Positions 1-43,165 of a DNA stretch of 43,165 nucleotides are shown here, piece after piece. Origin of the DNA: a virus (lineage: Duplodnaviria; Heunggongvirae; Uroviricota; Caudoviricetes); the IMG/VR virus record IMGVR_UViG_2541047954_000002, positions 1 through 43,165 of that record; one strand, given 5' to 3'. Positions within the stretch are counted from its first letter, which is position 1. The number at the start of each line of letters is the position of its first letter. The notes beneath the pieces are model-generated. The model searched no databases and had not been told where the DNA came from. It worked only from the letters and a program-made list of their open reading frames with translations. The position numbers and the translations under genes were made by a program.

Positions 1-1284
1 CTACTTCTTCGCCTCTGCAACCACTTTGCTACCCACGCCGCGGTTATTGTATTCCCACATGCGGTTGTAGTTAGTGTCATTCAGATTGCGCTGTACTTCG
101 TCGTTATCATCAACGCTGCCGGTGTTACCCGCAAATGGACGATTAGAGATCACCGCATCAGCCCACGGTTTGGCTGTGTTAAAACCTTCGTTGATGGCGC
201 TATCACGGATCACTACCTGACCGTTGGTATTGGCATCAACATCCAGCGAGCGGCCCAGTTGCGCCACGCCATCACCGGAAGCATTGAAACGGCTGTTTAC
301 GGCGAGGAAACCGTAGTAAATGTTGGACAGCGTAGCCGGTGCAAACACATACGCTTCTTGCTGGGTACGGGAGTTCACCACGCGGAATTCGGTGTTATCG
401 AACACCACTGCGCCGCGACCAGAAACGATATCCACATCCCCTTCAATATAGCTGTTGGTCACCAGCGTACGCGGCTGACGATTCGTTTCCAGACGGTTCT
501 GCACACCGCTGTTGGTGACAAAGAAGGTGTTCTGACGACCGAGAATGTTGACGTTATTGATCTGCACTTTGTCGCCATCAGTACGCAGTGCCACCGCCGG
601 ATGGTTACCCGCATCTACGCTATCGCCCAGCGTGTTTTCGATGGTCAGGTTTTGCAGTTGCAGGCCATTGTTTTGTGACCAGAAGACCGCAGAGCAGAGA
701 ACACCGATACTGTCGCTGCGTTTACTCTGGCAGCTATCGTACATATACCACGCCGGTTTACCTGGCATATATTTGCCGCGCGGGTTGACGTCGTGACGCC
801 AGTCGGCAGGGCTCATGCCACCATCAAGGGAAAGCCCAATCTTCACATCAATCGGTTTTTCACCCGTACCGTACAGAGTAATTCCACCCGGAGCGGCAGG
901 GACATACACCGTTCCCTGATACTCACCAGGCATCACGGCAATATACTGGCGCTTGTTGGTACGCTTGATAATTGCCGCATCTACCGCCGCCTGAATCGTG
1001 GTATGCGTTACACCTTGAGTACCCGCCGGGCCGACAACAAAGTCAGGTTGCGCAGGCAGGGTAATCGGGGAAGGATTCCACGCTGCCGCACCTGGTGTCA
1101 GGGATGCAAAATAGTGTTGAGCATCGAAATTCTGCGCTTCTTTTGCCGACAGAATCGGGCGCGAAGAGGTACCAGGCGCGGTTTGATCAGAAGGACGTTG
1201 ATCGGGCGGTGTTGAGCTACAGGCGGTCAGCGTCACGCCAAAAGCCAATGCCAGCGCCAGACGGGAAACTGAAAATGTGTTCAC
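1..1284 (-). CDS. ybhC: Host YbhC (pectinesterase-family outer-membrane lipoprotein / acyl-CoA thioesterase), complete 427 aa
   Basis: Full-length ORF with lipoprotein signal peptide (LTACSS); recognised as E. coli YbhC, the gene flanking lambda attB on the gal side; stop codon at 1..3 on the minus strand. Confidence 0.8.
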   Translation of the reverse strand: MNTFSVSRLALALAFGVTLTACSSTPPDQRPSDQTAPGTSSRPILSAKEAQNFDAQHYFASLTPGAAAWNPSPITLPAQPDFVVGPAGTQGVTHTTIQAAVDAAIIKRTNKRQYIAVMPGEYQGTVYVPAAPGGITLYGTGEKPIDVKIGLSLDGGMSPADWRHDVNPRGKYMPGKPAWYMYDSCQSKRSDSIGVLCSAVFWSQNNGLQLQNLTIENTLGDSVDAGNHPAVALRTDGDKVQINNVNILGRQNTFFVTNSGVQNRLETNRQPRTLVTNSYIEGDVDIVSGRGAVVFDNTEFRVVNSRTQQEAYVFAPATLSNIYYGFLAVNSRFNASGDGVAQLGRSLDVDANTNGQVVIRDSAINEGFNTAKPWADAVISNRPFAGNTGSVDDNDEVQRNLNDTNYNRMWEYNNRGVGSKVVAEAKK

Positions 1285-1330
1285 AGGTTGCTCCGGGCTA
1301 TGAAATAGAAAAATGAATCCGTTGAAGCCT

Positions 1331-1345
1331 GCTTTTTTATACTAA
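1331..1345. repeat. attL core (GCTTTTTTATACTAA) followed by the P' arm
   Basis: Core followed by AGTTGGCATTATAAAAAAGCATTGCTTATCAATTTGTTGCAACGAACAGGTCACTATCAGTCAAAATAAAATCATTATTTGATTTC, which I recognise as the lambda attP P' arm next to int. Confidence 0.9.
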
Positions 1346-1418
1346 GTTGGCATTATAAAAAAGCATTGCTTATCAATTTGTTGCAACGAACAGGTCACTA
1401 TCAGTCAAAATAAAATCA
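1346..1418. promoter_or_regulatory. attP P' arm (Int arm-type and IHF binding region)
   Basis: Sequence matches the remembered lambda P' arm lying between the core and the int stop codon. Confidence 0.6.
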
Positions 1419-2489
1419 TTATTTGATTTCAATTTTGTCCCACTCCCTGCCTCTGTCATCACGATACTGTGATGCCATGGTGTCCGACTTATGCCCGAGA
1501 AGATGTTGAGCAAACTTATCGCTTATCTGCTTCTCATAGAGTCTTGCAGACAAACTGCGCAACTCGTGAAAGGTAGGCGGATCCCCTTCGAAGGAAAGAC
1601 CTGATGCTTTTCGTGCGCGCATAAAATACCTTGATACTGTGCCGGATGAAAGCGGTTCACGACGAGTAGATGCAATTATGGTTTCTCCGCCAAGAATCTC
1701 TTTGCATTTATCAAGTGTTTCCTTCATTGATATCCCAAGAGCATCAACATGCAATGTTGTTGGGATGGCAATTTTTACGCCGGTTTTGCTTTGCTCGACA
1801 TAAAGATAGCCATCTACGATATCAGACCACTTCATTTCGCATAAATCCCCAACACGCTGCCCGGTAACAACAGCCAGTTCCATTGCAAGTCTAAGCCAAC
1901 ATGGTGATGATTCTGCTGCTTGATAAATTTTCAGGTATTCGTCAGCCGTAAGTCTTGATCTCCTTACCTCTGATTTTGCTGCGCGAGTGGCAGTGACCGG
2001 GTTTGTTGTTATATGGCCTTCAGCTATTGCCTCTCGGAATGCATCGCTCAGTGTTGATCTGATTAACTTTGCTGACGCCGCCTTGCCCTCGTCTATGTAT
2101 CCATTGAGCATTGCTGCAATTTCTTTTGTGGTGATGTCTTCAAGTGGAGCATCAGGCAGCCCCCTCCTTATTGCTTTAATTTTGCTCATGTAATTTATGA
2201 GTGTCTTCTGCTTGATTCCTCTGTTGGCGAGGATTTTTTCGTAGCGATCAAGCCATGAATGTAACGTAACAGAATTATCACTGTTGATTCTCGCTGTCAG
2301 AGGCTTGTGTTTGTGTCCTGAAAATAACTCAATGTTTGCCTGTATAGCTTCAGTGATTGCTATCCTCCTGTCTCGGCCTAATCCAAACTCTTTACCCGTC
2401 CTTGGGTCCCTGTAGCAGTAATATCCATTGTTTCTTATATAAAGATTAGGGGGTAAATCCCGGCGCTCATGACTTCGCCTTCTTCCCAT
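1419..2489 (-). CDS. int: Lambda-type integrase (tyrosine recombinase), 356 aa
   Basis: Protein MGRRRSHERRDLPPNLYIRNNGYYCYRDPRTGKEF... matches lambda Int along its length as remembered; adjacent to the P' arm. Confidence 0.97.
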   Translation of the reverse strand: MGRRRSHERRDLPPNLYIRNNGYYCYRDPRTGKEFGLGRDRRIAITEAIQANIELFSGHKHKPLTARINSDNSVTLHSWLDRYEKILANRGIKQKTLINYMSKIKAIRRGLPDAPLEDITTKEIAAMLNGYIDEGKAASAKLIRSTLSDAFREAIAEGHITTNPVTATRAAKSEVRRSRLTADEYLKIYQAAESSPCWLRLAMELAVVTGQRVGDLCEMKWSDIVDGYLYVEQSKTGVKIAIPTTLHVDALGISMKETLDKCKEILGGETIIASTRREPLSSGTVSRYFMRARKASGLSFEGDPPTFHELRSLSARLYEKQISDKFAQHLLGHKSDTMASQYRDDRGREWDKIEIK

Positions 2490-2685
2490 TTTTGATCCTC
2501 TTCAAAAGGCTACCTGTTACTGGTCGATTTAAGTCAACCTTTACCGCTGATTCGTGGAACAGATACTCTCTTCCATCCTTAACCGGAGGAGGGAATATCC
2601 TGCACTCGCGTACCCATCGACGAACTGTTTCAAGGCTTCTTGGGCGTCGCTGGCGTGCGTTCCACTCCTGAAGTGTCAAGTACAT
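2467..2685 (-). CDS. xis: Excisionase, 72 aa
   Basis: MYLTLQEWNARQRRPRSLETVRRWVRECRIFPPPVKDGREYLF... matches lambda Xis; overlaps the int start as in lambda. Confidence 0.95.
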   Translation of the reverse strand: MYLTLQEWNARQRRPRSLETVRRWVRECRIFPPPVKDGREYLFHESAVKVDLNRPVTGSLLKRIKNGKKAKS

Positions 2686-2775
2686 CGCAAAGTCTCCGCA
2701 ATTACACGCAAGAAAAAACCGCCATCAGGCGGCTTGGTGTTCTTTCAGTTCTTCAATTCGAATATTGGTTACGTC

Positions 2776-3087
2776 TTATTCGATGCGCACTCCTGGTATT
2801 TCGCCTTTTGATATTGCGAAGTCATAAATTTGCGCAGCACTATACCCATCTCGCATCCATGAATCTAATGCGCGAATAGCCTCGCTACGCTTTTTATCTT
2901 CTCTCTCATTTTTGATATCAACGAGGACATCAACGCAATTAAGGCAAATGTGGATTTTGTCCTTACATTCGATCATGGCGGCTTTACCATGATTTCCGCC
3001 ACACAGTGAGCATAAATCTTCAGGGTCTGGCTGGTATTTCTGTAACGTTAGATGGTTGAATGTTGAACAGGCCATAATCATCTCCAT
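2776..3087 (-). CDS. Hypothetical Cys-rich (zinc-ribbon-like) protein, 103 aa
   Basis: ORF with CSLCGG...HICLNC motifs; int-proximal position; no family recognised. Confidence 0.45.
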   Translation of the reverse strand: MEMIMACSTFNHLTLQKYQPDPEDLCSLCGGNHGKAAMIECKDKIHICLNCVDVLVDIKNEREDKKRSEAIRALDSWMRDGYSAAQIYDFAISKGEIPGVRIE

Positions 3088-3146
3088 AAAACAAAACTCG
3101 CCGTAGCGAGTTCAGATAAAAGAAATCCCCGCGAGTTCGAGGATTG

Positions 3147-3470
3147 TTATTCATTGCCGATATTCACCTTTATCGCGAACACCTTTACCGGTTTATCGCC
3201 GAAGTGCGGATGTGTGATTGTCTTGATTTCATATCCGTCATACGGAACATCAATTCTACGGCTGGAATCGTCGCGCTTCGGATATCCCTTTGTGATAATC
3301 AGGCGATCATACTCCCGGAACATAATTCGCTTATTCCAGTAGTCATTACACAGGCGATACTCTTCCGTTTTCTCTCTGCGAATCATGGCATCGAAGTATT
3401 CACCTTTAACGGCAAGTTGTAGGTTAGCCAAGGTTAACCTCCTGCGGCGGTTCTGCTGCAAAATACGCAA
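3147..3470 (-). CDS. Hypothetical protein, 107 aa (start uncertain)
   Basis: Intact ORF in the early leftward operon; no confident family assignment. Confidence 0.4.
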   Translation of the reverse strand: MRILQQNRRRRLTLANLQLAVKGEYFDAMIRREKTEEYRLCNDYWNKRIMFREYDRLIITKGYPKRDDSSRRIDVPYDGYEIKTITHPHFGDKPVKVFAIKVNIGNE

Positions 3471-4275
3471 TACCTTTATCCCAGATGGATTTTATGGTCG
3501 TCCATGTGACTGGTACTTTAATTTCAATCCGCCCGCTACCGTCACAGGTATCGCAATCATCATCGCCAAAGCATTCCGGGCAGCTGATAAACGTAGTTTC
3601 TGAAAATTCACCGGATAGCGCACCCTTAGCGCCGTTCTCGGCTGTTAGTCTCTTCGGCACCATGACCCAACCATCCGGAGTTACCGGAGAGTTGCCATTT
3701 ACATCGAAGTTTGGCTCTGCGTCCTGAACCAGGAGGATGTAACCATTCTTGGCTGTATCAAGTTCTAACGCCTCGGTGACGGTGCCGAAATAGCGATTAC
3801 CTAAATCAGCATCACAAGTGCTTACATCAATGGAAACTTCCATGCCCTCGATTAATTCTGGCAAGTTGTAAGTTTGGCTTACGGGTTCGGCTTCCAGTTC
3901 TGCTATGCGCTTTTTTGCTGCTTCCAGATCAACACGCAGCTTCCCTACCGTTAGCGCAATATCCTCGTTCTCCTGGTCGCGGCGTTTGATGTATTGCTGG
4001 TTTCTTTCCCGTTCATCCAGCAGCGCCAAGACGGTAGCCGGATTGGCTGCGGCGATGAATTCAGCGTTGGCCTGCTGTTCCATTTGGAAATCTTCATCGA
4101 AACCGCTTTCTGGATGCGCTCCTTCAATTCTGCAAATAGGAATATATCCAGAAACCTCGCGATGAATTAGTGCATCATCACCATCAAATCGTCCCTCTCC
4201 ATATTCGAGCGACCATACACCACACGTTGCTTTCTCTGCCTTTTCACGCAGTGCCTGATAGTCAATCTTGCTCAC
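3424..4275 (-). CDS. Ead/Ea22-like protein with C-terminal Cys-rich zinc-ribbon; proposed GTG start with strong SD
   Basis: Contains the ANAEFIAAANPATVLALLDE-type motif and coiled-coil typical of Ea22-like proteins, C-terminal CPECFGDDDCDTCDGSG; AAGGAGG lies 6 nt upstream of the GTG at 4275; the ATG at 4467 would overlap the Lar domain by ~200 bp. Confidence 0.55.
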   Translation of the reverse strand: MSKIDYQALREKAEKATCGVWSLEYGEGRFDGDDALIHREVSGYIPICRIEGAHPESGFDEDFQMEQQANAEFIAAANPATVLALLDERERNQQYIKRRDQENEDIALTVGKLRVDLEAAKKRIAELEAEPVSQTYNLPELIEGMEVSIDVSTCDADLGNRYFGTVTEALELDTAKNGYILLVQDAEPNFDVNGNSPVTPDGWVMVPKRLTAENGAKGALSGEFSETTFISCPECFGDDDCDTCDGSGRIEIKVPVTWTTIKSIWDKGIAYFAAEPPQEVNLG

Positions 4276-5014
4276 TGTTTGCCTCCTTTGCTCGCTGATT
4301 CCACTCTGCTCTAACCTCTGAATAAAAAATCGCGCAGTCATTTCCAGGCGCTGCATATTTGCTACCAGATTGAGCGCGACACGTACCGCATCGAACGAAA
4401 TAGAATCGACCGCCAGAGCCATATTCAGGGTGATCCGCTTCGCTGGCAACGTGCGCTGCGCCGCCACAGAATGGACATGGTAGTAGGTTGCTCATGAATG
4501 CACTCCCTTGAATGCACTCCCTTGAATGCACTCCCTTGCGAAGTTGGTCTGCACAATGCAGCAGGGCGTCCGTCGCATATTTAAGCCTCACTAGCTCACC
4601 ATCATCCATTCCCGCGAGATTCGCGTGTTTAACGAACGCCGAGCAAAGGTCATTAAACGCCTGCGCCCGCACTTCATCCAGGAAAGTGTCGGTGGCTGGG
4701 GTTTCAGTAACATCATCTTCCCATTCGCTAAACTCCTCACGACAAAAGTCATTAAATTCCTTCTCAGATTGCTTAAGCGAGGTATTTTCTGCAGCCATCT
4801 TCGCGCATTTAGCCTCAAGGTTATCAATCGTGATTCCAGCAGAACGACACTCCCGCAACGCCGTTTCCAGTTTTGATTCAAGCTCACCGAACTTACGCAC
4901 CAGATATTCAGCGTTTGTTTCGTTAACCTTTAAATCTCGTGGGATGCATTTACCTTTCAGAAAACCATCCATCTCAATTAGTGACATTTGTTTCATTTCT
5001 TCCCACTCCGCCAC
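4262..5014 (-). CDS. 250-aa ORF: N-terminal unknown domain fused in-frame through a 14-bp x3 repeat to a C-terminal Lar-family restriction-alleviation domain (internal start at 4495 would give a stand-alone 77-aa Lar)
   Basis: C-terminus [42 protein letters not shown] has the CPFCG...GGRFYFV...C signature of Lar-family proteins; upstream part is acidic/coiled. Confidence 0.6.
4496..4537. repeat. Perfect tandem triplication of a 14-bp unit (GAATGCACTCCCTT; minus-strand AAGGGAGTGCATTC, contains an SD-like AGGGAG)
   Basis: Three identical adjacent copies directly 5' of the Lar-domain ATG at 4495 on the minus strand. Confidence 0.95.
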
Positions 5015-5153
5015 ATCGCATTCAGATATTTGTTTTGATTCACTGAAGGAAAAGAATTTCTCTTAAGCAATTCCTCTCTCGATGGCATTGGCTTTACGCG
5101 TTGGCGAATAATCATTTCTGCCGGAAGAATGCCGGGATTGTATGCAAGTCCTC

Positions 5154-5462
5154 TCATGATTTACTCTCCACGAACTGGTCAATAGCCATGCTAAGTGACA
5201 CACCTAAAGTCTCGATATGCTGCTGAATATCCTGTAGCGTCTGCGCCTGAGATAACAGGATTTCACGGTTGCATAACTCTTTAACCAGATGCTCAAACTT
5301 GCTGTAATAACCGATACGACTTAGTGTTTCTTTGCCTGCATTCTCGCCTTCTTTGATAATTCCTCTTTCACTAAGAATCAGGTCGTGTTTTGTTCCGGTA
5401 ATAACGTATTTGCCGAGGTCGATGTTTAGCTTCATTGTTTTCATTGTTAATTCCTCAGTCAT
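5154..5462 (-). CDS. Hypothetical protein (~100 aa; start at 5462 or 5444)
   Basis: ORF with ATGA overlap to the upstream gene stop; GAGGAA SD before the 5444 ATG; no family recognised. Confidence 0.4.
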
Positions 5463-5748
5463 TACTGATAGCGCCATAGCGTGAGCGGTAATTACGCAGG
5501 CGCGGGTCAATTTCAGGGAAGTGGGTATATGTGGCTTTGCGGAATGGTCGGATTGATGTCTGGTAAATTCGCTCGCGTTCTTCTTTCTCTGCAAGCCATA
5601 TACAGTGGCGAAATTCCTTTTCATCTTTCGTTTCCTGCGGTAGAGACATTATCTGGTCGTAGTTTTTCCTGAATTTATCCAGCACCTCCAATACGGAATT
5701 GCCGGAACAGCGGCGCGCGTCGTCCGCACCATACAGAGGCGCTGGCAT
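5455..5748 (-). CDS. Hypothetical protein, 97 aa
   Basis: Intact ORF downstream of the SSB-like gene in the same operon. Confidence 0.4.
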   Translation of the reverse strand: MPAPLYGADDARRCSGNSVLEVLDKFRKNYDQIMSLPQETKDEKEFRHCIWLAEKEERERIYQTSIRPFRKATYTHFPEIDPRLRNYRSRYGAISND

Positions 5749-5771
5749 AATGGAATCCTTATGTTGCTACT

Positions 5772-6155
5772 TTAGAAGGGAATTGAATCGTCGTATTCAG
5801 GATGATTTTGATGATTGCTACTTTGCTGCTGTTGGCTGTTTCCTGAAGTTGCAAATCCAATCTTTGCATTCAGTAATTCAAGAGTGATTGATTGACCATT
5901 TTGCCCCTGATAAACATCAACCCTGATGTTTTCTCCGGTAATTTCTACAATGCCACCTTCAACAAGAACACTACGGTAGTAATCCGCTTGCGCTCCCGGC
6001 TTGGCAAATACAACGGCGCTGTAGTTTGTCCGTTCTTTCTTTTTTGTCTGGCGATCGTAATACTGAACGCCAGCACGGATGTTGAATCCGATATTTTCCC
6101 CGGCCTGAAACTCTCTTGCGGGCTTGTTTAGTCTTACAGTAATCGAATGTGCCAT
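5772..6155 (-). CDS. SSB-like protein with C-terminal acidic tail (ends ...EYDDSIPF)
   Basis: C-terminal DDxIPF-type tail characteristic of bacterial/phage SSBs; Gln-rich linker; immediately downstream of erf with a TAATG overlap. Confidence 0.5.
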   Translation of the reverse strand: MAHSITVRLNKPAREFQAGENIGFNIRAGVQYYDRQTKKKERTNYSAVVFAKPGAQADYYRSVLVEGGIVEITGENIRVDVYQGQNGQSITLELLNAKIGFATSGNSQQQQSSNHQNHPEYDDSIPF

Positions 6156-6760
6156 TAAGCAGCCGCTCCTTCTAATTCATCTCGTCTGATGTTGTAAACG
6201 TCCTGCGCTTTGTGCTGCTCCGGTGTGCCTTCGAGCATCTTCCACGCTTTGGCGAACGCCTGTTTAAGCTCTTCTACGGTGTTTTTCTGCATTGCTGCGT
6301 CAGTGAATGCTTTTAGAACCTGTTCAGGTGTAGGTGATGGTTTTGATTGCTTTACTGCTGCGTTCTGCTGATGTTTATGCTCGTCTGTATCTGCATCTTT
6401 CGCATCATCAATGCCGAACAAACCATTGAGGCAATACTTGCGTGCATAAGAGCTTGTAGCGCCCGTAACTTGTGCAGAATCCATTCCTTTCTTGCTTTCT
6501 TCCTCTCGTGCAAGAGCGGTTGCCGTATGACTGTTTTCGCCATCGGTAATAGTTGCCGTGGCTTTCACGTAATACCGATCACCAATCAACACAACTTCAT
6601 CGCTGATTGATAAAAACAGGCCATTCAGTAACGGCTTAACGCCTTCAAGAATGTCTTCGCAGCTTCTGTATTTATATTTGCCGAATGAGTTGTACTGATT
6701 CTTTGGCGCGTTCAGATTCTCCTGAATAGCTGCCAGTCTTGCGTAAAATTCTTTGCTCAT
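6155..6760 (-). CDS. erf: Erf-family single-strand annealing recombinase (P22 Erf-like)
   Basis: MSKEFYARLAAIQENLNAPKNQYNSFGKYKYRSCEDILEGVKPLL... closely matches remembered P22 Erf; start set at the MSKEF methionine. Confidence 0.85.
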   Translation of the reverse strand: MSKEFYARLAAIQENLNAPKNQYNSFGKYKYRSCEDILEGVKPLLNGLFLSISDEVVLIGDRYYVKATATITDGENSHTATALAREEESKKGMDSAQVTGATSSYARKYCLNGLFGIDDAKDADTDEHKHQQNAAVKQSKPSPTPEQVLKAFTDAAMQKNTVEELKQAFAKAWKMLEGTPEQHKAQDVYNIRRDELEGAAA

Positions 6761-6861
6761 ATGATTGTTCTCAGAATGGACACGGCCCAAGGAAATAACG
6801 CTGATTTAATACTTCGACTCGTGACAAATTAAGGCATACCCGCATTCCTTCGCGGTCGCCA

Positions 6862-7020
6862 TTATGGCGATACCAGAGAGCTTTCTGCGTGTACATGCGT
6901 CTCTGTAACTTGCTCTCCTTCACTGTGGTTGCAAGTGACATGAATATCTCCTTCGTTACCGATTAAATCTTTCATCTGACGAATGAATTCTTCGTCTGAC
7001 CAGTTATCTGTAAAACTCAT
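6862..7020 (-). CDS. Small ORF (52 aa) between kil and erf, possible Arf-like accessory protein
   Basis: Hand-translated ORF MSFTDNWSDEEFIRQMKDLIGNEG...; start overlaps the kil stop (ATGA); position matches arf in P22-like early regions. Confidence 0.3.
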   Translation of the reverse strand: MSFTDNWSDEEFIRQMKDLIGNEGDIHVTCNHSEGEQVTETHVHAESSLVSP

Positions 7021-7169
7021 TTCCTGCGATACCACGGAAGGTTGATAGCTGATTTCATCGCTTTATTTGCTTCAAACCACATTTTGGAATCACCAATAAA
7101 TCTGGCTATTACTGCTTTGTTTTGTGCAGCACGAAGCATCTGATGATTTATGGCTATTTCATTGCGCAT
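7017..7169 (-). CDS. kil: Kil-like host cell division inhibitory peptide, 50 aa
   Basis: Hand-translated MRNEIAINHQMLRAAQNKAVIARFIGDSKMWFEANKAMKSAINLPWYRRK; the IA-FIGD-KM motif resembles lambda Kil; located immediately downstream of cIII as in lambda. Confidence 0.55.
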   Translation of the reverse strand: MRNEIAINHQMLRAAQNKAVIARFIGDSKMWFEANKAMKSAINLPWYRRK

Positions 7170-7285
7170 AATAAGACCTCAACTCTTTTCCATCCGTCAC
7201 GTAATTTACGGGTGATTCGTTCAAGTAAAGATTCATTTAATTGGAAGGCACCCATGCGAGCGCCTCCCGCGATTGCGTAAATCAT
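7154..7285 (-). CDS. cIII: CIII-like protein (FtsH inhibitor), 43 aa
   Basis: Hand-translated MIYAIAGGARMGAFQLNESLLERITRKLRDGWKR...; the ESLLERITRKLRDGWKR core is as I remember lambda CIII. Confidence 0.75.
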   Translation of the reverse strand: MIYAIAGGARMGAFQLNESLLERITRKLRDGWKRVEVLLCAMK

Positions 7286-7309
7286 GGGTGGTTCCTTATG
7301 TTGGTTTTA

Positions 7310-8278
7310 TTAGTAGGTTATTTTTGTTGCGAATACTTCGCCTTTTACGATGGCTGTTATGATATTTTTAGCAACATCTTCTGATGCGCCAACCTTGATA
7401 AGGTCAGCAAGTATTTTGTTATTTACTTCTTTCCGGTGAGCTTTATCCTTTGCTCTACACTCTTCTTCTTCCTTGATTCTTTTTTCTTCTGCTATTCTGG
7501 CTTGCTCTTTTGCTTCAGCCTCGCGCCGGATTCGTTCAGCCTCCTCCTGTGCTTTTCGGCGTTCTGCTTCAATTGCCGCCTGCTTTTCTCTTTCAGCTCG
7601 TTCTGCTGCCTCTTTTGCTTCGCGCTGTGCTCGTTGCTCGGCTTCAATGCGTTCACGCTCTGCACGTTCCGCTGCGGCCTTAGCTTCTGCTTCTCGCCTT
7701 GCTGCTGCTTCAATTTCGGCTTTTGCCTTTGCTTCGGCTTCTGCTCTGGCTTTCTCTTCAGCTTCTCTTTTTAAGCGTTCTTCATGCTCTCGCTTTTCCT
7801 GCTCAGCTTTGAGTCTTGCCTCTTCTCTTTGGCGGTCAAATTCGCGATCCATCAAAATCGCTATTTCATGGTCAGACTCAATTTGCTTTGCGAGAGCTTC
7901 AGCTGCTGCCTTAGCTTCTTCTTCGGCTTTAATCCGTGCCTGTTCATCCTCATAATCAGTAAGAGGCTGGCGTGCCTTGGCTTTCAGCTCATCAAGTCGA
8001 TCACGCACTGTCTTGCGGTTGGCATCAATTAGCTTTGGAATTTCCTTCAGTTCAGCAACAAGGTCTTTGCCAAGACCATCGAGATATGTTTTCGTCTGCG
8101 CAACTTTATACGCCAGAGAAGCGATCTCCTTTCTTCCCTTTGCCGTTGTTATATCAGGCACAAAGGACATAACTTCACGTTCAACCTTTTGGAGAATTTC
8201 TTCAATCTGGTCGGCAGACTGAAATACAGTCATTGCATTTGCTTTTTCAATAACAACTAAATCTGTTACTTCACTCAT
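7310..8278 (-). CDS. Highly charged coiled-coil protein with E/A/R/K-rich low-complexity core, 322 aa
   Basis: Long ORF, GGAGGA SD before the ATG at 8278; central ~150 aa is an almost pure Glu/Ala/Arg/Lys repeat. Confidence 0.6.
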   Translation of the reverse strand: MSEVTDLVVIEKANAMTVFQSADQIEEILQKVEREVMSFVPDITTAKGRKEIASLAYKVAQTKTYLDGLGKDLVAELKEIPKLIDANRKTVRDRLDELKAKARQPLTDYEDEQARIKAEEEAKAAAEALAKQIESDHEIAILMDREFDRQREEARLKAEQEKREHEERLKREAEEKARAEAEAKAKAEIEAAARREAEAKAAAERAERERIEAEQRAQREAKEAAERAEREKQAAIEAERRKAQEEAERIRREAEAKEQARIAEEKRIKEEEECRAKDKAHRKEVNNKILADLIKVGASEDVAKNIITAIVKGEVFATKITY

Positions 8279-8410
8279 ATATCCTCCATCAAAAAAATCG
8301 CCCTCACATCGGAGGGCAAAGAAGATTTCCAATAATCAGAACAAGTCGGCTCCTGTTTAGTTACGAGCGACATTGCTCACATAGCAGACTCGCAAATCTG
8401 CTATAGGTGC

Positions 8411-8572
8411 TTATTCGCATCGCATGACAACATCAAATTTTTCGAGATTACTTTGTCGCAACAATCCCTCTTCTACGCGGTCAGCTTTTCTATAATTATC
8501 AAATTCGAAATGTTTAATTACTTCTTTCGTTTCTCGCTCTATAACTTCAACAATGTATTTCTTATTCATCAT
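8411..8572 (-). CDS. Hypothetical small protein, 53 aa
   Basis: ORF with ATGATGA start/stop overlap to the upstream gene. Confidence 0.4.
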   Translation of the reverse strand: MMNKKYIVEVIERETKEVIKHFEFDNYRKADRVEEGLLRQSNLEKFDVVMRCE

Positions 8573-8847
8573 TCTTCCCCCAGGGCCTTGCTGATGGCTG
8601 CCTTGGCTCGTTTGTATTCGGTTAACTCTCTGCACCCTTCGTCATGCTCGTAAAGGAAGACAAGCTCTTGCAGTGCTTCAAGCAAATCAGGAGCTGCTGC
8701 TATCAGTAGCGCATCCTCCCTTTCATTTCTTGTTGCTGCTTCAATGTATGTGTCACCAATCGTCACACCATGGAACGTAGTCATCATCTCGTTGACGTTT
8801 CTAACCGTGTACTTCCATTTACCAGGCGTACCCTTAAACTCTTTCAT
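8569..8847 (-). CDS. Hypothetical protein, 92 aa, with ALLIAAAPDLLEAL motif
   Basis: ORF with GAGGTGG SD; motif resembles the conserved segment of Ead/Ea22-family proteins. Confidence 0.45.
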   Translation of the reverse strand: MKEFKGTPGKWKYTVRNVNEMMTTFHGVTIGDTYIEAATRNEREDALLIAAAPDLLEALQELVFLYEHDEGCRELTEYKRAKAAISKALGEE

Positions 8848-8854
8848 ATCCACC

Positions 8855-8895
8855 TCTGTTGTTTATGCCAAAAATAAAGGCCGACTATGCGGCCT
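8855..8895. repeat. Copy 1 of a 41-bp direct repeat (38/41 identical to 9399..9439); minus-strand hairpin plus U-run, terminator-like
   Basis: TCTGTTGTTTATGCCAAAAATAAAGG identical in both copies; here followed by CCGACTATGCGGCCT, forming GGCCGCATAGTCGGCC + TTTATTTTT on the minus strand. Confidence 0.85.
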
Positions 8896-9364
8896 AGTAG
8901 AATACCCAATTTTCTGTTTCTTGGTTGTGTCCAAAGTTATATTCAATATCTGGTGTTGATGTATCAATATTCTTCATCCCATCAACAAGAGTTGATACAA
9001 CAGCCAAATCTTGTTTGATTCTCATTAAATGGTATTTCTTCCGGCGCAATAAACTTTCAATGGCAAGTTTCTTCGTTGGGAATGCAAAAGATCTTTCTGC
9101 ATTTTTTGCTACTTTCTTAATTGCATATCTATTTCTCCTTTGTTTCCATTCCTGTAACCACTGATTTGGTGCTGGTTTAAAATTAACAATCCAATGCGCA
9201 GGAACCAACCATGCATAATGCTCTGTCTGATGAAAAGCTATATATTGAAGTGCGAATATTTTGATTCCATCTTCTTCAACTGTCGCCTGGAATCTCCAGA
9301 AAACAGGCATTCCCTCATGTTCAGTTTCTGATTCAGGAAAAGGTACGCTCCATGATTTTGTCAT
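8894..9364 (-). CDS. Hypothetical protein, 156 aa, AT-rich cargo gene bounded by the 41-bp direct repeats
   Basis: Intact ORF with GAGGTGAGAT SD; AT-rich relative to neighbours; no family recognised. Confidence 0.55.
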   Translation of the reverse strand: MTKSWSVPFPESETEHEGMPVFWRFQATVEEDGIKIFALQYIAFHQTEHYAWLVPAHWIVNFKPAPNQWLQEWKQRRNRYAIKKVAKNAERSFAFPTKKLAIESLLRRKKYHLMRIKQDLAVVSTLVDGMKNIDTSTPDIEYNFGHNQETENWVFY

Positions 9365-9398
9365 ATCTCACCTCAAATAATTCAGTGCAGTGTTTATT

Positions 9399-9439
9399 CT
9401 GTTGTTTATGCCAAAAATAAAGGACGATTATGCGACCTC
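9399..9439. repeat. Copy 2 of the 41-bp direct repeat (degenerate hairpin)
   Basis: Same 26-bp core as copy 1; lies between the stop of the 9428..10051 gene and the start of the 8894..9364 gene. Confidence 0.85.
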
Positions 9440-10051
9440 GGAAGGAAGTCCAATCATCTTATTCAAATCTTCTACCCGTAAAGCAGGAAGTGCAGTACTT
9501 GCTTTATCTGCTTCTTTTGGTAGCAACTCTTTGCTTTCAGGCCAAACTTCAATAAGTCGCTTAACTGTTGTGACTGAGTTCAAAGCAGCCCATACATTTG
9601 ATTCGATATCCTTTTTCTTGGCTTCAAATTTTTGTTGCAATGCGCAGATTTCATCAAACCTTTTTGTTATTTCGTGTTCTGCGCTAAACATGCATTTATC
9701 TTTGGTCGGAGTAGGGAGCAATATATCTTCGCCGTTGCCGTCTTTCCCATATGAATACCAGCCAACCCTTCTGCCAGATACAGTCAGATAAATTGAAGTT
9801 GAACGGGCATCGCATGAGTAAAATGAACATCCCAGCTTTTCAAGTTCTTCACTTATAGCTACTAACTTGGATGATAACTGATCCACTTCCTCAGTTTTCT
9901 TTTTACCGCCAAACGCAATAACTCTGGCGTCAAGTGCAAGCTGGTTATTTAACTTTGTTACTTCTTCAAGTTCAGTGAAAACCCCGGACTTAATTAAAGC
10001 GTTACGAGCGATTTTCTCTTTCATTCTCGTAGTTAAGCGGATTGATGACAT
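9428..10051 (-). CDS. Hypothetical protein, 207 aa, first gene downstream of N in the pL operon
   Basis: ORF with GAGAGGAA SD before the ATG at 10051, 11 nt after the N stop; AT-rich; no family recognised. Confidence 0.5.
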   Translation of the reverse strand: MSSIRLTTRMKEKIARNALIKSGVFTELEEVTKLNNQLALDARVIAFGGKKKTEEVDQLSSKLVAISEELEKLGCSFYSCDARSTSIYLTVSGRRVGWYSYGKDGNGEDILLPTPTKDKCMFSAEHEITKRFDEICALQQKFEAKKKDIESNVWAALNSVTTVKRLIEVWPESKELLPKEADKASTALPALRVEDLNKMIGLPSEVA

Positions 10052-10062
10052 ATTAATTCCTC

Positions 10063-10389
10063 TCAAATAAGTGGTTTGCTGCCTAATTTCATTTTCTGGC
10101 GACCAACACAAGTCACACCCATTTCACTGCGTGGCTTGCTGTACCATGTGCGCTGATTCTTGCGCTCAATACGTTGCAGGTTGCTTTCAATCTGTTCGTG
10201 GTATTCAGCCAGTACCGTAAGGTCTATCGGATTCAGTGCGCTTTCTACTCGTGATTTCGGTTTGCGATTCAGCGAGAGAATAGGGCGGTTAACTGGTTTT
10301 GCGCTTACCCCAACCAACAGGGGATTTGCTGCTTTCCATTGAGCCTGTTTCTCTGCGCGACGTTCGCGGCGGCGTGTTTGTGCATCCAT
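10063..10389 (-). CDS. N: Antitermination protein N (lambda-type), 108 aa
   Basis: MDAQTRRRERRAEKQAQWKAANPLLVGVSAKPVNRPILSLNRKPKSRVESALNPIDLTVLAEYH... matches lambda N including the arginine-rich motif. Confidence 0.95.
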   Translation of the reverse strand: MDAQTRRRERRAEKQAQWKAANPLLVGVSAKPVNRPILSLNRKPKSRVESALNPIDLTVLAEYHEQIESNLQRIERKNQRTWYSKPRSEMGVTCVGRQKMKLGSKPLI

Positions 10390-10540
10390 CTGGATTCTCC
10401 TGTCAGTTAGCTTTGGTGGTGTGTGGGAGTCGTAGTCCTGAACGAAAACACCCCGCGATTGGCGCATTGGCAGCTAATCCGGATTCGCACTTCCGGCCAA
10501 TGCTTCGTTTCGTATCACACACCCCAAAGCCTTCTGCTTT

Positions 10541-10580
10541 GAATGCTGCCCTTCTTCAGGGCTTAATTTTTAAGAGCATC
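10541..10580 (-). promoter_or_regulatory. nutL (boxA GCTCTTAAAAATTAA + boxB GCCCTGAAGAAGGGC)
   Basis: Minus-strand sequence GATGCTCTTAAAAATTAAGCCCTGAAGAAGGGCAGCATTC matches remembered lambda nutL; located between pL and N. Confidence 0.85.
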
Positions 10581-10609
10581 ACCTTCATGGTGGTTAGTGC
10601 GTCCTGCTG

Positions 10610-10700
10610 ATGGCTTAAAATATACCTACAGGTAAAACTATTGTCTATACCTGCAGGTAAATAAAATTGGTGTGAGAGTTTACCTGTTTGAATTTTCAGG
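10610..10700 (-). promoter_or_regulatory. OL/pL region with TACCTNCAGGTA-type palindromic operators
   Basis: TACCTACAGGTAAA, TACCTGCAGGTAAA and TTACCTG...CAGGTAA palindromes upstream of nutL/N; the same motif recurs at OR. Confidence 0.6.
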
Positions 10701-10719
10701 TAATTAATTTTTTGGATTG

Positions 10720-10745
10720 ATATAAAAAAGCCCGCTTTGCGGGCT
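10720..10745 (-). terminator. Rho-independent terminator closing the cI operon
   Basis: Hairpin AGCCCGC-TTT-GCGGGCT followed on the minus strand by a U-run; 12 nt after the stop of the 10757..11071 gene. Confidence 0.6.
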
Positions 10746-10756
10746 GAAAGGAGATG

Positions 10757-11071
10757 TCAGAAGCTATTTGGATTGCTTGGCCATTGCGGCAATTTTGATT
10801 CTACCGGGGTGTGTTTGGGTTTGAGTCCGTTTAAGTAGTCAAGACGCTCAATGGCGCATTTATACATAGCAATCTGATCTGATGACATGTCGTCATATGA
10901 CATGCCTTTGAACTTCTTAATTATCGTTTCTGCCTCATGTATAAGATGCTTCTTCTTCATGAGTTCAGCTGTATGCTTAGAGCTTACAGGAGATAACTTT
11001 GCCCATATGAAGCAGATGATTACAACAGCGACCACTATACCTGGTATAAACATTTGCTGCTTTATCCTCAA
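10757..11071 (-). CDS. Small membrane protein (single N-terminal TM helix, 104 aa) co-transcribed downstream of cI
   Basis: Hydrophobic segment FIPGIVVAVVIICFIWAKL; start overlaps the cI stop; followed by a terminator; occupies the rexAB slot of lambda. Confidence 0.55.
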   Translation of the reverse strand: MRIKQQMFIPGIVVAVVIICFIWAKLSPVSSKHTAELMKKKHLIHEAETIIKKFKGMSYDDMSSDQIAMYKCAIERLDYLNGLKPKHTPVESKLPQWPSNPNSF

Positions 11072-11754
11072 AATTTTGGCAGATCGTCCTGGTCTACATA
11101 CCTAGTGTGTTTCACAATAGCTGAAACAAAATGCATTTTATCAACTTCTTCAACAGGAAGAGTGATTGGACGGTGATCGCTGTTTATACTACTAAACTGA
11201 TAGTCTCCGTCTCTTGTTTTGTTCATGATCTTTATCATGTTATGACCATCTTTGGTCCTTACAAAGACTTCATCACCTGGATGTACTGGCGTATTTGGTT
11301 CAATAACAACATATTCTCCTGACTGAATCCTTGGCCACATGCTGTCACCCTTAACCTTCAGACCGTAAGCATCTTTATCGCCACTGTAGATGCTTAACCA
11401 ACCGGATCTGAATTCAATCATATCCACTGAGCCATCAACTCCCAAAACGGCTTCACCAATTACCGGAACAAAACCCGCACGAACGTTACCCGCAAACTCA
11501 AGATGGTCTGCAGATCCAACTTTGCTATCTGCAAGCATGTCCATCCATCCGCGTGGGAGATTAAAAGATTTTTCAATTAGCTCCATCATATCGTCAGCAA
11601 TGCGTTTTTTTCCGCTTTTTCCTTCCGGATACAGCATTCTGGAAACGTATGATGGTTCCCTTTCTATTCGACGAGCCAACTCTGAGGCCTTTCCATTACA
11701 GAATCGGTCTCTTATCTCTATCAGCCTTAGTCGTCTTTGTTCGTATTTATCCAT
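11068..11754 (-). CDS. cI: Prophage CI repressor with C-terminal S24 (LexA-like) autopeptidase domain, 228 aa
   Basis: C-terminal KVKGDSMWPRIQSGEYVV motif; divergent from cro across an operator-containing intergenic region. Confidence 0.8.
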   Translation of the reverse strand: MDKYEQRRLRLIEIRDRFCNGKASELARRIEREPSYVSRMLYPEGKSGKKRIADDMMELIEKSFNLPRGWMDMLADSKVGSADHLEFAGNVRAGFVPVIGEAVLGVDGSVDMIEFRSGWLSIYSGDKDAYGLKVKGDSMWPRIQSGEYVVIEPNTPVHPGDEVFVRTKDGHNMIKIMNKTRDGDYQFSSINSDHRPITLPVEEVDKMHFVSAIVKHTRYVDQDDLPKF

Positions 11755-11769
11755 GATTTAATTCTATCT

Positions 11770-11835
11770 TTGATTACCTGCCGGTAAATAACCTATGGGT
11801 ATTGATTTGCTTTTTACCTACAGGTAAACTCATCT
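11770..11835. promoter_or_regulatory. OR region (pR/pRM) with TACCTNCAGGTA-type operators
   Basis: TTACCTGCCGGTAAA and TTACCTACAGGTAAA palindromes between divergent cI and cro; candidate pR -35 TTGATT / -10 TAAACT. Confidence 0.6.
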
Positions 11836-11862
11836 TATTCAACAACGGGAAGGAGATAGCAA

Positions 11863-12093
11863 ATGGAAGAACTCCGCTTGTATCTGAACTCCCTTTCACT
11901 GGAAGAGCAGAGAGAATTTGCCACCAAGTGCGGAACTTCTATCGGCTATTTGAGGAAAGCACTTAGCCGTAATCATGAATTGGGCGCAGCACTTTGTGTT
12001 CTGATTGAGAAGTTCAGCAATGGTGAAGTGACTCGCAAAGACCTTCATCCGGTTGATTGGGAAAGCATCTGGCCTGAATTAATGGCCGCTTAA
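11863..12093 (+). CDS. cro: Cro-like repressor, 76 aa
   Basis: Small ORF divergent from cI, immediately right of OR, followed by nutR. Confidence 0.6.
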   Translation: MEELRLYLNSLSLEEQREFATKCGTSIGYLRKALSRNHELGAALCVLIEKFSNGEVTRKDLHPVDWESIWPELMAA

Positions 12094-12109
12094 GTTATTA
12101 ACGCTCTTA

Positions 12110-12141
12110 CACATCCCCGCCCTGAAAAAGGGCATTACCAG
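12110..12141 (+). promoter_or_regulatory. nutR (boxA CGCTCTTACA + boxB GCCCTGAAAAAGGGC)
   Basis: CGCTCTTACACATCCCCGCCCTGAAAAAGGGC matches remembered lambda nutR; between cro and cII. Confidence 0.85.
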
Positions 12142-12209
12142 AAACAAATCTCTATGGTTTTGCGTTTCTTTGCGAAGCCAACTCTATCTAATAATTAAGG
12201 AAATTATCT

Positions 12210-12491
12210 ATGGGTACTATTGCAACTAAAAGCAAGAAAGCGGCTCGCATCGAGTCAGCCTTGCTGAACAAACTGGCACTGATGGGGCAGAAGACATTCG
12301 CTCGAGCAATGGGGGTTCCTGAATATCAGGTAAGCCGATGGAAGAATGGTTTCTTCTCGCAGGTAAGCATGATGCTGGCTGTTCTGGAATACGGAATCGA
12401 AGACGATGAAATGGCTGAGCTGACTAAGCGGCTTGCCAATTACCTGACAAAAGAAAAAGCCCCGAAGAACGGCGAATTCTTCGAGGCCTGA
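12210..12491 (+). CDS. cII: CII transcriptional activator, 93 aa
   Basis: ARIESALLNKLALMGQKTFARAMGV...SRWKNGFFSQVSMMLAVLEYGIEDDEMAEL parallels lambda CII. Confidence 0.85.
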   Translation: MGTIATKSKKAARIESALLNKLALMGQKTFARAMGVPEYQVSRWKNGFFSQVSMMLAVLEYGIEDDEMAELTKRLANYLTKEKAPKNGEFFEA

Positions 12492-12525
12492 TGTAGAAAG
12501 ACTGGAACAATCCACAGGAGTAATT

Positions 12526-12687
12526 ATGACAAAACGTCGTAAGAAATACCAGGAAAAAGAAGAGATTCGACACCCTGATTCACCTGAGGGATTAGTGGTA
12601 GCCGCAGCAAATAACAGGGCGTTCGCAGAGCGCCTTGTTGGTGTTTACAGACTAGCCAAAGCAGGAGTGAAACATGGGCGTCGTTAA
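12526..12687 (+). CDS. Small basic ORF, 53 aa
   Basis: Hand-found ORF with AGGAG SD 5 nt upstream; overlaps the start of the replication initiator gene. Confidence 0.35.
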   Translation: MTKRRKKYQEKEEIRHPDSPEGLVVAAANNRAFAERLVGVYRLAKAGVKHGRR

Positions 12688-13564
12688 ATTAGCTGATTAC
12701 AGGCATAACCCTGTACAACATCAGGAGGCATCCAGTATGGGGTATGTCTCTATACACCGCCAGTTTATGGACAGCAGGCTCTATAAGGACTCTCAGGCAG
12801 TACATCTTTGGCTTCACTTAATCCTCAAGGCTAATCACGAATCTACTGTCGTCAATACGGATATCGGTCCGATAACTGTTGATCGCGGTCAGATGATAAC
12901 TGGACGCCCGTCGCTGGTCAGAGAAACATTCATCCCCGACAACAAAGTTCGGAGCTTATTACGGACTTTTGAGTCGAAAGGGATGCTTAATATTTGCGCG
13001 ATGGGGAAGAAATTTAGCCTGTTTACAATCGTTAAATATGACGATTTTCAGTCAAAAAATTGTCCAACGGTTGTCCAACAGTTGTCCAACGCAAACACCA
13101 GTAATGGCGCGGCTCTCAGCGGAGATTGTCCAACGGTTGTCCAACAGTTGTCCATAAACAATAATATAAATAATATCTCTAATACTGACGTATTAGAGAG
13201 TGCCACAGCAGACAAAAAGTCTGACAAGAAAAAACCTTCCGTTAGCTGTCAGGATGTTGTCGATGCTTACCACGAAATCCTTCCTGAAGCTCCAAGAATC
13301 CGCGCACTGAATGACAAGCGTAAAAACCAGATCCGAACGTTCTGGCGCAAAGCCGGAGTGATAACCCGCCAGCTTGACGGGCATGGGTTCTCGATGCAGG
13401 ACTGGAGAAATTATTTGAGCTACGTAGGCGAAAATTGCCGATGGATGTTCGAAGAGCGCCCAAACCATCAACGCGGAACTGTCTGGCACAAAAAGGGATT
13501 TGATTTCCTGCTTAACGATAATACCTACCTGAAAGTTCGTGAGGGTGAACACGATGACCGATAA
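12674..13564 (+). CDS. Replication initiator (O-like / P22 gp18-like) with origin iterons inside the coding region
   Basis: Position between cII and the helicase; internal iterons encoding the duplicated peptide CPTVVQQLS; ATGA coupling to the helicase gene. Confidence 0.7.
   Translation: MGVVKLADYRHNPVQHQEASSMGYVSIHRQFMDSRLYKDSQAVHLWLHLILKANHESTVVNTDIGPITVDRGQMITGRPSLVRETFIPDNKVRSLLRTFESKGMLNICAMGKKFSLFTIVKYDDFQSKNCPTVVQQLSNANTSNGAALSGDCPTVVQQLSINNNINNISNTDVLESATADKKSDKKKPSVSCQDVVDAYHEILPEAPRIRALNDKRKNQIRTFWRKAGVITRQLDGHGFSMQDWRNYLSYVGENCRWMFEERPNHQRGTVWHKKGFDFLLNDNTYLKVREGEHDDR
13055..13165. repeat. Replication origin iterons: ~6 copies of TTGTCCAAC in two groups, followed by an AT-rich tract
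   Basis: TGTCCAACGGTTGTCCAACAGTTGTCCAACG and GATTGTCCAACGGTTGTCCAACAGTTGTCCATAAACAATAATATAAATAATATC, read directly. Confidence 0.75.
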
Positions 13565-14990
13565 TTTTTATGCGCCGCCCCATAGCATCGAGGCAGAGCA
13601 GGCGGTGATTGGTGGATTGCTTCTGGATGATGACAGCAGTGAGCGCGTCCAGAAAGTTCTGGCGATGCTGAAGCCTGATTCATTTTACAGCCGACCACAC
13701 AAAATCCTTTTCGAAGAAATAACCAGAATGCACCGTGAGCAAAAGCCAGTAGATGGCCTGACGCTTTTCGATGAACTGGAGCGTAAATCGTTAACGGCGT
13801 CTGTTGGCGGTTTTGCTTATATCGCTGAGATCGCAAAGAACACGCCAAGCGCAGCAAACATCGTTGCCTATGCAATGCAGGTTCGTGAAACCGCAATGGA
13901 ACGCTACGCCATCAACCGCATGACTGAAGCGACGGAATTGCTCTATTCCCGCAACGGAATGACTGCAACGCAGAAGTACGAAGCTATTCAGGCGATTTTC
14001 ACGCAACTGACAGACCATGCAAAAACCGGATCGCGTCGCGGCCTTCGCTCATTTGGTGAGGTCATGGAAGACTGGGTTAGCGACCTTGAGAAGCGATTTG
14101 ACCCATCAGGCGAACAACGGGGAATGAGCACAGGGATCCCATCGCTGGACAGGATGCTGTCACCGAAAGGTCTGGTAAAAGGCTCTCTGTTTGTCATTGG
14201 CGCTCGCCCTAAGATGGGGAAAACGACGCTATACAGCCAGATGGCAATCAACTGCGCAGTGCATGAGAAAAAGCCCGCTCTGATGTTCAGCCTTGAAATG
14301 CCAGGTGACCAGATACTGGAAAAACTGGTAGGGCAGAAGTCAGGTGTTAACCCGAATATTTTTTACCTTCCGGCGACAAATGACGCCGATGACGGCTATC
14401 AGGGTGATTACGATGGTGACTTCAACAGGGCGATCGAAACAGCCAATCGCTTGAGTGAAATCGACCTGCTTTACATCGACGACACGCCGGGATTATCTCT
14501 GGCTCAAATCGTCAGCGAAAGCCGTCGAATCAAGCGAGAAAAAGGATGTGTTGGCATGATTCTGGTCGATTACCTGACACTAATGACCGCTGAGAAGGCC
14601 GATCGCAACGACCTTGCTTACGGCATGATCACCAAAGGACTGAAGAACCTTGCCAAAGAGCTTGATTGCGTTGTTGTGCTTCTGACACAGCTTAACCGCG
14701 CACTGGAAAGCCGAACCAATAAACGCCCATTACCAAGTGACTCACGAGATACAGGGCAGATTGAACAGGATTGCGATTATTGGGTGGGGATCCATCGTGA
14801 AGGTGCTTTTGATGACAGTATTCCACCTGGTGAAACTGAACTAATCCTTCGTCTCAATCGTCATGGCAATACCGGCACGGTGTATTGCATTCAGGCAAAT
14901 GGCGCTATTTATGACACAGACCAACAGTCTGCTGAAATGCGCCGCCGTGAACGTGAGGAACCGCAGTCCAAGAAGAAAGGAGGATTCTGA
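13554..14990 (+). CDS. DnaB-family replicative helicase (P22 gp12-like)
   Basis: N-terminal DnaB-like domain (SIEAEQAVIGGLLLD), Walker A GARPKMGKT, RecA-like C-terminal motifs. Confidence 0.9.
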   Translation: MTDNFYAPPHSIEAEQAVIGGLLLDDDSSERVQKVLAMLKPDSFYSRPHKILFEEITRMHREQKPVDGLTLFDELERKSLTASVGGFAYIAEIAKNTPSAANIVAYAMQVRETAMERYAINRMTEATELLYSRNGMTATQKYEAIQAIFTQLTDHAKTGSRRGLRSFGEVMEDWVSDLEKRFDPSGEQRGMSTGIPSLDRMLSPKGLVKGSLFVIGARPKMGKTTLYSQMAINCAVHEKKPALMFSLEMPGDQILEKLVGQKSGVNPNIFYLPATNDADDGYQGDYDGDFNRAIETANRLSEIDLLYIDDTPGLSLAQIVSESRRIKREKGCVGMILVDYLTLMTAEKADRNDLAYGMITKGLKNLAKELDCVVVLLTQLNRALESRTNKRPLPSDSRDTGQIEQDCDYWVGIHREGAFDDSIPPGETELILRLNRHGNTGTVYCIQANGAIYDTDQQSAEMRRREREEPQSKKKGGF

Positions 14991-15070
14991 TGACCATCTA
15001 CATCACTGAGCTGATAGCAGGCCTGCTGGTAATCGCAGGCCTTTTTATTTGGGGGAGAGGGAAGTCATGA
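14990..15070 (+). CDS. Possible 26-aa hydrophobic peptide (MTIYITELIAGLLVIAGLFIWGRGKS)
   Basis: Start overlaps the helicase stop and stop overlaps the ninB start (ATGA at both ends); TM-like composition. Confidence 0.3.
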   Translation: MTIYITELIAGLLVIAGLFIWGRGKS

Positions 15071-15507
15071 AAAAACTAACCTTTGAAATTCGATCTCCAG
15101 CACATCAGCAAAACGCTATTCACGCAGTACAGCAAATTCTTCCAGACCCAACCAAACCAATCGTAGTAACCATTCAGGAACGCAACCGCAGCTTAGACCA
15201 AAACCGAAAGCTTTGGGCTTGCCTTGGTGACGTCTCTCGTCAGGTTGAATGGCATGGTCGCTGGCTGGATGCAGAAAGCTGGAAGTGTGTGTTTACCGCA
15301 GCATTAAAGCAGCAGGATGTTGTTCCTAACCTTGCCGGGAATGGCTTTGTGGTAATAGGCCAGTCAACCAGCAGGATGCGTGTAGGCGAATTTGCGGAGC
15401 TATTAGAGCTTATACAGGCATTCGGTACAGAGCGTGGCGTTAAGTGGTCAGACGAAGCGAGACTGGCTCTGGAGTGGAAAGCGCGATGGGGAGATCGGGC
15501 TGCATGA
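15067..15507 (+). CDS. ninB: NinB (Orf recombination mediator), 146 aa
   Basis: MKKLTFEIRSPAHQQNAIHAVQQILPDPTKPIVVTIQERNRSLDQNRKLWACLGDV... matches lambda NinB as remembered. Confidence 0.95.
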   Translation: MKKLTFEIRSPAHQQNAIHAVQQILPDPTKPIVVTIQERNRSLDQNRKLWACLGDVSRQVEWHGRWLDAESWKCVFTAALKQQDVVPNLAGNGFVVIGQSTSRMRVGEFAELLELIQAFGTERGVKWSDEARLALEWKARWGDRAA

Positions 15508-16031
15508 CTATCAAATCAAATACGCCAGCGTCAGATAGGTATCGGGTTATTGAGGATTATCTGTATTTAGACGGAGATACAGTCAGATACAAAAAGGACT
15601 CGCTAAAACACCCCAGCCACAGCCACCGGGCCGGAGATGAAATTAAAACATCGATAAATGGATCTGGGTATAGACAGGTGTGTTTTGCAGGCATTCAGAT
15701 GTTTGTTCACGTAGTTGTTTTTGCGCTGCACAACAAAAGAATGCCATTGAAAAATATTGACCATATTAACGGAAACAGGCTGGACAATTCCCCAAAAAAT
15801 CTTAGGGAGGCAAGCCGGATAGCAAACAGCCGAAATCAGAAAACTAAGTGCAATAGCCGTTCTGGAATAAAAAATGTTTTATGGAACAAGCAAAAAAATA
15901 AATGGGCCGTTCAAGTGCGCACAGATTTTGGCCGGTTGCATTTTGGGTTCTATGAAGATCTTGAGCTTGCTGGCTTGGTTGCCAGTGAGGCTATCAACAA
16001 ATATCACGGACAATATGCGAGGGTTGAATGA
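15504..16031 (+). CDS. HNH endonuclease with C-terminal AP2-like DNA-binding domain (free-standing homing-endonuclease-like gene)
   Basis: HNH_3-type motif DHINGNRLDNSPKNLR; C-terminal GIKNVLWNKQKNKWAVQVRTDFGRLHFGFYEDLELAG resembles AP2 domains; replaces ninC/ninD. Confidence 0.8.
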   Translation: MTIKSNTPASDRYRVIEDYLYLDGDTVRYKKDSLKHPSHSHRAGDEIKTSINGSGYRQVCFAGIQMFVHVVVFALHNKRMPLKNIDHINGNRLDNSPKNLREASRIANSRNQKTKCNSRSGIKNVLWNKQKNKWAVQVRTDFGRLHFGFYEDLELAGLVASEAINKYHGQYARVE

Positions 16032-16558
16032 TTCAGCATAAATCAGAAACACCAAAAGAAGTTAGAGACTGCTGGCAAACGCCGCTTTGGCTTTTTGATG
16101 CACTGGATATTGAGTTTGGATTCTGGCTGGATTCGGCAGCGAGCGACAAAAATGCTCTGTGCGCTCACTGGCTAACTGAGGCCGACGACGCGCTCAATTC
16201 TGAGTGGGTAAGCCACGGTGCAATCTGGAATAACCCACCGTACAGCAATATCAGGCCGTGGGTGGAAAAAGCCGCTGAGCAGTGCATACAACAGCGCCAG
16301 ACGGTAGTGATGCTTGTGCCAGAGGATATGTCTGTCGGATGGTTCAGCAAGGCTCTGGAGAGTGTTGACGAAGTTCGCATTATCACTGATGGACGGATTA
16401 ATTTTATCGAACCATCGACAGGGCTGGAGAAGAAGGGAAACAGCAAAGGCTCAATGCTGCTGATTTGGCGACCGTTCATCAGTCCTAGACGGATGTTTAC
16501 TACCGTATCCAAAGCGGCATTGATGGCGATCGGGCAGGGCGTCAGGAGGGCGGCATGA
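16028..16558 (+). CDS. Phage-type DNA N6-adenine methyltransferase (Dam-like orphan MTase)
   Basis: Catalytic NPPY motif ([10 protein letters not shown]); size and position typical of nin-region Dam-like MTases. Confidence 0.8.
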
Positions 16559-16737
16559 GGCGACAGCGACGAAGTTTCACCGACATCATCTGCGAAAACT
16601 GCAAATACCTTCCAACGAAACGCTCCAGAAATAAACGCAAGCCAATCCCAAAAGAATCTGACGTAAAAACCTTCAACTACACGGCTCACCTGTGGGATAT
16701 CCGGTGGCTAAGAAATCGTGCGAGGAAAACAAGGTGA
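16555..16737 (+). CDS. ninE: NinE, 60 aa
   Basis: [52 protein letters not shown] matches lambda NinE. Confidence 0.9.
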
Positions 16738-16904
16738 TTGACCAAAATCGAAGTTACGAACAAGAAAGCGTCGAGCGAGCTTTAACGTGTGCTAACTGCG
16801 GTCAGAAGCTGCATGTGCTGGAAGTTCATGTGTGTGAGCACGGCTGCGCAGAACTGAGGAGCGATCCGAATAGCTCAATGTACGAGGAAGAAGACGATGA
16901 ATGA
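16734..16904 (+). CDS. ninF: NinF (GTG start), 56 aa
   Basis: [40 protein letters not shown] matches lambda NinF; GTGA overlap with the ninE stop. Confidence 0.75.
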
Positions 16905-17619
16905 GTTAATAAATGGCAATGCCATCAAAATGACAAGCATTGAAATCGCTGAGTTGGTGGGTAAGCGTCATGACAATGTGAAACGTACCATCGAAACGCT
17001 GGCTAAAAATGGTGTTATCCGGCTTCCTCAAATTGAGGTTTCCGAAAGAATCAATAACTTAGGGTTCAATGTTCAGTACGAGCATTACGTCTTCGAAGGC
17101 GAACAAGGTAAGCGAGACAGTATTGTCGTTGTTGCCCAGTTGTCGCCGGAATTCACCGCTCGCCTTGTTGACCGCTGGCGAGAGCTTGAAGAAGCTGCGG
17201 TTAGTATCCCCAAAACGCTACCAGAAGCGTTGCGCCTTGCTGCTGATCTTGCTGAGCAGAAAATGCAACTGGAAAACCAGCTCGCAATTGCCGCACCTAA
17301 AGTTGAGTTTGCCGATCGCGTTGGCGAGGCCAGCGGAATTTTGATTGGAAACTTTGCAAAGGTTGTCGGTATTGGTCCAAACAAACTGTTTGCGTGGATG
17401 CGCGATCACAAAATCCTTATTGCTTCAGGTTCCCGGCGCAATGTGCCAATGCAGGAATATATGGATCGCGGCTATTTCACAGTGAAAGAAACAGCGGTCA
17501 ACACAAATCACGGAATACAGATATCGTTCACCACAAAAATCACCGGGCGTGGTCAACAGTGGCTGACCAGAAAGCTGCTCGATAACGGAATGCTGAAAGT
17601 AACAGGGGAGGCTGCTTAA
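16897..17619 (+). CDS. Antirepressor-like protein: N-terminal Rha (pRha) domain + C-terminal KilA-C/AntA-type domain, 240 aa
   Basis: N-terminus resembles Rha-family proteins (compare the 20865..21401 gene); C-terminal half resembles phage antirepressor KilAC domains. Confidence 0.65.
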   Translation: MNELINGNAIKMTSIEIAELVGKRHDNVKRTIETLAKNGVIRLPQIEVSERINNLGFNVQYEHYVFEGEQGKRDSIVVVAQLSPEFTARLVDRWRELEEAAVSIPKTLPEALRLAADLAEQKMQLENQLAIAAPKVEFADRVGEASGILIGNFAKVVGIGPNKLFAWMRDHKILIASGSRRNVPMQEYMDRGYFTVKETAVNTNHGIQISFTTKITGRGQQWLTRKLLDNGMLKVTGEAA

Positions 17620-17909
17620 TGGCTAACCTACGCAAAGAAGCGCGCGGCAGAGAATGCCAGGTACATATTTACGGCGTATGCAATGGCAATCCTGAAACTA
17701 CAGTTCTGGCACATTACCGGATGGCTGGAATTTGCGGAACGGGGATGAAGCCTGACGACCTGATCGGCGCATGGGCTTGTAGCGACTGCCACGCGGAGAT
17801 CGACCGACGCACCCATAATCTCGACAACAAAGACGCCAGACTTTACCACCTCGAAGGCGTGATCAGGACGCAGGCGATACTGCTGAAGGAGGGGAAGATT
17901 AAACCATGA
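17619..17909 (+). CDS. nin-region Cys/His-rich small protein (DUF1364-like), 96 aa
   Basis: C...C...H and CSDCH motifs; located immediately upstream of rusA, as commonly seen in lambdoid nin regions. Confidence 0.45.
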   Translation: MANLRKEARGRECQVHIYGVCNGNPETTVLAHYRMAGICGTGMKPDDLIGAWACSDCHAEIDRRTHNLDNKDARLYHLEGVIRTQAILLKEGKIKP

Positions 17910-18268
17910 ACGAATATCAGTTTGTGCTTCCATACCCGCCGTCGCTGAATACCTACTGGCGAAGACGGGGAAGCCAATACTACATCAGCGATAAAGGCCA
18001 GAAATACCGAAAAGACGTTCAGCAAATCATCCGCCAACTCAAGTTAGACATTTTCACCAAATCACGACTCCGCATAAAAGTCATCGCAGACGTTCCAGAC
18101 TCCCGCCGCCGCGACCTCGATAACATCCTGAAAGGTTTACTCGACTCCCTTATCCATGCCGGATTTGCGGAAGACGACGAGCAATTCGATGACATTCGCG
18201 TAATTCGTGGTGTGAAAGTACCAGGCGGACGGCTTGGAATAAAAATCACCGAACTGGAGAACGTATGA
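17906..18268 (+). CDS. rusA: RusA Holliday-junction resolvase, 120 aa
   Basis: RRRDLDNILKGLLDSL...AGF..DD catalytic aspartate motifs and overall similarity to RusA; occupies the ninG slot. Confidence 0.85.
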   Translation: MNEYQFVLPYPPSLNTYWRRRGSQYYISDKGQKYRKDVQQIIRQLKLDIFTKSRLRIKVIADVPDSRRRDLDNILKGLLDSLIHAGFAEDDEQFDDIRVIRGVKVPGGRLGIKITELENV

Positions 18269-18453
18269 ACGCCACAATTCAAACGATACCAGAGCTTCTT
18301 ATCAAGACACGAGGCAATCAGACCGAAGTGGCGAGGATGCTTTCCTGCGCAAGAGGAACGGTGCTCAAGTACAACCGAGACAGCAAAGGCGAGCGTCACG
18401 TAATAGTTAACGGCGTCCTGATGGTCACGCCAGGCAAAAAGGGAAGACGATGA
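18265..18453 (+). CDS. ninH: NinH-like protein, 62 aa
   Basis: KTIPELL...GNQTEVARMLSCARGTVLKY...IVNGVLMV parallels lambda NinH. Confidence 0.7.
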   Translation: MNATIQTIPELLIKTRGNQTEVARMLSCARGTVLKYNRDSKGERHVIVNGVLMVTPGKKGRR

Positions 18454-18968
18454 GCATAAGAGAGCTAAATCTCACCAAAGAACAGCACGAGTGGCTGAAT
18501 GGCTGGCTTGAACTGTGGGGCGCATGGGTTTATTCAGGTCGTCTGGAAAAGCGCATGGGCAGCGTAATAGCGAAGTTCATGGAGAGCGTAGAGCCGGGAA
18601 GAGTTATGACAAGGCCAATGTGTAATGATGATGATGGAATGTTGATTTCTCAGGTCGTCGATTCCGTCATGTACATTGACAAGAAAGCCTTTGGCATCCT
18701 CCTCAGCTACTACGCTCATGGTTCATCTAAGCGAGCAATTGCATCCTACTATCACGCGACTGCAAAGCCACGCAAGATGTGTGGACGTGGTGGCGAGGGA
18801 TGGAGAAAACCTTCACTGGCAACCTGTAGAAACGAAATTGACGACATCCTGAAAGCATCGTTATTTGTTTTGTACCAGCCAATGCAAAATGCTTTCAAAA
18901 TGCGTAAACGTGTTGAGAAAGTTAAGCATGTTGCTGTTAAAAGCCTTGACATGCAATTATCCATTTAG
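18450..18968 (+). CDS. Late-gene antiterminator Q-like protein, 172 aa
   Basis: Last gene of the nin operon, directly upstream of a pR'-like promoter, terminated leader and the lysis cassette; family identity not verified. Confidence 0.55.
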   Translation: MSIRELNLTKEQHEWLNGWLELWGAWVYSGRLEKRMGSVIAKFMESVEPGRVMTRPMCNDDDGMLISQVVDSVMYIDKKAFGILLSYYAHGSSKRAIASYYHATAKPRKMCGRGGEGWRKPSLATCRNEIDDILKASLFVLYQPMQNAFKMRKRVEKVKHVAVKSLDMQLSI

Positions 18969-18975
18969 CCATAAT
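18946..18975 (+). promoter_or_regulatory. Candidate late promoter pR' (-35 TTGACA, 18-bp spacer, -10 CATAAT)
   Basis: Near-consensus sigma70 hexamers overlapping the Q stop codon. Confidence 0.4.
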
Positions 18976-18987
18976 TAGAAGGTAAGC

Positions 18988-19030
18988 TGCCGTTAGTGAC
19001 TCTTAAGTTGCAACGGTGGCTTTTTTTATT
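18988..19030 (+). terminator. Candidate tR'-like terminator of a short leader transcript
   Basis: Palindromic segment (CCGTT...AACGG / GTTGCAAC) followed by GGCTTTTTTTATTT. Confidence 0.35.
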
Positions 19031-19031
19031 T

Positions 19032-19106
19032 GGGTCAGTCGTATAAAGGTCATTACGGAAGGCTGTTAACCTTCTTATCGTGGTTCGAGCCCACGCTGTC
19101 CCGCCA
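19032..19106 (+). tRNA. tRNA gene, anticodon GUU by hand folding (tRNA-Asn-like), encoded CCA
   Basis: Hand-folded cloverleaf: acceptor GGGTCAG/CTGTCCC (one mismatch), anticodon stem GAAGG/CCTTC with loop CTGTTAA, T-arm CGTGG-TTCGAGC-CCACG, 3' GCCA. Confidence 0.5.
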
Positions 19107-19111
19107 AACAT

Positions 19112-19187
19112 GCTGGTTTAGCTCCAATGGTAGAGCAGTCGCCTTGTAAGCGAATGGGTAGCGGTTCAAGTCCGTTAACCAGCACCA
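19112..19187 (+). tRNA. tRNA gene, anticodon UGU by hand folding (tRNA-Thr-like), encoded CCA
   Basis: Perfect 7-bp acceptor GCTGGTT/AACCAGC, D-arm GCTC..GAGC, anticodon loop CTTGTAA, T-arm AGCGG-TTCAAGT-CCGTT, 3' ACCA. Confidence 0.65.
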
Positions 19188-19428
19188 TAACTGAGCCGTA
19201 GCCACTGGCTATCCTGAATTCATCAGTGATAGTTACGCTGCGGCCTTCTCACATGACCTTCGTGAAAGCGGGTGGCATGAGGTTGCGCTAACAACCTCCT
19301 GCCGTTTTGCCCGTGCATATCGGTCACGAACAAATCTGATTACTAAACACAGTAGCCTGGATTTGTTCTATCAGTAATCGACCTTATTCCTAATTAAATA
19401 GAGCAAATCCCCTTATTGGGGGTAAGAC

Positions 19429-19752
19429 ATGAAGATGCCAGAAAAACATGACCTGTTAGCCGCCATTCTCGCGGCAAAGGAACAAGGCATCGGGGCAATC
19501 CTTGCGTTTGCAATGGCGTACCTTCGCGGCAGGTATAATGGCGGTGCGTTTACAAAAACAGTAATCGACGCAACGATGTGCGCCATTATCGCCTGGTTCA
19601 TTCGTGACCTTCTCGACTTCGCCGGACTAAGTAGCAATCTCGCTTATATAACTAGCGTGTTCATCGGCTACATCGGTACTGACTCGATTGGTTCGCTTAT
19701 CAAACGCTTCGCTGCTAAAAAAGCCGGAGTAGAAGATGGTGGAAATCAATAA
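19429..19752 (+). CDS. S: Holin S (lambda S107/S105 dual-start), 107 aa
   Basis: [77 protein letters not shown]... matches lambda S. Confidence 0.97.
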
Positions 19753-20212
19753 TCAACGTAAGGCGTTCCTCGATATGCTGGCGTGGTCAGAGGGAACTGA
19801 TAACGGACGTCAGAAAACCAGAAATCATGGTTATGACGTCATTGCAGGCGGAGAGCTATTCACTGATTACTCCGATCACCCTCGCAAACTTGTCACGCTA
19901 AACCCCAAACTCAAATCAACAGCAGCCGGGCGTTACCAGATTCTTTCCCGTTGGTGGGATGCCTATCGTAAGCAGCTTGGCCTGAAAGACTTCTCTCCGA
20001 AAAGCCAGGACGCCGTTGCGCTGCAGCAGATTAAGGAGCGTGGCGCTTTACCGATGATTGATCGCGGTGATATCCGTCAGGCAATCGACCGTTGCAGCAA
20101 TATCTGGGCTTCACTGCCGGGCGCTGGTTATGGTCAGTTCGAGCATAAGGCTGACAGCCTGATTGCAAAATTCAAAGAAGCTGGCGGAACGGTAAGAGAG
20201 ATTGAGGCATGA
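19736..20212 (+). CDS. R: Endolysin R (lytic transglycosylase), 158 aa
   Basis: [35 protein letters not shown]... matches lambda R. Confidence 0.97.
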
Positions 20213-20646
20213 GCAGAGTAACCGCGATTATCTCCGCTCTGATTATCTGCATCATCGTCTGTCTGTCGTGGGCTGTTAATCATTACCGTGATAACGCCAT
20301 TACCTACAAAACCCAGCGCGATAAAGCCACGTACATCATCGCTGACATGCAGAAGCGTCAACGTGATGTAGCAGAACTCGACGCCAGATACACAAAGGAG
20401 CTTGCTGATGCTAACGCGACTATCGAAAGTCTCCGTGCTGATGTTTCTGCTGGTCGTAAGCGCCTGCAAGTCGCCGCCACCTGTGCAAAGTCAACGACCG
20501 GAGCCAGCAGCATGGGCGATGGAGAAAGCCCAGGACTTACAGCAGATGCTGAACTCAATTATTACCGTCTCCGAAGTGGAATCGACAGGATAACCGCGCA
20601 GGTTAACTACTTGCAGGATTACATTAGGACGCAGTGCTTAAAATAA
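20209..20646 (+). CDS. Rz: Spanin inner-membrane subunit Rz, 145 aa
   Basis: N-terminus [34 protein letters not shown] as in lambda Rz; coiled-coil periplasmic domain. Confidence 0.9.
20402..20593 (+). CDS. Rz1: Spanin outer-membrane lipoprotein Rz1, embedded in the +1 frame of Rz
   Basis: Signal peptide with lipobox LVVSAC followed by a Pro-rich mature region; fully nested within Rz. Confidence 0.75.
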
Positions 20647-20688
20647 TTTTAATTTCACTGAAATTTAACAAGTGACTTTCAGGAAAAT

Positions 20689-20713
20689 GCCTCGCAGATG
20701 CGGGGCGTTTTTG
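20689..20713 (+). terminator. Candidate rho-independent terminator after the lysis cassette
   Basis: CCTCGCAGATGCGGGG hairpin followed by CGTTTTTG. Confidence 0.45.
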
Positions 20714-20864
20714 TATAGGTATTTCACCGCGCACCGCAGCGCACAATAACCACCGAACCTGACCCTTTGGAATGGGCCTTTGAGGATACCAGTTAGTGCT
20801 GGCGAGCCTCGGTGGGCTGGTTTCCTGTGCGGCAAAGGTTCATTTCGAAGTAGCAGGTAACGCC

Positions 20865-21401
20865 ATGAATGAATTAATTGTGAATCATGACTTTGACTTT
20901 CGCCAGTTAGTTACCGCAGCAGAAGGTCAACCGGTAACTGACACCTTCCAGATCGCAAAGGCATTTGGTAAGCGTCATGCGGACGTATTGAGGGCGCTGA
21001 AAAATTGTCATTGCTCTGAAGATTTCCGGAGAGCGCATTTTTGCGTTGCCGAAAAAATCAATGACTTAGGGATTTTTGACAAGAAACAGATTTACTACCG
21101 CATGGACTTTAGTGGCTTCGTTATGCTGGTCATGGGATTTAATGGCGCAAAAGCCGACGCTGTTAAAGAGGCCTATATAAATGCCTTTAACTGGATGTCT
21201 GCAGAACTCCGTAAGTACAGCGAAAGTTATGAAGCAGAACGCAACGCCATAATGCTGGAGTATATGAAAGAGAAGGATGTCGCCAGTATGTCTGGCCGCC
21301 TGCTCAATCGCTGGGGAAAAATTAAGAAGCCTCAGCTACTGGCGAGAATTGAACGCCTTGAACAGCACGGGCAAACCGTAATCCCCGGACTCACTAATTA
21401 A
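20865..21401 (+). CDS. Rha-family phage regulatory protein, ~179 aa
   Basis: N-terminus MNELIVNHDF...FGKRHADVLRAL parallels the Rha domain of the 16897..17619 gene; located between the lysis and packaging genes. Confidence 0.65.
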   Translation: MNELIVNHDFDFRQLVTAAEGQPVTDTFQIAKAFGKRHADVLRALKNCHCSEDFRRAHFCVAEKINDLGIFDKKQIYYRMDFSGFVMLVMGFNGAKADAVKEAYINAFNWMSAELRKYSESYEAERNAIMLEYMKEKDVASMSGRLLNRWGKIKKPQLLARIERLEQHGQTVIPGLTN

Positions 21402-21547
21402 CAGCAGTACCACGAAGCAACCCAAGCCAGTAAGTGGGGAAATAACACTGGCAGCCACTGAAAGATGAACCTCCAGCCTTATGGCAAAAAAGATTCTTTG
21501 TGGTGGCGGACTGATGGAAAGACATCCGCTGAATCGATGATGAACAA

Positions 21548-21733
21548 GTGGAAGAGGTTGCGATGGTTTCAGTAAACAAAGATCCGAAGGAAGGCGTTGA
21601 ATACATCACTGGTGCTGATGGTGTGAAAAGGCCAATGGCTTATTACAAAGCGGCTGAAGAGAGGGCAAGAATGGAAAATCCCCCTAAATGCGGATCATTT
21701 TTCGACATGCTGGACCTTCAATGGAAGTTGTGA
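21548..21733 (+). CDS. Hypothetical small protein, 61 aa
   Basis: ORF followed by a hairpin plus T-run at ~21745..21767. Confidence 0.35.
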   Translation: MEEVAMVSVNKDPKEGVEYITGADGVKRPMAYYKAAEERARMENPPKCGSFFDMLDLQWKL

Positions 21734-21872
21734 ACAACTAACAGGTCGCTCAGGCGGCCTTTTTTATTGCCATCACAAAAGCCATTCCCTACAGAGTGGC
21801 TTTGATAATGGCTTATACCCTACACGGGATAACTTAACTGATATCCCTTTTAACGGATAAACGGAGCCAACA

Positions 21873-22115
21873 ATGGCAGAGATTATTCCCATGACTGAAG
21901 AACAGAAATTCCAGTTAGAGATTTACAAACTGGTCATGAACCAGAACGCAGCCGCAGAAGAAGCATTTCAGTTCATTGGCACTGACGAGCTGAAGCTTGA
22001 GTTATTCAAAATTCACTTCCAGTCAGGCGGCGCTAATTCAGATATCACGACCCGCACAATCGAAGCGGTGCGTAAATCGAAGGAAGCGTTAGACCTGTTC
22101 ACTACCGGAGCATAA
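21873..22115 (+). CDS. Hypothetical small protein, 80 aa, upstream of the terminase genes
   Basis: Intact ORF tightly linked to the terminase small subunit gene. Confidence 0.4.
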   Translation: MAEIIPMTEEQKFQLEIYKLVMNQNAAAEEAFQFIGTDELKLELFKIHFQSGGANSDITTRTIEAVRKSKEALDLFTTGA

Positions 22116-22117
22116 AC

Positions 22118-22558
22118 ATGGCGCGCCCAACAAAGTATCAAGAGGCGTATGCCGAACAGGCACGCAAACTGTGCTTGCTGGGCTACACCGATGCAGAGCT
22201 TGCTGATTTCTTCGAAGTCAGTGAGTCAACTATTAACAAGTGGAAGCTTGATTATCCTGAGTTTTCGGAGTCCATAAAAAAGGGTAAGGCCGTCGCTGAT
22301 GCAGAAGTTAGTGATCGTCTTTATCAACGCGCTATGGGCTTCGTGGCTCCAGACATCGATATTCGTGTTATTGAAAACAGAATTGTCGAAACTCCGCTTG
22401 AGAAGTATTACCCGCCTGATACAACCGCCGCCATCTTCTGGCTTAAGAACCGACAGAAGGATAAATGGCGCGATAAGGTTGATCACGAGCTAACAGGCAA
22501 AGACGGCGGCGCAATCCAGATTGAAACATCACCGATGAGCACTCTATTCGGAAAATGA
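22118..22558 (+). CDS. Terminase small subunit (HTH-containing), 146 aa
   Basis: Immediately upstream of and overlapping the terminase large subunit; N-terminal HTH-like segment. Confidence 0.6.
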   Translation: MARPTKYQEAYAEQARKLCLLGYTDAELADFFEVSESTINKWKLDYPEFSESIKKGKAVADAEVSDRLYQRAMGFVAPDIDIRVIENRIVETPLEKYYPPDTTAAIFWLKNRQKDKWRDKVDHELTGKDGGAIQIETSPMSTLFGK

Positions 22559-23970
22559 CCTCGATTAATCCTATCTTTGAACCGTTCATTGAGGCGCATC
22601 GCTATAAAGTCGCCAAAGGCGGTCGAGGTAGCGGTAAGTCATGGGCAATCGCGAGGCTGCTTGTTGAAGCGGCGCGTCGGCAGCCGGTGCGTATTCTCTG
22701 CGCTCGTGAACTGCAAAACAGTATCAGCGATTCGGTAATCCGGTTGCTTGAAGACACCATAGAGCGGGAAGGGTATTCGGCTGAGTTTGAAATTCAGCGT
22801 TCAATGATTCGTCATCTCGGAACGAATGCTGAGTTCATGTTCTACGGCATCAAAAACAACCCGACGAAGATTAAATCGCTCGAAGGCATTGATATCTGCT
22901 GGGTGGAGGAAGCGGAAGCGGTAACGAAGGAATCATGGGATATCCTGATACCAACCATCCGCAAGCCATTTTCCGAAATATGGGTGAGCTTCAACCCGAA
23001 AAACATCCTCGACGATACCTATCAGCGATTCGTAGTAAACCCTCCCGATGATATTTGTCTGCTGACGGTGAACTACACCGACAACCCGCACTTTCCTGAA
23101 GTTCTCCGTCTGGAGATGGAAGAGTGCAAACGCAGAAATCCGACACTGTATCGTCACATCTGGCTTGGTGAGCCGGTAAGCGCAAGTGATATGGCAATCA
23201 TCAAACGTGAATGGCTTGAAGCCGCAACCGATGCGCACAAGAAACTCGGATGGAAAGCGAAAGGTGCGGTTGTTTCTGCGCATGACCCGTCAGATACAGG
23301 GCCAGATGCTAAAGGTTACGCATCGCGTCACGGTTCGGTGGTTAAGCGCATTGCCGAAGGTCTGCTGATGGACATCAACGAGGGTGCTGACTGGGCTACT
23401 TCGCTGGCGATTGAAGACAGCGCTGACCATTACCTGTGGGATGGTGATGGCGTCGGTGCGGGGCTACGCAGACAGACAACGGAAGCATTCTCCGGTAAGA
23501 AAATCACCGCCACGATGTTCAAGGGCAGTGAATCGCCATTCGATGAAGATGCGCCGTATCAGGCCGGAGCATGGGCTGATGAAGTCGTACAGGGCGACAA
23601 CGTTCGCACTATTGGTGATGTGTTCCGCAATAAGCGAGCGCAATTCTATTACGCGCTGGCTGACAGGCTGTATCTGACATATCGGGCGGTTGTCCACGGT
23701 GAGTATGCAGACCCCGACGACATGCTGAGCTTCGACAAAGAAGCGATAGGCGAGAAGATGCTGGAGAAGCTGTTTGCAGAACTGACGCAGATTCAGCGCA
23801 AATTCAATAATAACGGGAAGCTGGAGCTTATGACTAAGGTCGAAATGAAGCAGAAGCTCGGTATCCCATCTCCTAACCTGGCTGATGCGCTGATGATGTG
23901 TATGCATTGCCCGGAGTCGGCTGCGCAACCCGACTATTCCAGTTACTCAATTCCTTGTGGTGTAGGTTGA
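22555..23970 (+). CDS. Terminase large subunit, 471 aa
   Basis: Walker A-like VAKGGRGSGKSW, Walker B-like ICWVEEAE, C-terminal nuclease region; position before the portal gene. Confidence 0.9.
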   Translation: MTSINPIFEPFIEAHRYKVAKGGRGSGKSWAIARLLVEAARRQPVRILCARELQNSISDSVIRLLEDTIEREGYSAEFEIQRSMIRHLGTNAEFMFYGIKNNPTKIKSLEGIDICWVEEAEAVTKESWDILIPTIRKPFSEIWVSFNPKNILDDTYQRFVVNPPDDICLLTVNYTDNPHFPEVLRLEMEECKRRNPTLYRHIWLGEPVSASDMAIIKREWLEAATDAHKKLGWKAKGAVVSAHDPSDTGPDAKGYASRHGSVVKRIAEGLLMDINEGADWATSLAIEDSADHYLWDGDGVGAGLRRQTTEAFSGKKITATMFKGSESPFDEDAPYQAGAWADEVVQGDNVRTIGDVFRNKRAQFYYALADRLYLTYRAVVHGEYADPDDMLSFDKEAIGEKMLEKLFAELTQIQRKFNNNGKLELMTKVEMKQKLGIPSPNLADALMMCMHCPESAAQPDYSSYSIPCGVG

Positions 23971-23971
23971 T

Positions 23972-26170
23972 ATGGCAGAAAAAAAGATGACTGACTGGCA
24001 TCGCAAGGTGCTGTGCAACTTTGATAATGCCTGGTCAGCAACGCAGGATATGCGTGAGCAGATTATTGAGGCTCAACGTTTCGTCCGGGTGTCCGGCGCA
24101 CAGTGGGAAGGCAGCACAAACGCTGGTTACTCATTTGATGAAGGCAGGTTTGAGCATTACCCGCGCTTTGAACTGAATAAGATTGCCCGTGAATGTGATC
24201 GCATCATTGGCGAGTATCGACAGAATCGCATCAGCGTTAAATTCAGGCCGAAGGACGATAAGGCATCGGAAGCGTTAGCCGAAAAGATGAACGGCAAATT
24301 CCGCGCTGACTATCAGGAAACATCCGGTGGCGAAGCGTGTGATAACGCATTTGATGATGCTGTAACGGGCGGATTCGGTTGTTTCCGCATGTGTGCCGAT
24401 TACGAAGATGAAATGGATCCGAGTAACGAGCAGCGCCGCATCAGCCTTCTTCCTGTTTACGACCCAGCGACATGCGTCTTCTTCGATCAGGACAGCAAGC
24501 AATATGACCGTTCTGATGCTATGTGGGCTATGGAAATGTTCTCCATGACGCCTAAAGCGTTCGAGACTGAATACCCTGATTCCATCGCGGCAAGCCTTTC
24601 TCGTGATGACACTGGCACTCAGTATGACTGGTCAACGCCCGATGCCATCTATGTTGGACGCTACTACGAAGTTCGCATAGAGAAGGTGAAGCTCACGGCG
24701 TGGCGCAACCCTGTTAGCGGAGAAACGGCAATCTATGATGAAGAGCAAATCAAAGATATTGTTGACGAGCTGACCGATGGCGCATTCGAACTGATTGGCG
24801 AGCGGACAGTGAAGAAACGCCGCGTTTATTGCGGCCTTCTGTCTGGCGCTGAATGGCTGGAAGAACCGAAGCGTATTCCGGGCGAACATATTCCTCTCAT
24901 CCCGGTATATGGGCGTCGCTCATTTGTTGATAATCAGGAGCGAATCGAAGGCCACGCTGCAAAAGCGATGGATGCACAGCGTCTTGAGAACCTGATGGTT
25001 TCCATGATTGCAGATAACGCTACTCAGGCTGGCGGTGATGGCATTCCTATCGTGGATGTTGATTTCATTCCCGGTCCATTAATGAATCACTGGGCAGAGA
25101 GGAATAAGAAAAGACCAGCAGTTCTTCCCATGACCAGCAAGAAGGACAAAAACGGAACGGTCATTTCAGAGGCTCAGGTTGCTGGCTGGACGCCTCCGAC
25201 ACAAATGCCTCCAGCTCTTGCCGGGCTATTGCAGTACACCGGAACGGCTATTCAGCAAATTACAGGTGCTTCGCAGCTTGAGAACATGCCGAGCAACGTC
25301 GCCACCGATACCGTTGATAGCATTTTTAACCGGATGGACACGCAGTCCTATATCTACATGGACAACATGGCTAAATCCATGCGTCGCGCTGGCGTTGTGT
25401 GGCTTTCTATGGCGCGTGAAGTCTATGGCAGCGATACGCCGATGCGTATCGTTAATGAGGACGGCAGCGATGACGTGGCGCTGATGACTGGTGAAGTGGT
25501 TGACCGTCAGACAGGGCAGGTTATCGCGCTTAACGACCTTTCGCAGGGTAACTATGAAGTGACTGTCGATGTCGGTCAGTCGTTCGCTACTCGCCGTGAT
25601 GCAACGGTTAAGTCGTTACTTTCCATGCTGGCACTTATCCCGCCAGGAACGCCGAAGCATGACCTTGTATCGTCGATGATTCTCGACAATATGGACGGCG
25701 AAGGGATGGACGACCTGAAAGAATACAACCGCAATCAGTTGCTTCTGTCTGGCGTTATCAAGCCGAGAACGCCTGAAGAACAGCAAATGGTTGAGCAGGC
25801 GAAACAACAACAGGCCAGTCAGCCAGATCCGGCTATGGTTGCTGCGCAAGGTCAGCTTCTTGCTGGTCAGGCTGAATTGCAGAAAGCGCAGAACGAACAA
25901 GCAGCCATTCAGGTTAAAGCATTCCAGGCACAGACGGATGCTCAGGTTGCTGCGGCAAATGTTGTGAAAATCCTCGCATCTGCCGATAGCCAGCAAAAAT
26001 CTGATATCCGTGAGGCGCTGAAACTGCTCGGACAGTTCCAGCAACAGCAAGGAGATAATGCCCGTGCTGATGCAGAGCTTGTCCTGAAGAGTCAGGCGCA
26101 GGGCCATGCGCAGCGCATGGACATCAACAGCATCCTGCAAAAATCAACTCAGCAACAACCACAGCAGTAA
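23972..26170 (+). CDS. Portal protein, P22 gp1-like, 732 aa
   Basis: Segments YYEV...GEHIPLIPVYG, TPEEQQMVEQAKQQQ, DPAMVAAQGQLLAGQAELQKAQNEQ parallel remembered P22 portal including the Gln-rich C-terminal barrel. Confidence 0.9.
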   Translation: MAEKKMTDWHRKVLCNFDNAWSATQDMREQIIEAQRFVRVSGAQWEGSTNAGYSFDEGRFEHYPRFELNKIARECDRIIGEYRQNRISVKFRPKDDKASEALAEKMNGKFRADYQETSGGEACDNAFDDAVTGGFGCFRMCADYEDEMDPSNEQRRISLLPVYDPATCVFFDQDSKQYDRSDAMWAMEMFSMTPKAFETEYPDSIAASLSRDDTGTQYDWSTPDAIYVGRYYEVRIEKVKLTAWRNPVSGETAIYDEEQIKDIVDELTDGAFELIGERTVKKRRVYCGLLSGAEWLEEPKRIPGEHIPLIPVYGRRSFVDNQERIEGHAAKAMDAQRLENLMVSMIADNATQAGGDGIPIVDVDFIPGPLMNHWAERNKKRPAVLPMTSKKDKNGTVISEAQVAGWTPPTQMPPALAGLLQYTGTAIQQITGASQLENMPSNVATDTVDSIFNRMDTQSYIYMDNMAKSMRRAGVVWLSMAREVYGSDTPMRIVNEDGSDDVALMTGEVVDRQTGQVIALNDLSQGNYEVTVDVGQSFATRRDATVKSLLSMLALIPPGTPKHDLVSSMILDNMDGEGMDDLKEYNRNQLLLSGVIKPRTPEEQQMVEQAKQQQASQPDPAMVAAQGQLLAGQAELQKAQNEQAAIQVKAFQAQTDAQVAAANVVKILASADSQQKSDIREALKLLGQFQQQQGDNARADAELVLKSQAQGHAQRMDINSILQKSTQQQPQQ

Positions 26171-26260
26171 TTAACCCATAACGTGCAATGGCTGTCTTTA
26201 TGAGGCCTGGCACCCTATTGCCTTCCGATGGGCTGAACATCGAGTAAACAGGGGTAAAAA

Positions 26261-27154
26261 ATGGACCAGATGGCAGAAAACACACCAGAAGTTGAAATCG
26301 AAACCGACGCGTCAGAGCAGATTCCTGATGATGTCGAACTGGCTGAAGAAGTCGAAACAGCAGATGGCAGTGAGTCCTCAGGAAATGATGCAGAGGAAGC
26401 TACTGACACTGATGACGACGAATCAGAACAGGAATTCTACTTTGGTGACGAAAAGCTGGATTCGCCAACCAGCGAAGATGGAGCTGAGCATGGACTGGTA
26501 AAACACTTGCGCAAGACGATTAAAGAGAAAGACCGCGAGCTGAAAGAGCTGATGCGTCAGTCTCAGAAACCCGTCGAGCAGCAGCCGGTAATCACTCAAC
26601 CACCGCGAATGCCAAAACTGGACGATGAGGACATCGGTTTCGATGAAGAAATCTACCAGCAACGCATGGCTAAGTGGGCAGAGGATAACGGCAAATACCA
26701 GGAGCAAGTACGAGAGCGGAAACGAGAGGAAGAGGCGCGTACCGCAACGCTTCAGCAGAAAGCAGCCAATTACATGCAGAGAGTAAAAGCACTGAAAGTG
26801 GCTGGCTACCAGGATGCAGAGCAGGCTGTACGCGAAGATGTTCCTGTTCATATTCAGGACATGATCCTTCTTGAGTCAGAGAAGCCGGAAATCGTTGTTC
26901 TGGCGCTCGGTCGCAACGCTGAACTGCGCAAGCAACTGGCAGAAGCTACCAACCCCGTAGCAATTGGTCGTCTGCTGGAACGTATCGAATCGAAGGCCAG
27001 AATCATGCCAAAAGCAAAAACCACGGCAGCCACAACCCCGACAGTTAAGGGGAGCAACGGCGCAGTAATCAACAACCTCGACAAATTGAAAGCCAAGGCG
27101 CTGGAAACTGGTGACTGGACGCCGTATTTCGCCGCTAAAAAGGCAAAAAAATAA
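26261..27154 (+). CDS. Scaffolding protein (P22 gp8-like), 297 aa
   Basis: Acidic N-terminus, charged helical body, position between portal and coat. Confidence 0.7.
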   Translation: MDQMAENTPEVEIETDASEQIPDDVELAEEVETADGSESSGNDAEEATDTDDDESEQEFYFGDEKLDSPTSEDGAEHGLVKHLRKTIKEKDRELKELMRQSQKPVEQQPVITQPPRMPKLDDEDIGFDEEIYQQRMAKWAEDNGKYQEQVRERKREEEARTATLQQKAANYMQRVKALKVAGYQDAEQAVREDVPVHIQDMILLESEKPEIVVLALGRNAELRKQLAEATNPVAIGRLLERIESKARIMPKAKTTAATTPTVKGSNGAVINNLDKLKAKALETGDWTPYFAAKKAKK

Positions 27155-27172
27155 CCTATCGGAGCATTAAGC

Positions 27173-28426
27173 ATGGCTAACCAATTAGCAAAAGACCTTG
27201 AAATCATGTTCGAAAACTACGTTGAAGGCTTTGAGGCCGCCTGCGTAGTTTCCCGTAACGCTAAAAAATTCCGTCCCGGTGATACAGCAATGCAGCGAGC
27301 AGGTGATGTTCTGTATCGTCCGCAGCATTACCACATGAACATTGAGGAAGGCCTCGATCTCAGCAGCAAAACGCCTACAGCACTGGTTCAGCGCCTTGTT
27401 CCTTCTGTGTTCAAGGAGCCGAAAAACATTCTGTACACTCTGGATGCGCGTGAAATGCGTGACCCTGAGCATAAAACTGAAGCTGGTCGCGCCGCAGGTA
27501 TGCGCCTTGCTGCACAGATTGACTCTGACCTGATTTCCATGGTTACGCAGCGTGCTACTAACGTGATCACAATGTCTGACTCAACCACAGGTACACAGGG
27601 CCGTGATTTGTGGAACTGTGCGGCAGGTATTGATGCCACCATGACGGCGATTGGTGTACCGCAGGGTATCAACCGTCGCTCTTTCTGGAACCCCTTCAAC
27701 TACAAAGACCTTGCTGGCGAGCTTGGTCACCGTGCCTACGCTCAGGGCGCAACCCTGACAGCATACGAAAAAGCGCAGATCCCTCCGGTTGCTTCCTTTG
27801 ATAGCTACAAGACCGATATTTCTGGTCGATTACCGAAAGGAAGCGCTGAATCCTTGACAGTATCAGGCCAACCTGAACACAAGGTTGAAGCGAAAGATTC
27901 AAATGGTATGCCAGTTGATAACCGACAGGGGACTATTACGGTATCTGCATCTGGCTTGCAGGTTGGTGATGCGTTCACCATTGCCGGTGTGAATTCCGTA
28001 CACCAGATCACAAAAGATACCACCGGGCAACCGCAGGTATTCCGTGTTCTGGCTGTTAGCGGAACTACCGTAACAATCTCTCCAAAGATTCTCCCTGTTG
28101 AAAATACCGATGTTGCGAGTCGTCCATATGCAAACGTCGATGCCAAACCGGCAGAATCAGCAGCAATCACCATTCTCAACAAGAACGCAGCACCTGCTAA
28201 CCTGTTCTGGGCTGATGGTTCTGTTGAGCTGATGTACGGCAAACTAGCGTTCCCGACTGGTCAGGGTCCACAGGTAATGACAGCAACCACCGAGCAGGGC
28301 GCTACGCTGATCATGTCTTACGCCTTCGACCACATCAAAGGCGTAACCACTGCTCGTTTCACCACTCTGTACGGTTGCTCTGTACTTGTTCCTGAATATA
28401 CGGGCATCGTTATTGCCGGGCAGTAA
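27173..28426 (+). CDS. Major capsid (coat) protein, P22 gp5-like, 417 aa
   Basis: Size and position; segment ILNKNAAPANLFWADGSV parallels the P22 coat; strong terminator immediately downstream. Confidence 0.85.
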   Translation: MANQLAKDLEIMFENYVEGFEAACVVSRNAKKFRPGDTAMQRAGDVLYRPQHYHMNIEEGLDLSSKTPTALVQRLVPSVFKEPKNILYTLDAREMRDPEHKTEAGRAAGMRLAAQIDSDLISMVTQRATNVITMSDSTTGTQGRDLWNCAAGIDATMTAIGVPQGINRRSFWNPFNYKDLAGELGHRAYAQGATLTAYEKAQIPPVASFDSYKTDISGRLPKGSAESLTVSGQPEHKVEAKDSNGMPVDNRQGTITVSASGLQVGDAFTIAGVNSVHQITKDTTGQPQVFRVLAVSGTTVTISPKILPVENTDVASRPYANVDAKPAESAAITILNKNAAPANLFWADGSVELMYGKLAFPTGQGPQVMTATTEQGATLIMSYAFDHIKGVTTARFTTLYGCSVLVPEYTGIVIAGQ

Positions 28427-28433
28427 TTTTGGT

Positions 28434-28456
28434 GGGGCTTCGGCCCCATTTTTATT
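28434..28456 (+). terminator. Rho-independent terminator after the coat gene
   Basis: GGGGCTTCGGCCCC hairpin followed by ATTTTTATT. Confidence 0.65.
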
Positions 28457-28467
28457 GGGAGAAGACA

Positions 28468-28656
28468 ATGGCACGAACAATGCTCTATAAGCCTGGCAAC
28501 ATGATCACCTGTGGTCAGTTTGCTGTCGATTACATCATTGTTGATGACGAAGAAGTTAAATCTCACCTGAAAAAAGGTTGGGTAAAAACTCCTGAAGAAA
28601 CCGCAACGAAGCAAAAAGTGGCTAAGGCGGAAGAAGATGGCGAAAACGAAGGGTGA
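28468..28656 (+). CDS. Hypothetical small protein, 62 aa
   Basis: GGGAGAAGACA SD before the ATG at 28468; between coat and gp4. Confidence 0.4.
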   Translation: MARTMLYKPGNMITCGQFAVDYIIVDDEEVKSHLKKGWVKTPEETATKQKVAKAEEDGENEG

Positions 28657-29098
28657 TCTCGTTCTAAAGGCTTTACGAAAAGCCGGGCTGTATTCCAATG
28701 CCACGTTGACAGATGCCGACCCTCAGGCAATTGAAGATGCCATTAATGACCTTGAAGACATGATGGCAGCATGGCAGGCGAAAGGTATCGAGCTTGGATA
28801 TCAGTTTGCGGATACAGAAAACGGCATCATGCCGTTACCTGACGATGATTCAGGTATCCCTGCATGGGCAAATGATGGCGTCGCTTTGAAGCTCGCTGTG
28901 CAAGTGTGCATGGATAACGTCATTCAGCCGTCGGATGCTCTCCTGACCGCTGCTGACAGTGCATATCAGACAATCTGTATCGCTTTAACAAAAATACCAC
29001 CACTTGAGCGGCGAAATGACATGCCTCGCGGTAGTGGTAACAAAAGCGCGTTTACGTGGAATCGGTTTTACATCGAGAAAGATGATCCGAGTACGTGA
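28637..29098 (+). CDS. Head completion / tail adaptor protein, P22 gp4-like, 153 aa
   Basis: KTKGDLV...ALRKAGLYSNATLTDADPQAIEDAINDLEDMMAAW parallels P22 gp4. Confidence 0.8.
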   Translation: MAKTKGDLVLKALRKAGLYSNATLTDADPQAIEDAINDLEDMMAAWQAKGIELGYQFADTENGIMPLPDDDSGIPAWANDGVALKLAVQVCMDNVIQPSDALLTAADSAYQTICIALTKIPPLERRNDMPRGSGNKSAFTWNRFYIEKDDPST

Positions 29099-29107
29099 GG
29101 TGAATAA

Positions 29108-29212
29108 ATGCCGATTCAGCAACTTCCGCTTATGAAAGGTGTCGGCAAAGACTTTCGAAACGCCGACTATATCGACTATCTGCCAGTGAATATGTTGGCA
29201 ATTTTGATATAA
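29108..29212 (+). pseudogene. Remnant 5' fragment of gene 10 (34 codons, [34 protein letters not shown]) left behind by the homing endonuclease insertion
   Basis: Encodes the same N-terminal peptide as the intact gene 10 at 29781 but with different codons and a premature stop at the insertion junction. Confidence 0.7.
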
Positions 29213-29248
29213 TAAGTACATGAAAAATCGAAACTTTAAGGAGTAGAT

Positions 29249-29833
29249 ATGCTTTCTGAGAATGCTAAAGATATACCTGGATTTGAAGGTGTTTATGCCG
29301 TAACAGAAGATGGCAGGGTGTATTCTCACTCACGTGTTGTTAAGGCTGCGCATGGCAGCACGCAACTCAGAAAGGGGCGCTGGTTAAAGCCTAAAATAAA
29401 TCAGGGAAGGGTGCTTTATAATATCGGAGCAAAATGGACTTTTGCCCATCGAATCGTTGCAATGACATTCCTGCCAAATCCTGAAAACAAGCCTCAGGTA
29501 AATCATATTGATGGCAATCCACTCAATAATAACGTCAATAATCTTGAGTGGTGCACTCAAAGCGAAAACATCAAACATGCATACGCCACAGGATTAAAGA
29601 AACCAATCAAGTTTTTCGGAACCAAGCACCCAAAACACAAGTTGAGTGATGACGATGTTCTTGCAATCAAGTCATCAAAAGAAAGCTTGTCAGTAATTGC
29701 GGCTAAGTACGGGATATCTAAGACCTGGGCAAGTAGGCTAAAGCGTGATGCTAACTGGGTTCATATAAAGGTTGATTCCAATGGCAATACAACAACTACC
29801 ACTAATGAAGGGATTAGGGAAAAGTGCGGTTAA
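29249..29833 (+). CDS. HNH homing endonuclease (NUMOD4-like N-terminus + HNH_3 + C-terminal DNA-binding region), 194 aa, inserted in gene 10
   Basis: GFEGVYAVTEDGRVYS (NUMOD4-like), VNHIDGNPLNNNVNNLEW (HNH), low-GC sequence; 3' end overlaps the restored gene 10 start. Confidence 0.8.
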   Translation: MLSENAKDIPGFEGVYAVTEDGRVYSHSRVVKAAHGSTQLRKGRWLKPKINQGRVLYNIGAKWTFAHRIVAMTFLPNPENKPQVNHIDGNPLNNNVNNLEWCTQSENIKHAYATGLKKPIKFFGTKHPKHKLSDDDVLAIKSSKESLSVIAAKYGISKTWASRLKRDANWVHIKVDSNGNTTTTTNEGIREKCG

Positions 29834-31199
29834 TGCTGATTATATAGACCAACTTCCAGTCAATCTTTTAGCTACGCCCAAGGAGGTGTTGAATTCATCG
29901 GGATATCTTCGCTCATTCCCGGGCATTGCCAAACGCTCTGATGTGAACGGTGTATCGCGCGGCGTCGAGTACAACATGGCGCAGAGTGCTGTTTATCGCG
30001 TGTGTGGTGGCAAGCTCTACAAAGGCGAAAGTGAAGTCGGTGACGTTGCCGGAAGTGGTCGCGTATCAATGGCACATGGTCGGACATCACAGGCGGTAGG
30101 TGTTAACGGGCAACTGGTCGAATACCGCTATGATGGCACGGTTAAAACCGTCTCAAACTGGCCTACAGATAGCGGATTCACTCAGTATGAGTTAGGTTCG
30201 GTTCGTGACATTACGCGCTTGCGCGGGCGTTATGCGTGGTCAAAAGACGGCACTGATTCATGGTTTATCACTGACCTTGATGACGAAACACATCCTGACC
30301 GTTACAGCGCACAATATCGTGCCGAGTCTCAGCCTGACGGCATCATCGGCATCGGAACATGGCGAGACTTCATCGTCTGCTTTGGTTCATCGACGATTGA
30401 ATATTTCTCCCTGACAGGCGCAACTACCGTTGGTGCTGCTTTGTATGTCGCGCAGCCATCGCTGATGGTGCAGAAAGGTATTGCCGGAACCTACTGTAAA
30501 ACACCATTCGCTGATTCGTATGCGTTCATCAGCAATCCGGCAACAGGTGCGCCGTCTGTGTACATCATCGGATCTGGTCAGGTATCACCAATCGCCAGCG
30601 CGAGCATTGAGAAAATCCTCCGCTCCTACACTGCTGATGAACTGGCTGATGGCGTGATGGAGTCTCTGCGATTTGATGCTCATGAGTTGCTGATTATCCA
30701 CCTTCCGCGTCACGTCCTCGTGTACGACGCATCTTCAAGCGCCAATGGCCCACAATGGTGTGTACTGAAAACAGGCTTGTATGACGATGTGTACCGCGCT
30801 ATCGACTTCATTTACGAAGGAAATCAGATAACGTGCGGCGATAAGCTGGAATCGGTGACCGGGAAATTGCAGTTCGATATCAGCAGTCAGTATGGGCTTC
30901 AACAGGAACACCTGCTGTTTACTCCACTGTTCAAAGCGGATAACGCCAGATGCTTCGATCTGGAGGTGGAATCATCCACTGGCGTAGCTCAGTACGCCGA
31001 CCGCCTGTTCCTCTCTGCAACCACTGACGGCATCAATTACGGGCGTGAGCAGATGATTGAGCAGAATGAACCGTTCGTTTACGACAAACGCGTTTTGTGG
31101 AAGCGAGTAGGGCGCATCAGGAAAAATGTCGGTTTCAAATTGCGCGTTATCACGAAGTCACCTGTCACTCTGTCTGGTTGCCAGATAAGGATTGAGTAA
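29781..31199 (+). CDS. Tail hub / head-to-tail protein, P22 gp10-like, 472 aa
   Basis: [49 protein letters not shown]... parallels P22 gp10; follows gp4. Confidence 0.85.
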
Positions 31200-32047
31200 T
31201 GGCGGATTCGAATCTCAATGTGCCGGTAATCATCCAAGCTACGCGGCTTGATACATCAGTCCTTCCACGCAATATCTTCTCGCAGTCGTATCTGCTTTAC
31301 GTTATCGCACAGGACACTGATGTTGGTAACGTGGCTAACAAGGCCAACGAGGCCGGACAGGGCGCTTATGACGCACAAGTCAGGAACGATGAGCAGGATG
31401 TGATTCTCGCTGACCATGAGCAGCGAATTTCTGCTGCGGAAGCAACGCTTGTTAATCATGAGGAGCGAATCAGCCAGGCAGAATCAACTCTTCAGGAACA
31501 TGAAACGCGAATCGCTCAGAATGAAAGCGATATTGCGTCTCTTGATACCAGAGTTCAGTCGCTGGAGTCGCAGGTTTCAGACCATGAAACGCGCATCGAT
31601 GCCCTGGAGTATGCCACTACTCGCAAGAAGTCAGAGGTTGTTTACTCTGGCGTATCTGTAACCATCCCGACAGCGCCGACCAACCTTGTTAGCCTGCTGA
31701 AAACGCTCACGCCGTCATCAGGCTCGTTGGCACCATTCTTCGACACCGTTAACAACAAGATGGTTGTGTTCAACGAGAACAAAACCTTGTTCTTCAAGCT
31801 GTCGATCGTCGGGACGTGGCCCAGCGGAACCGCCAACAGGTCAATGCAGCTAACCTTTTCCGGCTCTGTTCCTGACACGTTGGTCAGCAGTCGTAATGCG
31901 GCGACAACAACCGACAACATCCTGTTAGCTACGTTCTTCAGCGTGGATAAAGACGGCTTTCTTGCCACAAATGGCAGTACGTTAACCATTCAGTCAAATG
32001 GGGCGGCGTTTACTGCCACAACCATCAAAATCATTGCGGAGCAGTGA
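31199..32047 (+). CDS. Tail needle (plug) protein, P22 gp26-like N-terminus with a distinct C-terminal knob-like domain, 282 aa
   Basis: N-terminal ~60 aa [43 protein letters not shown]...NDEQDV closely parallels P22 gp26; heptad coiled-coil; C-terminal ~130 aa unrelated. Confidence 0.85.
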
Positions 32048-32526
32048 TGGAAATAAAGCTCATCGATAATCCGGTGAAGCTTGCAGAATTCCTCAACAAC
32101 CCGGCAAACACGGGAAATATCGTAGACAGTGGAGACAAATACTACATCAAGCCTGATGCGGTATACCTCGGCATCTACGAAGGACTGATGCTGGTCGGAG
32201 TGCATGAAGTGCGTAACTTCTGGCATAGCGTTGTTGAATGCCATGCGGTGTACGACCCCGGATTCCGTGGCGAATATGCACTGCAAGGGCATCGATTATT
32301 CTGCAAATGGCTTCTCGAAAACTCACCATTCCTTAACAGCATCACTATGGTTCCTGACACCACGAAATACGGACGGGCAATTATCCGTTTGCTTGGCGCT
32401 ACCCGTGTTGGTCACCTTGATGATGCTTATACCAGCAATGGAAAGCCTGTAGGCATCACGATTTATCAGTTACCGCGCTCAAAATACGAGGAGCTAAAGA
32501 ATGTTAATTTTCCAGATTGCCAATAA
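32044..32526 (+). CDS. gp14-like protein (position-based), 160 aa
   Basis: Occupies the gene 14 slot between the needle and ejection proteins. Confidence 0.45.
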
Positions 32527-33175
32527 GCACCTCAGCAAAACTGTTTACTGCAAAGGTGGCGGTGATGGCGGTTCAAAAGCCCAGGCACGCGCCACTGAAA
32601 AGGGCATCGAACTGCAGCGTGAAATGTGGCAAACGAACATGCAGAACCTTGCACCGTTTACGCCACTCGCTCAGCAGTACGTATCAGAGTTGCAAAATCT
32701 TTCCTCTCTTCAGGGGCAAGGTAAGGCGCTTAACCAGTATTACAACTCTCAGCAGTATAAAGACCTTGCAGGGCAGGCGCGCTATCAGAGTCTGGCAGCA
32801 GCAGAGGCAACTGGTGGATTAGGCTCTACAGCAACAGGAAACCAGTTAGCAGCAATCGCACCTACACTCGGTCAAAACTGGCTGTCAGGTCAGATGAACA
32901 ACTACAACAATCTGGCAAATATCGGCCTTGGTGCTCTTACAGGTCAGGCAAATGCCGGACAGAACTACGCTAACAACGTCAGCCAATTGTATCAACAGCA
33001 GGCGGCAGCATCTGCGGCTAATGCTAACCGACCATCAGGACTGCAATCAGCCTTGGGAGGTGCCATGAGCGGTGCTGCATCAGGGGCGATGATTGGCTCT
33101 GTGGTGCCTGGAATAGGTACAGCTGTTGGCGCTATTGGTGGCGGTATTATCGGTGGGCTTGGATCATTGTTTTAA
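32501..33175 (+). CDS. Ejection (DNA-transfer) protein, gp7-like
   Basis: Gln/Ala/Gly-rich composition with Gly-rich hydrophobic C-terminus; first of three ejection-protein genes in P22 order. Confidence 0.65.
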   Translation: MLIFQIANKHLSKTVYCKGGGDGGSKAQARATEKGIELQREMWQTNMQNLAPFTPLAQQYVSELQNLSSLQGQGKALNQYYNSQQYKDLAGQARYQSLAAAEATGGLGSTATGNQLAAIAPTLGQNWLSGQMNNYNNLANIGLGALTGQANAGQNYANNVSQLYQQQAAASAANANRPSGLQSALGGAMSGAASGAMIGSVVPGIGTAVGAIGGGIIGGLGSLF

Positions 33176-33184
33176 GGTGGGAAT

Positions 33185-34486
33185 ATGGCTACTTGGCAAC
33201 AAGGAATCAACTCAGGCGGCTTTCTTGCTGGTATCGGTGGGCAAAACTCAAATGCGCCAAAGGCAAGTGATGTAAGTGAGGCGTTGGCCTATATTCGCCA
33301 GAACAACGAAATGGAGCGCTCAGGTCGCAATAACATCGGCCTTCAGGCGTTGCAGGGTCTTGGTAGTGTCGCTCAAGCATATCAAGCCGCAAAGCAACAG
33401 GAAGCGGATGCTGCATTCCAAAAAGAATATGCGGCAGCCATCCAGTCCGGCGATCGACAGCAGGTTCGAAATCTGATGACCAAATATCCTGGTCAATTAG
33501 AGAAGATTCAGTCTGGTATGAAGTGGGCAGACGAAGACCAGCGCAATTCCATCGGTACCTTAGCGGCTGGCGCACGCCTTGCGTCATCGTCTCCAGAAGC
33601 AATGCAATCATGGCTGCAAAACAACGCCAAGGAACTGACTCGCGTCGGTGTTGACCCTAATAACGTTGCTCAGATGTATCAGCAGAATCCTTCAGGATTT
33701 GGTGAGTTTGTTGATCACCTTGGAATGGCTGCTCTTGGTCCGATTGATTACTTCAATGTTCAGGACAAGATGGCTGGTCGTGAGATTGACCGAGGCAGGC
33801 TGGCAGAGACAATCCGCAGCAATCAGGCAGGAGAAGCACTAACAGCTCGAGGTCAGGACATCCAGATACGTGGACAGAACATCAGCGCACAGAATGCTGC
33901 TCTTTCCCGAGAAATACAAAGAGCAGAATTACAAGAAAAGGCTCTGGACAGACAGATAGCCAGAGAAAGCAATCAGTTAAAGCTTGAAGAGCTAAAACAG
34001 AAACAGGCAGATGTTCGGCAAAAGGCTGACATAGCCCGCGCTGACAGGCAGGCCGCCGCTCAGGGTGCAGTTGATACGTTCAGCACCGCGCTTGATTCTC
34101 TCAACGAGATAGAGCAAAGCCCCGGCCTTTCAAAAGCAGTAGGAATTCGCTCAGCGTTTCCGACAGTTCCTGGCTCTGATGCGGCTAACTTTGAAGCAAG
34201 GCTCGACACCTTTAAAGCTCAAACATTCCTTCCTATGGTGCAGTCCCTGAAGGGTATGGGCGCTCTTTCAGATGCAGAGGGTAAAAAATTATCCGATGCG
34301 GTTGGTGCCCTAAGCCCCAAAATGAGTGAAAAGGCTTTTCGTGACTCTATCGGAAAGATTAGAAATCAGCTTGAAAGCAAGTTGAGCACTGTTAAAAAAC
34401 AGTTTGATTATCAGGAGCCGGTGCAGAATATGCCAGGGCAACAATCTACTACTGGCAGTAACTTTTCTTCGCTATGGGGTGATTAA
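33185..34486 (+). CDS. Ejection (DNA-transfer) protein, gp20-like, 433 aa
   Basis: Position and size in the P22-like order; Ala/Gln-rich. Confidence 0.7.
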   Translation: MATWQQGINSGGFLAGIGGQNSNAPKASDVSEALAYIRQNNEMERSGRNNIGLQALQGLGSVAQAYQAAKQQEADAAFQKEYAAAIQSGDRQQVRNLMTKYPGQLEKIQSGMKWADEDQRNSIGTLAAGARLASSSPEAMQSWLQNNAKELTRVGVDPNNVAQMYQQNPSGFGEFVDHLGMAALGPIDYFNVQDKMAGREIDRGRLAETIRSNQAGEALTARGQDIQIRGQNISAQNAALSREIQRAELQEKALDRQIARESNQLKLEELKQKQADVRQKADIARADRQAAAQGAVDTFSTALDSLNEIEQSPGLSKAVGIRSAFPTVPGSDAANFEARLDTFKAQTFLPMVQSLKGMGALSDAEGKKLSDAVGALSPKMSEKAFRDSIGKIRNQLESKLSTVKKQFDYQEPVQNMPGQQSTTGSNFSSLWGD

Positions 34487-36483
34487 TGGCTAAAGCATGG
34501 AAAGATGTTATCGCCTCTCCACAGTATCAGGCGTTAGCACCAGAACAAAAAGCGCAGGCTCAGGAGCAATACTTCAATGAAGTCGTTGCCCCGCAAGCCG
34601 GAGAAAATGCAGAGCAGGCTAAGCAAGCTTTCTATGCTGCCTATCCATTGCCATCTGTGCAGCCAGTGGAGACACAACAACCAGTATCACAGCAACAACC
34701 ACAGCAAAGTGGATTTATGTCGGATCTTGGTGAAGCCGTGAAAGAAACTGGTCGCGGACTGGTGCAGGCTGGCGTGAACGTGGCAAACATACCTGCATCA
34801 GTTGCCGATGCTGTAACAAGCGCGGCGGCATGGGCTGGCGGTAAACTCGGCATTGGCGATGGTACATATCAACCAGCGCCACGAGTAACAACGCAGGGGT
34901 TAGAGCAGGACTTTGGCCTTCAGCAAGGCGCGCTCACTCCACAAACGACAGAGGGAAGGGTATTTGCTGAAGCATTGCCTTACCTCACTCCTGCTGGCGT
35001 TGAGAGAGCGGCAGCACAGGCACCAACACTTGCTGGTCGAATTGCTCAGGGGGCAACTCGCCTTCTAGCAGAAAACGCAGTTGGATCACTTGCTGCAAAT
35101 AGTGCGAAAGATGATGCGGAAGCACTCGCCATCGATTTAGGCGTTGGCGTTCTGGCTGGCGGTGCTATTAACGCTGCCGGACGTGGATTAGGTGCTGCTT
35201 ATCGTGGCGTTCGTGGTGCTATTGCGCCAGAAGCGCAGCAGGCTATCAGATTTGCAGAGCGTGAAGGAGTTCCTCTGCACACCACAGACCTGTTACAGCC
35301 TACTTCCCGCGTCGGAAAAATGGCGCAAACGACAGCAGAAAATATCCCCCTGGCTGGCACAAGCGGAATGAGAGCAACGCAACAGGAAGCGAGAAGCCAG
35401 TTGGTTCAGAGATTTGCTGATAAATTCGGTGAGTATGATCCAGCGGTTGTTATTGACAGCCTTAAAGCGAAAACATCAGGAATTCGTCGTGCCGCCGGTA
35501 ATCGACTGGAGCAGGTTCAGAATGCTATGGCGGGAATAAACATTCAGCCTGCAAGAGCAATTCAGCAGATTGATACAGAAATATCTAACCTGCAGAAGCT
35601 TGGTAAGGTTGCTGATAACGAGACTATTTCAAAACTTCAGTCCTATCGTGATGAGCTTGTTCGCAATGCTGGTCCTGATGGTCCGGTAAATCTGGATTTG
35701 AAGCAATTAAGCGATCTGCGCAGCCAGTTCAGAATGGATGTGAAGGGTGAGCGACCAGTGTTACCAAACCGTTCCGATGCTGCCATTCAGCGCGTTTACA
35801 AGGCAATGACCGACGATATCAATGGTGCCATTGGTCAGAATCTTGGCAACGATACTCTCCGTAAATATCAGCAGGCCAATGCCGTCTACGCTGACGAAGC
35901 GGCGAAACTAAAGAATACCATGCTGAAGAATGTTCTCATGAAAGGCGACCTGACGCCGGAAGTTGTCAACAACATGCTATTCAGCAAGAACAAATCGGAA
36001 ATTAAGACGCTGTATAACTCAGTTGGTCGTGTTGGCAGGGCGCAAATGCGCAATGGCATCATTGGAAAGGCGATGGAGAAATCAGGTGGTTCCCCTGATC
36101 AGTTCCTTCGACAGCTTAACATCCTGCAAAACCAGACTGGCATCACATTTAAGGGGCAGGACGCTGCTTATCTGAAAGGATTGAAAAACTACCTGCAATC
36201 CACGCAGCAGGCTGCAAAAGCGGCAGTAACAACACCAACAGGGCAGCAAACCATCCCGTTCATTATCGGGTATGGGACAGCAATGAACCCGGCGACAACT
36301 GGCGCAGCGGTAAGCTACGGACTTCTTACTCGCGCCTATGAGAGCGAACCATTCAGAAATGCAATGCTCCGAATGGCAAACACACCACGCGGATCGACAG
36401 CGTTTGAGAAAGCCATGCAGCAAGCGCAAAAAGCGATTAATGCACTGACGCAGGGTGCTAAGTCTGATTCGTTGTCAGAATAG
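34486..36483 (+). CDS. Ejection (DNA-transfer) protein, gp16-like, 665 aa
   Basis: Position and size in the P22-like order. Confidence 0.7.
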   Translation: MAKAWKDVIASPQYQALAPEQKAQAQEQYFNEVVAPQAGENAEQAKQAFYAAYPLPSVQPVETQQPVSQQQPQQSGFMSDLGEAVKETGRGLVQAGVNVANIPASVADAVTSAAAWAGGKLGIGDGTYQPAPRVTTQGLEQDFGLQQGALTPQTTEGRVFAEALPYLTPAGVERAAAQAPTLAGRIAQGATRLLAENAVGSLAANSAKDDAEALAIDLGVGVLAGGAINAAGRGLGAAYRGVRGAIAPEAQQAIRFAEREGVPLHTTDLLQPTSRVGKMAQTTAENIPLAGTSGMRATQQEARSQLVQRFADKFGEYDPAVVIDSLKAKTSGIRRAAGNRLEQVQNAMAGINIQPARAIQQIDTEISNLQKLGKVADNETISKLQSYRDELVRNAGPDGPVNLDLKQLSDLRSQFRMDVKGERPVLPNRSDAAIQRVYKAMTDDINGAIGQNLGNDTLRKYQQANAVYADEAAKLKNTMLKNVLMKGDLTPEVVNNMLFSKNKSEIKTLYNSVGRVGRAQMRNGIIGKAMEKSGGSPDQFLRQLNILQNQTGITFKGQDAAYLKGLKNYLQSTQQAAKAAVTTPTGQQTIPFIIGYGTAMNPATTGAAVSYGLLTRAYESEPFRNAMLRMANTPRGSTAFEKAMQQAQKAINALTQGAKSDSLSE

Positions 36484-36573
36484 CCTTTCAAACACCAGGA
36501 ACGTGCAAAAACCAAATATGTAGAACGCGAGGTTTATCGTATTCCTCTGCATAGGCGATACCTTTGCTGATTG

Positions 36574-37059
36574 TTATCTGATGTTACTGCTACTGTTGCA
36601 TGTTACCGCGTTTCCAAATCCTGAATTGCAGTTTGTATATGTGTCAACGCGTGTTGGGTAAGGTTGAGTTATAACAGGCTGGCGCGCTTTTTGCTCGATC
36701 GCTTGCATTGTGTTTACAGCCTGATAATTCAATAAAGCCTGCTGGAATGCTTGGCTTTGTGCTATTTGTTGGGCTTGTTCTTGGCTTTGTAATTGAACAT
36801 AAAGATTCTGAAGCTCAAGTCTTGCCTGTGCGTCACTTATCTTGCCTTCATCGACACCTTGCCCGAGCATCTTTGCAGCAAGGACATACAGCTTAGGTGT
36901 TGGTGCTGATGCCATGCGTGAGTCGTTCTTCACACTGGCATCAAGGCAATTAGCCATATCGCTAAGCTTTTGATAGCGTTGTTCGCAACTTGCTTGATAG
37001 TCACTTACTTTTGCGCACCCAGCCAGCAGAAGCGGGATAATTAACAGTGATTTTTTCAT
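36574..37059 (-). CDS. Lipoprotein (signal peptide MKKSLLIIPLLLAGC), 161 aa, opposite strand to the late operon
   Basis: Lipobox LLAGC; strong AAGGAGAG SD; in the sieA/immI slot between gp16 and the tailspike. Confidence 0.7.
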   Translation of the reverse strand: MKKSLLIIPLLLAGCAKVSDYQASCEQRYQKLSDMANCLDASVKNDSRMASAPTPKLYVLAAKMLGQGVDEGKISDAQARLELQNLYVQLQSQEQAQQIAQSQAFQQALLNYQAVNTMQAIEQKARQPVITQPYPTRVDTYTNCNSGFGNAVTCNSSSNIR

Positions 37060-37093
37060 ATAATTAACTCTCCTTAGTTTTGCGCAGGATACC

Positions 37094-37459
37094 ATGAAAA
37101 AAGTTAACATTGGAAACGTACCAAAGATGCTCGTTCCGCTCTTTGAGAGCGGTACAATTGTGTTTTGTAGAGACTTTCCAGAATGGCAACGCCTGCATCA
37201 AAAACTTGGCGTTGACGTGCATGACTCGGACGCCAACGGAGCGTCTCATACAATGAGTAGCGAGAATGGTGTTTTGCATGTGATAGGCGTGTTCAATGGC
37301 AAACTATCTACTATTGCCCATGAGTGCGCTCACATGGCATTCGATATCTGCTCAAGGGTAGGTGTTGATGTTGAACCAGGAAGAGCCAACGAGACTTACT
37401 GCTACTTAATGAGCAGGCTTGTTGAGTTCTGCGAGCGACATATCAAAAAGCCGGAGTGA
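37094..37459 (+). CDS. Hypothetical protein with HExxH motif (IAHECAHMAFD), 121 aa
   Basis: ORF with a possible zinc-metallopeptidase HExxH motif; weak SD; overlaps the probable promoter region of the lipoprotein gene. Confidence 0.3.
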   Translation: MKKVNIGNVPKMLVPLFESGTIVFCRDFPEWQRLHQKLGVDVHDSDANGASHTMSSENGVLHVIGVFNGKLSTIAHECAHMAFDICSRVGVDVEPGRANETYCYLMSRLVEFCERHIKKPE

Positions 37460-37472
37460 CCCGGCTTGATTA

Positions 37473-37652
37473 TTACTTTTTGCTGTCTGGAGTTCGCTTA
37501 TCCAATACCCAGCCATGACCTGGCTTTGTTGTTGGTGGAAGCCTTTCGTTGTCCTTGACGGTTGCAAAATTGTCTTTCTTACCGCCGCGTGGGCCAACTT
37601 CTTGGTATATTCCGCCGTTTTTTCCTGTGTTTTCACCTGGTTTTTTCGCCAT
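37473..37652 (-). CDS. Small hydrophilic protein, ~59 aa, YjzC-like
   Basis: MAKKPGENTGKNGGIYQEVGPRGG...LPPTTKPGHGWVL pattern resembles small YjzC-family proteins; hairpin plus T-run immediately downstream on the minus strand. Confidence 0.4.
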   Translation of the reverse strand: MAKKPGENTGKNGGIYQEVGPRGGKKDNFATVKDNERLPPTTKPGHGWVLDKRTPDSKK

Positions 37653-37734
37653 GATATACCTCAACATACACCCGTTATTGGGCGATTAAATATTGATCTC
37701 ATTTTATAAGTAGTCAATATGGCCCAGGTAAATG

Positions 37735-37767
37735 CAAAAATTAACCCACCTTCAGGTGGGTTTTTTG
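37735..37767. terminator. Bidirectional terminator-like hairpin overlapping the mnt stop codon
   Basis: ACCCACC-TTCA-GGTGGGT hairpin flanked by a T-run on the plus strand and by AATTTTTG on the minus strand. Confidence 0.5.
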
Positions 37768-38003
37768 TACAAATCCTTCAGCGTATCAAACACCATCTTC
37801 TTAACAAGTTCAGACTGCTCATCAGCGATGCGTTCCGCATCGTCTCGATAGCCTGAAATTTTGGATGGCTTTGATACGGCATCAGTCACTATCTGAACTA
37901 ATTCTGAATTAAGAGAGCGGCCATTGGATTTGGCTCGCTGTTTTAGTTTTTCCTTTAATTCGTAAGGTAGCCGCAGATTAAATTGCGGGTCATCTCTTCC
38001 CAT
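37752..38003 (-). CDS. mnt: Mnt repressor (ribbon-helix-helix), 83 aa
   Basis: DDPQFNLRLPYELKEKLKQRAKSNGRSLNSELVQIVTDAVSKPSKISGYRDDAERIADEQSELVKKMVFDTLKDLYKK closely matches remembered P22 Mnt. Confidence 0.9.
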   Translation of the reverse strand: MGRDDPQFNLRLPYELKEKLKQRAKSNGRSLNSELVQIVTDAVSKPSKISGYRDDAERIADEQSELVKKMVFDTLKDLYKKPT

Positions 38004-38077
38004 TCTTGATGCCTCGCTTTTGTGAGTGGATCGGCATCTTATTATCTGCTGGTTGCATCCTCAATAAGACCACAGTG

Positions 38078-38092
38078 GTCTCTTTGTTTGAT
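38078..38092. promoter_or_regulatory. Candidate Mnt operator (perfect palindrome AGACCACAGTGGTCT) in the mnt upstream region
   Basis: 15-bp perfect palindrome between mnt and the tailspike gene. Confidence 0.4.
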
Positions 38093-38149
38093 TAATAATG
38101 CATCACTGTGGCAATGCTGCGGCGATTCCTTGTATCTGGAGCAAATTAA

Positions 38150-40855
38150 ATGACAGACATTACAGCCAATGTTGTAGTGAGTATGCCTTCGCAACTCTTC
38201 ACTATGGCGCGTTCTTTTAAAGCCGTAGCCAATGGCAAAATTTATATCGGTAAAATTGACACTGACCCGGTAAATCCTGAAAACCAGATTCAGGTTTATG
38301 TAGAGAACGAAGACGGTTCTCACATTCCTGTTTCGCAACCAATAATCATTAACGCTGCTGGATATCCGGTATATAACGGACAGATTGCCAAATTCGTAAC
38401 CGTGCAAGGCCATTCTATGGCTGTTTACGATGCTTATGGCACTCAGCAGTTTTATTTTCCAAATGTATTAAAATACGATCCAGATCAGTTTGGCCCAGAC
38501 TTCAAAGAGCAGTTATCTCAATCAGGAGCATACATTAATGATGATTCAAAAGGTGATGCATTAATTGGGGTAAGGCAGCCATTTACCGGGGCTGTAACTA
38601 TAACTCAGCATGAAAACAATGCTCTTTTCTTAAATGTAAAACAATTTGGAGCAATTGGGGATGGGAAATATCATCCATTATCTGAGTGGTTTTCTTCAAT
38701 TTCTGAAGCAAAATCCTTATATCCTTTTGTTGACTCATTATCTCAGTCAATAGACTGGGCCGCGTGGCAAGCTGCCATTAACACAGGAAAGGTTATTTAT
38801 GGTACTGATAATGCGTATGTAATAACGGATACGTTAACACCTGTTTCTGGTGGTGGGATAATTGGTCTTGGTGTGGGCAAATGGGTCTCCGGATATACTG
38901 CAACATTTGCTCCTGATATTACCACAGGGACCACATTCCTGATGTACGGTGTAGGAAATAAAAAATATACTGTAGATTGTGTTTCTAATATGGATGTTAG
39001 TGGTGGTGTGGTTTCTAATCCATCTTCCGAAGACCCGTATACAACAACGGCACCTGCGTCATCATATGATTTATTGGATTTTACTAACGGTGATGCTAAT
39101 GGGGCTACAAGAGCCACGCTTAAACCATTCTCTGCCGCAATATTGATGCCAGAGACAGGATGTGTTCGCCTTGAGAACTTTCGTATTGTTCCATATTTCA
39201 ATGGGCTGGATGGTTATAAAGACATTGCAAATACCGGTCTTGGCGATGAGTGGGATGTAGGTATTTGGTCACGTGCGTCTTTTGGCAATGAATACCGCAA
39301 TTTGCAGGTGGTTGGATACTGGCGCAAGACGGCACTTTTAAAAACGAACATTCCTGTATCTGGCACGCTGGCCGCTCAGGGCGAGGATGAAAACTATTAT
39401 CACTGTAGATTCCAGGGATTCAAGGGTGTTTCGATCCGCGCCCATGATGTATTCCGAATTACAGCGGTAACGTCCAGCACTATCGAAATCCCATGGTCAT
39501 CAAGCCACACCTTCGAAACGTCCGGGGTTTTAAGATCGGGAGGCAGGAATTTCACTTATTCAGGATTATCCGTATCCGGTGATAAGTTAGTATTTACTGG
39601 AGTGTCTAACGCTTCTGAGGCAACAGTAGGTTCTACTATACGGCGAAATGACATAGATAACTTTGGTATGGCGGGAACGCAATTTTTCGATTGCTACATT
39701 ACCAGCCTGTATCACCACACACATCTGCTTGCCACATCGCAATACCTGTCTCAGCCATTCAGCCGGCCATCAGAGTGTATGGAGGTTTCAGGGGAACCAG
39801 TTCGCGGTGTACAGGTACATGCGGGAACCATTCAGGGATGGGATGATGTTCTTATTCATCTGCATGACTGTGGAAATATGAACTTTTACAGTACATATTT
39901 CGAAAGCCAGCAAGCATATGTAACTATAAATGGTGGTAATGCTATTGGTTATGGAGCACGTATGATAGCTTCCCGGCAATCAACAAGCTCATTACCATAT
40001 GCAGCAGGGAATACTCGAGTGCTTAGAATGGTCGGGTGCTCTGAAGGCAATGGCGTTGACTGGGGTCCTGTATTTAACAACTATACAGGAGGAAGATATA
40101 ATTCTGGAGACGGTGTATTTAACCCCCGCGATGCATTTATAGACCATAAATCTCTTCCTGAGCAGTCAGGAGGTGAGTCAAGACTCGTATCACAAAAAGG
40201 AAATGCCAGAGTAGTATGTGGTGTTGGTAAAACTGTACTGCTTGGACCAACGTCAGGAGATTGTAATTTACAGAGTAATACTGGAAGTTTAAATATTAGA
40301 AGTGGGATAAGAGTAAGAATCGGTCACGCTGATGGAACAGACTGGTGGTTGGCAGATGCTAATAAAATAGCTCCTGTTGATGATAATGTTAAAGCTATTG
40401 GACAGCCATCAAACAGATGCTCTGTTATCTATGCAGGAACCGGGTCAATCAATACATCAGATGAAACTCTTAAAACAAGATATGATATTCTTAATGCAGA
40501 GCGTGATGCCGCTATTGAAATAAAGTCAGTCATCTATAAATTTAAATTTAATGACTCAATTAATCACAAAGGAATTGAGTCGTCCAGGTATCATTTTGGC
40601 GTTGGCGCTCAAACCGTAGGGGATATTCTTAGAAAGCATGGTTTAAATCCTGAGCAATATGCTTTTTGGTGTTACGATGAATGGCCTGACGTATGGGATG
40701 AAGAGGTGATAACTGAAGAGAGCACAGATCCTGATACAGGTGAGAAAATTTATTCTCAATATAAAACAGGAGATATGATTCTTGTAAAAAAAGCAGGAGG
40801 ACGCTACGGAATTCGTTATGACGAATTGGCTATGTTTATATTAATGGCAATGTAG
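38150..40855 (+). CDS. Tailspike protein: P22 gp9-like N-terminal head-binding domain, divergent receptor-binding body, C-terminal intramolecular-chaperone-like domain, 901 aa
   Basis: N-terminal ~115 aa [43 protein letters not shown]...[10 protein letters not shown] parallels P22 tailspike; C-terminal region has an SDETLK motif resembling autoproteolytic chaperone domains. Confidence 0.9.
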
Positions 40856-40873
40856 TTGCAATAAATGCAGTAT

Positions 40874-40902
40874 ATCCCGCATAAAAATGCGGGATTGTTT
40901 TT
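40874..40902 (+). terminator. Rho-independent terminator after the tailspike gene
   Basis: ATCCCGCATAAAAATGCGGGAT hairpin followed by TGTTTTT. Confidence 0.65.
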
Positions 40903-41189
40903 ATCTGGTGTATTTATGAATTTTAAGTAAATTTTAGTATTGATTACTGCATCGCAGTTAAAGCCTCATTACCTATGAGGCAAAACTGAGACACACAAGG
41001 CTTTGCACTGGATTGCAAGGCTTTGTGCTATCTGAGATATAGCAATGTTGGTTGCTCCACCTTTTCATCAAGCCAGTCCGCCCACCACTGCATCATTTCT
41101 CTGCGCTTATCGAGATACTGAGCATGGTTGTAAATTCAACTACCCCAGTGAGTTGACAAAAAATTAGCGCAAGAAGAAAAAAAATCACC

Positions 41190-41344
41190 TTGCGCTAATG
41201 CTCTGTTACAGGTCACTAATACCATCTAAGTAGTTGATTCATAGTGACTGCACATGCTGTGTTTTGCAGTATTATGTAGTCTATTATTTAGACCAAAACC
41301 ATCATAACACATTGATATTGATGATTTTTCTTGTTTCTCATTCA
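41190..41344. promoter_or_regulatory. attP P arm (Int/IHF/Xis binding region) at the right prophage end
   Basis: CTGTTACAGGTCACTAATACCATCTAAGTAGTTGATTCATAGTGACTGCA... resembles the remembered lambda P arm, with some divergence. Confidence 0.55.
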
Positions 41345-41359
41345 GCTTTTTTATACTAA
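41345..41359. repeat. attR core (GCTTTTTTATACTAA) followed by bacterial B' sequence
   Basis: Identical 15-bp core to attL; followed by CTTGAGCGAAACGGGAAGG, as remembered for attB. Confidence 0.9.
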
Positions 41360-41449
41360 CTTGAGCGAAACGGGAAGGTAAAAAGACAAAAAGTTGTTTT
41401 TAATACCTTTAAGTGATACCAGATGGCATTGCGCCATCTGGCAGAGTGA

Positions 41450-41926
41450 TTAACTAAACATCGCAGTAATCGAGGCACTCGCCAGAGAGTGAAAATGAAC
41501 GTTAAACCCGACCATCGCGCCGCTGGCACCTTCATCGACATCAATACGTTCTACATCCAGCGCGTGAACGGTAAAAATGTAGCGATGGGTTTCGCCTTTC
41601 GGCGGCGCTGCGCCATCGTACCCGGTTTTACCAAAGTCGGTACGCGTCTGCAAAACGCCGTCTGGCATAGCTACCAGACCAGAGCCAAACCCTTGCGGTA
41701 ATACGCGGGTATCAGCGGGTAAATTAACAACTACCCAGTGCCACCAGCCGGAGCCGGTTGGCGCATCCGGGTCATAGCAGGTGACAACAAAACTTTTCGT
41801 TCCCACAGGAACATCATCCCACGCCAGATGCGGTGAAATATTATCGCCATCGTAACCCATGCCGTTAAAGACATGACGATGCGGCAGCTTATCGCCATCG
41901 CGCAGATCGTTACTGATGAGTTTCAT
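41450..41926 (-). CDS. ybhB: Host YbhB (PEBP/Raf-kinase-inhibitor-like family protein), 158 aa
   Basis: MKLISNDLRDGDKLPHRHVFNGMGYDGDNISPHLAWDDVP... recognised as E. coli YbhB, the attB-flanking gene on the bio side. Confidence 0.9.
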   Translation of the reverse strand: MKLISNDLRDGDKLPHRHVFNGMGYDGDNISPHLAWDDVPVGTKSFVVTCYDPDAPTGSGWWHWVVVNLPADTRVLPQGFGSGLVAMPDGVLQTRTDFGKTGYDGAAPPKGETHRYIFTVHALDVERIDVDEGASGAMVGFNVHFHSLASASITAMFS

Positions 41927-42034
41927 TAGAATGCCTCCGGGAAACCTCGGCCTTCAGACCGGGGAGGAAAGGAGGCGGTTTTCCGACTAACTGTACTTTG
42001 CATAATCACATTTTCCTCTTTAGTATGTGAACAC

Positions 42035-43165
42035 ATGAAACGCGCATATAAATACCGGTTTTACCCGACAACTGAGCAGGCTGAGCTTTTAGCTCAGACG
42101 TTTGGCTGTGTGCGCTTCGTCTACAATTCCATCCTTCGTTGGCGTACCGATGCGTACTACGAGCGAAAAGAAAAGATCGGTTATCTACAGGCCAACGCTC
42201 GCCTTACGGCGCTCAAAAAAGAGCCTGAATACATATGGCTGAATGATGTTTCCTGCGTTCCCCTCCAGCAGTCGTTGCGCCACCAACAAGCCGCCTTTGC
42301 TAACTTCTTTGCCGGACGAGCTGCATATCCGGCTTTCAAAAGCAAACGGCACAAACAGGTGGCTGAGTTCACTGCCAGCGCGTTTAAACACCGTGACGGC
42401 GAGTTGTATATAGCAAAGAGCAAGTCGCCGCTGGATGTTCGCTGGAGTCGAGAATTACCATCTGCGCCGTCAACCGTTACCATTTCCAGAGATAGCGCTG
42501 GCAGGTACTTTGTTTCCTGCCTGTGTGAGTTTGAACCTGTATCAATGCCTGTTACCGCTAAAACGGTCGGCATTGATGTGGGCTTAAAAGATTTATTCGT
42601 CACCGATACCGGATTCAAAACCGACAATCCCCGCCACACCGCTAAATATGCGAAGCGATTAACGCTGCTACAGCGACGTTTAAGCAGGAAGCAAAAAGGC
42701 TCAAGAAACCGTATTAAAGCCCGCTTAAAGGTCGCCCGACTCCACGCGAAAATCGCCGATTGCCGGATGGACAATCTGCACAAGTTGTCCCGCAAACTGA
42801 TTAACGAAAACCAAGTTGTTTGCGTCGAATCCCTCAAGGTGAAAAACATGATCCGCAACCCGAAGCTGTCTAAAGCAATAGCTGACGCAGGCTGGAGCGA
42901 ACTTGTTCGCCAGCTCCAGTACAAAGGCAAATGGGCCGGGCGGTCAGTGGTCGCCATTGACCAGTATTTACCGTCCTCAAAATGCTGTAGTTGCTGCGGT
43001 TTCACCATGCAAAAAATGCCTCTTAATGTTCGTAAATGGCACTGCCCTGAATGCGGCGCAGACCATGATCGCGACATTAACGCGGCACGTAATATTAAAG
43101 CTGCCGGGCTGGCAGTGTTAGCCCACGGAGAGCCTGTAAACCCTGAATCGCAGCACGCGGCTTAG
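42035..43165 (+). CDS. tnpB: IS200/IS605-family TnpB (OrfB) RNA-guided nuclease-type protein, 376 aa, no tnpA
   Basis: RuvC-like motifs (GIDVGLKDL, ESLKVKNM) and C-terminal zinc finger CCSCCG...CPECG...RDINAARNI; stop codon at the window end; no upstream Y1-transposase gene. Confidence 0.85.
   Translation: MKRAYKYRFYPTTEQAELLAQTFGCVRFVYNSILRWRTDAYYERKEKIGYLQANARLTALKKEPEYIWLNDVSCVPLQQSLRHQQAAFANFFAGRAAYPAFKSKRHKQVAEFTASAFKHRDGELYIAKSKSPLDVRWSRELPSAPSTVTISRDSAGRYFVSCLCEFEPVSMPVTAKTVGIDVGLKDLFVTDTGFKTDNPRHTAKYAKRLTLLQRRLSRKQKGSRNRIKARLKVARLHAKIADCRMDNLHKLSRKLINENQVVCVESLKVKNMIRNPKLSKAIADAGWSELVRQLQYKGKWAGRSVVAIDQYLPSSKCCSCCGFTMQKMPLNVRKWHCPECGADHDRDINAARNIKAAGLAVLAHGEPVNPESQHAA

Follow-up and report, generated by a model that had tools for sequence, protein, structure and literature searches.

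An apparently complete P22-like prophage with a lambda-type integration module at the lambda attachment site, carrying two HNH homing-endonuclease cassettes

Integration site and prophage boundaries

The window (the whole stretch of DNA that was analyzed, 43,165 nucleotides) contains two exact copies of the 15-bp lambda core GCTTTTTTATACTAA, compared with 0.01 expected by chance. The attL core (B-O-P', ctGCTTTTTTATACTAAgttg) is at 1331-1345 and the attR core (P-O-B', caGCTTTTTTATACTAActtg) at 41345-41359, and the longer reads of the two junctions (CTGCTTTTTTATACTAAGTTG for attL and CAGCTTTTTTATACTAACTTG for attR) have the B and B' half-sites outside the duplicated core. The left flank is host ybhC (1-1284, minus strand), on the gal side of lambda attB and 100% identical to the RefSeq ybhC of several genomes, and the right flank includes ybhB (41450-41926, minus strand), which puts the insertion point in the ybhC-ybhB spacer, between gal and bio. 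Joining the flanks through a single core gave 416 nt that matched the uninterrupted site of Nissle 1917, ATCC 11775 and others with 100% identity, and this site is uninterrupted in 3487 of 5426 complete E. coli genomes. B2 strains, among them CFT073 and Nissle 1917, match the flanking sequences. Because the rejoined flanks are 100% identical to an empty attB, the coordinates of the prophage, 1331-41359, are exact and its size is 40,014 bp. A sequence-only reading of this DNA had placed a complete lambda/P22 mosaic prophage with intact att cores between these same positions, precisely at lambda attB, and its main interpretation holds. Both junctions have the form produced when lambda Int recombines a lambda-type attP with the canonical attB of the ybhC-ybhB spacer.

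That reading also described a P' arm close to lambda and a diverged P arm, and the alignments with the lambda and Huey attP sites bear this out. The P' arm (1346-1455; H' and P'1-P'3) is identical to lambda at 110/110 positions, and the P arm of attR (41154-41344) at 136/160, comprising 69/70 in its distal, 33/40 in its middle and 34/50 in its proximal part. The arm sites P1, H1, P2, H' and P'1-3 are identical to those of lambda, while substitutions occur in X1, X2, F and H2, although an IHF-like ATTGATAT core is kept. X1 reads CATGCTG versus TATGTTG in lambda, a change shared only with the U013 prophage and not with Huey or 720R6. Adjacent to the P arm is a relic of the 3' end of a CUS-3/Sf6-type (argW-type) integrase (41016-41135; 85% nucleotide identity to positions 1266-1385 of CUS-3 int, and also matched by tblastn), which PGAP labels a partial pseudogene in U013.

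The integration genes are full length, as had been claimed, with 99% (int) and 97% (xis) amino acid identity to lambda. The 356-aa tyrosine integrase (1419-2489, minus strand) differs from lambda Int at five residues (S89N, H164P, A166T, A245T, and I248V), three of which are shared with the viable temperate phage Huey, and all of the catalytic residues (R212, K235, H308, R311, H333, and Y342) are spared. The 72-aa Xis (2467-2685, minus strand) has two substitutions relative to lambda, G59S and R65K, both in the C-terminal tail.

Early genes and immunity region

The early-left accessory block (2776-5444, minus strand), whose gene boundaries are based on homolog coordinates and the gene calls of an identical contig (L021), together with Pfam and PHROGs, consists of an Sf6 gene-19-like gene (2776-3075), a 94-aa gene (3147-3431), an Ead/Ea22-like gene (3424-4275), a 244-aa gene flagged as Lar_restr_allev (4262-4996), and genes with DUF2737 (4993-5157) and DUF5405 (5154-5444). 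The same strand encodes the 97-aa anti-RecBCD protein Abc2 (5455-5748; Pfam Anti-RecBCD_p2, E=1.4e-61), a 127-aa SSB-like protein (5772-6155; phrog_44) that is a homolog of CUS-3 ECRS218_0055 (98%), and the 201-aa Erf recombinase (6155-6760; Pfam ERF, E=3.6e-44), with 98% amino acid identity to CUS-3 Erf and 74% to P22 Erf. These are followed by one or more small genes (6771-7020), kil (7017-7169), cIII (7154-7285) and a 322-aa homolog of Sf6 gene 33 (7310-8278), all on the minus strand, and by a set of PL-operon accessory genes (8411-10051, minus strand; PHROGs) for proteins of 53, 92, and 156 aa and an Nmad5-domain protein (9428-10051; Pfam Nmad5, E=3.9e-70). PADLOC defense-system models had no matches among nine accessory proteins; the sole PADLOC matches were those of the flanking TnpB to Cas12f-like models, as expected for TnpB.

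A lambdoid early region is present, with cI, cro, cII and both N-type and Q-type antitermination. The 108-aa N protein (10063-10389, minus strand) has 90% amino acid identity to lambda N and is identical at 108/108 residues to that of mEp043; its arginine-rich motif MDAQTRRRERRAEKQAQW is conserved with lambda N. Both boxB elements are exact: that of nutL (GCCCTGAAGAAGGGC, 10548-10562, minus strand) is preceded by a boxA-like TGCTCTTA, and that of nutR lies together with the boxA CGCTCTTA at 12102-12133 (plus strand). The assignment of lambda-type N antitermination to this prophage is upheld. The 228-aa repressor cI (11068-11754, minus strand; Pfam Peptidase_S24) differs from mEp043 cI at four residues (224/228 identical). 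A gene for a membrane-anchored protein, co-transcribed with cI and situated downstream of it at the position of lambda rex (10757 to 11053 or 11071, minus strand), matches mEp043 at 101/104 residues, and a terminator hairpin was read in the region of these two genes (10757-11754). Cro (11863-12093, plus strand) and CII (12210-12491, plus strand) are both 100% identical to their mEp043 counterparts. Based on the sequences of these four genes, which have mEp043 lengths and are 97-100% identical to those of that viable phage, the immunity region is of the mEp043 type. Promoters, operators and the pac site were judged solely by similarity to other phages.

Replication, lysis and virion genes

The modules from replication to the virion had been assigned to P22 or lambda types in the sequence-only reading, and each of these assignments has to be refined. 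The replication module (12526-14990, plus strand; it includes a phrog_345 match) has the P22 architecture of an initiator followed by the phage's own DnaB-family helicase, here after a 53-aa gene, but its sequence is of the Sf6 type. The O-like initiator (296 aa, 12674-13564) and the DnaB-like helicase (478 aa, 13554-14990; Pfam DnaB and DnaB_C) have 98-99% amino acid identity to Sf6 gp43 and gp44 (noted in the Sf6 record as resembling HK022 genes 54 and 55), versus 31% to P22 gp12, and there was no match to P22 gp18. The nin genes are lambda-type for ninB (15067-15507, plus strand; Pfam NinB, 97.5% nucleotide identity to lambda), ninE and ninF only; in the segment from ninE and ninF through roi (KilAC/ANT), DUF1364, rusA and ninH to Q (16555-18968, plus strand), the genes roi, DUF1364, rusA and ninH are CUS-3-like, and Q itself (18450-18968) is of the phage-21/Sf6 type.

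Genes for tRNA-Asn(GTT) and tRNA-Thr(TGT) (19032-19187, plus strand), identified by ARAGORN, Rfam and the Sf6 annotation, occupy the interval from Q to S, the same location as in Sf6 and phage 21. In the Rfam search these two tRNAs alone reached gathering scores, with no match to sar-, oop- or other RNA families. In the lysis cassette (19429-20646, plus strand), assigned by homology, the holin S and the endolysin R are lambda-type as proposed (99% and 97% amino acid identity, respectively), but Rz and the embedded Rz1 (20408-20593, with a lipobox) are of the P22/Sf6 type (90-94%, versus 58% to lambda). It is followed by rha, whose product has 96% amino acid identity to P22 Rha, and by small genes including one with DUF2560 (20796-22115, plus strand).

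The late genes have the P22 order (genes 3, 2, 1, 8, 5, 4, 10, 26, 14, 7, 20, 16, and 9) and all are full length, consistent with the P22-type podovirus virion proposed, although they belong to the CUS-3/Sf6 subtype, the coat protein being only 30% identical to that of P22. The segment for the small and large terminase subunits, portal, scaffold, coat, a 62-aa protein and gp4 (22118-29098, plus strand) was assigned by homology to CUS-3. Both terminase subunits and gp4 are 100% identical to those of CUS-3 at the amino acid level, and the portal (97%), coat (99%) and scaffold (89%; 99% to U013) proteins are similar; all six have the same lengths as in CUS-3. Based on the identity of the terminase subunits to those of CUS-3, we expect that the phage would form a podovirus particle and package its DNA by a headful mechanism. 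The tail needle gp26, gp14 and the ejection proteins gp7, gp20, and gp16 (31199-36483, plus strand) are full length and have 92-99% amino acid identity to Sf6 or 720R6 proteins.

The immI region (36574-38003, mixed strands) is reduced to mnt (37752-38003, minus strand), along with a lipoprotein gene at the sieA position (36574-37059, minus strand), a 121-aa HExxH ORF (37094-37459, plus strand) and an orf59a-like gene (37473-37667, minus strand); arc and ant are absent from it. Their absence is harmless in Sf6, a phage annotated without an immI region. In the 901-aa tailspike (38150-40855, plus strand), a head-binding domain of the P22 type is followed by a central domain and, at the C-terminus, by a Peptidase_S74 chaperone domain. 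The tailspike N-terminus matches Pfam Head_binding (E=1e-66) and, in the PDB, the N-termini of the Sf6 and P22 tailspikes, and the protein is 99% identical to those of the U013 and YDC107_2 prophages and 73% to that of phage YZ1.

Two HNH cassettes at the starts of conserved genes

The statement that all ORFs of the prophage are uninterrupted is correct functionally, but it masks two homing-endonuclease insertions and an orphan copy of the start of gene 10. Neither the two HNH cassettes nor the orphan fragment had been noted in the sequence-only reading, and the same is true of the mnt-only immI region and the argW-type integrase relic described above.

The first homing-endonuclease gene, HEG-A (15504-16031, plus strand; 175 aa, Pfam HNH_3), was delimited by alignment with Sf6 and lies between ninB and dam. 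Its 5' end is formed by the first nine codons of the resident dam, and its 3' end is a recoded dam start; dam itself (16028-16558, plus strand; Pfam Dam, E=8e-66), which encodes a phage N6-adenine methyltransferase, thus has a replaced 5' end of about 13 codons. HEG-A was present in 34 of 5426 complete E. coli genomes (34 of 1410 genomes). In a megablast search of 50,697 phage records the insert was absent, with matches to the ninB and dam flanks alone, and these flanks are too conserved for a contrast between cassette and flank.

The second, HEG-B (29249-29833, plus strand; 194 aa, NUMOD4 and HNH_3 by Pfam), is in a cassette extending from 29200 to about 29903. Upstream of it is an orphan 5' fragment of the resident gene 10 (29108-29212, plus strand) with 31 native codons and a stop after 34, which matches the start of Sf6 gene 10 at 91/93 nt and is marked as a pseudogene by PGAP in other genomes. 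The functional gene 10 (head closure; 29781-31199, plus strand, 472 aa) has a recoded start: its first 41 codons are identical to Sf6 at only 76/123 nt (62%) versus 33/41 amino acids (80%). Its translation would now rely on a weak Shine-Dalgarno sequence within the HEG-B ORF. A hairpin at the left junction (29181-29200) has a terminator-like score, but is weak, with three G-C pairs.

HEG-B is 98.7% identical to a sequence in Salmonella phage UPF_BP1 and is 97-100% identical across seven genomes with three different gene-4 types. Among the 903 genomes that matched gp10, 18 carried HEG-B, a presence/absence polymorphism at a fixed site, and the cassette is far more conserved (97-100%) than its left flank (37-64%). 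Since UPF_BP1, deposited as complete, has the same order of gene 4, HEG and gene 10, this arrangement is probably compatible with viability. HEG-A and HEG-B have no significant similarity to each other (E about 1), and we consider them independent acquisitions on this basis. Both target genes survive the insertion, since a recoded 5' end arrives with each cassette in place of the original.

We tentatively propose, with slightly less than even confidence, that these cassettes are active homing elements circulating among temperate phages, P22-like and lambdoid, that infect E. coli and Salmonella. Each would have its own immune target at the first codons of a conserved gene (gene 10 or dam), where the resident start has been taken over or abandoned and a synonymously recoded 5' end keeps the gene working while removing the cleavage site. 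Judging from the recoded 5' ends, alleles without the HEG would be cleaved and alleles bearing it would be resistant. If this is correct, HEG-B is transferring part of an essential virion gene between three head-gene lineages (the P22, Sf6 and CUS-3 types) that are otherwise unalignable. Homing-type gene conversion is best known from virulent T-even phages, and the cassettes provide sequence-level evidence that may extend it to temperate phages of the P22-like group with hosts of different genera. The cassettes would also be easy to study experimentally, as in a cross of P22 with UPF_BP1.

Identity and intactness of the prophage

We conclude with considerable confidence that 1331-41359 is a single complete temperate phage genome, P22-like and belonging to the CUS-3/Sf6/HK620 subgroup of the genus Lederbergvirus. 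The genes are arranged as in a lambda prophage (attL, int, xis, early-left genes, N, cI, cro, cII, replication, nin, Q, lysis, virion, tailspike, and attR), and at 40.0 kb the genome falls inside the span of sizes set by Huey, HK620, Sf6, CUS-3, and P22 (38.3-41.7 kb). Hidden frameshifts in essential genes, raised in the sequence-only reading as evidence that would count against an intact prophage, were not found in comparisons with homologs in CUS-3, Sf6, mEp043 and the 720R6 and U013 prophages, relative to which the genes are full length.

Based on this gene content, we infer that the prophage is probably inducible. It would be maintained by the mEp043-type, LexA-like cI repressor until RecA-stimulated cleavage of cI allowed PL and PR to fire. 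The lambda-type N, acting at nutL and nutR, would then extend transcription through to int/xis and to Q; Int and Xis, with IHF and Fis, would excise the prophage at the two cores, and the Sf6-type initiator and DnaB-like helicase would replicate the genome. The phage-21-type Q would turn on the late operon, comprising tRNA-Asn/Thr, S-R-Rz/Rz1, the headful terminase, the P22-type head, the needle, the ejection proteins and the 901-aa tailspike.

The strongest alternative, although we regard it as unlikely, is that the prophage is cryptic despite its full gene content, having lost excision or the formation of infectious particles through the diverged Xis/Fis/H2 part of attR, the altered gene-10 start or regulatory point changes. 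The reduced identity to lambda of the proximal P arm (34/50) and of the X1/X2 part (33/40) would fit such a loss and, with the X1 changes confined to the window and U013, excision efficiency could therefore be reduced. However, the proximal P arm is also variable in 720R6 and in Huey, which forms turbid plaques, and the IHF-like core and all arm-type Int sites are kept. Replacement of the gene-10 start by the HEG-B cassette, with a weak ribosome-binding site, would also fit, but UPF_BP1 shares this arrangement. The four cI differences from mEp043 are also in keeping with a cryptic prophage, as is the fact that isolated phages hold at most 51% of the left part and 78% of the right part in one place. 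Against it, no essential gene is truncated or frameshifted and there are no IS elements or large deletions. The same limits of 51% and 78% among phage records rule out the prophage being a copy of a named phage.

The other two alternatives to a complete P22-like prophage have a negligible probability. A true lambda-like siphovirus prophage (Lambdavirus) would account for the attB site and for int, xis, N, ninB and S-R being 90-99% identical to lambda, but is refuted by the lack of any lambda head or tail gene, a late region with P22-type order and a P22 head-binding tailspike, and matches to lambda over only about 4.5 of 40 kb. A chimeric assembly, with two prophages fused only in silico, might be suspected because the exact mosaic occurs in 0/5426 complete E. 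coli genomes, with at most 60% of its left half in one place, but both att junctions are precise, blocks shared with CUS-3, Sf6, 720R6 and U013 overlap to cover the whole element, including all of its module joints, and an NCBI scaffold (GCA_000461555.1, KE702497.1) is 100% identical over the 20.7 kb compared (window 1068-21754).

The prophage is one more mosaic in a very well-studied family, in which P22-like genomes with lambda int were already known (the isolate Huey, and 720R6 and U013 at the same site). Its practical value would be that of a cleanly bounded, apparently functional prophage, and it adds a tailspike and prophage-expressed genes, namely the gene downstream of cI, the lipoprotein at the sieA position and the Nmad5 gene. 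The homing-endonuclease cassettes, a modest side finding, matter slightly more than the prophage itself.

Comparison with known systems

The best overall match is the Lederbergvirus CUS-3 (Escherichia phage, CP000711). At the nucleotide level it is 96% identical from the small terminase to gp4, and the lysis genes, roi-rusA-ninH-Q and the erf region are 96-98% identical and similarly ordered. The integrase of CUS-3 is of a separate type, represented in the prophage by the 120-nt relic alone, and CUS-3 also differs in its immunity region, replication genes (23-32% amino acid identity), K1 endosialidase tailspike and full ant, and in having no HEG cassettes. Shigella phage Sf6 (NC_005344) has similar replication genes (98-99% amino acid identity) and gp10, gp26, and gp16 (97-99%), as well as Q, the PR' region, tRNA-Asn/Thr and the lysis genes (97% nucleotide identity), and ant is missing in both; however, its integrase is of the IntS type and its immunity of the 434 type, it carries the oac conversion gene, and its coat, portal, gp4, and tailspike are different.

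Three P22-like genomes, 720R6 (vB_EcoP-720R6, ON470605), UPEC_U013 (NZ_CP058596), and Huey (PQ850609), also have a lambda int-xis-attP module, and the first two are likewise prophages inserted between ybhC and ybhB. U013 is 99.5% identical to the prophage at the nucleotide level over the tailspike and attR region, while 720R6 has in common with it the mnt-only immI region and gp20/gp16. Each of the three differs in immunity, replication module, recombinase (RecT in U013) and accessory genes, and none has HEG-A or HEG-B. The similarity to lambda (NC_001416) covers the attP core, P' arm and distal P arm, int, xis, N and nut, ninB/E/F, S, and R, whereas about 35 of 40 kb is unrelated: the lambda head and tail genes, O/P, exo/bet/gam, and rex are lacking, and cI and Q differ.

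Intronless homing is described as leaving a nearly identical cassette with sharp boundaries, plus a short stretch of converted flank, in genomes that otherwise diverge (PMC2988022), and HEG-B resembles this pattern in its sharp edges and short converted flank. Like SegF, SegG, and MobE of T-even phages, both cassettes are free-standing and lie beside a conserved phage gene, here as HNH genes. Unlike those elements, they are carried by temperate lambdoid/P22-like phages and are situated within the first codons of their targets, supplying a recoded 5' end and, at gene 10, leaving an orphan fragment behind.

Insertion site and boundaries

The lambda core sequence, GCTTTTTTATACTAA, occurs exactly twice in the window, at 1331-1345 and 41345-41359 (chance expectation 0.01), and these copies bound a P22-like element of 40,014 bp inserted between the host genes ybhC (1-1284, minus strand) on the left and ybhB (41450-41926, minus strand) on the right. 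The left junction (B-O-P') reads ctGCTTTTTTATACTAAgttg and the right junction (P-O-B') reads caGCTTTTTTATACTAActtg; the element has the orientation of the lambda prophage, with int adjoining attL on the gal side. We rebuilt the empty site by joining 215 nt of left flank, including one core copy at its end, to 201 nt of right flank, and the product matched, at 100% identity, the unoccupied ybhC-ybhB site of several strains, Nissle 1917 and ATCC 11775 among them. Of 5426 complete E. coli genomes, 3487 carry this site without an insertion. Because the two cores are exact, are found nowhere else in the window, and leave flanks that rejoin to a 100% identical empty site, the extent of 1331-41359 assigned to the prophage in the sequence-only reading is exact.

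Directly adjoining ybhB, at the place occupied by bioA beside prophage 720R6, is a complete, solo tnpB/insQ (42035-43165; 376 aa, with OrfB_IS605 and Cas12f1-like TNB domains), and no tnpA is visible near it within the window. CFT073 is one of approximately 342 complete E. coli genomes with the same ybhB-tnpB/insQ arrangement. In that strain (NZ_CP051263.1, 830457-838893) just ~5 kb separates the ybhC and ybhB flanks seen here, with an integrase annotated at the left end, which suggests that CFT073 carries a prophage remnant at lambda attB.

Integration module and attachment arms

Both int and xis are full length and, as had been read from the sequence, intact. Int (356 aa) has five differences from lambda Int (S89N, H164P, A166T, A245T, and I248V), none of them at a catalytic residue and three of them common to phage Huey, while the two differences in Xis (72 aa; G59S and R65K) are both in the C-terminal tail. 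The accompanying remark that the P arm is diverged and the P' arm close to lambda is also correct, since all 110 nt of the P' arm are identical to lambda vs. 136 of 160 nt of the P arm, in which the differences are spread unevenly. Identity is 69/70 in the P1-H1-P2 part, 33/40 in the Xis-site part and 34/50 in the proximal Fis/H2 part, which retains an IHF-like core, ATTGATAT. Huey and the 720R6 prophage are likewise variable in the proximal P arm.

The homology of the P arm to lambda starts at 41154. Between the tailspike terminator and this point, the 3'-terminal part of a CUS-3/Sf6-type integrase gene survives as a relic (41016-41135; 85% identical), which PGAP also annotates in U013, calling it a partial pseudogene. 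The relic is the footprint of a module swap in which a P22-like backbone gained int, xis and attP of lambda as a unit in place of its ancestral module, and the resulting joint lies here.

Control, replication and lysis modules

The early-left region holds abc2, an SSB-like gene, erf, kil and cIII, along with a 322-aa homolog of Sf6 gene 33 and small genes without assigned function. Erf (201 aa, Pfam ERF) has 98% amino acid identity to its CUS-3 homolog and 74% to that of P22. A gene with nucleotide-modification-associated domain 5 (Nmad5; 9428-10051, minus strand) lies directly downstream of N in the PL operon and is also present in the U013 prophage. N is of the lambda type (90% amino acid identity, and identical at 108/108 residues to N of phage mEp043), and nutL and nutR each have an exact boxB and a boxA. 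These features, together with the near-identity of int and xis to lambda, bear out the assignment of integration and antitermination to the lambda type.

The immunity region is of the mEp043 type, with cI identical at 224/228 residues and cro and cII at 100%. Downstream of cI, and co-transcribed with it in the rex position, is a membrane-anchored gene of ~100 aa (10757-11071, minus strand; phrog_10450) identical to its mEp043 counterpart at 101/104 residues. All four products are equal in length to those of mEp043, a viable phage. CI carries a Peptidase_S24 domain, and repeated TTACCTG..CAGGTAA-like sequences at OL and OR are candidate operators.

Several of the labels given to the remaining modules in the sequence-only reading require correction. 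Replication, labeled P22-type, fits that description in architecture, having its own helicase and no lambda-P-type loader, but not in sequence, since the 296-aa O-like initiator and 478-aa DnaB-like helicase have 98-99% amino acid identity to Sf6 gp43 and gp44 and identity between the helicase and P22 gp12 is only 31%. Similarly, the lambda label holds for ninB, ninE and ninF (96-97.5% nucleotide identity), but roi, DUF1364, rusA and ninH are CUS-3-like. In the lysis module, S and R are of the lambda type (99% and 97% amino acid identity, respectively), but Rz/Rz1 are of the P22/Sf6 type (90-94% vs. 58% to lambda). Q is of the phage 21/Sf6 type (98% amino acid identity) and is followed by tRNA-Asn and tRNA-Thr, as in those two phages.

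Virion module and completeness

All of the virion genes, numbered as in P22, are present in the P22 order (3, 2, 1, 8, 5, 4, 10, 26, 14, 7, 20, 16, and 9), and each has the length of its homolog in CUS-3, Sf6, 720R6 or U013, in agreement with the podovirus virion module recognized earlier. Their products include the small terminase (146 aa), large terminase (471 aa), portal (732 aa), scaffold (297 aa), coat (417 aa), gp4 (153 aa), gp10 (472 aa), gp26 (282 aa), gp20 (433 aa), gp16 (665 aa) and tailspike (901 aa). Both terminase proteins and gp4 are 100% identical to those of CUS-3. In the tailspike, a central part separates the P22 head-binding domain from a terminal Peptidase_S74 chaperone domain. 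Over the receptor-binding part it shares 99% identity with the tailspikes of two prophages, U013 and YDC107_2, and 73% with that of phage YZ1.

The immI region is reduced, with mnt kept and arc and ant absent, as in 720R6. In the sieA position is a gene for a 161-aa lipoprotein (36574-37059, minus strand; phrog_6067). Expression from the prophage is probable for this gene and for the membrane-anchored gene in the rex position, and neither has a match among the PADLOC models; we consider both to be candidate superinfection-exclusion genes. An adjacent 121-aa ORF (37094-37459, plus strand; phrog_1365) has a HECAH (HExxH) motif but is not assigned to any Pfam family. Its six nucleotide differences from P22 (NC_002371, 13861-14226) all fall in third codon positions, so it is probably a real gene. 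The P22 counterpart, between sieA and orf59a, is unannotated in the RefSeq record.

No IS element, frameshift or truncation was found in the essential genes of the prophage, whose lengths are those of their homologs, as expected from the uninterrupted ORFs noted earlier. Judged by its sequence, the prophage is complete, and we infer that it is inducible.

Two homing-endonuclease cassettes

Two unrelated HNH endonuclease genes, HEG-A and HEG-B, interrupt these modules. HEG-B (29249-29833, plus strand; NUMOD4 and HNH_3) lies in a 680-bp insert between genes 4 and 10, and the cassette as a whole, of ~700 bp, comprises the endonuclease gene and the recoded first 41 codons of gene 10. The resident gene 10 start survives upstream as an orphan fragment of 34 codons (29108-29212, plus strand), of which 31 are native (91/93 nt identical to Sf6), while the working gene 10 (29781-31199) starts inside the end of the HEG-B ORF. 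The recoded codons match Sf6 at 76/123 nt but 33/41 amino acids (23 synonymous and eight non-synonymous changes), and the following 300 nt are 93% identical to Sf6. The block from 29200 to ~29903 is 97-100% identical across seven genomes with three gene 4 lineages: P22-type (Salmonella phage UPF_BP1), Sf6-type (two E. coli prophages) and CUS-3-type (the window and two others). Identity is 37-64% on its left and drops to ~90% within 100-200 nt on its right. Among the 5426 genomes, of which 903 show a gp10-like match, 18 contain the cassette; in the 50,697 phage records it occurs in a single phage, UPF_BP1, represented by two records. In strain ES5, the HEG-B ORF is split.

HEG-A (15504-16031, plus strand; HNH_3), between ninB and dam, opens with the first nine codons of the resident dam (MTIKSNTPA), fused in frame; it shares its first 26 nt with the start of Sf6 dam (31912-31937). 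Its 3' end provides a new, recoded dam start (cassette plus recoded start, 15504-16066; Sf6 counterpart, MTIKSNTPAHDKD). HEG-A is present in 34 of the 5426 genomes and was not found by megablast in the 50,697 phage records. The dam gene of the window is intact, whereas the Sf6 homolog (gene 51, 31912-32436) has an in-frame stop (…CAHWLT*ADD…), which accounts for the absence of this homolog from the RefSeq gene table.

The sharp boundaries, presence/absence polymorphism and converted flank of these cassettes appear consistent with intronless homing, a model described for T-even phages (PMC2988022). Related prophages have other HNH-AP2 genes close to ninB and Q, so HNH-type genes are nothing unusual in prophages of the lambdoid group, and we regard the two cassettes as a modest, testable side finding.

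Comparison with known phages

P22-like phages are common temperate podoviruses of ~40 kb, strongly mosaic and with control regions resembling those of lambda (PMC11990801). The description of this element as a complete lambda/P22 mosaic at lambda attB stands, with its module labels amended to Sf6-type replication, a partly CUS-3-like nin region and P22/Sf6-type Rz/Rz1. The NCBI scaffold KE702497.1 (GCA_000461555.1) is 100% identical to the window over the 20.7 kb compared. The exact combination of modules is absent from the 50,697 phage records and 5426 complete E. coli genomes. Lambda int/xis has been recorded together with P22-like virion genes before, both in Huey, a phage isolate with turbid plaques, and in the 720R6 and U013 prophages, which occupy the same ybhC/ybhB site.

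Follow-up and report, generated by a model that had tools for sequence, protein, structure and literature searches.

Slipped-strand phase variation is well known from the surface genes and restriction-modification genes of Haemophilus, Neisseria and Campylobacter, and the contingency loci of bacteria usually consist of long arrays of short repeat units. A different kind of gene junction, in which a stop and a start codon overlap as ATGA, is typical of translationally coupled genes, including those of lambdoid early operons. A described counterpart of the gene considered here is found in the Rac prophage, in which RalR is reported to be a DNase toxin under the control of the RalA sRNA (PMC4041452), and in which Lar had earlier been reported to alleviate restriction (King & Murray, 1995, in the form in which PMC4041452 cites that work).

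The locus described here shares features with each of these systems. In the window, by which we mean the whole stretch of viral DNA that was analysed (IMGVR_UViG_2541047954_000002, 43,165 nucleotides), a 14-bp unit is repeated three times in perfect tandem directly 5' of the ATG of a Lar-like gene on the minus strand; in the lambdoid prophage, which is integrated next to ybhC of E. coli, the site falls within the accessory part of the early-left region (Table 1). As at simple-sequence contingency loci, the tandem repeats are perfect and their copy number sets the downstream reading frame. Unlike those loci, the one described here has a 14-bp unit in only three copies, just two allelic states and an expansion that appears to be of single origin and stable; its array bears no sign of reversibility and sits in a repressed prophage operon. 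Gene pairs coupled through ATGA are represented by all one-copy relatives of the locus and by the junction between the DUF2737 gene and the hkaH-like gene in the window itself, whereas the overlap between the hkaH-like gene and lar has been destroyed in the window by an additional 28 bp, and the upstream ORF continues through lar. We conclude that the array is probably a lineage-specific tandem expansion of a single unit to three, with a gain of 28 bp, which would have arisen once, been stably inherited and been neutral or nearly so.

Table 1. Coordinates of the features at the hkaH-like/lar junction, counted from the first nucleotide of the window.
Feature	Position	Strand	Basis or remark
DUF2737 gene, 54 aa; TGA stop overlaps the hkaH-like ATG (ATGA 4996..4993)	4993..5157	minus	Pfam, sequence
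Six additional codons if GTG 5014 is the start	4997..5014	minus	probably untranslated in this gene
Fused ORF, 244 aa, ATG 4996 to stop 4264..4262	4262..4996	minus	identical product recorded in databases
hkaH-like (phrog_614) part, fusion residues 1-158	4523..4996	minus	100% identical to stand-alone 158-aa P0001
Repeat array, three perfect tandem copies of AAGGGAGTGCATTC (14 bp)	4496..4537	minus	sequence and Tandem Repeats Finder
Repeat-encoded linker RECIQGSAF, fusion residues 159-167	4496..4522	minus	three-copy allele only
Lar-like gene, 77 aa, ATG 4495, Shine-Dalgarno GGGAG 4507..4503, 7-nt spacer	4262..4495	minus	Pfam, exact look-ups
Ead/Ea22-like gene, 283 aa, GTG 4275, Shine-Dalgarno AAGGAGG 4288..4282, 6-nt spacer	3424..4275	minus	PF13935

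The three perfect copies in front of the Lar-like ATG had been part of the original prediction, and both the sequence and Tandem Repeats Finder bear them out. For the span 4495..4538, which is wider than the array because a CA dinucleotide borders both of its ends, the program reports 3.1 copies with a period of 14 bp, 100% matches and no indels. Read on the minus strand, the junction consists of cgcAAGGGAGTGCATTC repeated three times and followed by ATGAGC, in the context ...CAACTTCGC AAGGGAGTGCATTC AAGGGAGTGCATTC AAGGGAGTGCATTC ATGAGCAAC.... When up to two mismatches are allowed, the unit has three matches in the whole 43-kb window compared with 0.45 expected, a number reached by none of 100 shuffled sequences, and no further copies occur elsewhere in the window. 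Each unit contains the Shine-Dalgarno (SD)-like AGGGAG that had been predicted for it, of which only the lar-proximal one stands at a working distance from the ATG. The single ancestral unit is made up of the last five codons of the upstream gene (K G V H S) together with the lar SD and its spacer. As RNA the unit has a self-complementary core, GAGUGCAUUC, and adjacent copies are predicted to pair as a 10-bp hairpin closed by an AAGG loop. Minimum-free-energy folding hides the lar SD when two or four copies are present, and leaves the proximal SD free with one or three. The folding energies themselves are unremarkable in comparison with shuffled controls (z-scores of +0.4 to +2.0 for one to three copies).

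The upstream part of the fused ORF belongs to the family of HK620 hkaH, ST104 orf9 and phrog_614 (full-length match over residues 1-157, E 5.2e-59), with which it shares the conserved N-terminus and the ...QLRKGxxx C-terminus and from which it differs in that its C-terminus is extended by a linker of 9 aa and then by an entire Lar domain. It is predicted to be mostly helical. Its repeat-free counterpart (P0001, 158 aa, beginning MKQMSL...) is encoded on 66 contigs. The NCBIfam models gave no match for the upstream protein, and the name "YfdS family", which PGAP assigns to some of the relatives, is unconfirmed for it. In the hkaH family a DUF2737 gene always precedes, while the next gene downstream varies widely among phages; the conserved ...QLRKG... 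C-terminus encodes the SD for whichever gene comes next, and the repeat unit therefore resembles a portable junction. As a possible lead to one-copy loci on the three-copy haplotype, the DUF2737 allele of the window was looked up. More than 11,000 blocks carry it, with a wide variety of genes following downstream, and the allele marks only a mosaic boundary.

The Lar-like domain was recognized by two profile collections. Residues 176-242 of the ORF (250-aa numbering) match Pfam PF14354 Lar_restr_allev with 35.8 bits compared with a cut-off of 28.6 (E 9.4e-9; profile positions 2-58 of 58), and the PHROG family phrog_599, "Lar-like restriction alleviation protein", is matched with an E-value of 8e-13. 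Proteins identical to the 77-aa sequence carry the PGAP name "Lar family restriction alleviation protein". Neither the 77-aa protein (29.4 bits) nor the fusion (26.4 bits) reaches the 39.6-bit cut-off of the NCBIfam model TIGR03655 (anti_R_Lar). A four-cysteine zinc-ribbon motif is formed by CPFC at residues 7-10 and CGTC at residues 36-39 of the 77-aa protein; homologues keep both pairs, and CPFC aligns with K-12 RalR. Like Rac Lar/RalR, the protein is small, carries an N-terminal CPFCG...C..C zinc ribbon, matches PF14354 above threshold and is encoded close to recombination genes and int/xis, in the early-left part of a lambdoid prophage. Unlike Rac Lar/RalR, it has 77 instead of 64 residues, falls below the TIGR03655 cut-off and is identical at only 26% of 42 residues (BLASTP against K-12 Rac Lar/RalR, 23.1 bits, pairwise E 7e-5); moreover, in contrast to ralR with its controlling RalA sRNA, no RNA family, RalA-like or other, was found around lar by Rfam at a permissive threshold (positions 3300..5300). 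For the Lar-like protein of the window, "anti-restriction" is a family label, given by sequence similarity, and not a demonstrated function.

The exact 77-aa protein is encoded as a separate gene on 479 contigs. Of the 15 substitutions that distinguish lar alleles (summed over the loci L001, L002 and L025), 9 are synonymous when read in the lar frame, and not one of these 9 is silent in the Ea22 frame that overlaps it; this marks lar as a genuine gene, conserved in its own right. On these substitution patterns we rejected the long ORF in the Ea22 frame (3424..4467, 347 codons) as a gene in place of lar. The Ead/Ea22-like gene proper (PF13935 Ead_Ea22, E 3.9e-33) shares 14 nt with the end of lar, and PGAP and other gene callers place its start at the identical position in relatives, so that its proposed beginning at a GTG with a perfect AAGGAGG SD is confirmed.

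The relatives of the locus reveal the junction from which the array was derived. In the phages HK106, ST104 and Salfasec13b the module contains a single unit (...CTTCGCAAGGGAGTGCATTCATGA...), and in the relatives' junction, ...GGGAGTGCATTCATGA, the SD lies within the end of the upstream gene, whose stop overlaps the start of lar. The ancestral hkaH-like gene ends with ...CGC AAG GGA GTG CAT TCA TGA, the TGA overlapping the lar ATG (ATGA), and PGAP annotates the one-copy junction as two genes with a 4-nt overlap. One copy was found in 12 of the 12 phage records that have the junction, in all 17 complete E. coli genomes with the whole junction, where 73 of the 101 query bases are spanned and the copy number must therefore be one, and in nine distinct contexts (L004-L012, drawn from 24 of the 66 contigs encoding P0001), all of which have a 100% identical 158-aa upstream protein. 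Aligned to positions 5158..2 of the window, five of these contexts (L004, L005, L006, L008 and L009) show 14-15 mismatches, and the sole gap is the 28-bp indel.

How copy number governs the reading frames was determined by rebuilding the locus in silico with 0 to 7 copies. With one, four or seven copies the upstream product has 158, 172 or 186 aa, ends in the ATGA overlap and leaves the genes separate; with two or five copies it has 185 or 199 aa and an out-of-frame tail of 27 codons whose stop lies 71 nt into lar; with zero, three or six copies it is fused to Lar in a protein of 230, 244 or 258 aa. The simulation agrees with the original prediction that the frames separate at one, two or four copies, and the predicted in-frame read-through into Lar also stands. 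Its length and its cause have to be revised. The fusion had been attributed to 42 bp (3 x 14) being a multiple of three, which we reject, the ancestral junction being itself offset by one base (ATGA); three copies give a fusion because the additional 28 bp are congruent to 1 mod 3 and cancel this offset. In the window the TGA is accordingly out of the upstream frame, whereas every one-copy relative has the ATGA of a coupled pair.

As to length, counting from GTG 5014 gives 250 open codons (4262..5014, minus strand), but ATG 4996 is the more likely start codon for the upstream gene: it forms an ATGA overlap with the DUF2737 stop, and all 158-aa homologues begin there. An exact look-up of the 250-aa product among recorded proteins returned no match, and the exact 244-aa product is recorded as EQZ80385.1, HAL1532126.1 and MBA7786213.1. 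The fusion is composed of 158 upstream codons, nine repeat-encoded linker codons and the 77-aa Lar. The AlphaFold model of this protein is of low confidence (mean pLDDT 51.2, pTM 0.32) and tentatively suggests a helical N-terminal part, an unstructured junction and a small Lar domain of beta strands plus a helix.

The 244-aa product was found on eight public contigs from different projects, comprising NCBI and Logan assemblies, each with exactly three perfect copies of the unit. The NCBI carriers are GCA_000461555.1 (E. coli UMEA 3687-1, the source of EQZ80385.1), GCA_014103085.1 and GCA_014079885.1, and the Logan carriers are the assemblies of SRR786357, SRR8871910, SRR13991753 and ERR4556461. 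The window and the UMEA 3687-1 locus (KE702497.1, L017) show 100% identity across 14,996 bp, and the ERR4556461 contig matches equally well across 13,088 bp; the source of the window is accordingly UMEA 3687-1 itself or a sister strain. The three-copy prophages nevertheless fall into three mosaics: mosaic A comprises the window, L017 and L021; mosaic B (L018 and L019) has a different immunity and replication region; and mosaic C (L020 and L016) encodes Rad52/SSB in place of Erf. All three-copy loci have a common attachment site on the ybhC side, and their host flank is the same at every one of 7,157 bp when L017, L018 and L020 (one from each mosaic) are compared, and at every one of 2,927 bp in comparison with one-copy strains. 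They also have in common two marker states that are absent from one-copy loci, a block of 10 SNPs at 5035-5056 and an A at 2337, while differing from one another at 4679, 2792 and 2070. The combination of one haplotype and one host flank with three mosaics and private SNPs indicates that the number of copies has not changed from three in the course of descent. Judged from these sequences, a single origin of the triplication in one host and prophage lineage, followed by stable inheritance, would be the most economical reading.

Other copy numbers were sought in several ways. An exact look-up of the products of zero, two, four, five and six copies in about 15 billion proteins returned none, and among 154 fetched homologues the repeat-junction signature is present solely in the 244-aa protein. 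Lar homologues, which are 54-127 aa long, include no other fusion of an hkaH-like protein to Lar. The exact 28-mer that marks at least two copies has no match in genome, viral or metagenome contigs, a negative of little weight in collections in which the one-copy junction itself occurs only 1, 3 and 0 times, respectively. A search for proteins homologous to the predicted 46-aa tail of the two-copy state gave no candidates, and also missed the known one-copy proteins that share 19 of its residues. The comparison of copy number across relatives that the original prediction had called for thus gives, for public data, one copy as the norm, three copies on eight contigs and the window, and no other state. 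An invariant count, together with a single protein species, had been named there as the mark of a fixed fusion; the count found here varies across homologues and is constant inside either class of allele.

Given only two allelic states, a single apparent origin and an expanded state that is stable across diverged carriers, the recent triplication is the favoured one of the two explanations first offered for the array, and the slipped-strand switch is unsupported. The expansion can be envisaged in a few steps. Replication slippage between the CA dinucleotides flanking the single unit would have produced the first duplication, and slippage between the duplicated units the next, adding two copies in total. 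With the two added copies the upstream frame enters the lar frame, giving the 244-aa protein in which the hkaH-like part, the 9-aa linker and Lar are joined. Termination-reinitiation coupling to lar through the stop/start overlap would be lost. The proximal unit is unchanged and the lar SD and ATG are retained, so that internal initiation on the fused mRNA probably still yields free 77-aa Lar, and both products may be made. The expansion would be best read as a near-neutral mutation in a block of genes that is repressed in the lysogen.

For an array built by stepwise slippage, the lack of any recorded two-copy intermediate is a little unusual, and could point to selection that disfavours two copies or favours the in-frame state. 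This gap is also the one positive sign of a fitness effect of the fusion or of a changed Lar dosage. An explanation by selection would hold that the chimera of hkaH-like protein and Lar, or an altered dosage of Lar, benefits the phage or the lysogen and that the in-frame state was favoured over two copies. At two copies, ribosomes arriving from upstream would read 71 nt out of frame over the start of lar, and the predicted fold would sequester the SD; escape from this disruptive state to three copies is therefore plausible. The presence of three copies in three mosaics and at least eight assemblies would fit, as would the phrog_599 profile, which has 262 positions with the Lar domain at 72-133, so that Lar does occur within larger proteins. 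However, the fusion is rare (eight contigs as opposed to 479 with the same Lar free) and confined to one host lineage, a second hkaH-Lar fusion is missing among the Lar homologues, the gene following hkaH varies freely and gives no sign of a functional partnership with Lar, and the AlphaFold model gives no evidence of a structured interface, the junction-spanning residues 88-171 having a pLDDT below 50. We therefore regard a selected fusion as unlikely. Persistence through three mosaic prophage variants is also what would be expected of a mildly advantageous fusion.

A contingency switch would require that slipped-strand mispairing reversibly alters the copy number and toggles the locus between coupled separate genes (one or four copies), an out-of-frame overlap that silences lar (two or five copies) and the fusion (three or six copies). 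Perfect repeats placed exactly at a gene junction, with a frame relation set by copy number at a period of three, speak for such a switch, as does the self-complementary core, with its predicted 10-bp hairpin and a lar SD buried at two and four copies. Yet the locus has the frame-changing perfect repeat of contingency loci and lacks their many independently recurring copy-number alleles: just the states of one and three copies are known, none of the other collections scanned contains an array of at least two copies, and the three-copy loci, all of one haplotype and host lineage, held three copies in spite of SNPs and module exchange. Three copies of a 14-bp unit are moreover unlike the long short-unit arrays usual at contingency loci, the position in a repressed early-left prophage operon means that switching would rarely be exposed to selection, and the predicted hairpin is overall no better than shuffled controls. 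We consider such a switch highly improbable. A variant operating at a low rate, in which even copy numbers would hide the lar ribosome-binding site and misframe the junction, odd numbers would expose the site, and slippage would set the dosage or form of Lar by sub-lineage, has in our estimation a very slim chance of being correct. An artefact of sequencing or assembly, by which the extra copies would be absent from the real genome, can for practical purposes be rejected on the independent assemblies, the identical 42-bp array being present in eight contigs from independent NCBI and per-run Logan assemblies and in three mosaics, and the 44-bp array containing, by our own reasoning, no repeated 31-mer, so that k-mer assemblers resolve it unambiguously.

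Taken as a stable expansion that arose once, the array has small general weight, being one more replication-slippage event that created a chimeric ORF at a gene junction. It does bear on annotation. What GenBank lists as a "Lar family" protein of 244 aa (e.g. EQZ80385.1) is a mutation-derived fusion that joins two genes otherwise found apart, and not a new domain architecture, the upstream gene should be taken to start at ATG 4996 and not at GTG 5014, and the open Ea22 frame that reaches back through lar is noncoding. If the fusion changed the activity of Lar, the one-copy and three-copy alleles, which are otherwise about 99.7% identical over 5 kb, would constitute a natural pair through which the effect of translational coupling and of an N-terminal extension on a Lar-like protein of putative function could be studied.

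Nearly all hkaH-family proteins (P0001-P0120, relatives of window 4523-4996) end in the C-terminal sequence ...(Q/E)L(R/H)KGxxx, even though their middles are mosaic and their lengths lie between 122 and 224 aa. The conserved codons CGC AAG GGA G also form a Shine-Dalgarno sequence for any next gene, and because of this double use they act as a portable coupling junction.

The Ea22 frame is open 5′ of its GTG start, back across the whole of lar, the 77-aa Lar-like gene, as far as the TGA in the ATGA junction (3424-4467, minus strand), which explains why a long Ea22 protein has been annotated instead of Lar in HK106 (gp32) and in L009, a locus with one copy of the 14-bp unit (332-aa call). Judged by the pattern of substitutions, the lar frame is more likely to be coding than the upstream-extended Ea22 frame.

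The start of lar, CCATGTCCATTCTGTGG, is matched by the DNA at the end of a 56-aa ORF, TGTCCATTCTG, whose product terminates in ...LGPCPF-stop. P0143, a Logan protein of 122 aa, corresponds exactly to this ORF joined to Lar, with the fusion point at CPFCGG, and in three other loci (L012, L033 and L035) lar is interrupted directly after MSNLLPCPF. This short motif is apparently a joint at which recombination has recurred.

Other features of the prophage are listed in the table. Gene callers assign the ORF at 5154-5624 an internal start in identical loci (93-96 aa; L013 and L017, the latter E. coli UMEA 3687-1, KE702497.1), so that the 156-aa form is probably an ORF-listing artefact. The 296-aa gene that contains both 11-bp repeat sets (window about 12674-13564, coordinates from the L017 gene table) is located upstream of the DnaB-like helicase gene; the repeats look like origin iterons in a lambda-O-like initiator gene.

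Additional features of the prophage.
Feature	Window	Strand	Remarks
156-aa ORF	5154-5624	-	weak DUF5405 match
Abc2 (anti-RecBCD) gene	5455-5748	-	overlapped by 156-aa ORF
56-aa ORF	6771-6941	-	upstream of erf
Two adjoining 11-bp tandem repeat sets	13060-13154		TTGTCCAACGG x2.9 and TTGTCCAACAG x2.6
Two neighbouring tRNA genes	19032-19184	+	Rfam RF00005, 53 and 61.5 bits

The prophage adjoins the pectinesterase-family gene ybhC (window 1-1300; L017 13713-20735) and encodes a lambda-type integrase of 356 aa. The host flank is identical among all examined carriers of one or three copies of the 14-bp unit, and the same carriers differ in their phage immunity, replication and recombination modules. 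This combination implies that modules have been exchanged repeatedly at a single occupied attachment site in one host lineage.

Follow-up and report, generated by a model that had tools for sequence, protein, structure and literature searches.

A Predicted Hendecad-Type Rod Protein of the Sf6 gp33/phi80 Agt Family in the Early-Left Operon of a P22-Like Prophage

What is a protein rich in glutamate, alanine, arginine and lysine, with no recognizable enzymatic motif, doing among the early genes of a phage, and is the low-complexity tract that encodes it prone to changes in length? The window that raises this question is a stretch of 43,165 nucleotides, IMG/VR virus record IMGVR_UViG_2541047954_000002, in which an earlier note, made from the sequence alone, had singled out such a gene. 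We address in turn the gene and its relatives, the nature of its repeats, the architecture of the protein, and the company that the family keeps in other phages.

The gene, its operon and its relatives

The gene is a minus-strand ORF of 322 codons plus stop (7310..8278), running from an ATG at 8276-8278 to a TAA at 7310-7312. A strong Shine-Dalgarno sequence, GGAGGA (8282..8287, minus strand), can be read directly from the sequence 6 nt 5′ of the ATG. Directly 5′ of the gene, a terminator scan identified an intrinsic terminator (8288..8319, minus strand), in which a hairpin at 8319-8298, with an 8-bp stem that includes five G-C pairs, is followed by a run of seven T residues, the T-run extending to about 8289. 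The mechanical start of the ORF is a TTG at 8332, 5′ of this terminator, and the longer frame would cross it; because the homologs all begin MSE, we take the ATG at 8278 to be the real start. In the annotation of phage Sf6, tL2A lies just 5′ of gene 33 and is the counterpart of the terminator found here. Since the terminator lies upstream, expression of the gene probably depends on N antitermination and would be delayed-early, and an N-like ORF is present in the window at 10063-10467.

The genes that share the operon on the 3′ side (5455..7285, minus strand) were identified with Pfam and PHROG, and the annotations of Sf6, HK633 and O104:H4 agree. In order, the gene is followed by cIII (7154-7285), kil (7017-7169), two small ORFs (6862-7035 and 6771-6941), an Erf annealing protein (6155-6760; Pfam ERF, E = 3.6e-44, with a PHROG Erf match), an SSB-like protein (5772-6155; PHROG SSB match) and the anti-RecBCD protein Abc2 (5455-5748). 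The recombination module proper starts at erf, with cIII and kil intervening between it and the gene. No GamL-like sequence was found in the window, the best tblastn match having E = 1.3. With a terminator on its 5′ side and cIII, kil and erf on its 3′ side, the gene belongs to the delayed-early class and to the early-left (pL) operon of an E. coli prophage related to P22, where it is situated just past a tL2-type terminator, and the early-operon placement given in the earlier note was correct.

The gene itself is already known, having been in GenBank since Sf6 was sequenced. The protein matches PHROG 1376 with E = 3.9e-109 over residues 1-322, and the gene shares 96.6%-98.8% nucleotide identity with 35 phage records. 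These include Sf6 gene 33 (98.3%; protein NP_958209), which has the same flanks (tL2A on the 5′ side; cIII, kil and erf on the 3′ side), and its copies in mEp213, mEp234, mEp043, HK544, IME10, Sf101, CUS-3 and Stx1a phages; all are essentially the same gene as the one studied here, annotated just as hypothetical, TolA or "antitoxin." PHI80_40 of phage phi80 (AFV29176.1) is a full-length homolog with 51% amino acid identity (E = 7e-64). It has the same length, 322 residues, and the same three-part architecture, and it likewise stands at the head of the pL recombination (Rec) module; relative to the window's protein it carries 11 additional residues early in the rod and lacks 11 later. At least 527 representatives of clusters formed at 50% identity match at E ≤ 1e-30, and the N- and C-terminal domains are conserved across them. 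On these matches, the gene is best identified as the P22-like-phage version of the Sf6 gp33/phi80 Agt (Mog) family, PHROG 1376. An 804-residue "exonuclease VIII" placed in the phi80 Agt cluster has no visible likeness to Agt and looks mis-clustered.

The PHI80_40 record reads "agt, anti-toxin for Gam; Mog," and gamL is annotated as "toxic without Mog." This GenBank annotation is the sole functional label for the family, and a literature search on Agt, Mog or GamL found nothing further. In phi80, the homolog is followed by gamL and then by recT and exo, whereas here the module comprises cIII, kil, Erf, the SSB-like protein and Abc2, and the arrangement on which the phi80 label is based, gamL immediately downstream, is not found. 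Because the window lacks GamL, the annotated role cannot apply literally. Given the phi80 annotation and the tight linkage to recombination modules described below, the earlier verdict that the function is unknown seems to us too pessimistic.

The E/A/R/K core and the length of the gene

The near-pure E/A/R/K core spans residues 150-285 (7424..7831, minus strand; 408 bp), over which sliding 30-residue windows are 83%-97% E, A, R or K. The description of a long, helical protein rich in these residues is borne out, the peptide quoted in support of it, EAKAKAEIEAAARREAEAKAAAERAERER, corresponding to residues 182-210; over the entire protein, the composition is 19% E, 19% A, 11% K and 10% R. The accompanying description of the DNA, as built from GAA/GCA/CGC-rich repeats, fares less well. 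GAA (29 codons) and GCA (20) are indeed abundant in the core, along with GAG (12), AAA (10), AGA (8) and CGA (6), but CGC occurs only five times. That the DNA is repetitive is an overstatement: Tandem Repeats Finder reports only two weak arrays (scores 43 and 48), and no exact direct repeat within the core is longer than 12 nt, which is what codon shuffling produces (mean 11.7 nt, with 50% of shuffles reaching at least 12 nt). At the peptide level, a degenerate repeat of 22 residues can be recognized (lag-22 identity, z = 4.1), which reads EAKxAAERAER/ExIEAEQRAQR when laid out in rows of 11 residues. The repetition sits in the peptide; the DNA has no true repeat.

The earlier note proposed comparing the length of the gene among relatives, and the comparison gives one answer for close relatives, which are mostly 969 bp, and another for distant homologs, which vary from 290 to 393 residues. 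About 10% of complete E. coli genomes (530 of 5,426) carry the gene, and 48 of the 55 full-length copies sampled from these carriers are 969 bp long, the others being 970 bp (four copies), 955 bp (two) and 966 bp (one). One partial E. coli match that we inspected is an IS1-truncated remnant and not a mosaic allele. Among the phage records, 32 of 35 have the 969-bp gene. The exceptions include HK633, which has a clean 66-bp deletion (22 residues, or 2 × 11) between imperfect AAERAER repeats, and CUS-3, whose record has one additional base pair and a frameshifted, two-ORF allele; the intact protein may be dispensable in CUS-3. The lengths of the distant homologs differ in quantized steps of helical turns. 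Since a word-indexed homolog search returned almost only truncated proteins of 235 residues or fewer, many of them cut at contig ends, these length statistics were taken from an exhaustive search of cluster representatives.

Could the tract nevertheless be a length-unstable, contingency-type locus, or the ORF a non-functional one? The low-complexity composition, the rare length variants (903, 955, 966 and 970 bp overall) and the many database entries that are partial and cut at contig ends would be consistent with such a reading. Slippage-prone contingency repeats are recognized by high-identity tandem repeats in the DNA and by length polymorphism in close relatives, but this gene has no real tandem repeat and a single length in the great majority of its E. 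coli and phage copies. The terminal domains are, moreover, conserved in the at least 527 distant clusters, and the differences in length that do occur are quantized and preserve phase. We consider a contingency locus or a non-functional ORF very improbable, and the claim that the tract is length-unstable is not supported; the quantized steps point to constraint rather than to instability.

A three-part protein with a helical rod

The protein has three parts: an N-terminal helical domain that includes a basic helix, a helical rod of approximately 170 residues that is probably continuous, and a C-terminal domain of approximately 42 residues. The N-terminal domain (residues 1-110; 7949..8278, minus strand) is conserved in two alignments (A1 and A2) and is modeled by AlphaFold with a pLDDT of about 85-91. 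Within it, R49 is invariant across the family, and D42, T45, G48, K63, G70, K71, K78, D85, R88, R103, P105, L106 and E110 are nearly so; the helix at residues 45-105 has a family median net charge of +6. The rod (residues 111-280; 7439..7948, minus strand), delimited by periodicity analyses, conserved alanines and AlphaFold, is acidic overall, with a family median net charge of -10. It includes a hydrophobic motif, DHEIAILMDREFDR (residues 136-149; 7832..7873, minus strand; consensus ExDHExALLxNxxFDR in alignment A1), whose mean column conservation is 0.54, as against 0.29-0.48 in other segments of the rod, and this motif is a candidate docking site. The C-terminal domain (residues 281-322; 7313..7438, minus strand), drawn from the tails of 129 homologs and modeled with a pLDDT of 91-96, follows the pattern HRKxINNxxLxDLxxxGxxExxAKxxIxAIxxGxIxxxxIxY, with H281 conserved in 91% and Y322 in 97% of the family, and its length is nearly constant at 41-42 residues.

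The apolar residues of the rod recur with a periodicity that peaks at 3.67 residues (half-height range, 3.62-3.71; coherence ratio, 1.55), and the two halves of the rod are in phase across the midpoint, differing by about 7 degrees. Conserved alanines at positions 173, 177, 181, 206, 217, 224 and 235 form a seam along one face. Rod lengths in the family show nearly the same period, 3.65, and change mostly in 11-residue steps (R = 0.83 over every length, and 0.53, p = 0.003, when each of the 27 distinct lengths is counted once); an independent IMG/VR set has rods of 160, 171, 182 and 193 residues. Steps of 14, 21 and 28 residues are absent from a diverse set of 108 homologs, and one of 80 IMG/VR loci differs by 14 residues. 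Because differences in rod length within the family are confined to complete turns of the helix, the domains at the two ends must, as far as these comparisons indicate, be held in a fixed rotational register. The rod offers a clean natural example of length evolution by whole helical turns.

Since the conserved alanine seam has a periodicity of 3.67 residues, the predicted rod is of the hendecad type (11/3) and fits neither the heptad coiled coil nor the classic ER/K single helix; a coherent 3.67-residue seam, conserved alanines and a lag-22 repeat are together what is expected of an amphipathic helix built on 11-residue repeats. The earlier suggestion of a coiled coil was right as to the long helix, but there is no heptad core. 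Large hydrophobic residues occupy only 3%-13% of the a and d positions in any register, and spectral power, which peaks at 3.65-3.67, is near background at 3.5; a canonical heptad coiled coil is ruled out. Like ER/K single α-helix (SAH) spacers, the rod has a very high charged fraction and is modeled by AlphaFold from the single sequence as one helix, but it is 25% alanine and has a one-face seam, and its i to i+4 charge pairing is only moderate. The conserved seam, which contradicts assignment to the SAH class, would imply helix-helix packing, a feature absent from SAH domains.

Structure prediction, another course proposed in the earlier note, gives two versions of the path of the helix. With an alignment, AlphaFold places helices at residues 46-197 and 212-295 and folds them into a hairpin whose apex, residues 196-210, is of low confidence; from the single sequence it places one unbroken helix at 110-295. 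The alanine seam runs through the putative apex of the hairpin, and its continuity there favors a single unbroken helix.

TolA domain II and other hendecad helices share with this rod a long helix rich in alanine and charge, the 3.67 periodicity and a degenerate 22-residue repeat, and many records in the family are named "cell envelope biogenesis protein TolA," "TolA" or "colicin import membrane protein." A TolA-like function in the cell envelope or in colicin import could explain the resemblance of the E/A/K-rich composition to domain II, but the N-terminus, MSEVTDLVVIEKANAMTVFQSADQ, is without a long hydrophobic run, so there is no transmembrane anchor; Pfam and NCBIfam yield no match to a TolA model or to the C-terminal domain III; and the conserved N- and C-terminal domains that flank the rod are specific to this phage family. 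Tested for an anchor, domain III and a family model, TolA identity is effectively refuted, and we give it almost no credence; the TolA labels are artefacts of composition. Other searches likewise uphold the statement that no enzymatic motif is recognizable. Scans with Pfam, NCBIfam and PADLOC gave no family match for the protein, and Pfam gave none for 124 homologs; weak NCBIfam matches (NlpC/P60, TraG) are composition noise. A sequence search of the PDB returned low-complexity matches only (e.g., Zuotin, E = 0.007), and Foldseek found nothing below E = 1.6 in the PDB and only family members in a viral library.

Linkage to recombination modules and a proposed role

A search of IMG/VR with the N-domain alignment yielded 80 loci, mostly from related enterobacterial prophages. 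In all 80, the homolog shares its strand with the Rec-module genes downstream, the same promoter-proximal placement seen in the window, phi80 and Sf6. An annealing protein was detected in 75 loci, beginning 67-1,525 bp (median, 308 bp) past the end of the homolog; three loci have only an SSB detected downstream, and two are short contigs that end just past GamL. The partners are RecT (two types), Erf (two types), an unknown 186-residue type and a Sak4-like ATPase. Since most of these loci come from related prophages, some of the synteny could be due to common descent and not to selection. Family members also lie beside recombinase genes in a Pseudomonas D3-like phage (Erf and an exonuclease), Sinorhizobium phiLM21 (ERF and YqaJ), Serratia Eta (exonuclease VIII and Bet), an Acinetobacter phage (RecT and an exonuclease), Vibrio Seahorse (an AAA_24 ATPase) and the metagenomic contigs L003, L004, L007 and L009. 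Gene order varies among these unrelated phages, in which the family member may either precede or follow the recombinase pair. One Vibrio podophage locus has no recognizable recombinase in its context, and three metagenomic contigs are too short to provide gene context.

On balance we lean toward the view that the protein is a rod-shaped accessory member of the phage recombination module, encoded at its promoter-proximal end, and that it acts as a stiff, self-associated rod in the handling of double-strand DNA ends. The protein would self-associate along the alanine seam, and the N- and C-terminal domains would be brought together if it formed an antiparallel dimer or folded back as a hairpin; the rod could then serve as an adaptor or modulator in end handling, alongside the recombinase and the anti-nuclease that a given phage happens to have (for the latter, GamL in phi80 and Abc2 here). 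A likely target would be either a component of the host, RecBCD or SbcCD for example, or the nuclease inhibitor encoded by the phage itself, and action on one particular annealing protein seems unlikely. As to oligomeric state and binding partners, this scheme is purely conjectural.

The phi80 annotation suggests a narrower function, in which the protein is dedicated to the RecBCD inhibitor that the phage itself encodes, as its antitoxin or modifier; the partner in the window would then be Abc2 instead of GamL. GamL does abut the homolog in 37 of the 80 IMG/VR loci, starting a few bases past its stop, three further loci have a divergent, 100-residue GamL-like ORF, and Abc2 is present in the window. 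However, about half of the loci (43 of 80 have no GamL directly downstream) are without GamL, and Abc2 was seen in just three of those; in the window itself, which has no GamL, the gene for Abc2 is 1.5 kb distant, and Abc2 is not related to GamL. Conservation of the family alongside at least five recombinase types, with and without known inhibitors, makes a role tied to a single inhibitor quite unlikely.

It might also be argued that the protein is an early accessory factor unrelated to recombination, used in anti-defense or host takeover, and that its position reflects a conserved operon order. The accessory genes between tL2 and cIII differ from one lambdoid phage to another (gp34, ral and gp36 are close by in Sf6, and other genes in HK633), a Tad2-like anti-defense gene lies near a family member at one locus, and a 2025 survey of 325 lambdoid Rec modules did not count the family as a member (PMC12315714). 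We nonetheless regard this explanation as unlikely: PADLOC finds no match, and the linkage is also seen outside the lambdoid group, in phages of Pseudomonas, Sinorhizobium, Acinetobacter, Serratia and Vibrio, as well as on metagenomic contigs, with the gene on either side of the recombinase pair.

A broader proposal can be put forward, though only tentatively: the Agt/gp33 rods may be a widespread, unrecognized part of Proteobacterial Rec modules that acts on RecBCD, SbcCD or DNA ends, with the hendecad rod as a rigid spacer. The phase-tuned rod would fix how far apart two binding domains lie and how they are rotated relative to each other, and the protein could be the missing anti-nuclease or modulator in modules with no known RecBCD inhibitor, such as those of the mEp234 type. 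The gene in the window is ordinary and long catalogued, and it is this family-level picture that seems worth keeping: a large family, almost always beside annealing-recombinase modules of at least five unrelated types, mislabeled as TolA and missing from the latest lambdoid survey (PMC12315714). Were the protein to modulate host nuclease inhibition or end processing, this would help to explain how phages that have neither Gam nor Abc2 cope with RecBCD. There is possible relevance to recombineering toolkits as well, since gamL is marked in the phi80 record as toxic when Agt/Mog is absent.

A similar arrangement is known elsewhere. Proteins of the DUF1351 family (PF07083), such as gp48 of Oenococcus phage phi9805, are of similar size (308 residues) and are encoded directly upstream of an annealing protein and an SSB, a placement that a survey of Firmicutes also reports (PMC8093625). 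There are weak co-linear likenesses, a basic N-terminal helix and an "AHQK.VN" motif near the C-terminus, but DUF1351 proteins have no E/A/R/K rod. Homology is not supported, Pfam giving no match in 124 family members and hhalign giving a probability of 0.4%-0.75% with a thin, five-sequence DUF1351 alignment and phi9805 gp48. DUF1351 is, by comparison of gene order, best regarded as a positional analog of the Agt/gp33 family.

Association with phage recombination modules

The gene at 7310-8278 belongs to the Sf6 gp33/phi80 Agt family, and we lean, with modest confidence, toward reading its product as a rod-shaped protein that assists or modulates the phage recombination (Rec) module. In all 80 of the IMG/VR loci compared, the homolog shares its strand with the downstream Rec-module genes. 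An annealing protein was detected at 75 of these loci, starting 67-1,525 bp (median 308 bp) past the end of the homolog; the rest have SSB only (three loci) or reach the contig end after GamL (two loci). The first annealing protein downstream is a phi80-type RecT at 27 loci, a second RecT type (Pfam RecT E = 7.7e-27) at 16, one of two Erf types at 28, a Sak4-like ATPase at one, and an unknown 186-aa type at three. The 186-aa protein, encoded at 5865-6425 of metagenomic contig L007 as well as in IMG/VR loci L056, L079 and L093, has no Pfam match; it fills the annealing slot, with GamL (or YqaJ) on one side and a YqaJ-type exonuclease on the other, and may represent an unrecognised annealing-protein family.

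The order is homolog, Erf, exonuclease in a Pseudomonas D3-like phage; homolog, ERF, YqaJ in Sinorhizobium phiLM21; homolog, unknown gene, exonuclease VIII, Bet in Serratia Eta; homolog, RecT, exonuclease in an Acinetobacter phage; and AAA_24 ATPase, unknown gene, homolog in Vibrio Seahorse. On metagenomic contigs L003, L004, L007 and L009 the homolog is upstream or downstream of a recombinase pair, and on contig L008 its neighbours are a YqaJ gene transcribed divergently and a gene weakly resembling RecT. One Vibrio podophage has no recognisable recombinase in the homolog's context, and three further contigs are too short for the neighbourhood to be judged. Since the recombinase family beside the homolog varies freely across loci, a target shared by all these phages, for instance DNA ends or the host's end-processing enzymes, is more probable for the protein than any one annealing protein. 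The functions listed in a 2025 survey, which covered 325 lambdoid Rec modules, are SSB, nuclease, annealing and anti-RecBCD; GamL is mentioned there, and the Agt/gp33 family is absent from the listing (PMC12315714). The survey's 'mEp234 type' module has no known anti-RecBCD function (PMC12315714); the phage of that module carries our gene, as a phage-record match.

A tblastn search of phage genomes found the phi80 homolog, PHI80_40, annotated 'agt, anti-toxin for Gam; Mog (modifier of Gam)', which is 51% identical to the window protein over the full 322 residues (E = 7e-64). Downstream of it are gamL, recT and exo; gamL, directly next, is annotated 'host RecBCD/SbcCD enzymes inhibitor; toxic without Mog'. 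There is no GamL in the window, so the literal phi80 role cannot be the only function of the window protein. Among the 80 IMG/VR loci, GamL lies directly 3' of the homolog in 37, and at three more there is a 100-aa ORF with divergent similarity to GamL (blastp E = 3e-4); the remaining loci are without GamL, and Abc2 is present in only three. The 100-aa ORF (MFMAAYHFQDRIEEQSWNQHY...), at about 6007-6309 or 5974-6276 in loci L039, L053 and L092, has the Agt-like gene on one side and RecT on the other. It is weakly similar to the N-terminus of phi80 GamL (48% identity over 33 aa) and perhaps represents a divergent class of GamL, one that could escape the NCBIfam phi80_GamL model.

The DUF1351 genes of Firmicutes phages occupy the equivalent place, ahead of Erf, Sak4 and RecT (PMC8093625), and the gene for a true DUF1351 protein, gp48 of Oenococcus phage phi9805 (308 aa; Pfam E = 3.3e-34), is directly upstream of Sak4 and SSB. 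Only co-linear scraps of DUF1351 aligned with the Agt/gp33 family, and profile-profile comparisons gave no support for homology (probabilities below 1%), the DUF1351 profile being a thin one of five sequences. DUF1351 is a positional analog of the family.

Geometry of the rod

Residues 110-295 form one helix when AlphaFold is given the single sequence. The term coiled coil in the earlier note needs a hendecad qualification: sequence statistics speak against a canonical heptad type, with a/d positions only 3-13% large hydrophobic in any register. Over the whole of E110-H281, alanine and hydrophobic residues have a sharp 3.67-residue periodicity (half-height 3.62-3.71). With a 124-sequence alignment (mean pLDDT 86), AlphaFold instead places helices at 46-197 and 212-295 in a fold-back hairpin; a monomeric hairpin is a possible alternative fold. 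The break in that model, at 196-210, is of low confidence; both halves of the rod peak at 3.66-3.67 with a phase difference of only about 7 degrees, and a single 11/3 seam, holding conserved A173, 177, 181, 206, 217, 224 and 235, passes straight through the proposed apex. A continuous helix packed on a second copy would be compatible with everything observed for the rod, and antiparallel packing would also account for the proximity of the N and C domains in the AlphaFold model.

The distance between the anchors E110 and H281 is quantised among 108 diverse homologs, in which the commonest values are 142, 149, 153, 160, 164, 171, 182, 189 and 193 and length steps of 14, 21 or 28 residues are absent. 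The rod-length periodogram peaks at 3.65 residues, with R = 0.83 for all lengths and, when each of the 27 unique lengths counts once, R = 0.53 (p = 0.003 versus random lengths); R at 3.5 residues is only 0.50. Rod lengths in the 80 independent IMG/VR homologs are 160 (2), 171 (55), 182 (20) and 193 (1), and two homologs, at 157 (171 minus 14) and 214, fall off this 11-residue series. Relative to the window protein, the phi80 Agt rod has 11 residues more early and 11 fewer later, again giving 322 aa in total. We read the rod as a hendecad helix with an alanine seam, in which the rotational register between the two ends has to stay fixed. The core peptide contains a degenerate 22-residue repeat (lag-22 z = 4.1), and an 11-/22-residue repeat may bias which indels arise; probably both mutation and selection contribute to the pattern of rod lengths. 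The specific mechanism of a rod-shaped Rec-module protein we can only infer; the family-wide linkage to Rec modules and the phase-quantised rod are the parts that deserve follow-up.

The gene, its operon and its length

The window is an E. coli prophage of the P22-like kind (Lederbergvirus-type), with an early region about 97% identical to those of CUS-3, Sf6, HK633 and related phages. Read leftward on the minus strand, an N-like antiterminator (10063-10467) is followed by an Nmad5-domain gene (9428-10051), three small ORFs, a terminator, the gene studied here, cIII (7154-7285), kil (7017-7169), two small overlapping ORFs in the kil-erf interval (6771-6941 and 6862-7035; 56 and 57 aa), Erf (6155-6760; Pfam ERF E = 3.6e-44), an SSB-like protein (5772-6155) and Abc2 (5455-5748). 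The Nmad5 protein (207 aa), encoded in this pL operon somewhere between the N-like gene and our gene, has a full-length domain ('nucleotide modification associated domain 5', PF18757, E = 2.8e-70) and is also PHROG 1965. The two overlapping ORFs correspond to Sf6 gp29/gp30 (HK97 gp42/42.1-like), for which the RefSeq label 'recombinase' is without visible basis; in locus L028 the counterpart of the 56-aa ORF is directly 3' of the Agt-like gene. In the Sf6 record the matching terminator is named tL2A and the counterpart of our gene 'gene 33'; the terminator and the lambda paradigm suggest that the gene is probably delayed-early and N-dependent. Chi (GCTGGTGG) has one site in the whole window (minus strand, 41741), which fits the published pattern of few Chi sites in lambdoid phages with an anti-RecBCD gene (PMC12315714), here Abc2.

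The observation in the earlier note holds, its interpretation only in part. Its coordinates are exact: the frame runs on the minus strand from ATG 8276-8278 to TAA 7310-7312 and encodes 322 aa. Upstream on that strand are a Shine-Dalgarno sequence, GGAGGA (8282-8287), and an intrinsic terminator (stem 8319-8298 and a run of seven T). The mechanical ORF start, TTG 8332, is upstream of the terminator; because this longer frame would span it, and all homologs begin MSE..., ATG 8278 was taken as the start. The peptide quoted in that note is residues 182-210, and the E/A/R/K low complexity that it described is borne out (83-97% in 30-residue windows across residues 150-285). GAA (29) and GCA (20) do dominate the core codons, with GAG (12) and AAA (10) also prominent, but CGC, supposedly a third major component, occurs only five times. 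The core is not repetitive DNA as had been claimed: Tandem Repeats Finder detects two arrays only, both weak (scores 43 and 48), and the longest exact direct repeat, 12 nt, is at the level of codon-shuffled controls (mean 11.7 nt; half at least 12 nt). Antisense ORFs over this part of the gene (e.g., 7473-7955, plus strand) are probably low-complexity by-products.

Nor is the tract length-unstable on the timescale of these lineages; gene length compared among related prophages, as had been proposed, is a near-constant 969 bp. It is exactly that in 32 of 35 phage records carrying the gene at 96.6-98.8% identity, the others being two HK633 records (903 bp) and CUS-3 (970 bp). The gene is present in 530 of 5,426 complete E. 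coli genomes, and 55 full-length copies, evenly spread, measure 969 bp (48), 970 bp (4), 966 bp (1) and 955 bp (2). The HK633 variant is an in-frame 22-residue deletion (AAERAERERIEAEQRAQREAKE) flanked by two imperfect AAERAER repeats. In CUS-3 (L100, 301-1270) an additional T at codon 113 divides the gene precisely where the N domain meets the rod, into overlapping ORFs of 116 and 214 aa, the second beginning at an in-frame ATG; the halves correspond to separate PHROGs, 17211 and 21365. This split gene may be either a recent pseudogene or a version that still works in two parts. The 970-bp length also occurs in several ExPEC/APEC genomes (E. coli matches H65-H68). The one partial E. coli match inspected, in a degraded prophage of O104:H4 2009EL-2050 (L099), was truncated by an IS1B insertion that left the last 150 bp (3500-3649), with cIII, kil, erf, the SSB-like gene and abc2 intact downstream.

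Family conservation and annotation

When 1.84 billion cluster representatives were searched exhaustively with HMMER, 5,458 proteins matched at E <= 0.001, of which 527 reached E <= 1e-30; the low-complexity rod may account for some of the weaker matches. Full-length members range from 290 to 393 aa (median 317 aa). Over 124 aligned members, R49 in the N domain is invariant and D42, T45, G48, K63, G70, K71, K78, D85, R88, R103, P105, L106 and E110 are conserved in at least 90%. The rod carries the motif DHE(I/M)ALLM(D/N)xxFDR, and the C-terminal domain, of 41-42 residues, has H281 (91%), Y322 (97%) and usually the ending I-x-Y. Family median net charge is +6 in helix 45-105, -10 in the rod and +2 in the C domain. 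Pfam, NCBIfam and PADLOC scans gave no family match for any member; the earlier description of a helical low-complexity protein without an enzymatic motif is right. Foldseek returned nothing related from the PDB and only family members from the viral library. The product names 'TolA' and 'colicin import' reflect composition only, the protein having neither a membrane anchor nor a TolA domain.

As a sequence the gene is already known, as Sf6 gene 33, a member of the phi80 agt family and PHROG 1376. Partial proteins at contig ends make up a very large part of the database copies (P0001-P0083, P0229-P0293); apparently, short-read assemblies tend to break inside the gene, owing to its low-complexity core or to several prophage copies. 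The phi80 Agt 90%-identity cluster also lists P0304, a RecE/exonuclease VIII-like protein of 804 aa with no visible resemblance to Agt, whose membership is probably a clustering artefact.

Follow-up and report, generated by a model that had tools for sequence, protein, structure and literature searches.

The 41-bp direct repeat that follows two accessory genes in the 43,165-nt stretch of viral DNA analysed here (IMG/VR record IMGVR_UViG_2541047954_000002; hereafter the window) probably represents two copies of a conserved lambdoid junction, designated T1, at which partner genes are swapped. This is ordinary phage mosaicism and not a new cassette system. The segment containing the repeat is a variable accessory-gene slot in the lambdoid early-left (pL) operon, located between the antiterminator gene N and the conserved sRNA PreS, and the two genes, referred to as A and B, are real early accessory genes. 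The slot and its borders, read from N on the minus strand, are composed as follows.

10063..10389, minus strand: lambda-type antiterminator gene N (translation MDAQTRRRERR...; Pfam PF11438 N36, E = 1.5e-26), left border of the variable slot
9428..10051, minus strand: gene A, whose 207-aa product is a stand-alone member of the Nmad5 family
9398..9438, minus strand: T1 copy 2, a weakened hairpin encoding the Nmad5 end ...E-V-A-stop, followed by a U-run and GGCAUAAACAACAGA
9383..9397, minus strand: 15-nt remnant AUAAACACUGCACUG of the lambda-type spacer, from comparison with lambda and 41+38 "spacer" loci
9365..9380, minus strand: UUAUUUGAGGUGAGAU, what is left of a lambda-type N (its final codons and stop), doubling as the gene B SD
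8894..9364, minus strand: gene B, HK97 gp45 / 933W L0079 family, 156 aa (phrog_1636, E = 7e-112)
8855..8895, minus strand: T1 copy 1, an intact terminator-type hairpin and U-run whose 3' end is the SD of the next gene
8569..8847, minus strand: 92-aa gene, phrog_1273
8411..8575, minus strand: 54-aa gene, phrog_6949, closing the gene series of the slot
8291..8378, minus strand: homologue of the lambda sRNA PreS/LPR1 with the tL2a terminator, right border of the variable slot

The two minus-strand ORFs reported after N in a preliminary description of this DNA, made from the sequence alone, were confirmed at these positions, and the N assignment is upheld by the Pfam N36 match. Gene A starts at the ATG at 10051, with its SD within GAGAGGAATTAAT-ATG, and the SD of gene B lies within GAGGTGAGAT-ATG; the 92-aa gene starts at the ATG at 8847 and is of the family most frequently found starting right behind T1. 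A pL-like promoter is located at 10647..10619, and a sequence scan detected no minus-strand promoter-like site between 8850 and 10060; genes A and B, which come directly after N in the operon, are read from pL. The only neighbours identified by Pfam were N, cIII, Kil, Erf and an S24-peptidase repressor, with no Pfam match for the other scanned ORFs (156, 92, 54, 322, 104, 57 and 56 aa). The genes are AT-rich, as described, relative to N (36–40% GC across A and B vs ~50% in N), but the immunity region is similarly AT-rich. At the right border, the PreS of the window is identical to that of lambda except for 2 loop nucleotides, the reference sequence being taken from the primers in Table S5 of bioRxiv 10.1101/2024.10.31.621285, and its terminator was placed at 8319..8298 by a terminator scan. 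The placement of a variable accessory slot after N also holds in lambda, where the same element is found at 34055-34087, at the ral stop and immediately after that gene. The ral-ea10 region of lambda occupies the same operon position, with T1 after ral followed by the spacer and by PreS ending at tL2a, and the window shares both PreS and tL2a; the window differs from lambda in that four other genes replace sieB and ral and in that T1 is present twice. T1 was also considered as lambda tL2a itself and was rejected in this role: the PreS paper puts tL2a at the PreS 3' end, the primers place it at the second hairpin, and in lambda T1 is a separate, degenerate hairpin ~130 nt upstream of tL2a.

The two copies of the repeat, at 8855-8895 and 9398-9438, are 543 bp apart and identical at 38/41 positions, with the first 26 nt exactly alike. 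T1 consists of an intrinsic-terminator-type hairpin, a U-run and the invariant GGCAUAAACAACAGA, the last either providing the SD for the gene that follows or leading into the spacer before PreS; with a GC-rich hairpin and a U-run right behind it on the transcribed strand, the element has the arrangement of an intrinsic terminator. On the minus strand, copy 1 reads AGGCCG-CAUAGU-CGGCCU followed by the tail UUAUUUUUGG; it was flagged by the terminator scan and folds into a 6-bp hairpin (5 G-C) with a loop of 6, inside a −13.6 kcal/mol structure. Copy 2 (AGGUCG-CAUAAU-CGUCCU) had been called degenerate, correctly so, because a U.U mismatch lies at its centre and its fold is weak (−6.1 kcal/mol, z = −0.14); this weakened allele is also carried by loci L019, L058, L074 and L100. 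Each copy does follow its gene as described, but it also overlaps the end of the ORF, copy 2 taking in 11 nt at the 3' end of the 207-aa ORF and copy 1 the stop codon of the 156-aa ORF. The 5' arm of the hairpin often codes for the final (K/E)-A-A-stop of whichever gene precedes it. Both copies had been said to abut the SD of the next gene, which is true of copy 1 and the 92-aa ORF but not of copy 2, as ~24 nt of other conserved sequence separate it from the gene B SD. For most of the 37 distinct T1 variants, the predicted hairpin has an energy of −9 to −16.5 kcal/mol, and the deposited record of mEp234 annotates the element as a rho-independent terminator. The copy of lambda itself folds weakly; since both it and copy 2 of the window fold poorly, terminator activity is not universal. 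Rfam searches of the element and the region returned nothing at gathering thresholds and at E <= 5. In the transcript, T1 would act as a putative N-suppressible terminator or 3'-end hairpin.

T1 was found in 223 phage records, including lambda, HK97-like phages, P22-like phages (Sf6, CUS-3 and Salmonella phages) and Stx phages. The element is thus not specific to the two genes. The preliminary description had named its being a common intergenic repeat as one of two findings that together would count against its reading; the element is in fact a common junction, present in single copy in lambdoid phages. Among 124 T1 copies from IMG/VR and reference loci, at least 14 upstream gene families are joined to at least 16 downstream contexts, and the genes preceding T1 include ral, an 83-aa VT2-Sakai-p20-like gene, Nmad5, gene B, and genes of 149, 107 and 62 aa. 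The loci were gathered by an exact 18-nt pattern, so that the invariance of the core is partly a matter of ascertainment; independent evidence is limited to the conservation outside this pattern and the shuffling of flanks. Identity is 0.76–1.0 just outside the pattern (positions −2/−1 and +18 to +25) and 0.3–0.55 farther out. Comparison of these loci shows T1 as an island of near-identity of 40–45 nt between unrelated flanks, whose upstream and downstream partners are freely combined in different phages. The class of the hairpin is in complete linkage with the upstream family (class B with ral and the p20-like gene, class A with the other named families), and both hairpin classes occur with both downstream classes (26/41 and 19/38). 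This linkage to the upstream gene, together with the independence from the downstream class, points to crossovers inside the invariant 26 nt.

The conserved 26 nt would serve as a crossover patch within which phage Rad52-type recombinases, represented in the window by the Pfam-identified Erf, swap genes by homologous recombination. The minimal efficient pairing segment is 23–27 nt for Red-beta and 31–34 nt for RecA (PMC3945230). Some of the T1-adjacent junctions look like microhomology or illegitimate joins (CACTG repeats, GAATAA) and not like clean homologous exchange. Conserved "boundary sequences" at lambdoid module junctions are a concept cited in PMC3233612, and T1 resembles them as a short stretch of conserved sequence where two genes meet, with unrelated flanks on either side and a proposed role as a focus of homologous recombination. 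The HK542 immunity-region record (EF120458), however, annotates its "boundary sequence 4" (GAATACACAGTGC...) 8 nt downstream of T1 and not at T1.

The comparison with related phages called for in the preliminary description found the genes carried or missing at conserved junctions. In phage Dewey, N is followed directly by the 156-aa gene, which is joined through T1 to the 92-aa gene, and this T1 is identical to copy 1 of the window. The order in HK542 is N, Nmad5, T1. In HK97 and 933W, a near-identical gene B is likewise found in the pL operon beside N, but there it follows N directly and is succeeded by the PreS spacer with no T1, whereas in the window it is preceded by Nmad5 and T1 and followed by T1 and the 92-aa gene. 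Six IMG/VR loci have T1, spacer and gene B in this order, with the PreS spacer directly after. The order N-Nmad5-T1'-geneB was detected in 41/5426 complete E. coli genomes, and none of these 41 genomes spans the geneB-T1-92aa join. Remnants are retained at the junctions on the N-proximal side of gene B: 16 nt of the N 3' end (UUAUUUGAGGUGAGAU), identical to the N-stop/gene B junction of Dewey and the 57-nt N 3' remnant of HK97, and, after copy 2, 15 nt of the lambda-type spacer, which in lambda itself runs from T1 to PreS. We infer that two T1 copies flank gene B because two T1-ending modules were joined. The parental arrangements would be N-Nmad5-T1-spacer-geneB, as in other prophages, and geneB-T1-92aa, as in Dewey, and a crossover within gene B would be the most economical route to the two-copy arrangement. 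An apparent 6-bp "target duplication" (GCACTG) around gene B is more simply explained as the CACTGCACTG repeat of the lambda spacer.

Both proteins had been reported to match no family. The product of gene A is a member of Pfam family PF18757 Nmad5 (E = 3e-70, 237 bits vs a cut-off of 27, profile positions 1–206 of 206), its homologues bear the same precomputed Pfam domain, and Nmad5 is found in 376 phage records. The family was reportedly named by Iyer et al. in 2013, and some papers are said to term it a "DNA modification enzyme". Its name rests on genomic association with nucleotide-modification genes; Pfam identified no such genes among the neighbours of nmad5 in the window. The structure of the 207-aa protein was modelled with confidence as a helical bundle with a small beta element. 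This predicted model had no enzyme-like structural match or catalytic residues, a PDB sequence search gave only noise, and the protein as modelled looks more like a binding protein than an enzyme.

The gene B product is a long-sequenced ORF, 98.7–99.4% identical to HK97 gp45 / 933W L0079. Homologues were identified by tblastn in 87 phage records, including HK97 Gp45, 933W L0079 and many Stx phages, and a profile search of 1.84 billion representatives recovered 87 representatives of the family (~130–155 aa), none of which has a Pfam family or a name. Gene B has no Pfam, NCBIfam, PADLOC or PDB relative, PDB sequence and profile searches giving only noise. The protein has a strongly basic central helix, in a structure model of low confidence (pLDDT 54). 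A remote relative of gene B lies beside an AAA_24 protein and a DUF3799 protein, and a Pectobacterium homologue lies beside xis/int; these neighbourhoods indicate no more than "phage early region". The earlier statement that neither protein has a known function holds after profile HMM and PDB searches of both.

Judged from position and optional presence, these proteins would most likely perform an early task that is directed at the host and is not essential, for example takeover or counter-defence, and either protein may have an anti-defence role. The stronger proposal, that at least one of them is a dedicated counter-defence or superinfection-exclusion factor like Ral or SieB, is tentative and on balance doubtful. 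Genes A and B sit in the sieB/ral slot of lambda and both are optional, and the early-left genes of Klebsiella prophages begin, after the repressor, with Nmad5, whose neighbours there are cI, Kil and integrase. In a Dhillonvirus, a K-to-E change in Nmad5 escapes the Tmn defence and deletion does not (PMC11846954); in an alignment with the window protein, the changed position corresponds to R165, part of the conserved K164-R165 dyad. The window protein matches the Nmad5 domain over its full length with a high score, and it has the K-R dyad and a WPExxELxP motif in common with the Dhillonvirus protein. The Tmn result, however, was obtained with a protein of 334 aa that is 30% identical to the window protein across 100 residues and is encoded antisense within the head-gene module, whereas the window protein is a stand-alone 207 aa encoded in the pL operon. 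Further against such a factor, neither protein has a PADLOC match (a Cas1_II hit at E = 0.018 is noise), Nmad5 was the sole Pfam match of the 207-aa protein while the 156-aa protein had no significant one, no phenotype is on record in lambdoid phages, and literature searches on 933W L0079 and HK97 gp45 returned nothing relevant. A speculative and rather unlikely extension is that the Nmad5 protein, the gp45/L0079 protein or both may be an early inhibitor or decoy of a host immune sensor, contacted in the case of Nmad5 via K164-R165, with T1 maintained for the exchange of counter-defence genes as ready-to-express units of coding end, terminator and next SD.

It is improbable that the element is kept mainly for an RNA function, whether as the Hfq-binding 3' end of an sRNA derived from a 3' UTR, in processing or stability of the pL transcript upstream of PreS, or as a shared translation leader of the following gene, with recombination being incidental. 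A hairpin and U-run are typical of the 3' ends of Hfq-dependent sRNAs, and lambda PreS lies ~60 nt downstream of T1; the 5' end of PreS, however, maps downstream of T1, at GAGCAAUG, and the accessible part of the PreS study reports no sRNA ending at T1 (bioRxiv 10.1101/2024.10.31.621285). The T1 tail enters the SD (ACAACAGAGG-N6-AUG) of at least 10 different genes, as a translation leader would, but ~64% of T1 copies are followed by the spacer class and no gene start. Conservation past the hairpin exceeds what a terminator needs, and against a conserved RNA role the lambda T1 hairpin is degenerate.

The preliminary description took the arrangement for modular cassette insertion. This was borne out insofar as genes are present or absent at conserved junctions, but the element, which adjoins at least 14 unrelated families, is not a cassette terminal repeat. 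We regard as very improbable that the genes are discrete mobile cassettes, with the 41-bp repeats as insertion or terminal sites of an integron-like or site-specific capture system. The element does stand after each of the two genes, related phages have or lack each gene at conserved junctions, and the element is an imperfect palindrome behind many different genes. Two full copies, however, are found in the window alone of 125 sequences, the other 124/125 being single-copy, and one further locus, L113, has a local tandem duplication. The element also marks only the 3' sides of genes, their 5' sides being the N 3' end or an SD right after T1, and the 5' arm of its hairpin belongs to the upstream coding sequence and co-varies with the upstream gene. 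Gene B is present without a following T1 in HK97, 933W and the six IMG/VR loci, and no recombinase is adjacent among the Pfam neighbours (N, cIII, Kil, Erf).

Integron cassettes resemble the arrangement in being promoterless genes, each with an imperfect palindrome (attC), in variable order under one promoter. An integron would have an integrase, an attI site and an attC after each cassette, whereas the window has no integron integrase or attI and no recombinase gene within the slot or beside it; T1, moreover, is a short GC hairpin and U-run that is single-copy in almost all phages, and homologous or microhomology recombination accounts for its junctions. Phage morons are similar as optional, AT-richer genes between conserved genes with a terminator at the end, but the window genes have no detected promoter of their own, being read from pL in the early operon, and are not morons in this sense. 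Lastly, a chance or low-complexity match, which the A/T-rich middle of the element might suggest, is dismissed by the occurrence of two matches with <=3 mismatches to the 41-bp element in the window vs 0.00 expected (100 shuffles) and by near-identical copies in 223 phage records.

For annotation, recognition of T1 as a lambdoid junction means that the repeat is not to be taken for a new mobile-cassette signature. It can instead be recognised as a landmark of the pL operon, showing where, upstream of PreS, the accessory genes close to N come to an end. The products of genes A and B are widespread and are reasonable candidates for defence and counter-defence screens. For the study of phage evolution, T1 provides a clean and quantifiable conserved boundary patch, with a length near the minimal pairing segment of Red-beta.

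The window is a lambdoid prophage. Its early-left (pL) operon lies on the minus strand and contains the following features.

10647..10619, minus strand: pL-like promoter (promoter scan)
10063..10389, minus strand: lambda-type N gene (Pfam N36, E = 1.5e-26)
9428..10051, minus strand: Nmad5 gene, 207 aa, directly downstream of N, with a good Shine-Dalgarno sequence
8894..9364, minus strand: gene B, 156 aa, downstream of the 207-aa ORF, with a good Shine-Dalgarno sequence
8569..8847, minus strand: 92-aa gene (phrog_1273), next after gene B
8411..8575, minus strand: 54-aa gene, after the 92-aa gene
8319..8298, minus strand: strong terminator past the 54-aa gene (terminator scan)
8291-8378, minus strand: homologue of the lambda sRNA PreS with its tL2a terminator; two loop nucleotides differ from lambda, the rest being identical
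downstream of the 8319..8298 terminator, minus strand: genes for a 322-aa coiled-coil protein, cIII, kil and erf

The two ORFs that a preliminary description had placed after N are both present, with a GC content of 36–40% versus about 50% in N. The 41-bp direct repeat reported with them, here termed T1, is also real: its copies at 8855-8895 (copy 1) and 9398-9438 (copy 2) are identical at 38 of 41 positions, share an exact run of 26 nt, and constitute two matches against 0.00 expected in shuffled sequences. The description of copy 1 as a hairpin on the minus strand and of copy 2 as degenerate is borne out: the copy-1 hairpin is a GC one of 6 bp, with UUAUUUUUGG after it on the transcribed strand, and that of copy 2 has a central mismatch and a weak fold. 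The statement that the element abuts the next Shine-Dalgarno sequence holds for copy 1 but not for copy 2, which lies ~24 nt from that of gene B. Given that the terminator scan predicted no other strong intrinsic terminator between N and copy 1, and given the weakened state of copy 2, the immediate-early transcript of N may be shared by Nmad5 and gene B; this is speculative, the assessment covering intrinsic and not rho-dependent terminators.

Between the repressor gene and pL, the position of rexAB in lambda, lies a 104-aa ORF (10757-11071, minus strand) with a strongly hydrophobic N-terminal third, followed by a strong terminator (10745..10729). A Pfam search with this ORF gave no match, and it looks like a moron expressed from the prophage. 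A 133-aa ORF antisense to Nmad5 (9390-9791, plus strand) has its start within T1 copy 2. EF120458 annotates the counterpart of this ORF as CDS HK542c101; the ORF is probably an artefact of annotating an AT-rich antisense strand. Two neighbouring tRNA genes also lie within the prophage (19032-19184, plus strand; Rfam tRNA, 53 and 61.5 bits).

The repeat had been taken as a sign of modular cassette insertion. A search with 55 nt around copy 1 matched 223 phage records, including lambda, HK97-like and P22-like phages (Sf6, CUS-3, Salmonella phages) and many Stx phages. In lambda, T1 lies at the ral stop codon (J02459 34055-34087), and in the mEp234 record it is annotated as a rho-independent terminator. 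An IMG/VR search with the exact 18-nt T1 core returned at least 120 loci, which together with reference phages gave 124 usable copies. In transcript orientation, the genes upstream of these copies come from no fewer than 14 unrelated families, which include ral (66 aa), an 83-aa gene similar to VT2-Sakai p20, Nmad5, gene B, genes of 149, 107 and 62 aa, and a number of singletons. Downstream there are at least 16 contexts, in which either a gene (at least 10 different ones) starts directly, 15 nt past the core (ACAACAGAGG-N6-AUG), or a lambda-type spacer (AAUAAACACUGCACUGUGUAUUC...) runs to PreS. The table of upstream against downstream partners is well filled; the MEFKGTEG gene, for example, follows T1 behind seven different families. 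Outside the 18-nt pattern, identity is 0.8–0.94 at positions -2/-1 and 0.76–1.0 at +18 to +25, and falls to 0.3–0.55 beyond. An element found in so many phages after so many unrelated families is a common lambdoid junction and not a cassette end; T1 is shown to be an island of conservation at a gene boundary, its flanks being freely reassorted.

Genes starting directly after T1 make up a single family, phrog_1273 (window 8569-8847, minus strand, with kin in L005-L124 of the compared loci). Its members begin with M-x-F-K-G-T and have their C-terminal half (..AAAPDLLEALQ....ISKALGxE) in common, with very different middle parts and lengths of 44–111 aa, suggesting intragenic mosaicism.

The T1 hairpin occurs in two classes (GGCCGCAUAGUCGGCC and AAGGCUGCCUGAUGGUGGCCUU). 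Of the 37 distinct variants, most have folding energies of -9 to -16.5 kcal/mol; where the classes differ, the changes are compatible with wobble pairing and not doubly compensatory. The 5' arm often belongs to a coding sequence (AAG-GCU-GCC-UGA / GAG-GCC-GCA-UAG), giving many unrelated proteins a (K/E)-A-A-stop end. Linkage of hairpin class to the named upstream families is complete: class B accompanies ral and the p20-like genes, and also one singleton gene, and class A all other named families. With the downstream class there is no linkage (26 direct and 41 spacer versus 19 and 38). Exchange is thus placed by linkage 3' of the hairpin, in the invariant half of T1, CCUUUAUUUUUGGCAUAAACAACAGA. 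This patch is 26 nt long, the same length as the exact run in the window copies, and lies in the range of 23–27 nt reported as the shortest segment that Red-beta pairs efficiently (31–34 nt for RecA; PMC3945230). The window phage encodes Erf. The theme of Ala-Ala-stop within a terminator arm recurs beyond T1: lambda ea10 (L003 700-745, minus strand, lambda around 33500-33545) ends in K-A-A-stop (AAG GCC GCC UGA) inside a small hairpin followed by a U-run, and AA-stop ends occur on several other genes of the compared loci.

In lambda, the recently described sRNA PreS/LPR1, an upregulator of host dnaN, is encoded between ral and ea10 and has its 3' end at tL2a, according to the preprint (bioRxiv 10.1101/2024.10.31.621285), whose primers delimit it as GAGCAATGTCGC...CCTCCAGTGTGAGGGCGATTTTTT. 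So defined, PreS ends at a second hairpin, which in lambda lies some 130 nt past T1, and an identification of T1 with tL2a was rejected. With PreS present in the window, the variable slot is bracketed by N and PreS. No Rfam 15 model detected T1 or PreS. Immediately 5' of PreS (8381-8404, minus strand) is a perfect 8-bp hairpin, AUAGCAGA-uuugcgag-UCUGCUAU; lambda (L003 about 1210-1240, minus strand) and HK97 carry another perfect hairpin there, of 9 bp, GUGUAUUCA-uuccaacgag-UGAAUACAC. Since structure is kept while sequence is replaced, this hairpin may be a processing signal setting the PreS 5' end.

Among the 125 sequences listed, the window alone has two full T1 copies. The sole other two-T1 case listed, an IMG/VR prophage (L113 about 11387-11700), is a local tandem duplication of the 3' end of the 149-aa gene plus T1, its second copy having a 1-nt deletion in the U-run. 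In the window, the 5' flank of gene B, UUAUUUGAGGUGAGAU-AUG, corresponds to the last codons and stop of a lambda-type N, and matches phage Dewey, where gene B directly follows N; 15 nt of lambda-type spacer separate this remnant from copy 2. In HK97, a 57-nt non-coding remnant of a lambda-type N 3' end precedes gp45 (L126 2443-2500) and adjoins HK97's own, different N of the H19B/933W type; it is a fossil of N-module replacement. Elsewhere, gene B was found in three arrangements.

N-geneB-spacer-PreS: HK97, 933W
N-geneB-T1-92aa: Dewey
(Nmad5 or 149-aa gene)-T1-spacer-geneB-spacer-PreS: six IMG/VR loci

In the window, the left portion of the third arrangement is joined to the right portion of the second, and a single crossover within gene B would be the simplest explanation of this two-T1 order. 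Among 5426 complete E. coli genomes, 41 have the order N-Nmad5-T1'-geneB, and none of the 41 also spans the geneB-T1-92aa join. The weakened copy-2 sequence was inherited and is no product of local decay; it also follows Nmad5 in four other loci (L019, L058, L074, L100).

Both proteins had been said to match no family. The 207-aa protein is a full-length Nmad5 domain (PF18757, 237 bits) and also matches phrog_1965, which has no annotated function. Homologues of ~207–210 aa occur in prophages of Escherichia, Cronobacter, Klebsiella, Enterobacter, Pantoea, Erwinia, Providencia and Serratia, and tblastn found the domain in 376 phage records, including Pseudomonas Yua-like, Vibrio, Bordetella and Dhillonvirus phages. 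Its AF2 model, of high confidence (pLDDT 85), has three long helices followed by a small beta element and a fourth long helix; the tail, which carries the conserved LPALxVxDLNxxIGLP, is poorly ordered. A Pfam scan of the neighbours found no nucleotide-modification genes. In Klebsiella prophages (L130-L132, 5001-5630) a 209-aa Nmad5 is the first early-left gene, about 420 nt past a cI-like repressor gene, with no N gene called and no T1 after it; an antitermination RNA, put-like or of another kind, could lie in the long leader (L132 4600-5000). In a Dhillonvirus, a K-to-E substitution in the 334-aa Nmad5 allows escape from Tmn defence, and deletion does not (PMC11846954); the residue aligns with R165 of a conserved K164-R165 dyad in the window protein.

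The 156-aa protein too belongs to a known ORF family (98.7–99.4% identical to HK97 Gp45 / 933W L0079; phrog_1636; 87 phage records). Close homologues are confined to Enterobacterales, and a profile search added 87 more distant representatives of about 130–155 aa, matching phrog_13631 and phrog_25384 (no function annotated); profile and PDB searches with the representatives gave no Pfam family, name or PDB relative. The AF2 model is poor (pLDDT 54) and its fold matches are not interpretable. The most conserved stretch, RYAIKKVAKxAERSFAF...LLRRKKYHLMRLKQD, is strongly basic, its C-terminal half lying in a long predicted helix, a weak hint of nucleic-acid or acidic-partner binding. PADLOC and NCBIfam gave no match for either protein.

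Lambdoid mosaicism at a conserved terminator-type boundary, ordinary though nicely resolved, replaces the cassette reading. The two genes are of known ORF families, and what is new is limited to how known parts are combined. Phage single-strand-annealing recombinases (Red, Erf, RecT) would swap whole genes via the 26-nt patch, each gene bringing its stop codon and hairpin as a ready 3' end and handing its new neighbour a ready Shine-Dalgarno sequence; in RNA, the hairpin and U-run would act as an N-suppressible terminator or 3' stabiliser. The Nmad5 and gene B proteins would be optional early functions; position alone makes a role in counter-defence or takeover plausible for them. The main value of these findings lies in T1 as an annotation landmark, and in Nmad5 and the gp45/L0079 protein as two widespread early proteins worth screening.

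Follow-up and report, generated by a model that had tools for sequence, protein, structure and literature searches.

Which immunity specificity does this prophage carry, and is it one that is already known? The question was raised by a stretch of DNA of 43,165 nucleotides, referred to here as the window, in which a P22/Sf6-like lambdoid prophage is inserted next to ybhC, beside a lambda-type integrase. At positions 10541-12141, an initial annotation had recognized a recombined immunity cassette, with lambda-type N, nutL and nutR placed around a non-lambda repressor and operators, and had hinted at a new immunity type. The mosaic is real, and all of its elements lie where they were described. 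However, the cassette is very probably one that has been sequenced before, the immunity module of coliphage mEp043, found here in a P22-like prophage, and an ordinary known mosaic.

Relationship of the cassette to mEp043 and to other lambdoid immunity types

Positions 10541-12141 share 97.5% DNA identity with mEp043 (JQ182734 / NC_019706 / PV340537; Escherichia phage, Aguilavirus mEp043) along the whole 1601 bp; 40 substitutions separate them, and indels are absent. The two are colinear at 97.5-99% DNA identity through N-nutL-PL/OL, the 98-aa ORF, cI, OR, cro, nutR and cII. CI is 98.2% identical to its mEp043 counterpart, with five differing residues, at aa 77, 79, 81 and 82 in the linker and at aa 228, which is the last; aa 1-76, which include the DNA-binding domain, are 100% identical. 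Cro is identical at 76/76 residues. OL1, OR1, OR2 and OR3 are identical and occupy the same positions, while in OL2 the two central bases alone differ (GC here, AT in mEp043). Because of this DNA identity, the unchanged DNA-binding domain and Cro, and the identical operator half-sites, the region essentially corresponds to a known lambdoid type, and the hint of a new one does not stand.

The hybrid arrangement itself was also already known, since mEp043 has lambda-like N/nutL and nutR flanks too. The two phages differ outside the cassette. In the N leader, a stretch of about 95 bp (10424-10517) is lambda-like here and replaced in mEp043. The late genes of this prophage are P22/Sf6-like and its replication module consists of an initiator with iterons and a DnaB-type helicase, whereas mEp043 has an O protein and a primase/helicase. 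The cassette occurs in 52 of 5426 complete E. coli genomes at 95-99% identity, and the CI found here is 100% identical to RefSeq WP_024186732.1, a protein of two E. coli prophages. mEp043 has been listed as an immunity group of its own, apart from lambda, HK022 and phi80, and the phages studied in that work were induced by mitomycin C (2012 paper, PMC3442831, citing Kameyama et al. 1999). With the prophage assigned to this group, one can predict the lambdoid phages to which its host should be resistant; beyond annotation, the assignment matters little.

The expectation of a specificity distinct from that of lambda was correct. Beyond nutL, the cassette DNA has no match to lambda, 434, HK022, P22 or Sf6, and in megablast searches 434, Sf6, HK446, HK542 and HK633 align with the nutL end of the query only. 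On the left, lambda homology covers 10088-10615 (lambda 35062-35587), contains nutL and ends near the PL start; the right-hand homology does not begin until 12102, and no lambda DNA similarity was detected between 10616 and 12101. Lambda and 434 immunity were rejected on this pattern, in which similarity is lost at the PL start and regained at nutR. When the N-terminal domain of CI was compared by tblastn with 50,697 phage records, identity exceeded 45% only for mEp043 (95%) and CharmingMan (81%), and the DNA-binding domains of 434, HK022, P22, Sf6 and the other sequenced lambdoid immunity types do not correspond to the one found here.

A note in the mEp043 GenBank record hints at H-19B/933W-type immunity. 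Of the studied repressors, the closest is the CI of Stx phage H-19B, which also occurs in mEp506, BP-4795 and many Stx1a phages, with 49% identity overall and ~61% in the C-terminal S24 half, but its N-terminal 60 residues are only ~20% identical to those of CI here. H-19B Cro is unrelated save for a weak 28-residue match at the N-terminus, and the H-19B cI-cro intergenic region lacks TACC-N4-GGTA sites and has unrelated operators. This assignment was therefore rejected, with similarity limited to the C-terminal domain. Neither lambda nor H-19B has the DNA-binding domain and operators of the present cassette, and cI here is a clean case of domain-level mosaicism within one gene.

It might still be argued that the changed central operator bases and linker make this copy heteroimmune to mEp043. 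The OL2 difference could shift affinities, and four substitutions fall in the linker between aa 77 and 82. However, the whole folded helix-turn-helix of CI, Cro and every half-site are the same in both phages, and the central bases vary in other copies with either CI allele, which suggests that such changes are tolerated. A separate specificity for this copy is extremely unlikely.

Table 1. Positions in the window of the genes, sites and signals of the immunity region (strand given where applicable)
Feature	Position	Strand	Basis and remarks
cIII, 43 aa	7154..7285	-	ORF list; outside 10541-12141; CIII annotated at equivalent place in mEp043
N antiterminator gene, 108 aa, lambda type	10063..10389	-	91% identical to lambda N; Pfam N36 E=1.5e-26
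nutL	10548..10578	-	boxB GCCCTGAAGAAGGGC 10548-10562, boxA TGCTCTTAA 10570-10578; read from sequence
PL promoter	10619..10647	-	-35 TAGACA 10647..10642, 17-nt spacer, -10 TATATT 10624..10619; promoter scan, 10/12 matches
OL1, putative, TACCTACAGGTA	10623..10634		covers PL spacer and -10 start; half-sites invariant in 7 cassette copies
OL2, putative, TACCTGCAGGTA	10648..10659		abuts PL -35; 25 bp from OL1
Split palindrome TACCTG-N10-CAGGTA, possible auxiliary OL3	10681..10702		read from sequence
Intrinsic terminator ending cI operon	10729..10745	-	terminator scan; 7-bp stem, 6 GC pairs, then T run
98-aa ORF, rex position, just downstream of cI	10757..11053	-	PHROG 10450 (unknown function) E=1e-55
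cI, 228 aa	11068..11754	-	helix-turn-helix domain aa 1-72, linker, S24 autopeptidase domain
PRM promoter	11761..11788	-	-35 TTTACC 11788..11783, -10 TAGAAT 11766..11761; promoter scan
OR3, putative, TACCTGCCGGTA	11775..11786		overlaps PRM -35 and spacer
OR2, putative, TACCCATAGGTT on cI-sense strand	11790..11801		centred ~-41.5 from predicted PRM start
PR promoter (inferred)	11802..11830	+	-35 TTGATT 11802-11807, 17-nt spacer, -10 TAAACT 11825-11830; read from sequence
OR1, putative, TACCTACAGGTA	11815..11826		overlaps PR spacer and -10
cro, 76 aa, YdaS-like helix-turn-helix	11863..12093	+	Pfam YdaS_toxin E=8e-6, below curated cut-off; PHROG 35 transcriptional repressor E=7.5e-16
nutR	12102..12133	+	boxA CGCTCTTA 12102-12109, boxB GCCCTGAAAAAGGGC 12119-12133; aligns with lambda from 38249
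cII, 93 aa	12210..12491	+	Pfam Phage_CII E=7.6e-30; 49% identical to lambda cII
Predicted cII site of PRE, TTGC-N6-TTGC	12222-12235	-	annotated in mEp043, read in window

Operators and promoters

The operators had been described as TACCTNCAGGTA palindromes. Non-lambda palindromes are indeed present, but this motif is slightly too strict: both central positions vary, and position 5 is C or T in relatives. The sites are 12-bp palindromes of the consensus TACC(Y)NNAGGTA, and are assigned here as putative CI sites. With up to one mismatch allowed, TACCTNNAGGTA has four matches in the 43165 bp (at 10623, 10648, 11775 and 11815), all of which are in OL or OR, compared to 0.49 expected, and none of 100 shuffles reaches four. 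In seven cassette copies, substitutions inside the canonical 12-mers occur only at the two central positions. Variation in OL2 is confined to these bases (GC, AT, GT), and in OR3 they alone vary.

In OR, 25 bp separate OR1 from OR2 and 15 bp separate OR2 from OR3. OR2 is a third OR site, added to the set given by the initial annotation, from whose motif it differs by three mismatches. Despite these mismatches OR2 is not a poor site: its cI-sense strand reads TACCCATAGGTT, and relatives have conserved the position. In OL, the split palindrome has a rough chance estimate of ~2e-4 from hexamer counts and is possibly an auxiliary OL3; it is not conserved in the OL regions of relatives, and reads CAGGCA in the copy K56-43-un. 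A published operator mapping for mEp043 was not found in GenBank annotations or the searchable literature, including a full-text search for four operator 12-mers. The map is a small addition to the known mEp043 cassette, and it offers the mEp043 group a testable scheme of one consensus, three OR sites (25 and 15 bp) and two OL sites (25 bp).

The promoters fit this array. A "putative PL" is annotated at the equivalent place in mEp043, and the PL layout recurs in Yersinia and E. coli relatives. PR agrees with the consensus at 8/12 positions, which is under the promoter-scan threshold, and the geometry of PR and OR1 is that of PL and OL1. The PRM -10 and the cI ATG are separated by 6 nt, from which a leaderless cI mRNA is predicted; TAGAAT-N6-ATG is found likewise in Yersinia relatives. 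Downstream of cI, the 98-aa ORF (104 aa if started from the TTG at 11071) has an N-terminal hydrophobic helix and no Pfam, NCBIfam or PADLOC match, and among phage records it occurs at high identity in mEp043 only.

Which protein reads the palindromes? Cro, which is also 100% identical to WP_000391959.1, co-varies with the CI N-terminal domain across relatives, so that comparative data cannot tell whether one of the two proteins or both read them. It could be proposed that the palindromes are read only by Cro or another factor and that CI binds elsewhere, since Cro homologues (47-74% identical) accompany them in every relative examined. Against this, the sites overlap PL, PR and PRM exactly like CI operators in lambda, and the two control regions contain no other conspicuous repeated motif. 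Moreover, relatives conserve the N-terminal domain of CI to the same degree as Cro but differ in the C-terminal domain of CI, and in lambdoid phages generally the operators are common to CI and Cro. Binding by Cro or another factor to the exclusion of CI is thus very unlikely.

The repressor and the proposed switch

The N-terminal domain of CI had been called unusual. This holds in that it lacks a curated model: aa 1-86 have no Pfam match at E<=0.01 (the best is MarR, E=0.11), the domain has no NCBIfam match, and a PDB sequence search with CI gave chance-level matches only. It does not hold for the fold or the frequency of the domain. In an AlphaFold2 model (pLDDT 81; helices 3-18, 23-29, 34-40 and 54-63), it is a four-helix XRE-type helix-turn-helix fold of the XRE/lambda-repressor kind, with a predicted recognition helix at aa 34-40 (SYVSRML), and proteins that contain it form 572 clusters at 50% identity. 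The word-indexed homologue search with this domain returned proteins of <=150 aa only, and the S24-fused forms were seen by an exhaustive search of representatives.

Foldseek places the Rep protein of Salmonella phage SPC32H (PDB 5d50) first among the solved structures that match the domain (E=8e-4, TM 0.72-0.75), followed by C.Esp1396I, HigA, ClgR and 434 Cro. The two Rep chains superimpose at an rmsd of 1.3-1.6 A with 23-27% identity, a likeness of fold only. SPC32H Rep was crystallised in complex with an antirepressor, according to the PDB title, whereas CI here carries an S24 self-cleavage domain. A search for an antirepressor as a second induction route found a Mnt/Arc-type repressor gene and no recognisable Ant.

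The S24 autopeptidase domain was rightly recognized in CI (Peptidase_S24, PF00717, E=1.4e-17, aa 103-204). It is LexA-like in sequence, with Ser138 in GDSM and Lys175 in MIKI as the putative catalytic dyad. Ala-Gly pairs are found at 87-88 and 92-93, of which Ala92-Gly93 is probably the cleavage site.

The closeness of N, nutL and nutR to lambda was confirmed, with N at 91% identity and both boxA and boxB present on each side of the cassette, as N antitermination in a lambdoid switch would require. The nutL boxA, TGCTCTTAA, is one base away from lambda, and its first base is variable among cassette copies; nutR is near-identical to lambda through boxB and ~66% identical thereafter. cII is lambda-like at the family level, though its identity does not support a close likeness. 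cIII has the core ESLLERITRKLRDGWKR in common with lambda cIII. At gathering thresholds, Rfam finds two tRNAs only in the window and no RNA family in the immunity region. PADLOC returns nothing for CI, the 98-aa ORF or the Nmad5 gene.

In gene order and logic the region resembles lambda, with divergent cI and cro, a tripartite OR overlapping PR and PRM, another set of operators at PL, an accessory gene following cI, a repressor with an S24 domain, a -10 box placed for a leaderless cI mRNA, and N with near-identical nutL and nutR. The parts that would confer specificity are different. The operators are 12-bp TACC-N4-GGTA sites compared to 17-bp sites in lambda, OL has two canonical sites compared to three, Cro is YdaS-like and outside the lambda Cro fold family, and the CI DNA-binding domain, compared with that of lambda, is unmatched by any Pfam helix-turn-helix model. 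The OR spacing is 25 and 15 bp, while in lambda it is 24 and 23 bp. The 15 bp between OR2 and OR3 suggest that the rules of cooperativity may differ.

The cassette most likely works as a lambda-type bistable switch. CI dimers would bind the TACC(Y)NNAGGTA palindromes through the XRE-type helix-turn-helix, blocking PL from OL1 and OL2 and PR from OR1 and OR2. The place of OR2 relative to PRM is that of lambda CI activation, so OR2 may serve the same role, and at high CI the overlapping OR3 would shut PRM off. The PRM transcript would start at the cI AUG, carry the membrane-anchored 98-aa ORF and end at the intrinsic terminator. On the lytic side, Cro would act on the operators that it shares with CI, and the lambda-type N would antiterminate at nutL and nutR, while lysogeny would be set up by cII at PRE together with cIII. 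Induction would follow from RecA-stimulated self-cleavage of CI by the S24 domain.

A cassette that is intact in sequence could also lie in a defective prophage and control no viable phage. Many lambdoid prophages of E. coli are cryptic, and a related copy, GF43, has a truncated N. In the window, however, ORFs are present for cI, cro, N, cII, cIII, int and the replication genes as well as for a complete late region of the P22 type, and the promoters and operators are intact, which makes an inert remnant improbable.

Relatives that share the N-terminal domain and the operators

Among relatives, the N-terminal domain of CI is found together with Cro and the operator array, and this unit is linked to no fewer than three types of C-terminal part: the H-19B-like S24 domain of this prophage and of mEp043, a different S24 domain in CharmingMan (PP925830), and a short helical tail without S24 in repressors of ~137 aa from E. 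coli Rac-like and Yersinia prophages. A common repressor DNA-binding domain without a Pfam or NCBIfam model has been recombined with different C-terminal domains. Compared to CI here, CharmingMan and the short repressors have N-terminal domains of 65-81% identity and Cro proteins of 47-74% identity (81% and 47% in CharmingMan), with the same operator consensus and similar OR/OL spacing. Their routes of inactivation are probably different from that of CI here.

In CharmingMan, the OR sites are TACCCACAGGTA, TACCCACAGGTA and TACCAACAGGTA, spaced by 25 and 15 bp, and its two OL sites are 26 bp apart. Yersinia loci have three operator sites at matching distances from the ATG, with an identical OR3 sequence, and the E. 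coli short repressor locus has two clear operator sites upstream. CharmingMan, the E. coli short repressor locus and the Yersinia loci each have a site corresponding in position to OR2, 15 bp away from OR3 and 24-25 bp away from OR1, and the 25-bp OL pair is conserved in the Yersinia and E. coli relatives. The retention of OR1, 25 bp, OR2, 15 bp, OR3 and a -10 box 6 nt before the ATG supports both the operator assignment and a lambda-like switch.

It is possible, though doubtful, that this unit of N-terminal domain, Cro and operators is a mobile sub-module and that resident short repressors cross-repress mEp043-type phages. Across the three C-terminal types, both the predicted recognition helix and the half-sites of the operators differ very little, and the short, presumably non-cleavable repressors of cryptic elements might therefore act on such phages. 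If this were true, cross-repression would give SOS-insensitive immunity or blocked induction, and one specificity would span repressors with different induction routes.

The immunity cassette and its lambda-like flanks

The cassette at 10541–12141 belongs to an already known immunity type. In a megablast search of 50,697 phage records, the only full-length matches were three records of mEp043 (97.5% identity), a coliphage from the Mexican mEp collection, an origin confirmed by PMC9836094. All other phages, including lambda, 434, Sf6, HK446, HK542 and HK633, match just the first 75–85 bases, which constitute nutL. Base-by-base comparison with the mEp043 cassette gives 40 substitutions and no indels. 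The Cro proteins are identical, and the CI proteins differ only at residues 77, 79, 81, 82 and 228, so that residues 1–76 are the same in both. The lambda-like N, nutL and nutR flanks are present in mEp043 too. This phage has been studied alongside lambda, HK022, phi80, mEp213, mEp235, mEpX1 and mEpX2, with mitomycin C used to induce prophages (PMC3442831), and cI and cro move together as a unit in mEp-type phages (PMC9836094). The initial annotation, which proposed a naturally recombined cassette of distinct specificity, was therefore right in kind; the specificity is real, yet it is not a new type, having already been established for a sequenced reference phage, which PMC3442831 lists as an immunity group of its own.

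The cassette is also found in 52 of 5426 complete E. coli genomes at 95–99% identity, in one copy each and always on the chromosome. The CI of the ECONIH4 and K56-43-un prophages (WP_024186732.1) is identical to that of the window. No difference separates the clear-plaque mutant mEp043 c-1 from the 2025 mEp043 record between the N leader/nutL and nutR (3001–4601 of loci L002 and L001, respectively), so the lesion of c-1 has to be sought elsewhere; the record lengths differ by 100 bp.

As initially noted, N, nutL and nutR are close to lambda. N is 91% identical to its lambda counterpart, with marked differences only in the last ~20 residues, and DNA homology extends from 10088 to 10615, ending at about the predicted PL start, the classical left border of lambdoid immunity regions. 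Homology restarts at 12102 (nutR boxA), is near-identical to the end of boxB, and then drops to ~66%. cII and cIII had also been called lambda-like, which holds for cIII, where the lambda core ESLLERITRKLRDGWKR is retained, but less so for cII, which is just 49% identical. Within the N leader, a stretch of ~95 bp that separates nutL from the start of N (10424–10517) resembles lambda in the window, and does not align with mEp043, whose counterpart is ~205 bp, or with three of the E. coli carriers examined (ECONIH4, K56-43-un and PA45B). This stretch is a micro-mosaic patch within a block otherwise shared.

In its left half, the window has only ~43% in common with mEp043. Other carriers of the cassette differ in their N and cII alleles and in their replication modules, and in K56-43-un the right-hand junction lies just beyond nutR, at 12173. 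This is standard lambdoid mosaicism, in which the immunity module is swapped between nut sites.

Operators and the predicted switch

Sequence reading and an ORF listing identify 9500–13500 as a canonical lambdoid early control region.

Features of the early control region (promoters and operators as predicted)
Feature	Position	Strand	Remarks
cIII	7154–7285 (to the left of 9500–13500)	minus	
N	10063–10389	minus	Pfam N36
nutL boxB	10548–10562	minus	GCCCTGAAGAAGGGC
nutL boxA	10570–10578	minus	TGCTCTTAA
PL	−35 10647..10642; −10 10624..10619	leftward	TAGACA, TATATT; 10/12 consensus matches
OL1	10623–10634		spans PL spacer and first two bases of −10
OL2	10648–10659		abuts PL −35
Strong intrinsic terminator	10745..10729		
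98-aa ORF	10757–11053	minus	to 11071 with TTG start
cI	11068–11754	minus	228 aa; Pfam Peptidase_S24 at aa 103–204, E=1.4e-17
cI–cro divergent control region			108 bp
OR3	11775–11786		overlaps PRM −35 and spacer
OR2	11790–11801		TACCCATAGGTT on cI-sense strand
OR1	11815–11826		relation to PR as OL1 to PL
cro	11863–12093		76 aa; sub-threshold Pfam YdaS match
nutR boxA	12102–12109		
nutR boxB	12119–12133		GCCCTGAAAAAGGGC
cII	12210–12491		Pfam Phage_CII

The palindromic, non-lambda operators of the initial annotation are present beyond chance expectation. Across the 43,165 bp, four sites match TACCTNNAGGTA with at most one mismatch (10623, 10648, 11775 and 11815), all of them within the two control regions, compared to 0.49 sites expected from shuffles, and none of 100 shuffles reached four. 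The stricter motif first proposed, allowed two mismatches, gave 11 matches against 6 expected, which is not significant, and the signal therefore resides in the near-perfect sites. The third OR site was fixed at 11790–11801 from site positions in the CharmingMan, E. coli and Yersinia relatives described below, and the consensus of window and relatives is TACC(Y)NNAGGTA. Seven cassettes were compared, those of the window, of mEp043 and of five E. coli prophages, and all substitutions within the canonical 12-mers fall at the two central positions (GC/AT/GT in OL2, GC/AT in OR3, AC/GC in OR1 and A/G in OR2), while the half-sites TACCT and AGGTA are invariant. Such central-only variation is the pattern expected of a dimeric helix-turn-helix protein that makes no central-base contacts. 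A split palindrome, TACCTG-N10-CAGGTA, is found at 10681–10702, 22 bp past OL2, with half-sites one helical turn wider apart than in the canonical operators (chance ~2e-4 by our own estimate); it is missing from the OL regions of the relatives and mutated in one E. coli copy.

The PRM −10 box, TAGAAT (11766..11761), ends six bases ahead of the A of the cI ATG (11754), and no Shine-Dalgarno sequence precedes this ATG, so that the cI mRNA, like that of lambda, probably lacks a leader. PR is predicted at 11802–11830 (TTGATT, 17 nt, TAAACT) and, with 8/12 consensus matches, would be weaker than PL. The centre of OR2 would lie ~41.5 bp upstream of the predicted PRM start, a putative activating position; lambda CI activates PRM from ~41.5 bp upstream of the start. 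OR1–OR2 and OL1–OL2 are each spaced 25 bp compared to 24 bp in lambda, which would be compatible with pairwise cooperativity and OL–OR looping. Unlike in lambda, OR2 and OR3 are 15 bp apart (~1.4 turns), a spacing that would speak against adjacent cooperativity there. The S24 domain of CI contains GDSM (Ser138) and MIKI (Lys175), and Ala-Gly pairs occur at 87–88 and 92–93; analogy with the VAAG of LexA favours Ala92-Gly93, in the context NVRAGF, as the candidate cleavage site. Within the start of cII, TTGC-N6-TTGC on the minus strand (12222–12235) matches the PRE cII site annotated in mEp043.

Directly after cI and ahead of the strong terminator, the 98-aa ORF encodes an N-terminal hydrophobic helix. 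It has no match in Pfam, NCBIfam or PADLOC and matches PHROG 10450, a family of unknown function; among phage records a close copy is found only in mEp043, with phages N7 and HZ41 at 37%. In lambda, rexAB occupies this position. The ORF may be expressed in the lysogen and act in exclusion or conversion.

The CI N-terminal domain and its relatives

The initial annotation called this domain unusual and noted its attachment to an S24 autopeptidase domain. CI residues 1–86 have no Pfam match and the domain no NCBIfam model, and Peptidase_S24 is present; the domain is nevertheless common and of a familiar fold. When 1.84 billion cluster representatives were searched exhaustively, 572 clusters matched at E<=1e-3 (213 at E<=1e-10), and PHROGs 5736 and 27486 cover the domain. 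Among 150 clusters listed of the 572, lengths range from ~60 to 400 aa, mostly 120–250, and all ten long forms tested carry Peptidase_S24. Aligned across 40 homologues, ~72 residues are highly conserved (MDKYExRRxRLIxLRDxxCxGKAxxxARxIxREPSYVSRMLYPEGKxGKKRIADDM...LPRGWLD). The AlphaFold2 model from this alignment (pLDDT 81) has helices at 3–18, 23–29, 34–40 and 54–63 and a disordered linker at 75–86. Its top Foldseek PDB match is the SPC32H phage repressor (5d50; TM 0.72–0.75, 23–27% identity), followed by C.Esp1396I, C.EcoT38IS, HigA, ClgR and 434 Cro, and it is therefore an XRE/lambda-repressor-like helix-turn-helix domain.

The nearest studied repressor, H-19B CI, is ~61% identical in its C-terminal half compared to ~20% in its N-terminal 60 residues, and its operators are unrelated to those of the window. 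The linker thus marks a site of recombination within cI. In keeping with this, the internal CI differences from mEp043 are confined to the linker, and the DNA similarity to phage CharmingMan is limited to 11540–11807. CharmingMan was found by tblastn with the N-terminal domain alone; this domain is 81% identical and is joined to an S24 domain of another kind. The operator array is also similar, with TACCCACAGGTA, TACCCACAGGTA and TACCAACAGGTA at OR, spaced 25 and 15 bp, and TACCTGCAGGTA and TACCTATAGGTA at OL.

The same domain (66–81% identity) occurs in short repressors that lack S24, in two contexts: an E. coli Rac-like element (139 aa) and Yersinia enterocolitica prophages (137 aa). In the Yersinia loci, three sites lie just as far from the repressor ATG as those of the window do (about −72, −47 and −32), and TAGAAT follows them, six bases ahead of the ATG. 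Two sites are clear at the E. coli locus, near −71 and −47, and the third is degenerate. At both, an OL pair 25 bp apart flanks a −35 box. The Cro proteins of the CharmingMan, E. coli and Yersinia loci are related (47–74% identity), so that what is conserved as a unit comprises the CI N-terminal domain together with Cro and the operators. Whether CI or Cro reads the palindromes cannot be separated by comparing relatives. The analysis adds a predicted operator map of the mEp043-type cassette, supported by this comparison, and brings out a repressor DNA-binding domain that is common, has no name and is shuffled among differing C-terminal domains. Cross-immunity of the short-repressor elements with mEp043-type phages is possible. 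The short-repressor genes lie at 2501–2920 of locus L012 and 2501–2914 of L015 and L016 (proteins P0005, P0007 and P0011); the E. coli gene adjoins YdaT and DicB genes, and its 90% cluster comprises 543 sequences.

Prophage context

The window opens with what we take to be the host gene ybhC (1–1284), followed by a lambda-type integrase with a lambda Arm-binding domain (1419–2489), an order that probably places the prophage at the lambda attachment site. Erf, Kil and cIII are among the early-left genes, and the late region is P22/Sf6/CUS-3-like and contains portal, injection-protein and tailspike genes. The gene that directly follows N in the early-left operon (9428–10051, minus) belongs to the Nmad5 family (nucleotide modification associated domain 5; Pfam E=2.8e-70); it also occurs in the STEC711 prophage but not at the equivalent place in mEp043. 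At 13060–13145, TTGTCCAAC is repeated exactly five times, in two clusters with a spacing of 11 bp. These repeats lie within the gene for a 296-aa replication initiator (12674–13564) and are probably origin iterons. Between the injection-protein and tailspike genes (36574–38003), a Mnt/Arc-type ribbon-helix-helix repressor gene (37752–38003, minus) sits beside a lipoprotein-like ORF and a 121-aa ORF without a family match. No antirepressor gene is recognisable in this interval, which may therefore be a remnant or variant of P22 immI. Adjacent tRNA genes, Asn-GTT and Thr-TGT, are located at 19032–19187, ahead of the lysis and late genes.

Follow-up and report, generated by a model that had tools for sequence, protein, structure and literature searches.

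Genes that a prophage makes together with its repressor are known to supply anti-phage functions, as in the case of RexAB, BstA, SieA and gp15, and few of the small membrane proteins of this kind are understood mechanistically. SieA is an inner-membrane superinfection exclusion protein whose gene lies beside gene 16 (PMC10883804), and gp15 of HK97, a YebO-like moron product, has been demonstrated to act as an exclusion protein at the inner membrane (PMC3594210). The rexAB genes and bstA are encoded downstream of cI, at a known mosaic hotspot (PMC8585504). Here we describe an uncharacterised candidate for this class of prophage cargo, a small ORF that directly follows cI. Its family is known from two positions only: after cI, where rexAB and bstA are found, and adjoining gene 16, where sieA is found.

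The window, that is, the whole 43,165-nt stretch of DNA that was analysed, represents an E. coli prophage of the P22-like kind (CUS-3/Sf6 type), whose early region resembles that of lambda. Read on the minus strand, the gene order is cII/cro (themselves on the plus strand), OR, cI, the ORF, a terminator, OL/PL and N (Table 1), and operators of the TACCTGCAGGTA type flank the cI-ORF unit on either side. The ORF thus stands after cI with a terminator before OL, as in the annotation of lambda, which agrees with the preliminary description of this DNA, where the ORF had been placed in the rexAB slot. The immunity module is of the type found in phage mEp043 (96.8% nucleotide identity over the cI-ORF stretch), the sole lineage with this stretch in the phage collection (3 records). 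Comparison of E. coli genomes revealed a mosaic boundary at the left edge of the module. An Rfam scan of positions 9800-12800 gave sub-threshold matches only, which were driven by terminators.

Table 1. Features of the immunity region around the ORF (positions are those of the window; descending ranges are read on the minus strand).
Feature	Position	Strand	Details and basis
lambda N protein gene	10066..10389	-	Pfam N36, 2.4e-26; driven by PL
PL	10647..10619	-	TAGACA-17-TATATT; promoter scan
OL operators	10623-10639, 10648-10664, variant 10680-10705	-	repeat analysis; left border of immunity module
Intrinsic terminator	10723..10745	-	stem AGCCCGC-AAA-GCGGGCT at 10745..10729, then TTTTTT; 7 bp, 6 GC pairs, loop AAA
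Gene proper, 98 aa + stop	10757..11053	-	ATG 11053..11051, TGA 10759..10757; phrog_10450
Mechanical ORF, 104 aa from TTG	10757..11071	-	TTG overlaps cI stop (TTGA)
Predicted TM helix codons, about residues 3-20	10994..11047	-	hydrophobicity
cI-ORF junction	11054..11069	-	cI TGA 11070..11068; 14 nt from cI stop to ORF ATG
cI repressor, 228 aa	11068..11754	-	S24 self-cleavage domain; Pfam Peptidase_S24 1.4e-17; phrog_4
OR region	11761..11831	-	operators TACCTGCCGGTAAAT at 11775-11791 and TACCTACAGGTAAAC at 11815-11831; repeats
PRM-like promoter	-35 11788..11783, -10 11766..11761	-	TTTACC, spacer 16, TAGAAT; promoter scan and sequence
PRE-like promoter	12203..12235	-	TTGC-N6-TTGC 12235..12222 within cII start, 13 nt on GATAAT 12208..12203; read from sequence

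Between cI and the terminator there is one ORF only, and a two-gene module of sensor and effector is absent. The hairpin with its T6 tract begins 11 nt past the ORF stop (energy -12.6 kcal/mol, z = -2.65), in line with the strong terminator that had been noted within 12 nt. We found no terminator in the cI-ORF interval, and no promoter belonging to the ORF itself is evident in either the cI slot or the gene-16 slot. As the terminal cistron of the repressor operon, the ORF should be made whenever the repressor is. The -10 hexamer of the PRM-like promoter sits 6 nt before the ATG of cI, and the cI mRNA would consequently be leaderless, like that of lambda. The PRE-like element has a layout that we take to be that of lambda PRE, and this promoter, if active, would transcribe cI and the ORF while lysogeny is established. 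The layout suits a bicistronic cI-ORF transcript of the lambda PRM type, and judged from the sequence, it is very likely that the ORF is expressed with cI.

Where does the gene begin? The preliminary description gave a 104-aa protein starting at the cI stop codon. An ORF of this extent is indeed present, but translation most probably begins at the ATG at 11053 and not at the TTG at 11071, which would make the product 98 aa long. The profile of phrog_10450 (function unknown in PHROGs) matches with E = 1.3e-55 and aligns over its full length, positions 1-98 of 98, to residues 7-104 of the longer ORF. All homologues open with M/V-[YFW]-I-[PS], and the position remains a start codon throughout, either ATG or GTG depending on the allele. 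The diverged locus L004 has a stop codon in frame, one codon 5' of the ATG-equivalent start, and the gene-16-linked subfamily carries a strong Shine-Dalgarno sequence, AAGGAGG, immediately 5' of the equivalent position. On these grounds we rejected the TTG start and the 104-aa product. The choice bears on the membrane topology, because the TTG version adds a basic n-region (MRIKQQ) with which the predicted topology would flip. In the window the cI stop is overlapped by an SD-like GAGGA (11069..11065) that precedes the ORF ATG by 11 nt, and the whole junction is unchanged across 29 alleles.

PGAP leaves the ORF uncalled in most of the 52 genomes in which we found it, listing the S24 peptidase alone there, and in one genome it calls a truncated product of 67 aa. 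This would suit a chance reading frame between cI and the terminator with no functional gene behind it, an explanation that the comparative data already effectively refute and to which we assign next to no probability. The cI-ORF region aligns colinearly and free of indels between the window and 28 IMG/VR loci, in 28/28 of which the ORF is intact. In this set pN/pS of the ORF was 0.18 in frame, compared to 9.2 and 1.09 when read in either of the alternative frames (cI gave 0.10 in the same comparison), and third codon positions account for 12 of its 18 variable sites. Homologues that are only 30-42% identical and sit in different contexts keep the RBS and the start, and the AF2 model is confident. 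Because purifying selection is frame-specific, the alleles are intact and diverged homologues have the same architecture, we regard the ORF as almost certainly a real gene. It is thus a conserved gene that standard NCBI annotation leaves uncalled in most genomes.

The product contains a sole hydrophobic segment, located at its extreme N-terminus at about residues 1-19 (mean Kyte-Doolittle 2.84 versus 0.38 for the next best segment), and the single N-terminal TM helix of the preliminary description is borne out. In 13/13 family members no K or R precedes the segment, while 1-4 of these residues follow within 15 residues on its C-side; under the positive-inside rule this distribution predicts an N-out/C-in orientation, which is the outcome of the topology prediction that had been proposed as a check. 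We consider it very probable that the product is an inner-membrane protein, and probable that its topology is N-out/C-in. A lipobox is absent. The AF2 model (pLDDT 84, pTM 0.62) consists of a helix spanning residues 5-47, a second helix (58-76) that packs against the first, and a tail in extended conformation that bears the WP motif. Searches of Pfam (E <= 1), NCBIfam and PDB sequences, as well as fold and structure searches, gave no meaningful match to the product, and 0 families of PADLOC-DB v2 matched at E <= 1. Literature searches covering mEp043, the other mEp phages and recent work on exclusion in P22-like phages turned up no characterisation of the ORF.

Exhaustive searching of 1.84 billion representatives with HMMER returned 10 clusters only and no chromosomal (non-phage) homologue. 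A profile search recovered 26 proteins, all of them unnamed, and those with a labelled source came from E. coli, E. fergusonii or Salmonella. The family is small and confined to enterobacterial phages and prophages; the search for remote homologues suggested earlier thus yielded a small phage family and no match to a known exclusion or defence protein. Members at 30-42% identity share the layout described above and the motifs LI.EA, SW..M, Y.CA.ERL and WP, with M56, C66, A67 and L71 invariant.

In the cI slot, the ORF occurs together with cI, once per genome, in 52 of 5,426 complete E. coli genomes (about 1%), and all 52 genomes that carry the window-type cI have it. In about 470 further E. 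coli genomes the shared sequence is limited to 50-66 nt on the left side of OL. Since the ORF was never found apart from the window-type cI in these genomes, it belongs to the immunity cassette, and the cI-slot copy is a fixed component of the immunity module without independent insertion. Among 185,579 species-representative genomes the cI-slot type was found in 1, an Escherichia. Four diverged loci (L004, L006, L071 and L072) retain the order cII-cro-cI followed by the ORF, with gaps of 3-5 nt between cI and the ORF. A further locus, L013, was considered as a new immunity type and rejected, as its apparent cI divergence reflects a disrupted N-terminal part of cI.

The second position of the family is beside gene 16. 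In phage N7 and 27 further loci (n = 28), a family member is convergent with ejection gene 16 and lies 1-17 nt from its stop, on the mnt/arc/ant side. The sieA gene of P22 has the same geometry with a 22-nt gap; in the 28 loci we found neither a SieA homologue (tblastn, HMM) nor the SieA motif. Homology upstream of these copies ends ~20 nt 5' of the start, just past the RBS, and at least 5 different upstream contexts occur. As only the RBS and the ORF are conserved while the upstream sequence varies, the gene-16-slot unit behaves like a mobile cassette of cargo that receives its transcription from upstream. One prophage contig has both paralogues (L018 and L057). The window carries the cI-slot copy only, with no second family copy found in it. 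The slot between genes 16 and 9 of the window is taken up by a lipoprotein-like ORF.

We also compared how fast the two adjacent genes evolve. Identity between the window and L004/L006 is 84% for cI and 40-41% for the ORF. Between L006 and L071, cI is 98% identical (dN 0.009, omega 0.024), and the ORF is 72% identical (dN 0.158, omega 0.26). The amino acid sequence of the ORF product changes ~17 times faster than that of cI and is still constrained.

What could such a protein do for the prophage? In the model that we propose, the ORF would be the last cistron of the immunity operon (PRM/PRE, cI, ORF, terminator) and would give rise to a 98-aa single-pass inner-membrane protein, in which an N-terminal anchor carries a helical hairpin of ~75 residues that faces the cytoplasm and bears the family motifs. 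This protein would shield the lysogen from incoming phages at the inner membrane. The mechanism that we prefer is a block of genome delivery, in which the protein would bind either the membrane conduit of the incoming phage or a host inner-membrane entry factor, modelled on what HK97 gp15 and P22 SieA are thought to do. Our best overall reading is a lysogen-expressed inner-membrane exclusion or defence protein, with an entry block as the favoured mechanism, and we put its probability at roughly 45%. An anti-phage function as such seems to us, going by the sequence, about an even call; an entry block specifically is doubtful.

The preliminary description had named the ORF, on account of its position, a candidate exclusion or abortive-infection determinant. 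This candidacy is partly supported: the occurrence in two slots, the sieA position in phages without SieA and the faster evolution than cI strengthen it, and the ORF appears to be a good candidate. Protection against superinfection is favoured because, in published work, both slots house defence genes. Several observations point the other way. Both slots also house non-defence cargo in other phages, so that position alone is weak evidence, and the close spacing to gene 16 may be due to physical linkage and nothing more. The lack of homology to any exclusion or defence protein in our searches (PADLOC, Pfam and hhalign, which gave <2% against RexB, SieA and gp15) counts against the exclusion reading, as does the rarity of the family. 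With a C-terminal domain that is predicted to be cytoplasmic, the protein would have no direct contact with periplasmic ejection proteins. Finally, the overall omega of the ORF is <1, and its fast evolution could therefore reflect relaxed constraint and not an arms race.

AcrZ, MgrB and SgrT are small membrane regulators of the same size class and with the same N-terminal-anchor architecture. By this analogy the ORF product may be a lysogenic-conversion factor, a small inner-membrane regulator of a host transporter, sensor kinase or protease that alters host fitness. The purifying selection on the ORF overall and the capacity of the slots for non-defence cargo are both consistent with such a role. 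However, no non-phage homologue was found among the 1.84 billion representatives, the gene-16-slot copies sit precisely in place of sieA, and a dN ~17 times that of cI is a better fit to conflict than to a conserved host target; we consider a conversion factor unlikely. An abortive-infection effector would act differently from an entry blocker: its cytoplasmic domain would sense a phage product, the protein would oligomerise and the membrane would be depolarised, in the manner of a single-protein analogue of RexAB. The exact rexAB/BstA position in the immunity operon (PMC8585504), the predicted membrane anchor with a cytoplasmic domain and the rapid evolution would all suit this. But a protein with one TM helix and no partner gene for a sensor resembles neither RexB nor any of the Abi models in PADLOC, and the alternative slot of the family belongs to the entry blocker SieA and not to an Abi system, which leaves abortive infection decidedly unlikely in our judgement.

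Can the tight association with cI instead mean that the ORF serves the lysis-lysogeny switch? A membrane-tethered protein might tune the stability of cI or cII, or induction, for example through FtsH/HflKC or RecA-dependent cleavage. The linkage to the cI lineage is absolute, in 52 genomes and the four diverged loci with a junction of 3-14 nt, and the ORF is predicted to be expressed from PRE and PRM alike. Nevertheless, the family also occurs away from cI, beside gene 16 in at least 5 upstream contexts and with both copies in one prophage, and conservation of cI at 84-98% against 35-72% for the ORF is unlike that of co-evolving partners. Because of this occurrence away from cI and the mismatch in evolutionary rates, switch tuning is disfavoured, and we regard it as very improbable.

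If phage exclusion is true, the ORF would represent a new exclusion family and offer a handle on how inner-membrane DNA delivery may be blocked from the cytoplasmic side. A more far-reaching version, which we put forward tentatively and think unlikely to hold in full, is that the family is a new, portable single-protein form of superinfection exclusion that stops genome delivery at the cytoplasmic face of the inner membrane by jamming the gp16-type conduit of P22-like phages or a host entry factor, and that it is interchangeable with SieA in the gene-16 slot as well as with RexAB/BstA in the cI slot. If this interchangeability were true, both classic lysogen slots would be supplied from a common pool of defence cargo. 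The ORF family is well defined and lends itself to testing at low cost: a single 98-aa gene, a cultivable phage (mEp043) and a presence in ~1% of complete E. coli genomes, with natural alleles that range from 35 to 98% identity and paralogues available from both slots.

How does the ORF compare with the systems described so far? The cI-ORF-terminator-OL arrangement equals cI-rexA-rexB-t(imm)-OL of lambda, with the ORF terminator analogous to t(imm). As in lambda, the gene lies between cI and OL/PL, its predicted expression follows the logic of PRM and PRE with termination just before OL, and the product is predicted to be membrane-associated. Lambda rexA and rexB, however, encode a cytoplasmic sensor and a 4-TM protein, whereas one 98-aa single-TM protein is encoded here, and the spacer after cI is >100 nt in lambda compared to 14 nt. 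RexB has four TM helices and requires RexA. Homology to RexB was rejected (hhalign probability 0.4%, no Pfam match at E <= 1), and the earlier statement that the ORF is not rex-like by sequence stands. BstA is much larger than 98 aa. It is also a soluble, DNA-associated protein, unlike the ORF product, which has no PADLOC or Pfam match. The two genes share their setting: in lambdoid and P22-like prophages bstA comes directly after the repressor gene, with transcription presumed to come from the repressor promoter, and it is followed by a Rho-independent terminator (PMC8585504).

Lactococcal Sie2009 and Ltp of S. thermophilus (PMC3952083) belong to unrelated Gram-positive-phage hosts and have no sequence similarity to the ORF product, and Ltp is a surface-exposed lipoprotein, in contrast to the predicted cytoplasmic domain here. 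Both block DNA entry. Like the ORF product, both are small and encoded next to the repressor, and they are membrane-anchored and made by the lysogen, as the ORF product is expected to be. As for a moron in the sense of Juhala and Hendrix, the ORF has the terminator, but its own promoter is not evident and the cI-slot copy is fixed in the immunity module.

SieA of types A-C is about 160-200 aa long, has 3-4 TM helices by prediction and carries the motif FxRYPxEAxxFNK, and the ORF product shows none of these features. In the P22 protein these amount to 162-164 aa, 3 TM helices and the motif, compared to 98 aa, one TM helix and no motif here, and the copy in the window lies after cI, outside the 16-9 slot. 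Homology between the two was rejected (no tblastn or HMM match, hhalign probability 0.6%). What likens them is position and setting: the gene-16-slot members occupy the identical position in phages without SieA, and both proteins are restricted to enterobacterial phages, located in the inner membrane (by prediction for the ORF product) and made in the lysogen (in the case of the ORF, presumably).

Homology to HK97 gp15 or YebO was likewise rejected, as there is no YebO Pfam match and the hhalign probability is 1.5%, over TM residues only. With 62 aa gp15 is shorter than the 98-aa ORF product; it is encoded in the tail operon under its own promoter, and it has chromosomal YebO relatives. In both cases, though, a terminator of its own lies 3' of the gene, and gp15 is expressed from the prophage, as the ORF should be. 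In both proteins a TM helix, predicted in the case of the ORF product, forms the very N-terminus and is followed by basic residues and a short helical C-terminal domain, so that HK97 gp15 has the closest architecture to that of the ORF product.

The two subfamilies of the small membrane-protein gene, one located after cI and the other adjoining ejection gene 16, are ∼37% identical to one another. Both paralogues are present in a single P22-like prophage (IMG/VR contig 2563366933_000009, loci L018 and L057), one after cI and the other next to gene 16. In the gene-16-linked subfamily (loci L038-L062), homology stops ∼20 nt 5' of the ORF start, just beyond the RBS AAGGAGG, and upstream of this RBS we observed at least five unrelated contexts. 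The gene-16-linked ORF with its RBS is a very tight recombination cassette. Directly 5' of the RBS of the homologue in phage N7 (L002) there is an 11-bp inverted repeat. Perhaps this repeat serves as an operator, or else it folds at the RNA level; it is not a canonical terminator.

In one IMG/VR prophage (L013, ∼3300..3465) the N-terminal part of cI is disrupted and a 173-aa C-terminal ORF remains, and cro and the small ORF downstream of cI are intact. In a diverged locus (L006, 5294..5330) no GC-rich hairpin terminator was found after the ORF, and operator-like TACC...GGTA repeats lie directly 3' of its stop codon, whereas a second diverged locus (L004) has a clear terminator after the ORF. 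In most of the 52 E. coli RefSeq genomes with this conserved gene, the ORF was left uncalled by PGAP, and once among the 52 it was called in a truncated form of 67 aa (L003, 3058..3261).

In the window, the sieA position, between gene 16 and the tailspike gene, is occupied by a lipoprotein-like ORF. This ORF had no meaningful match in PADLOC or NCBIfam; it is a second candidate for a lysogen-expressed envelope protein. The 227-aa ORF of the PL operon likewise had no match in PADLOC or NCBIfam, and in related prophages sieB adjoins N in its place.

Features of the window and of phage N7
Feature	Location	Strand	Details
227-aa ORF	window 9428..10111	-	directly downstream of N
PRM-like promoter	window 11761..11788	-	-10 TAGAAT
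PRE-like promoter	window 12203..12235	-	TTGC-N6-TTGC within first cII codons; GATAAT 13 nt further on
Gene 16	window 34486..36483		convergent with lipoprotein-like ORF
Lipoprotein-like ORF	window 36574..37059	-	lipobox MKKSLLIIPLLLAGC
Arc/Mnt-like ORF	window 37752..38003	-	beyond lipoprotein-like ORF
11-bp inverted repeat	L002 2869..2903		GCTGCATGATT ... AATCATGCAGC

Finally, two promoter-like elements bear on the expression of cI and the small ORF. The paired TTGC motifs followed by GATAAT have the layout of lambda PRE, and from this PRE-like promoter cI and the ORF would therefore also be transcribed while lysogeny is established. Because the -10 element of the PRM-like promoter ends 6 nt 5' of the cI ATG, its position suggests that the cI mRNA is leaderless, as in lambda.
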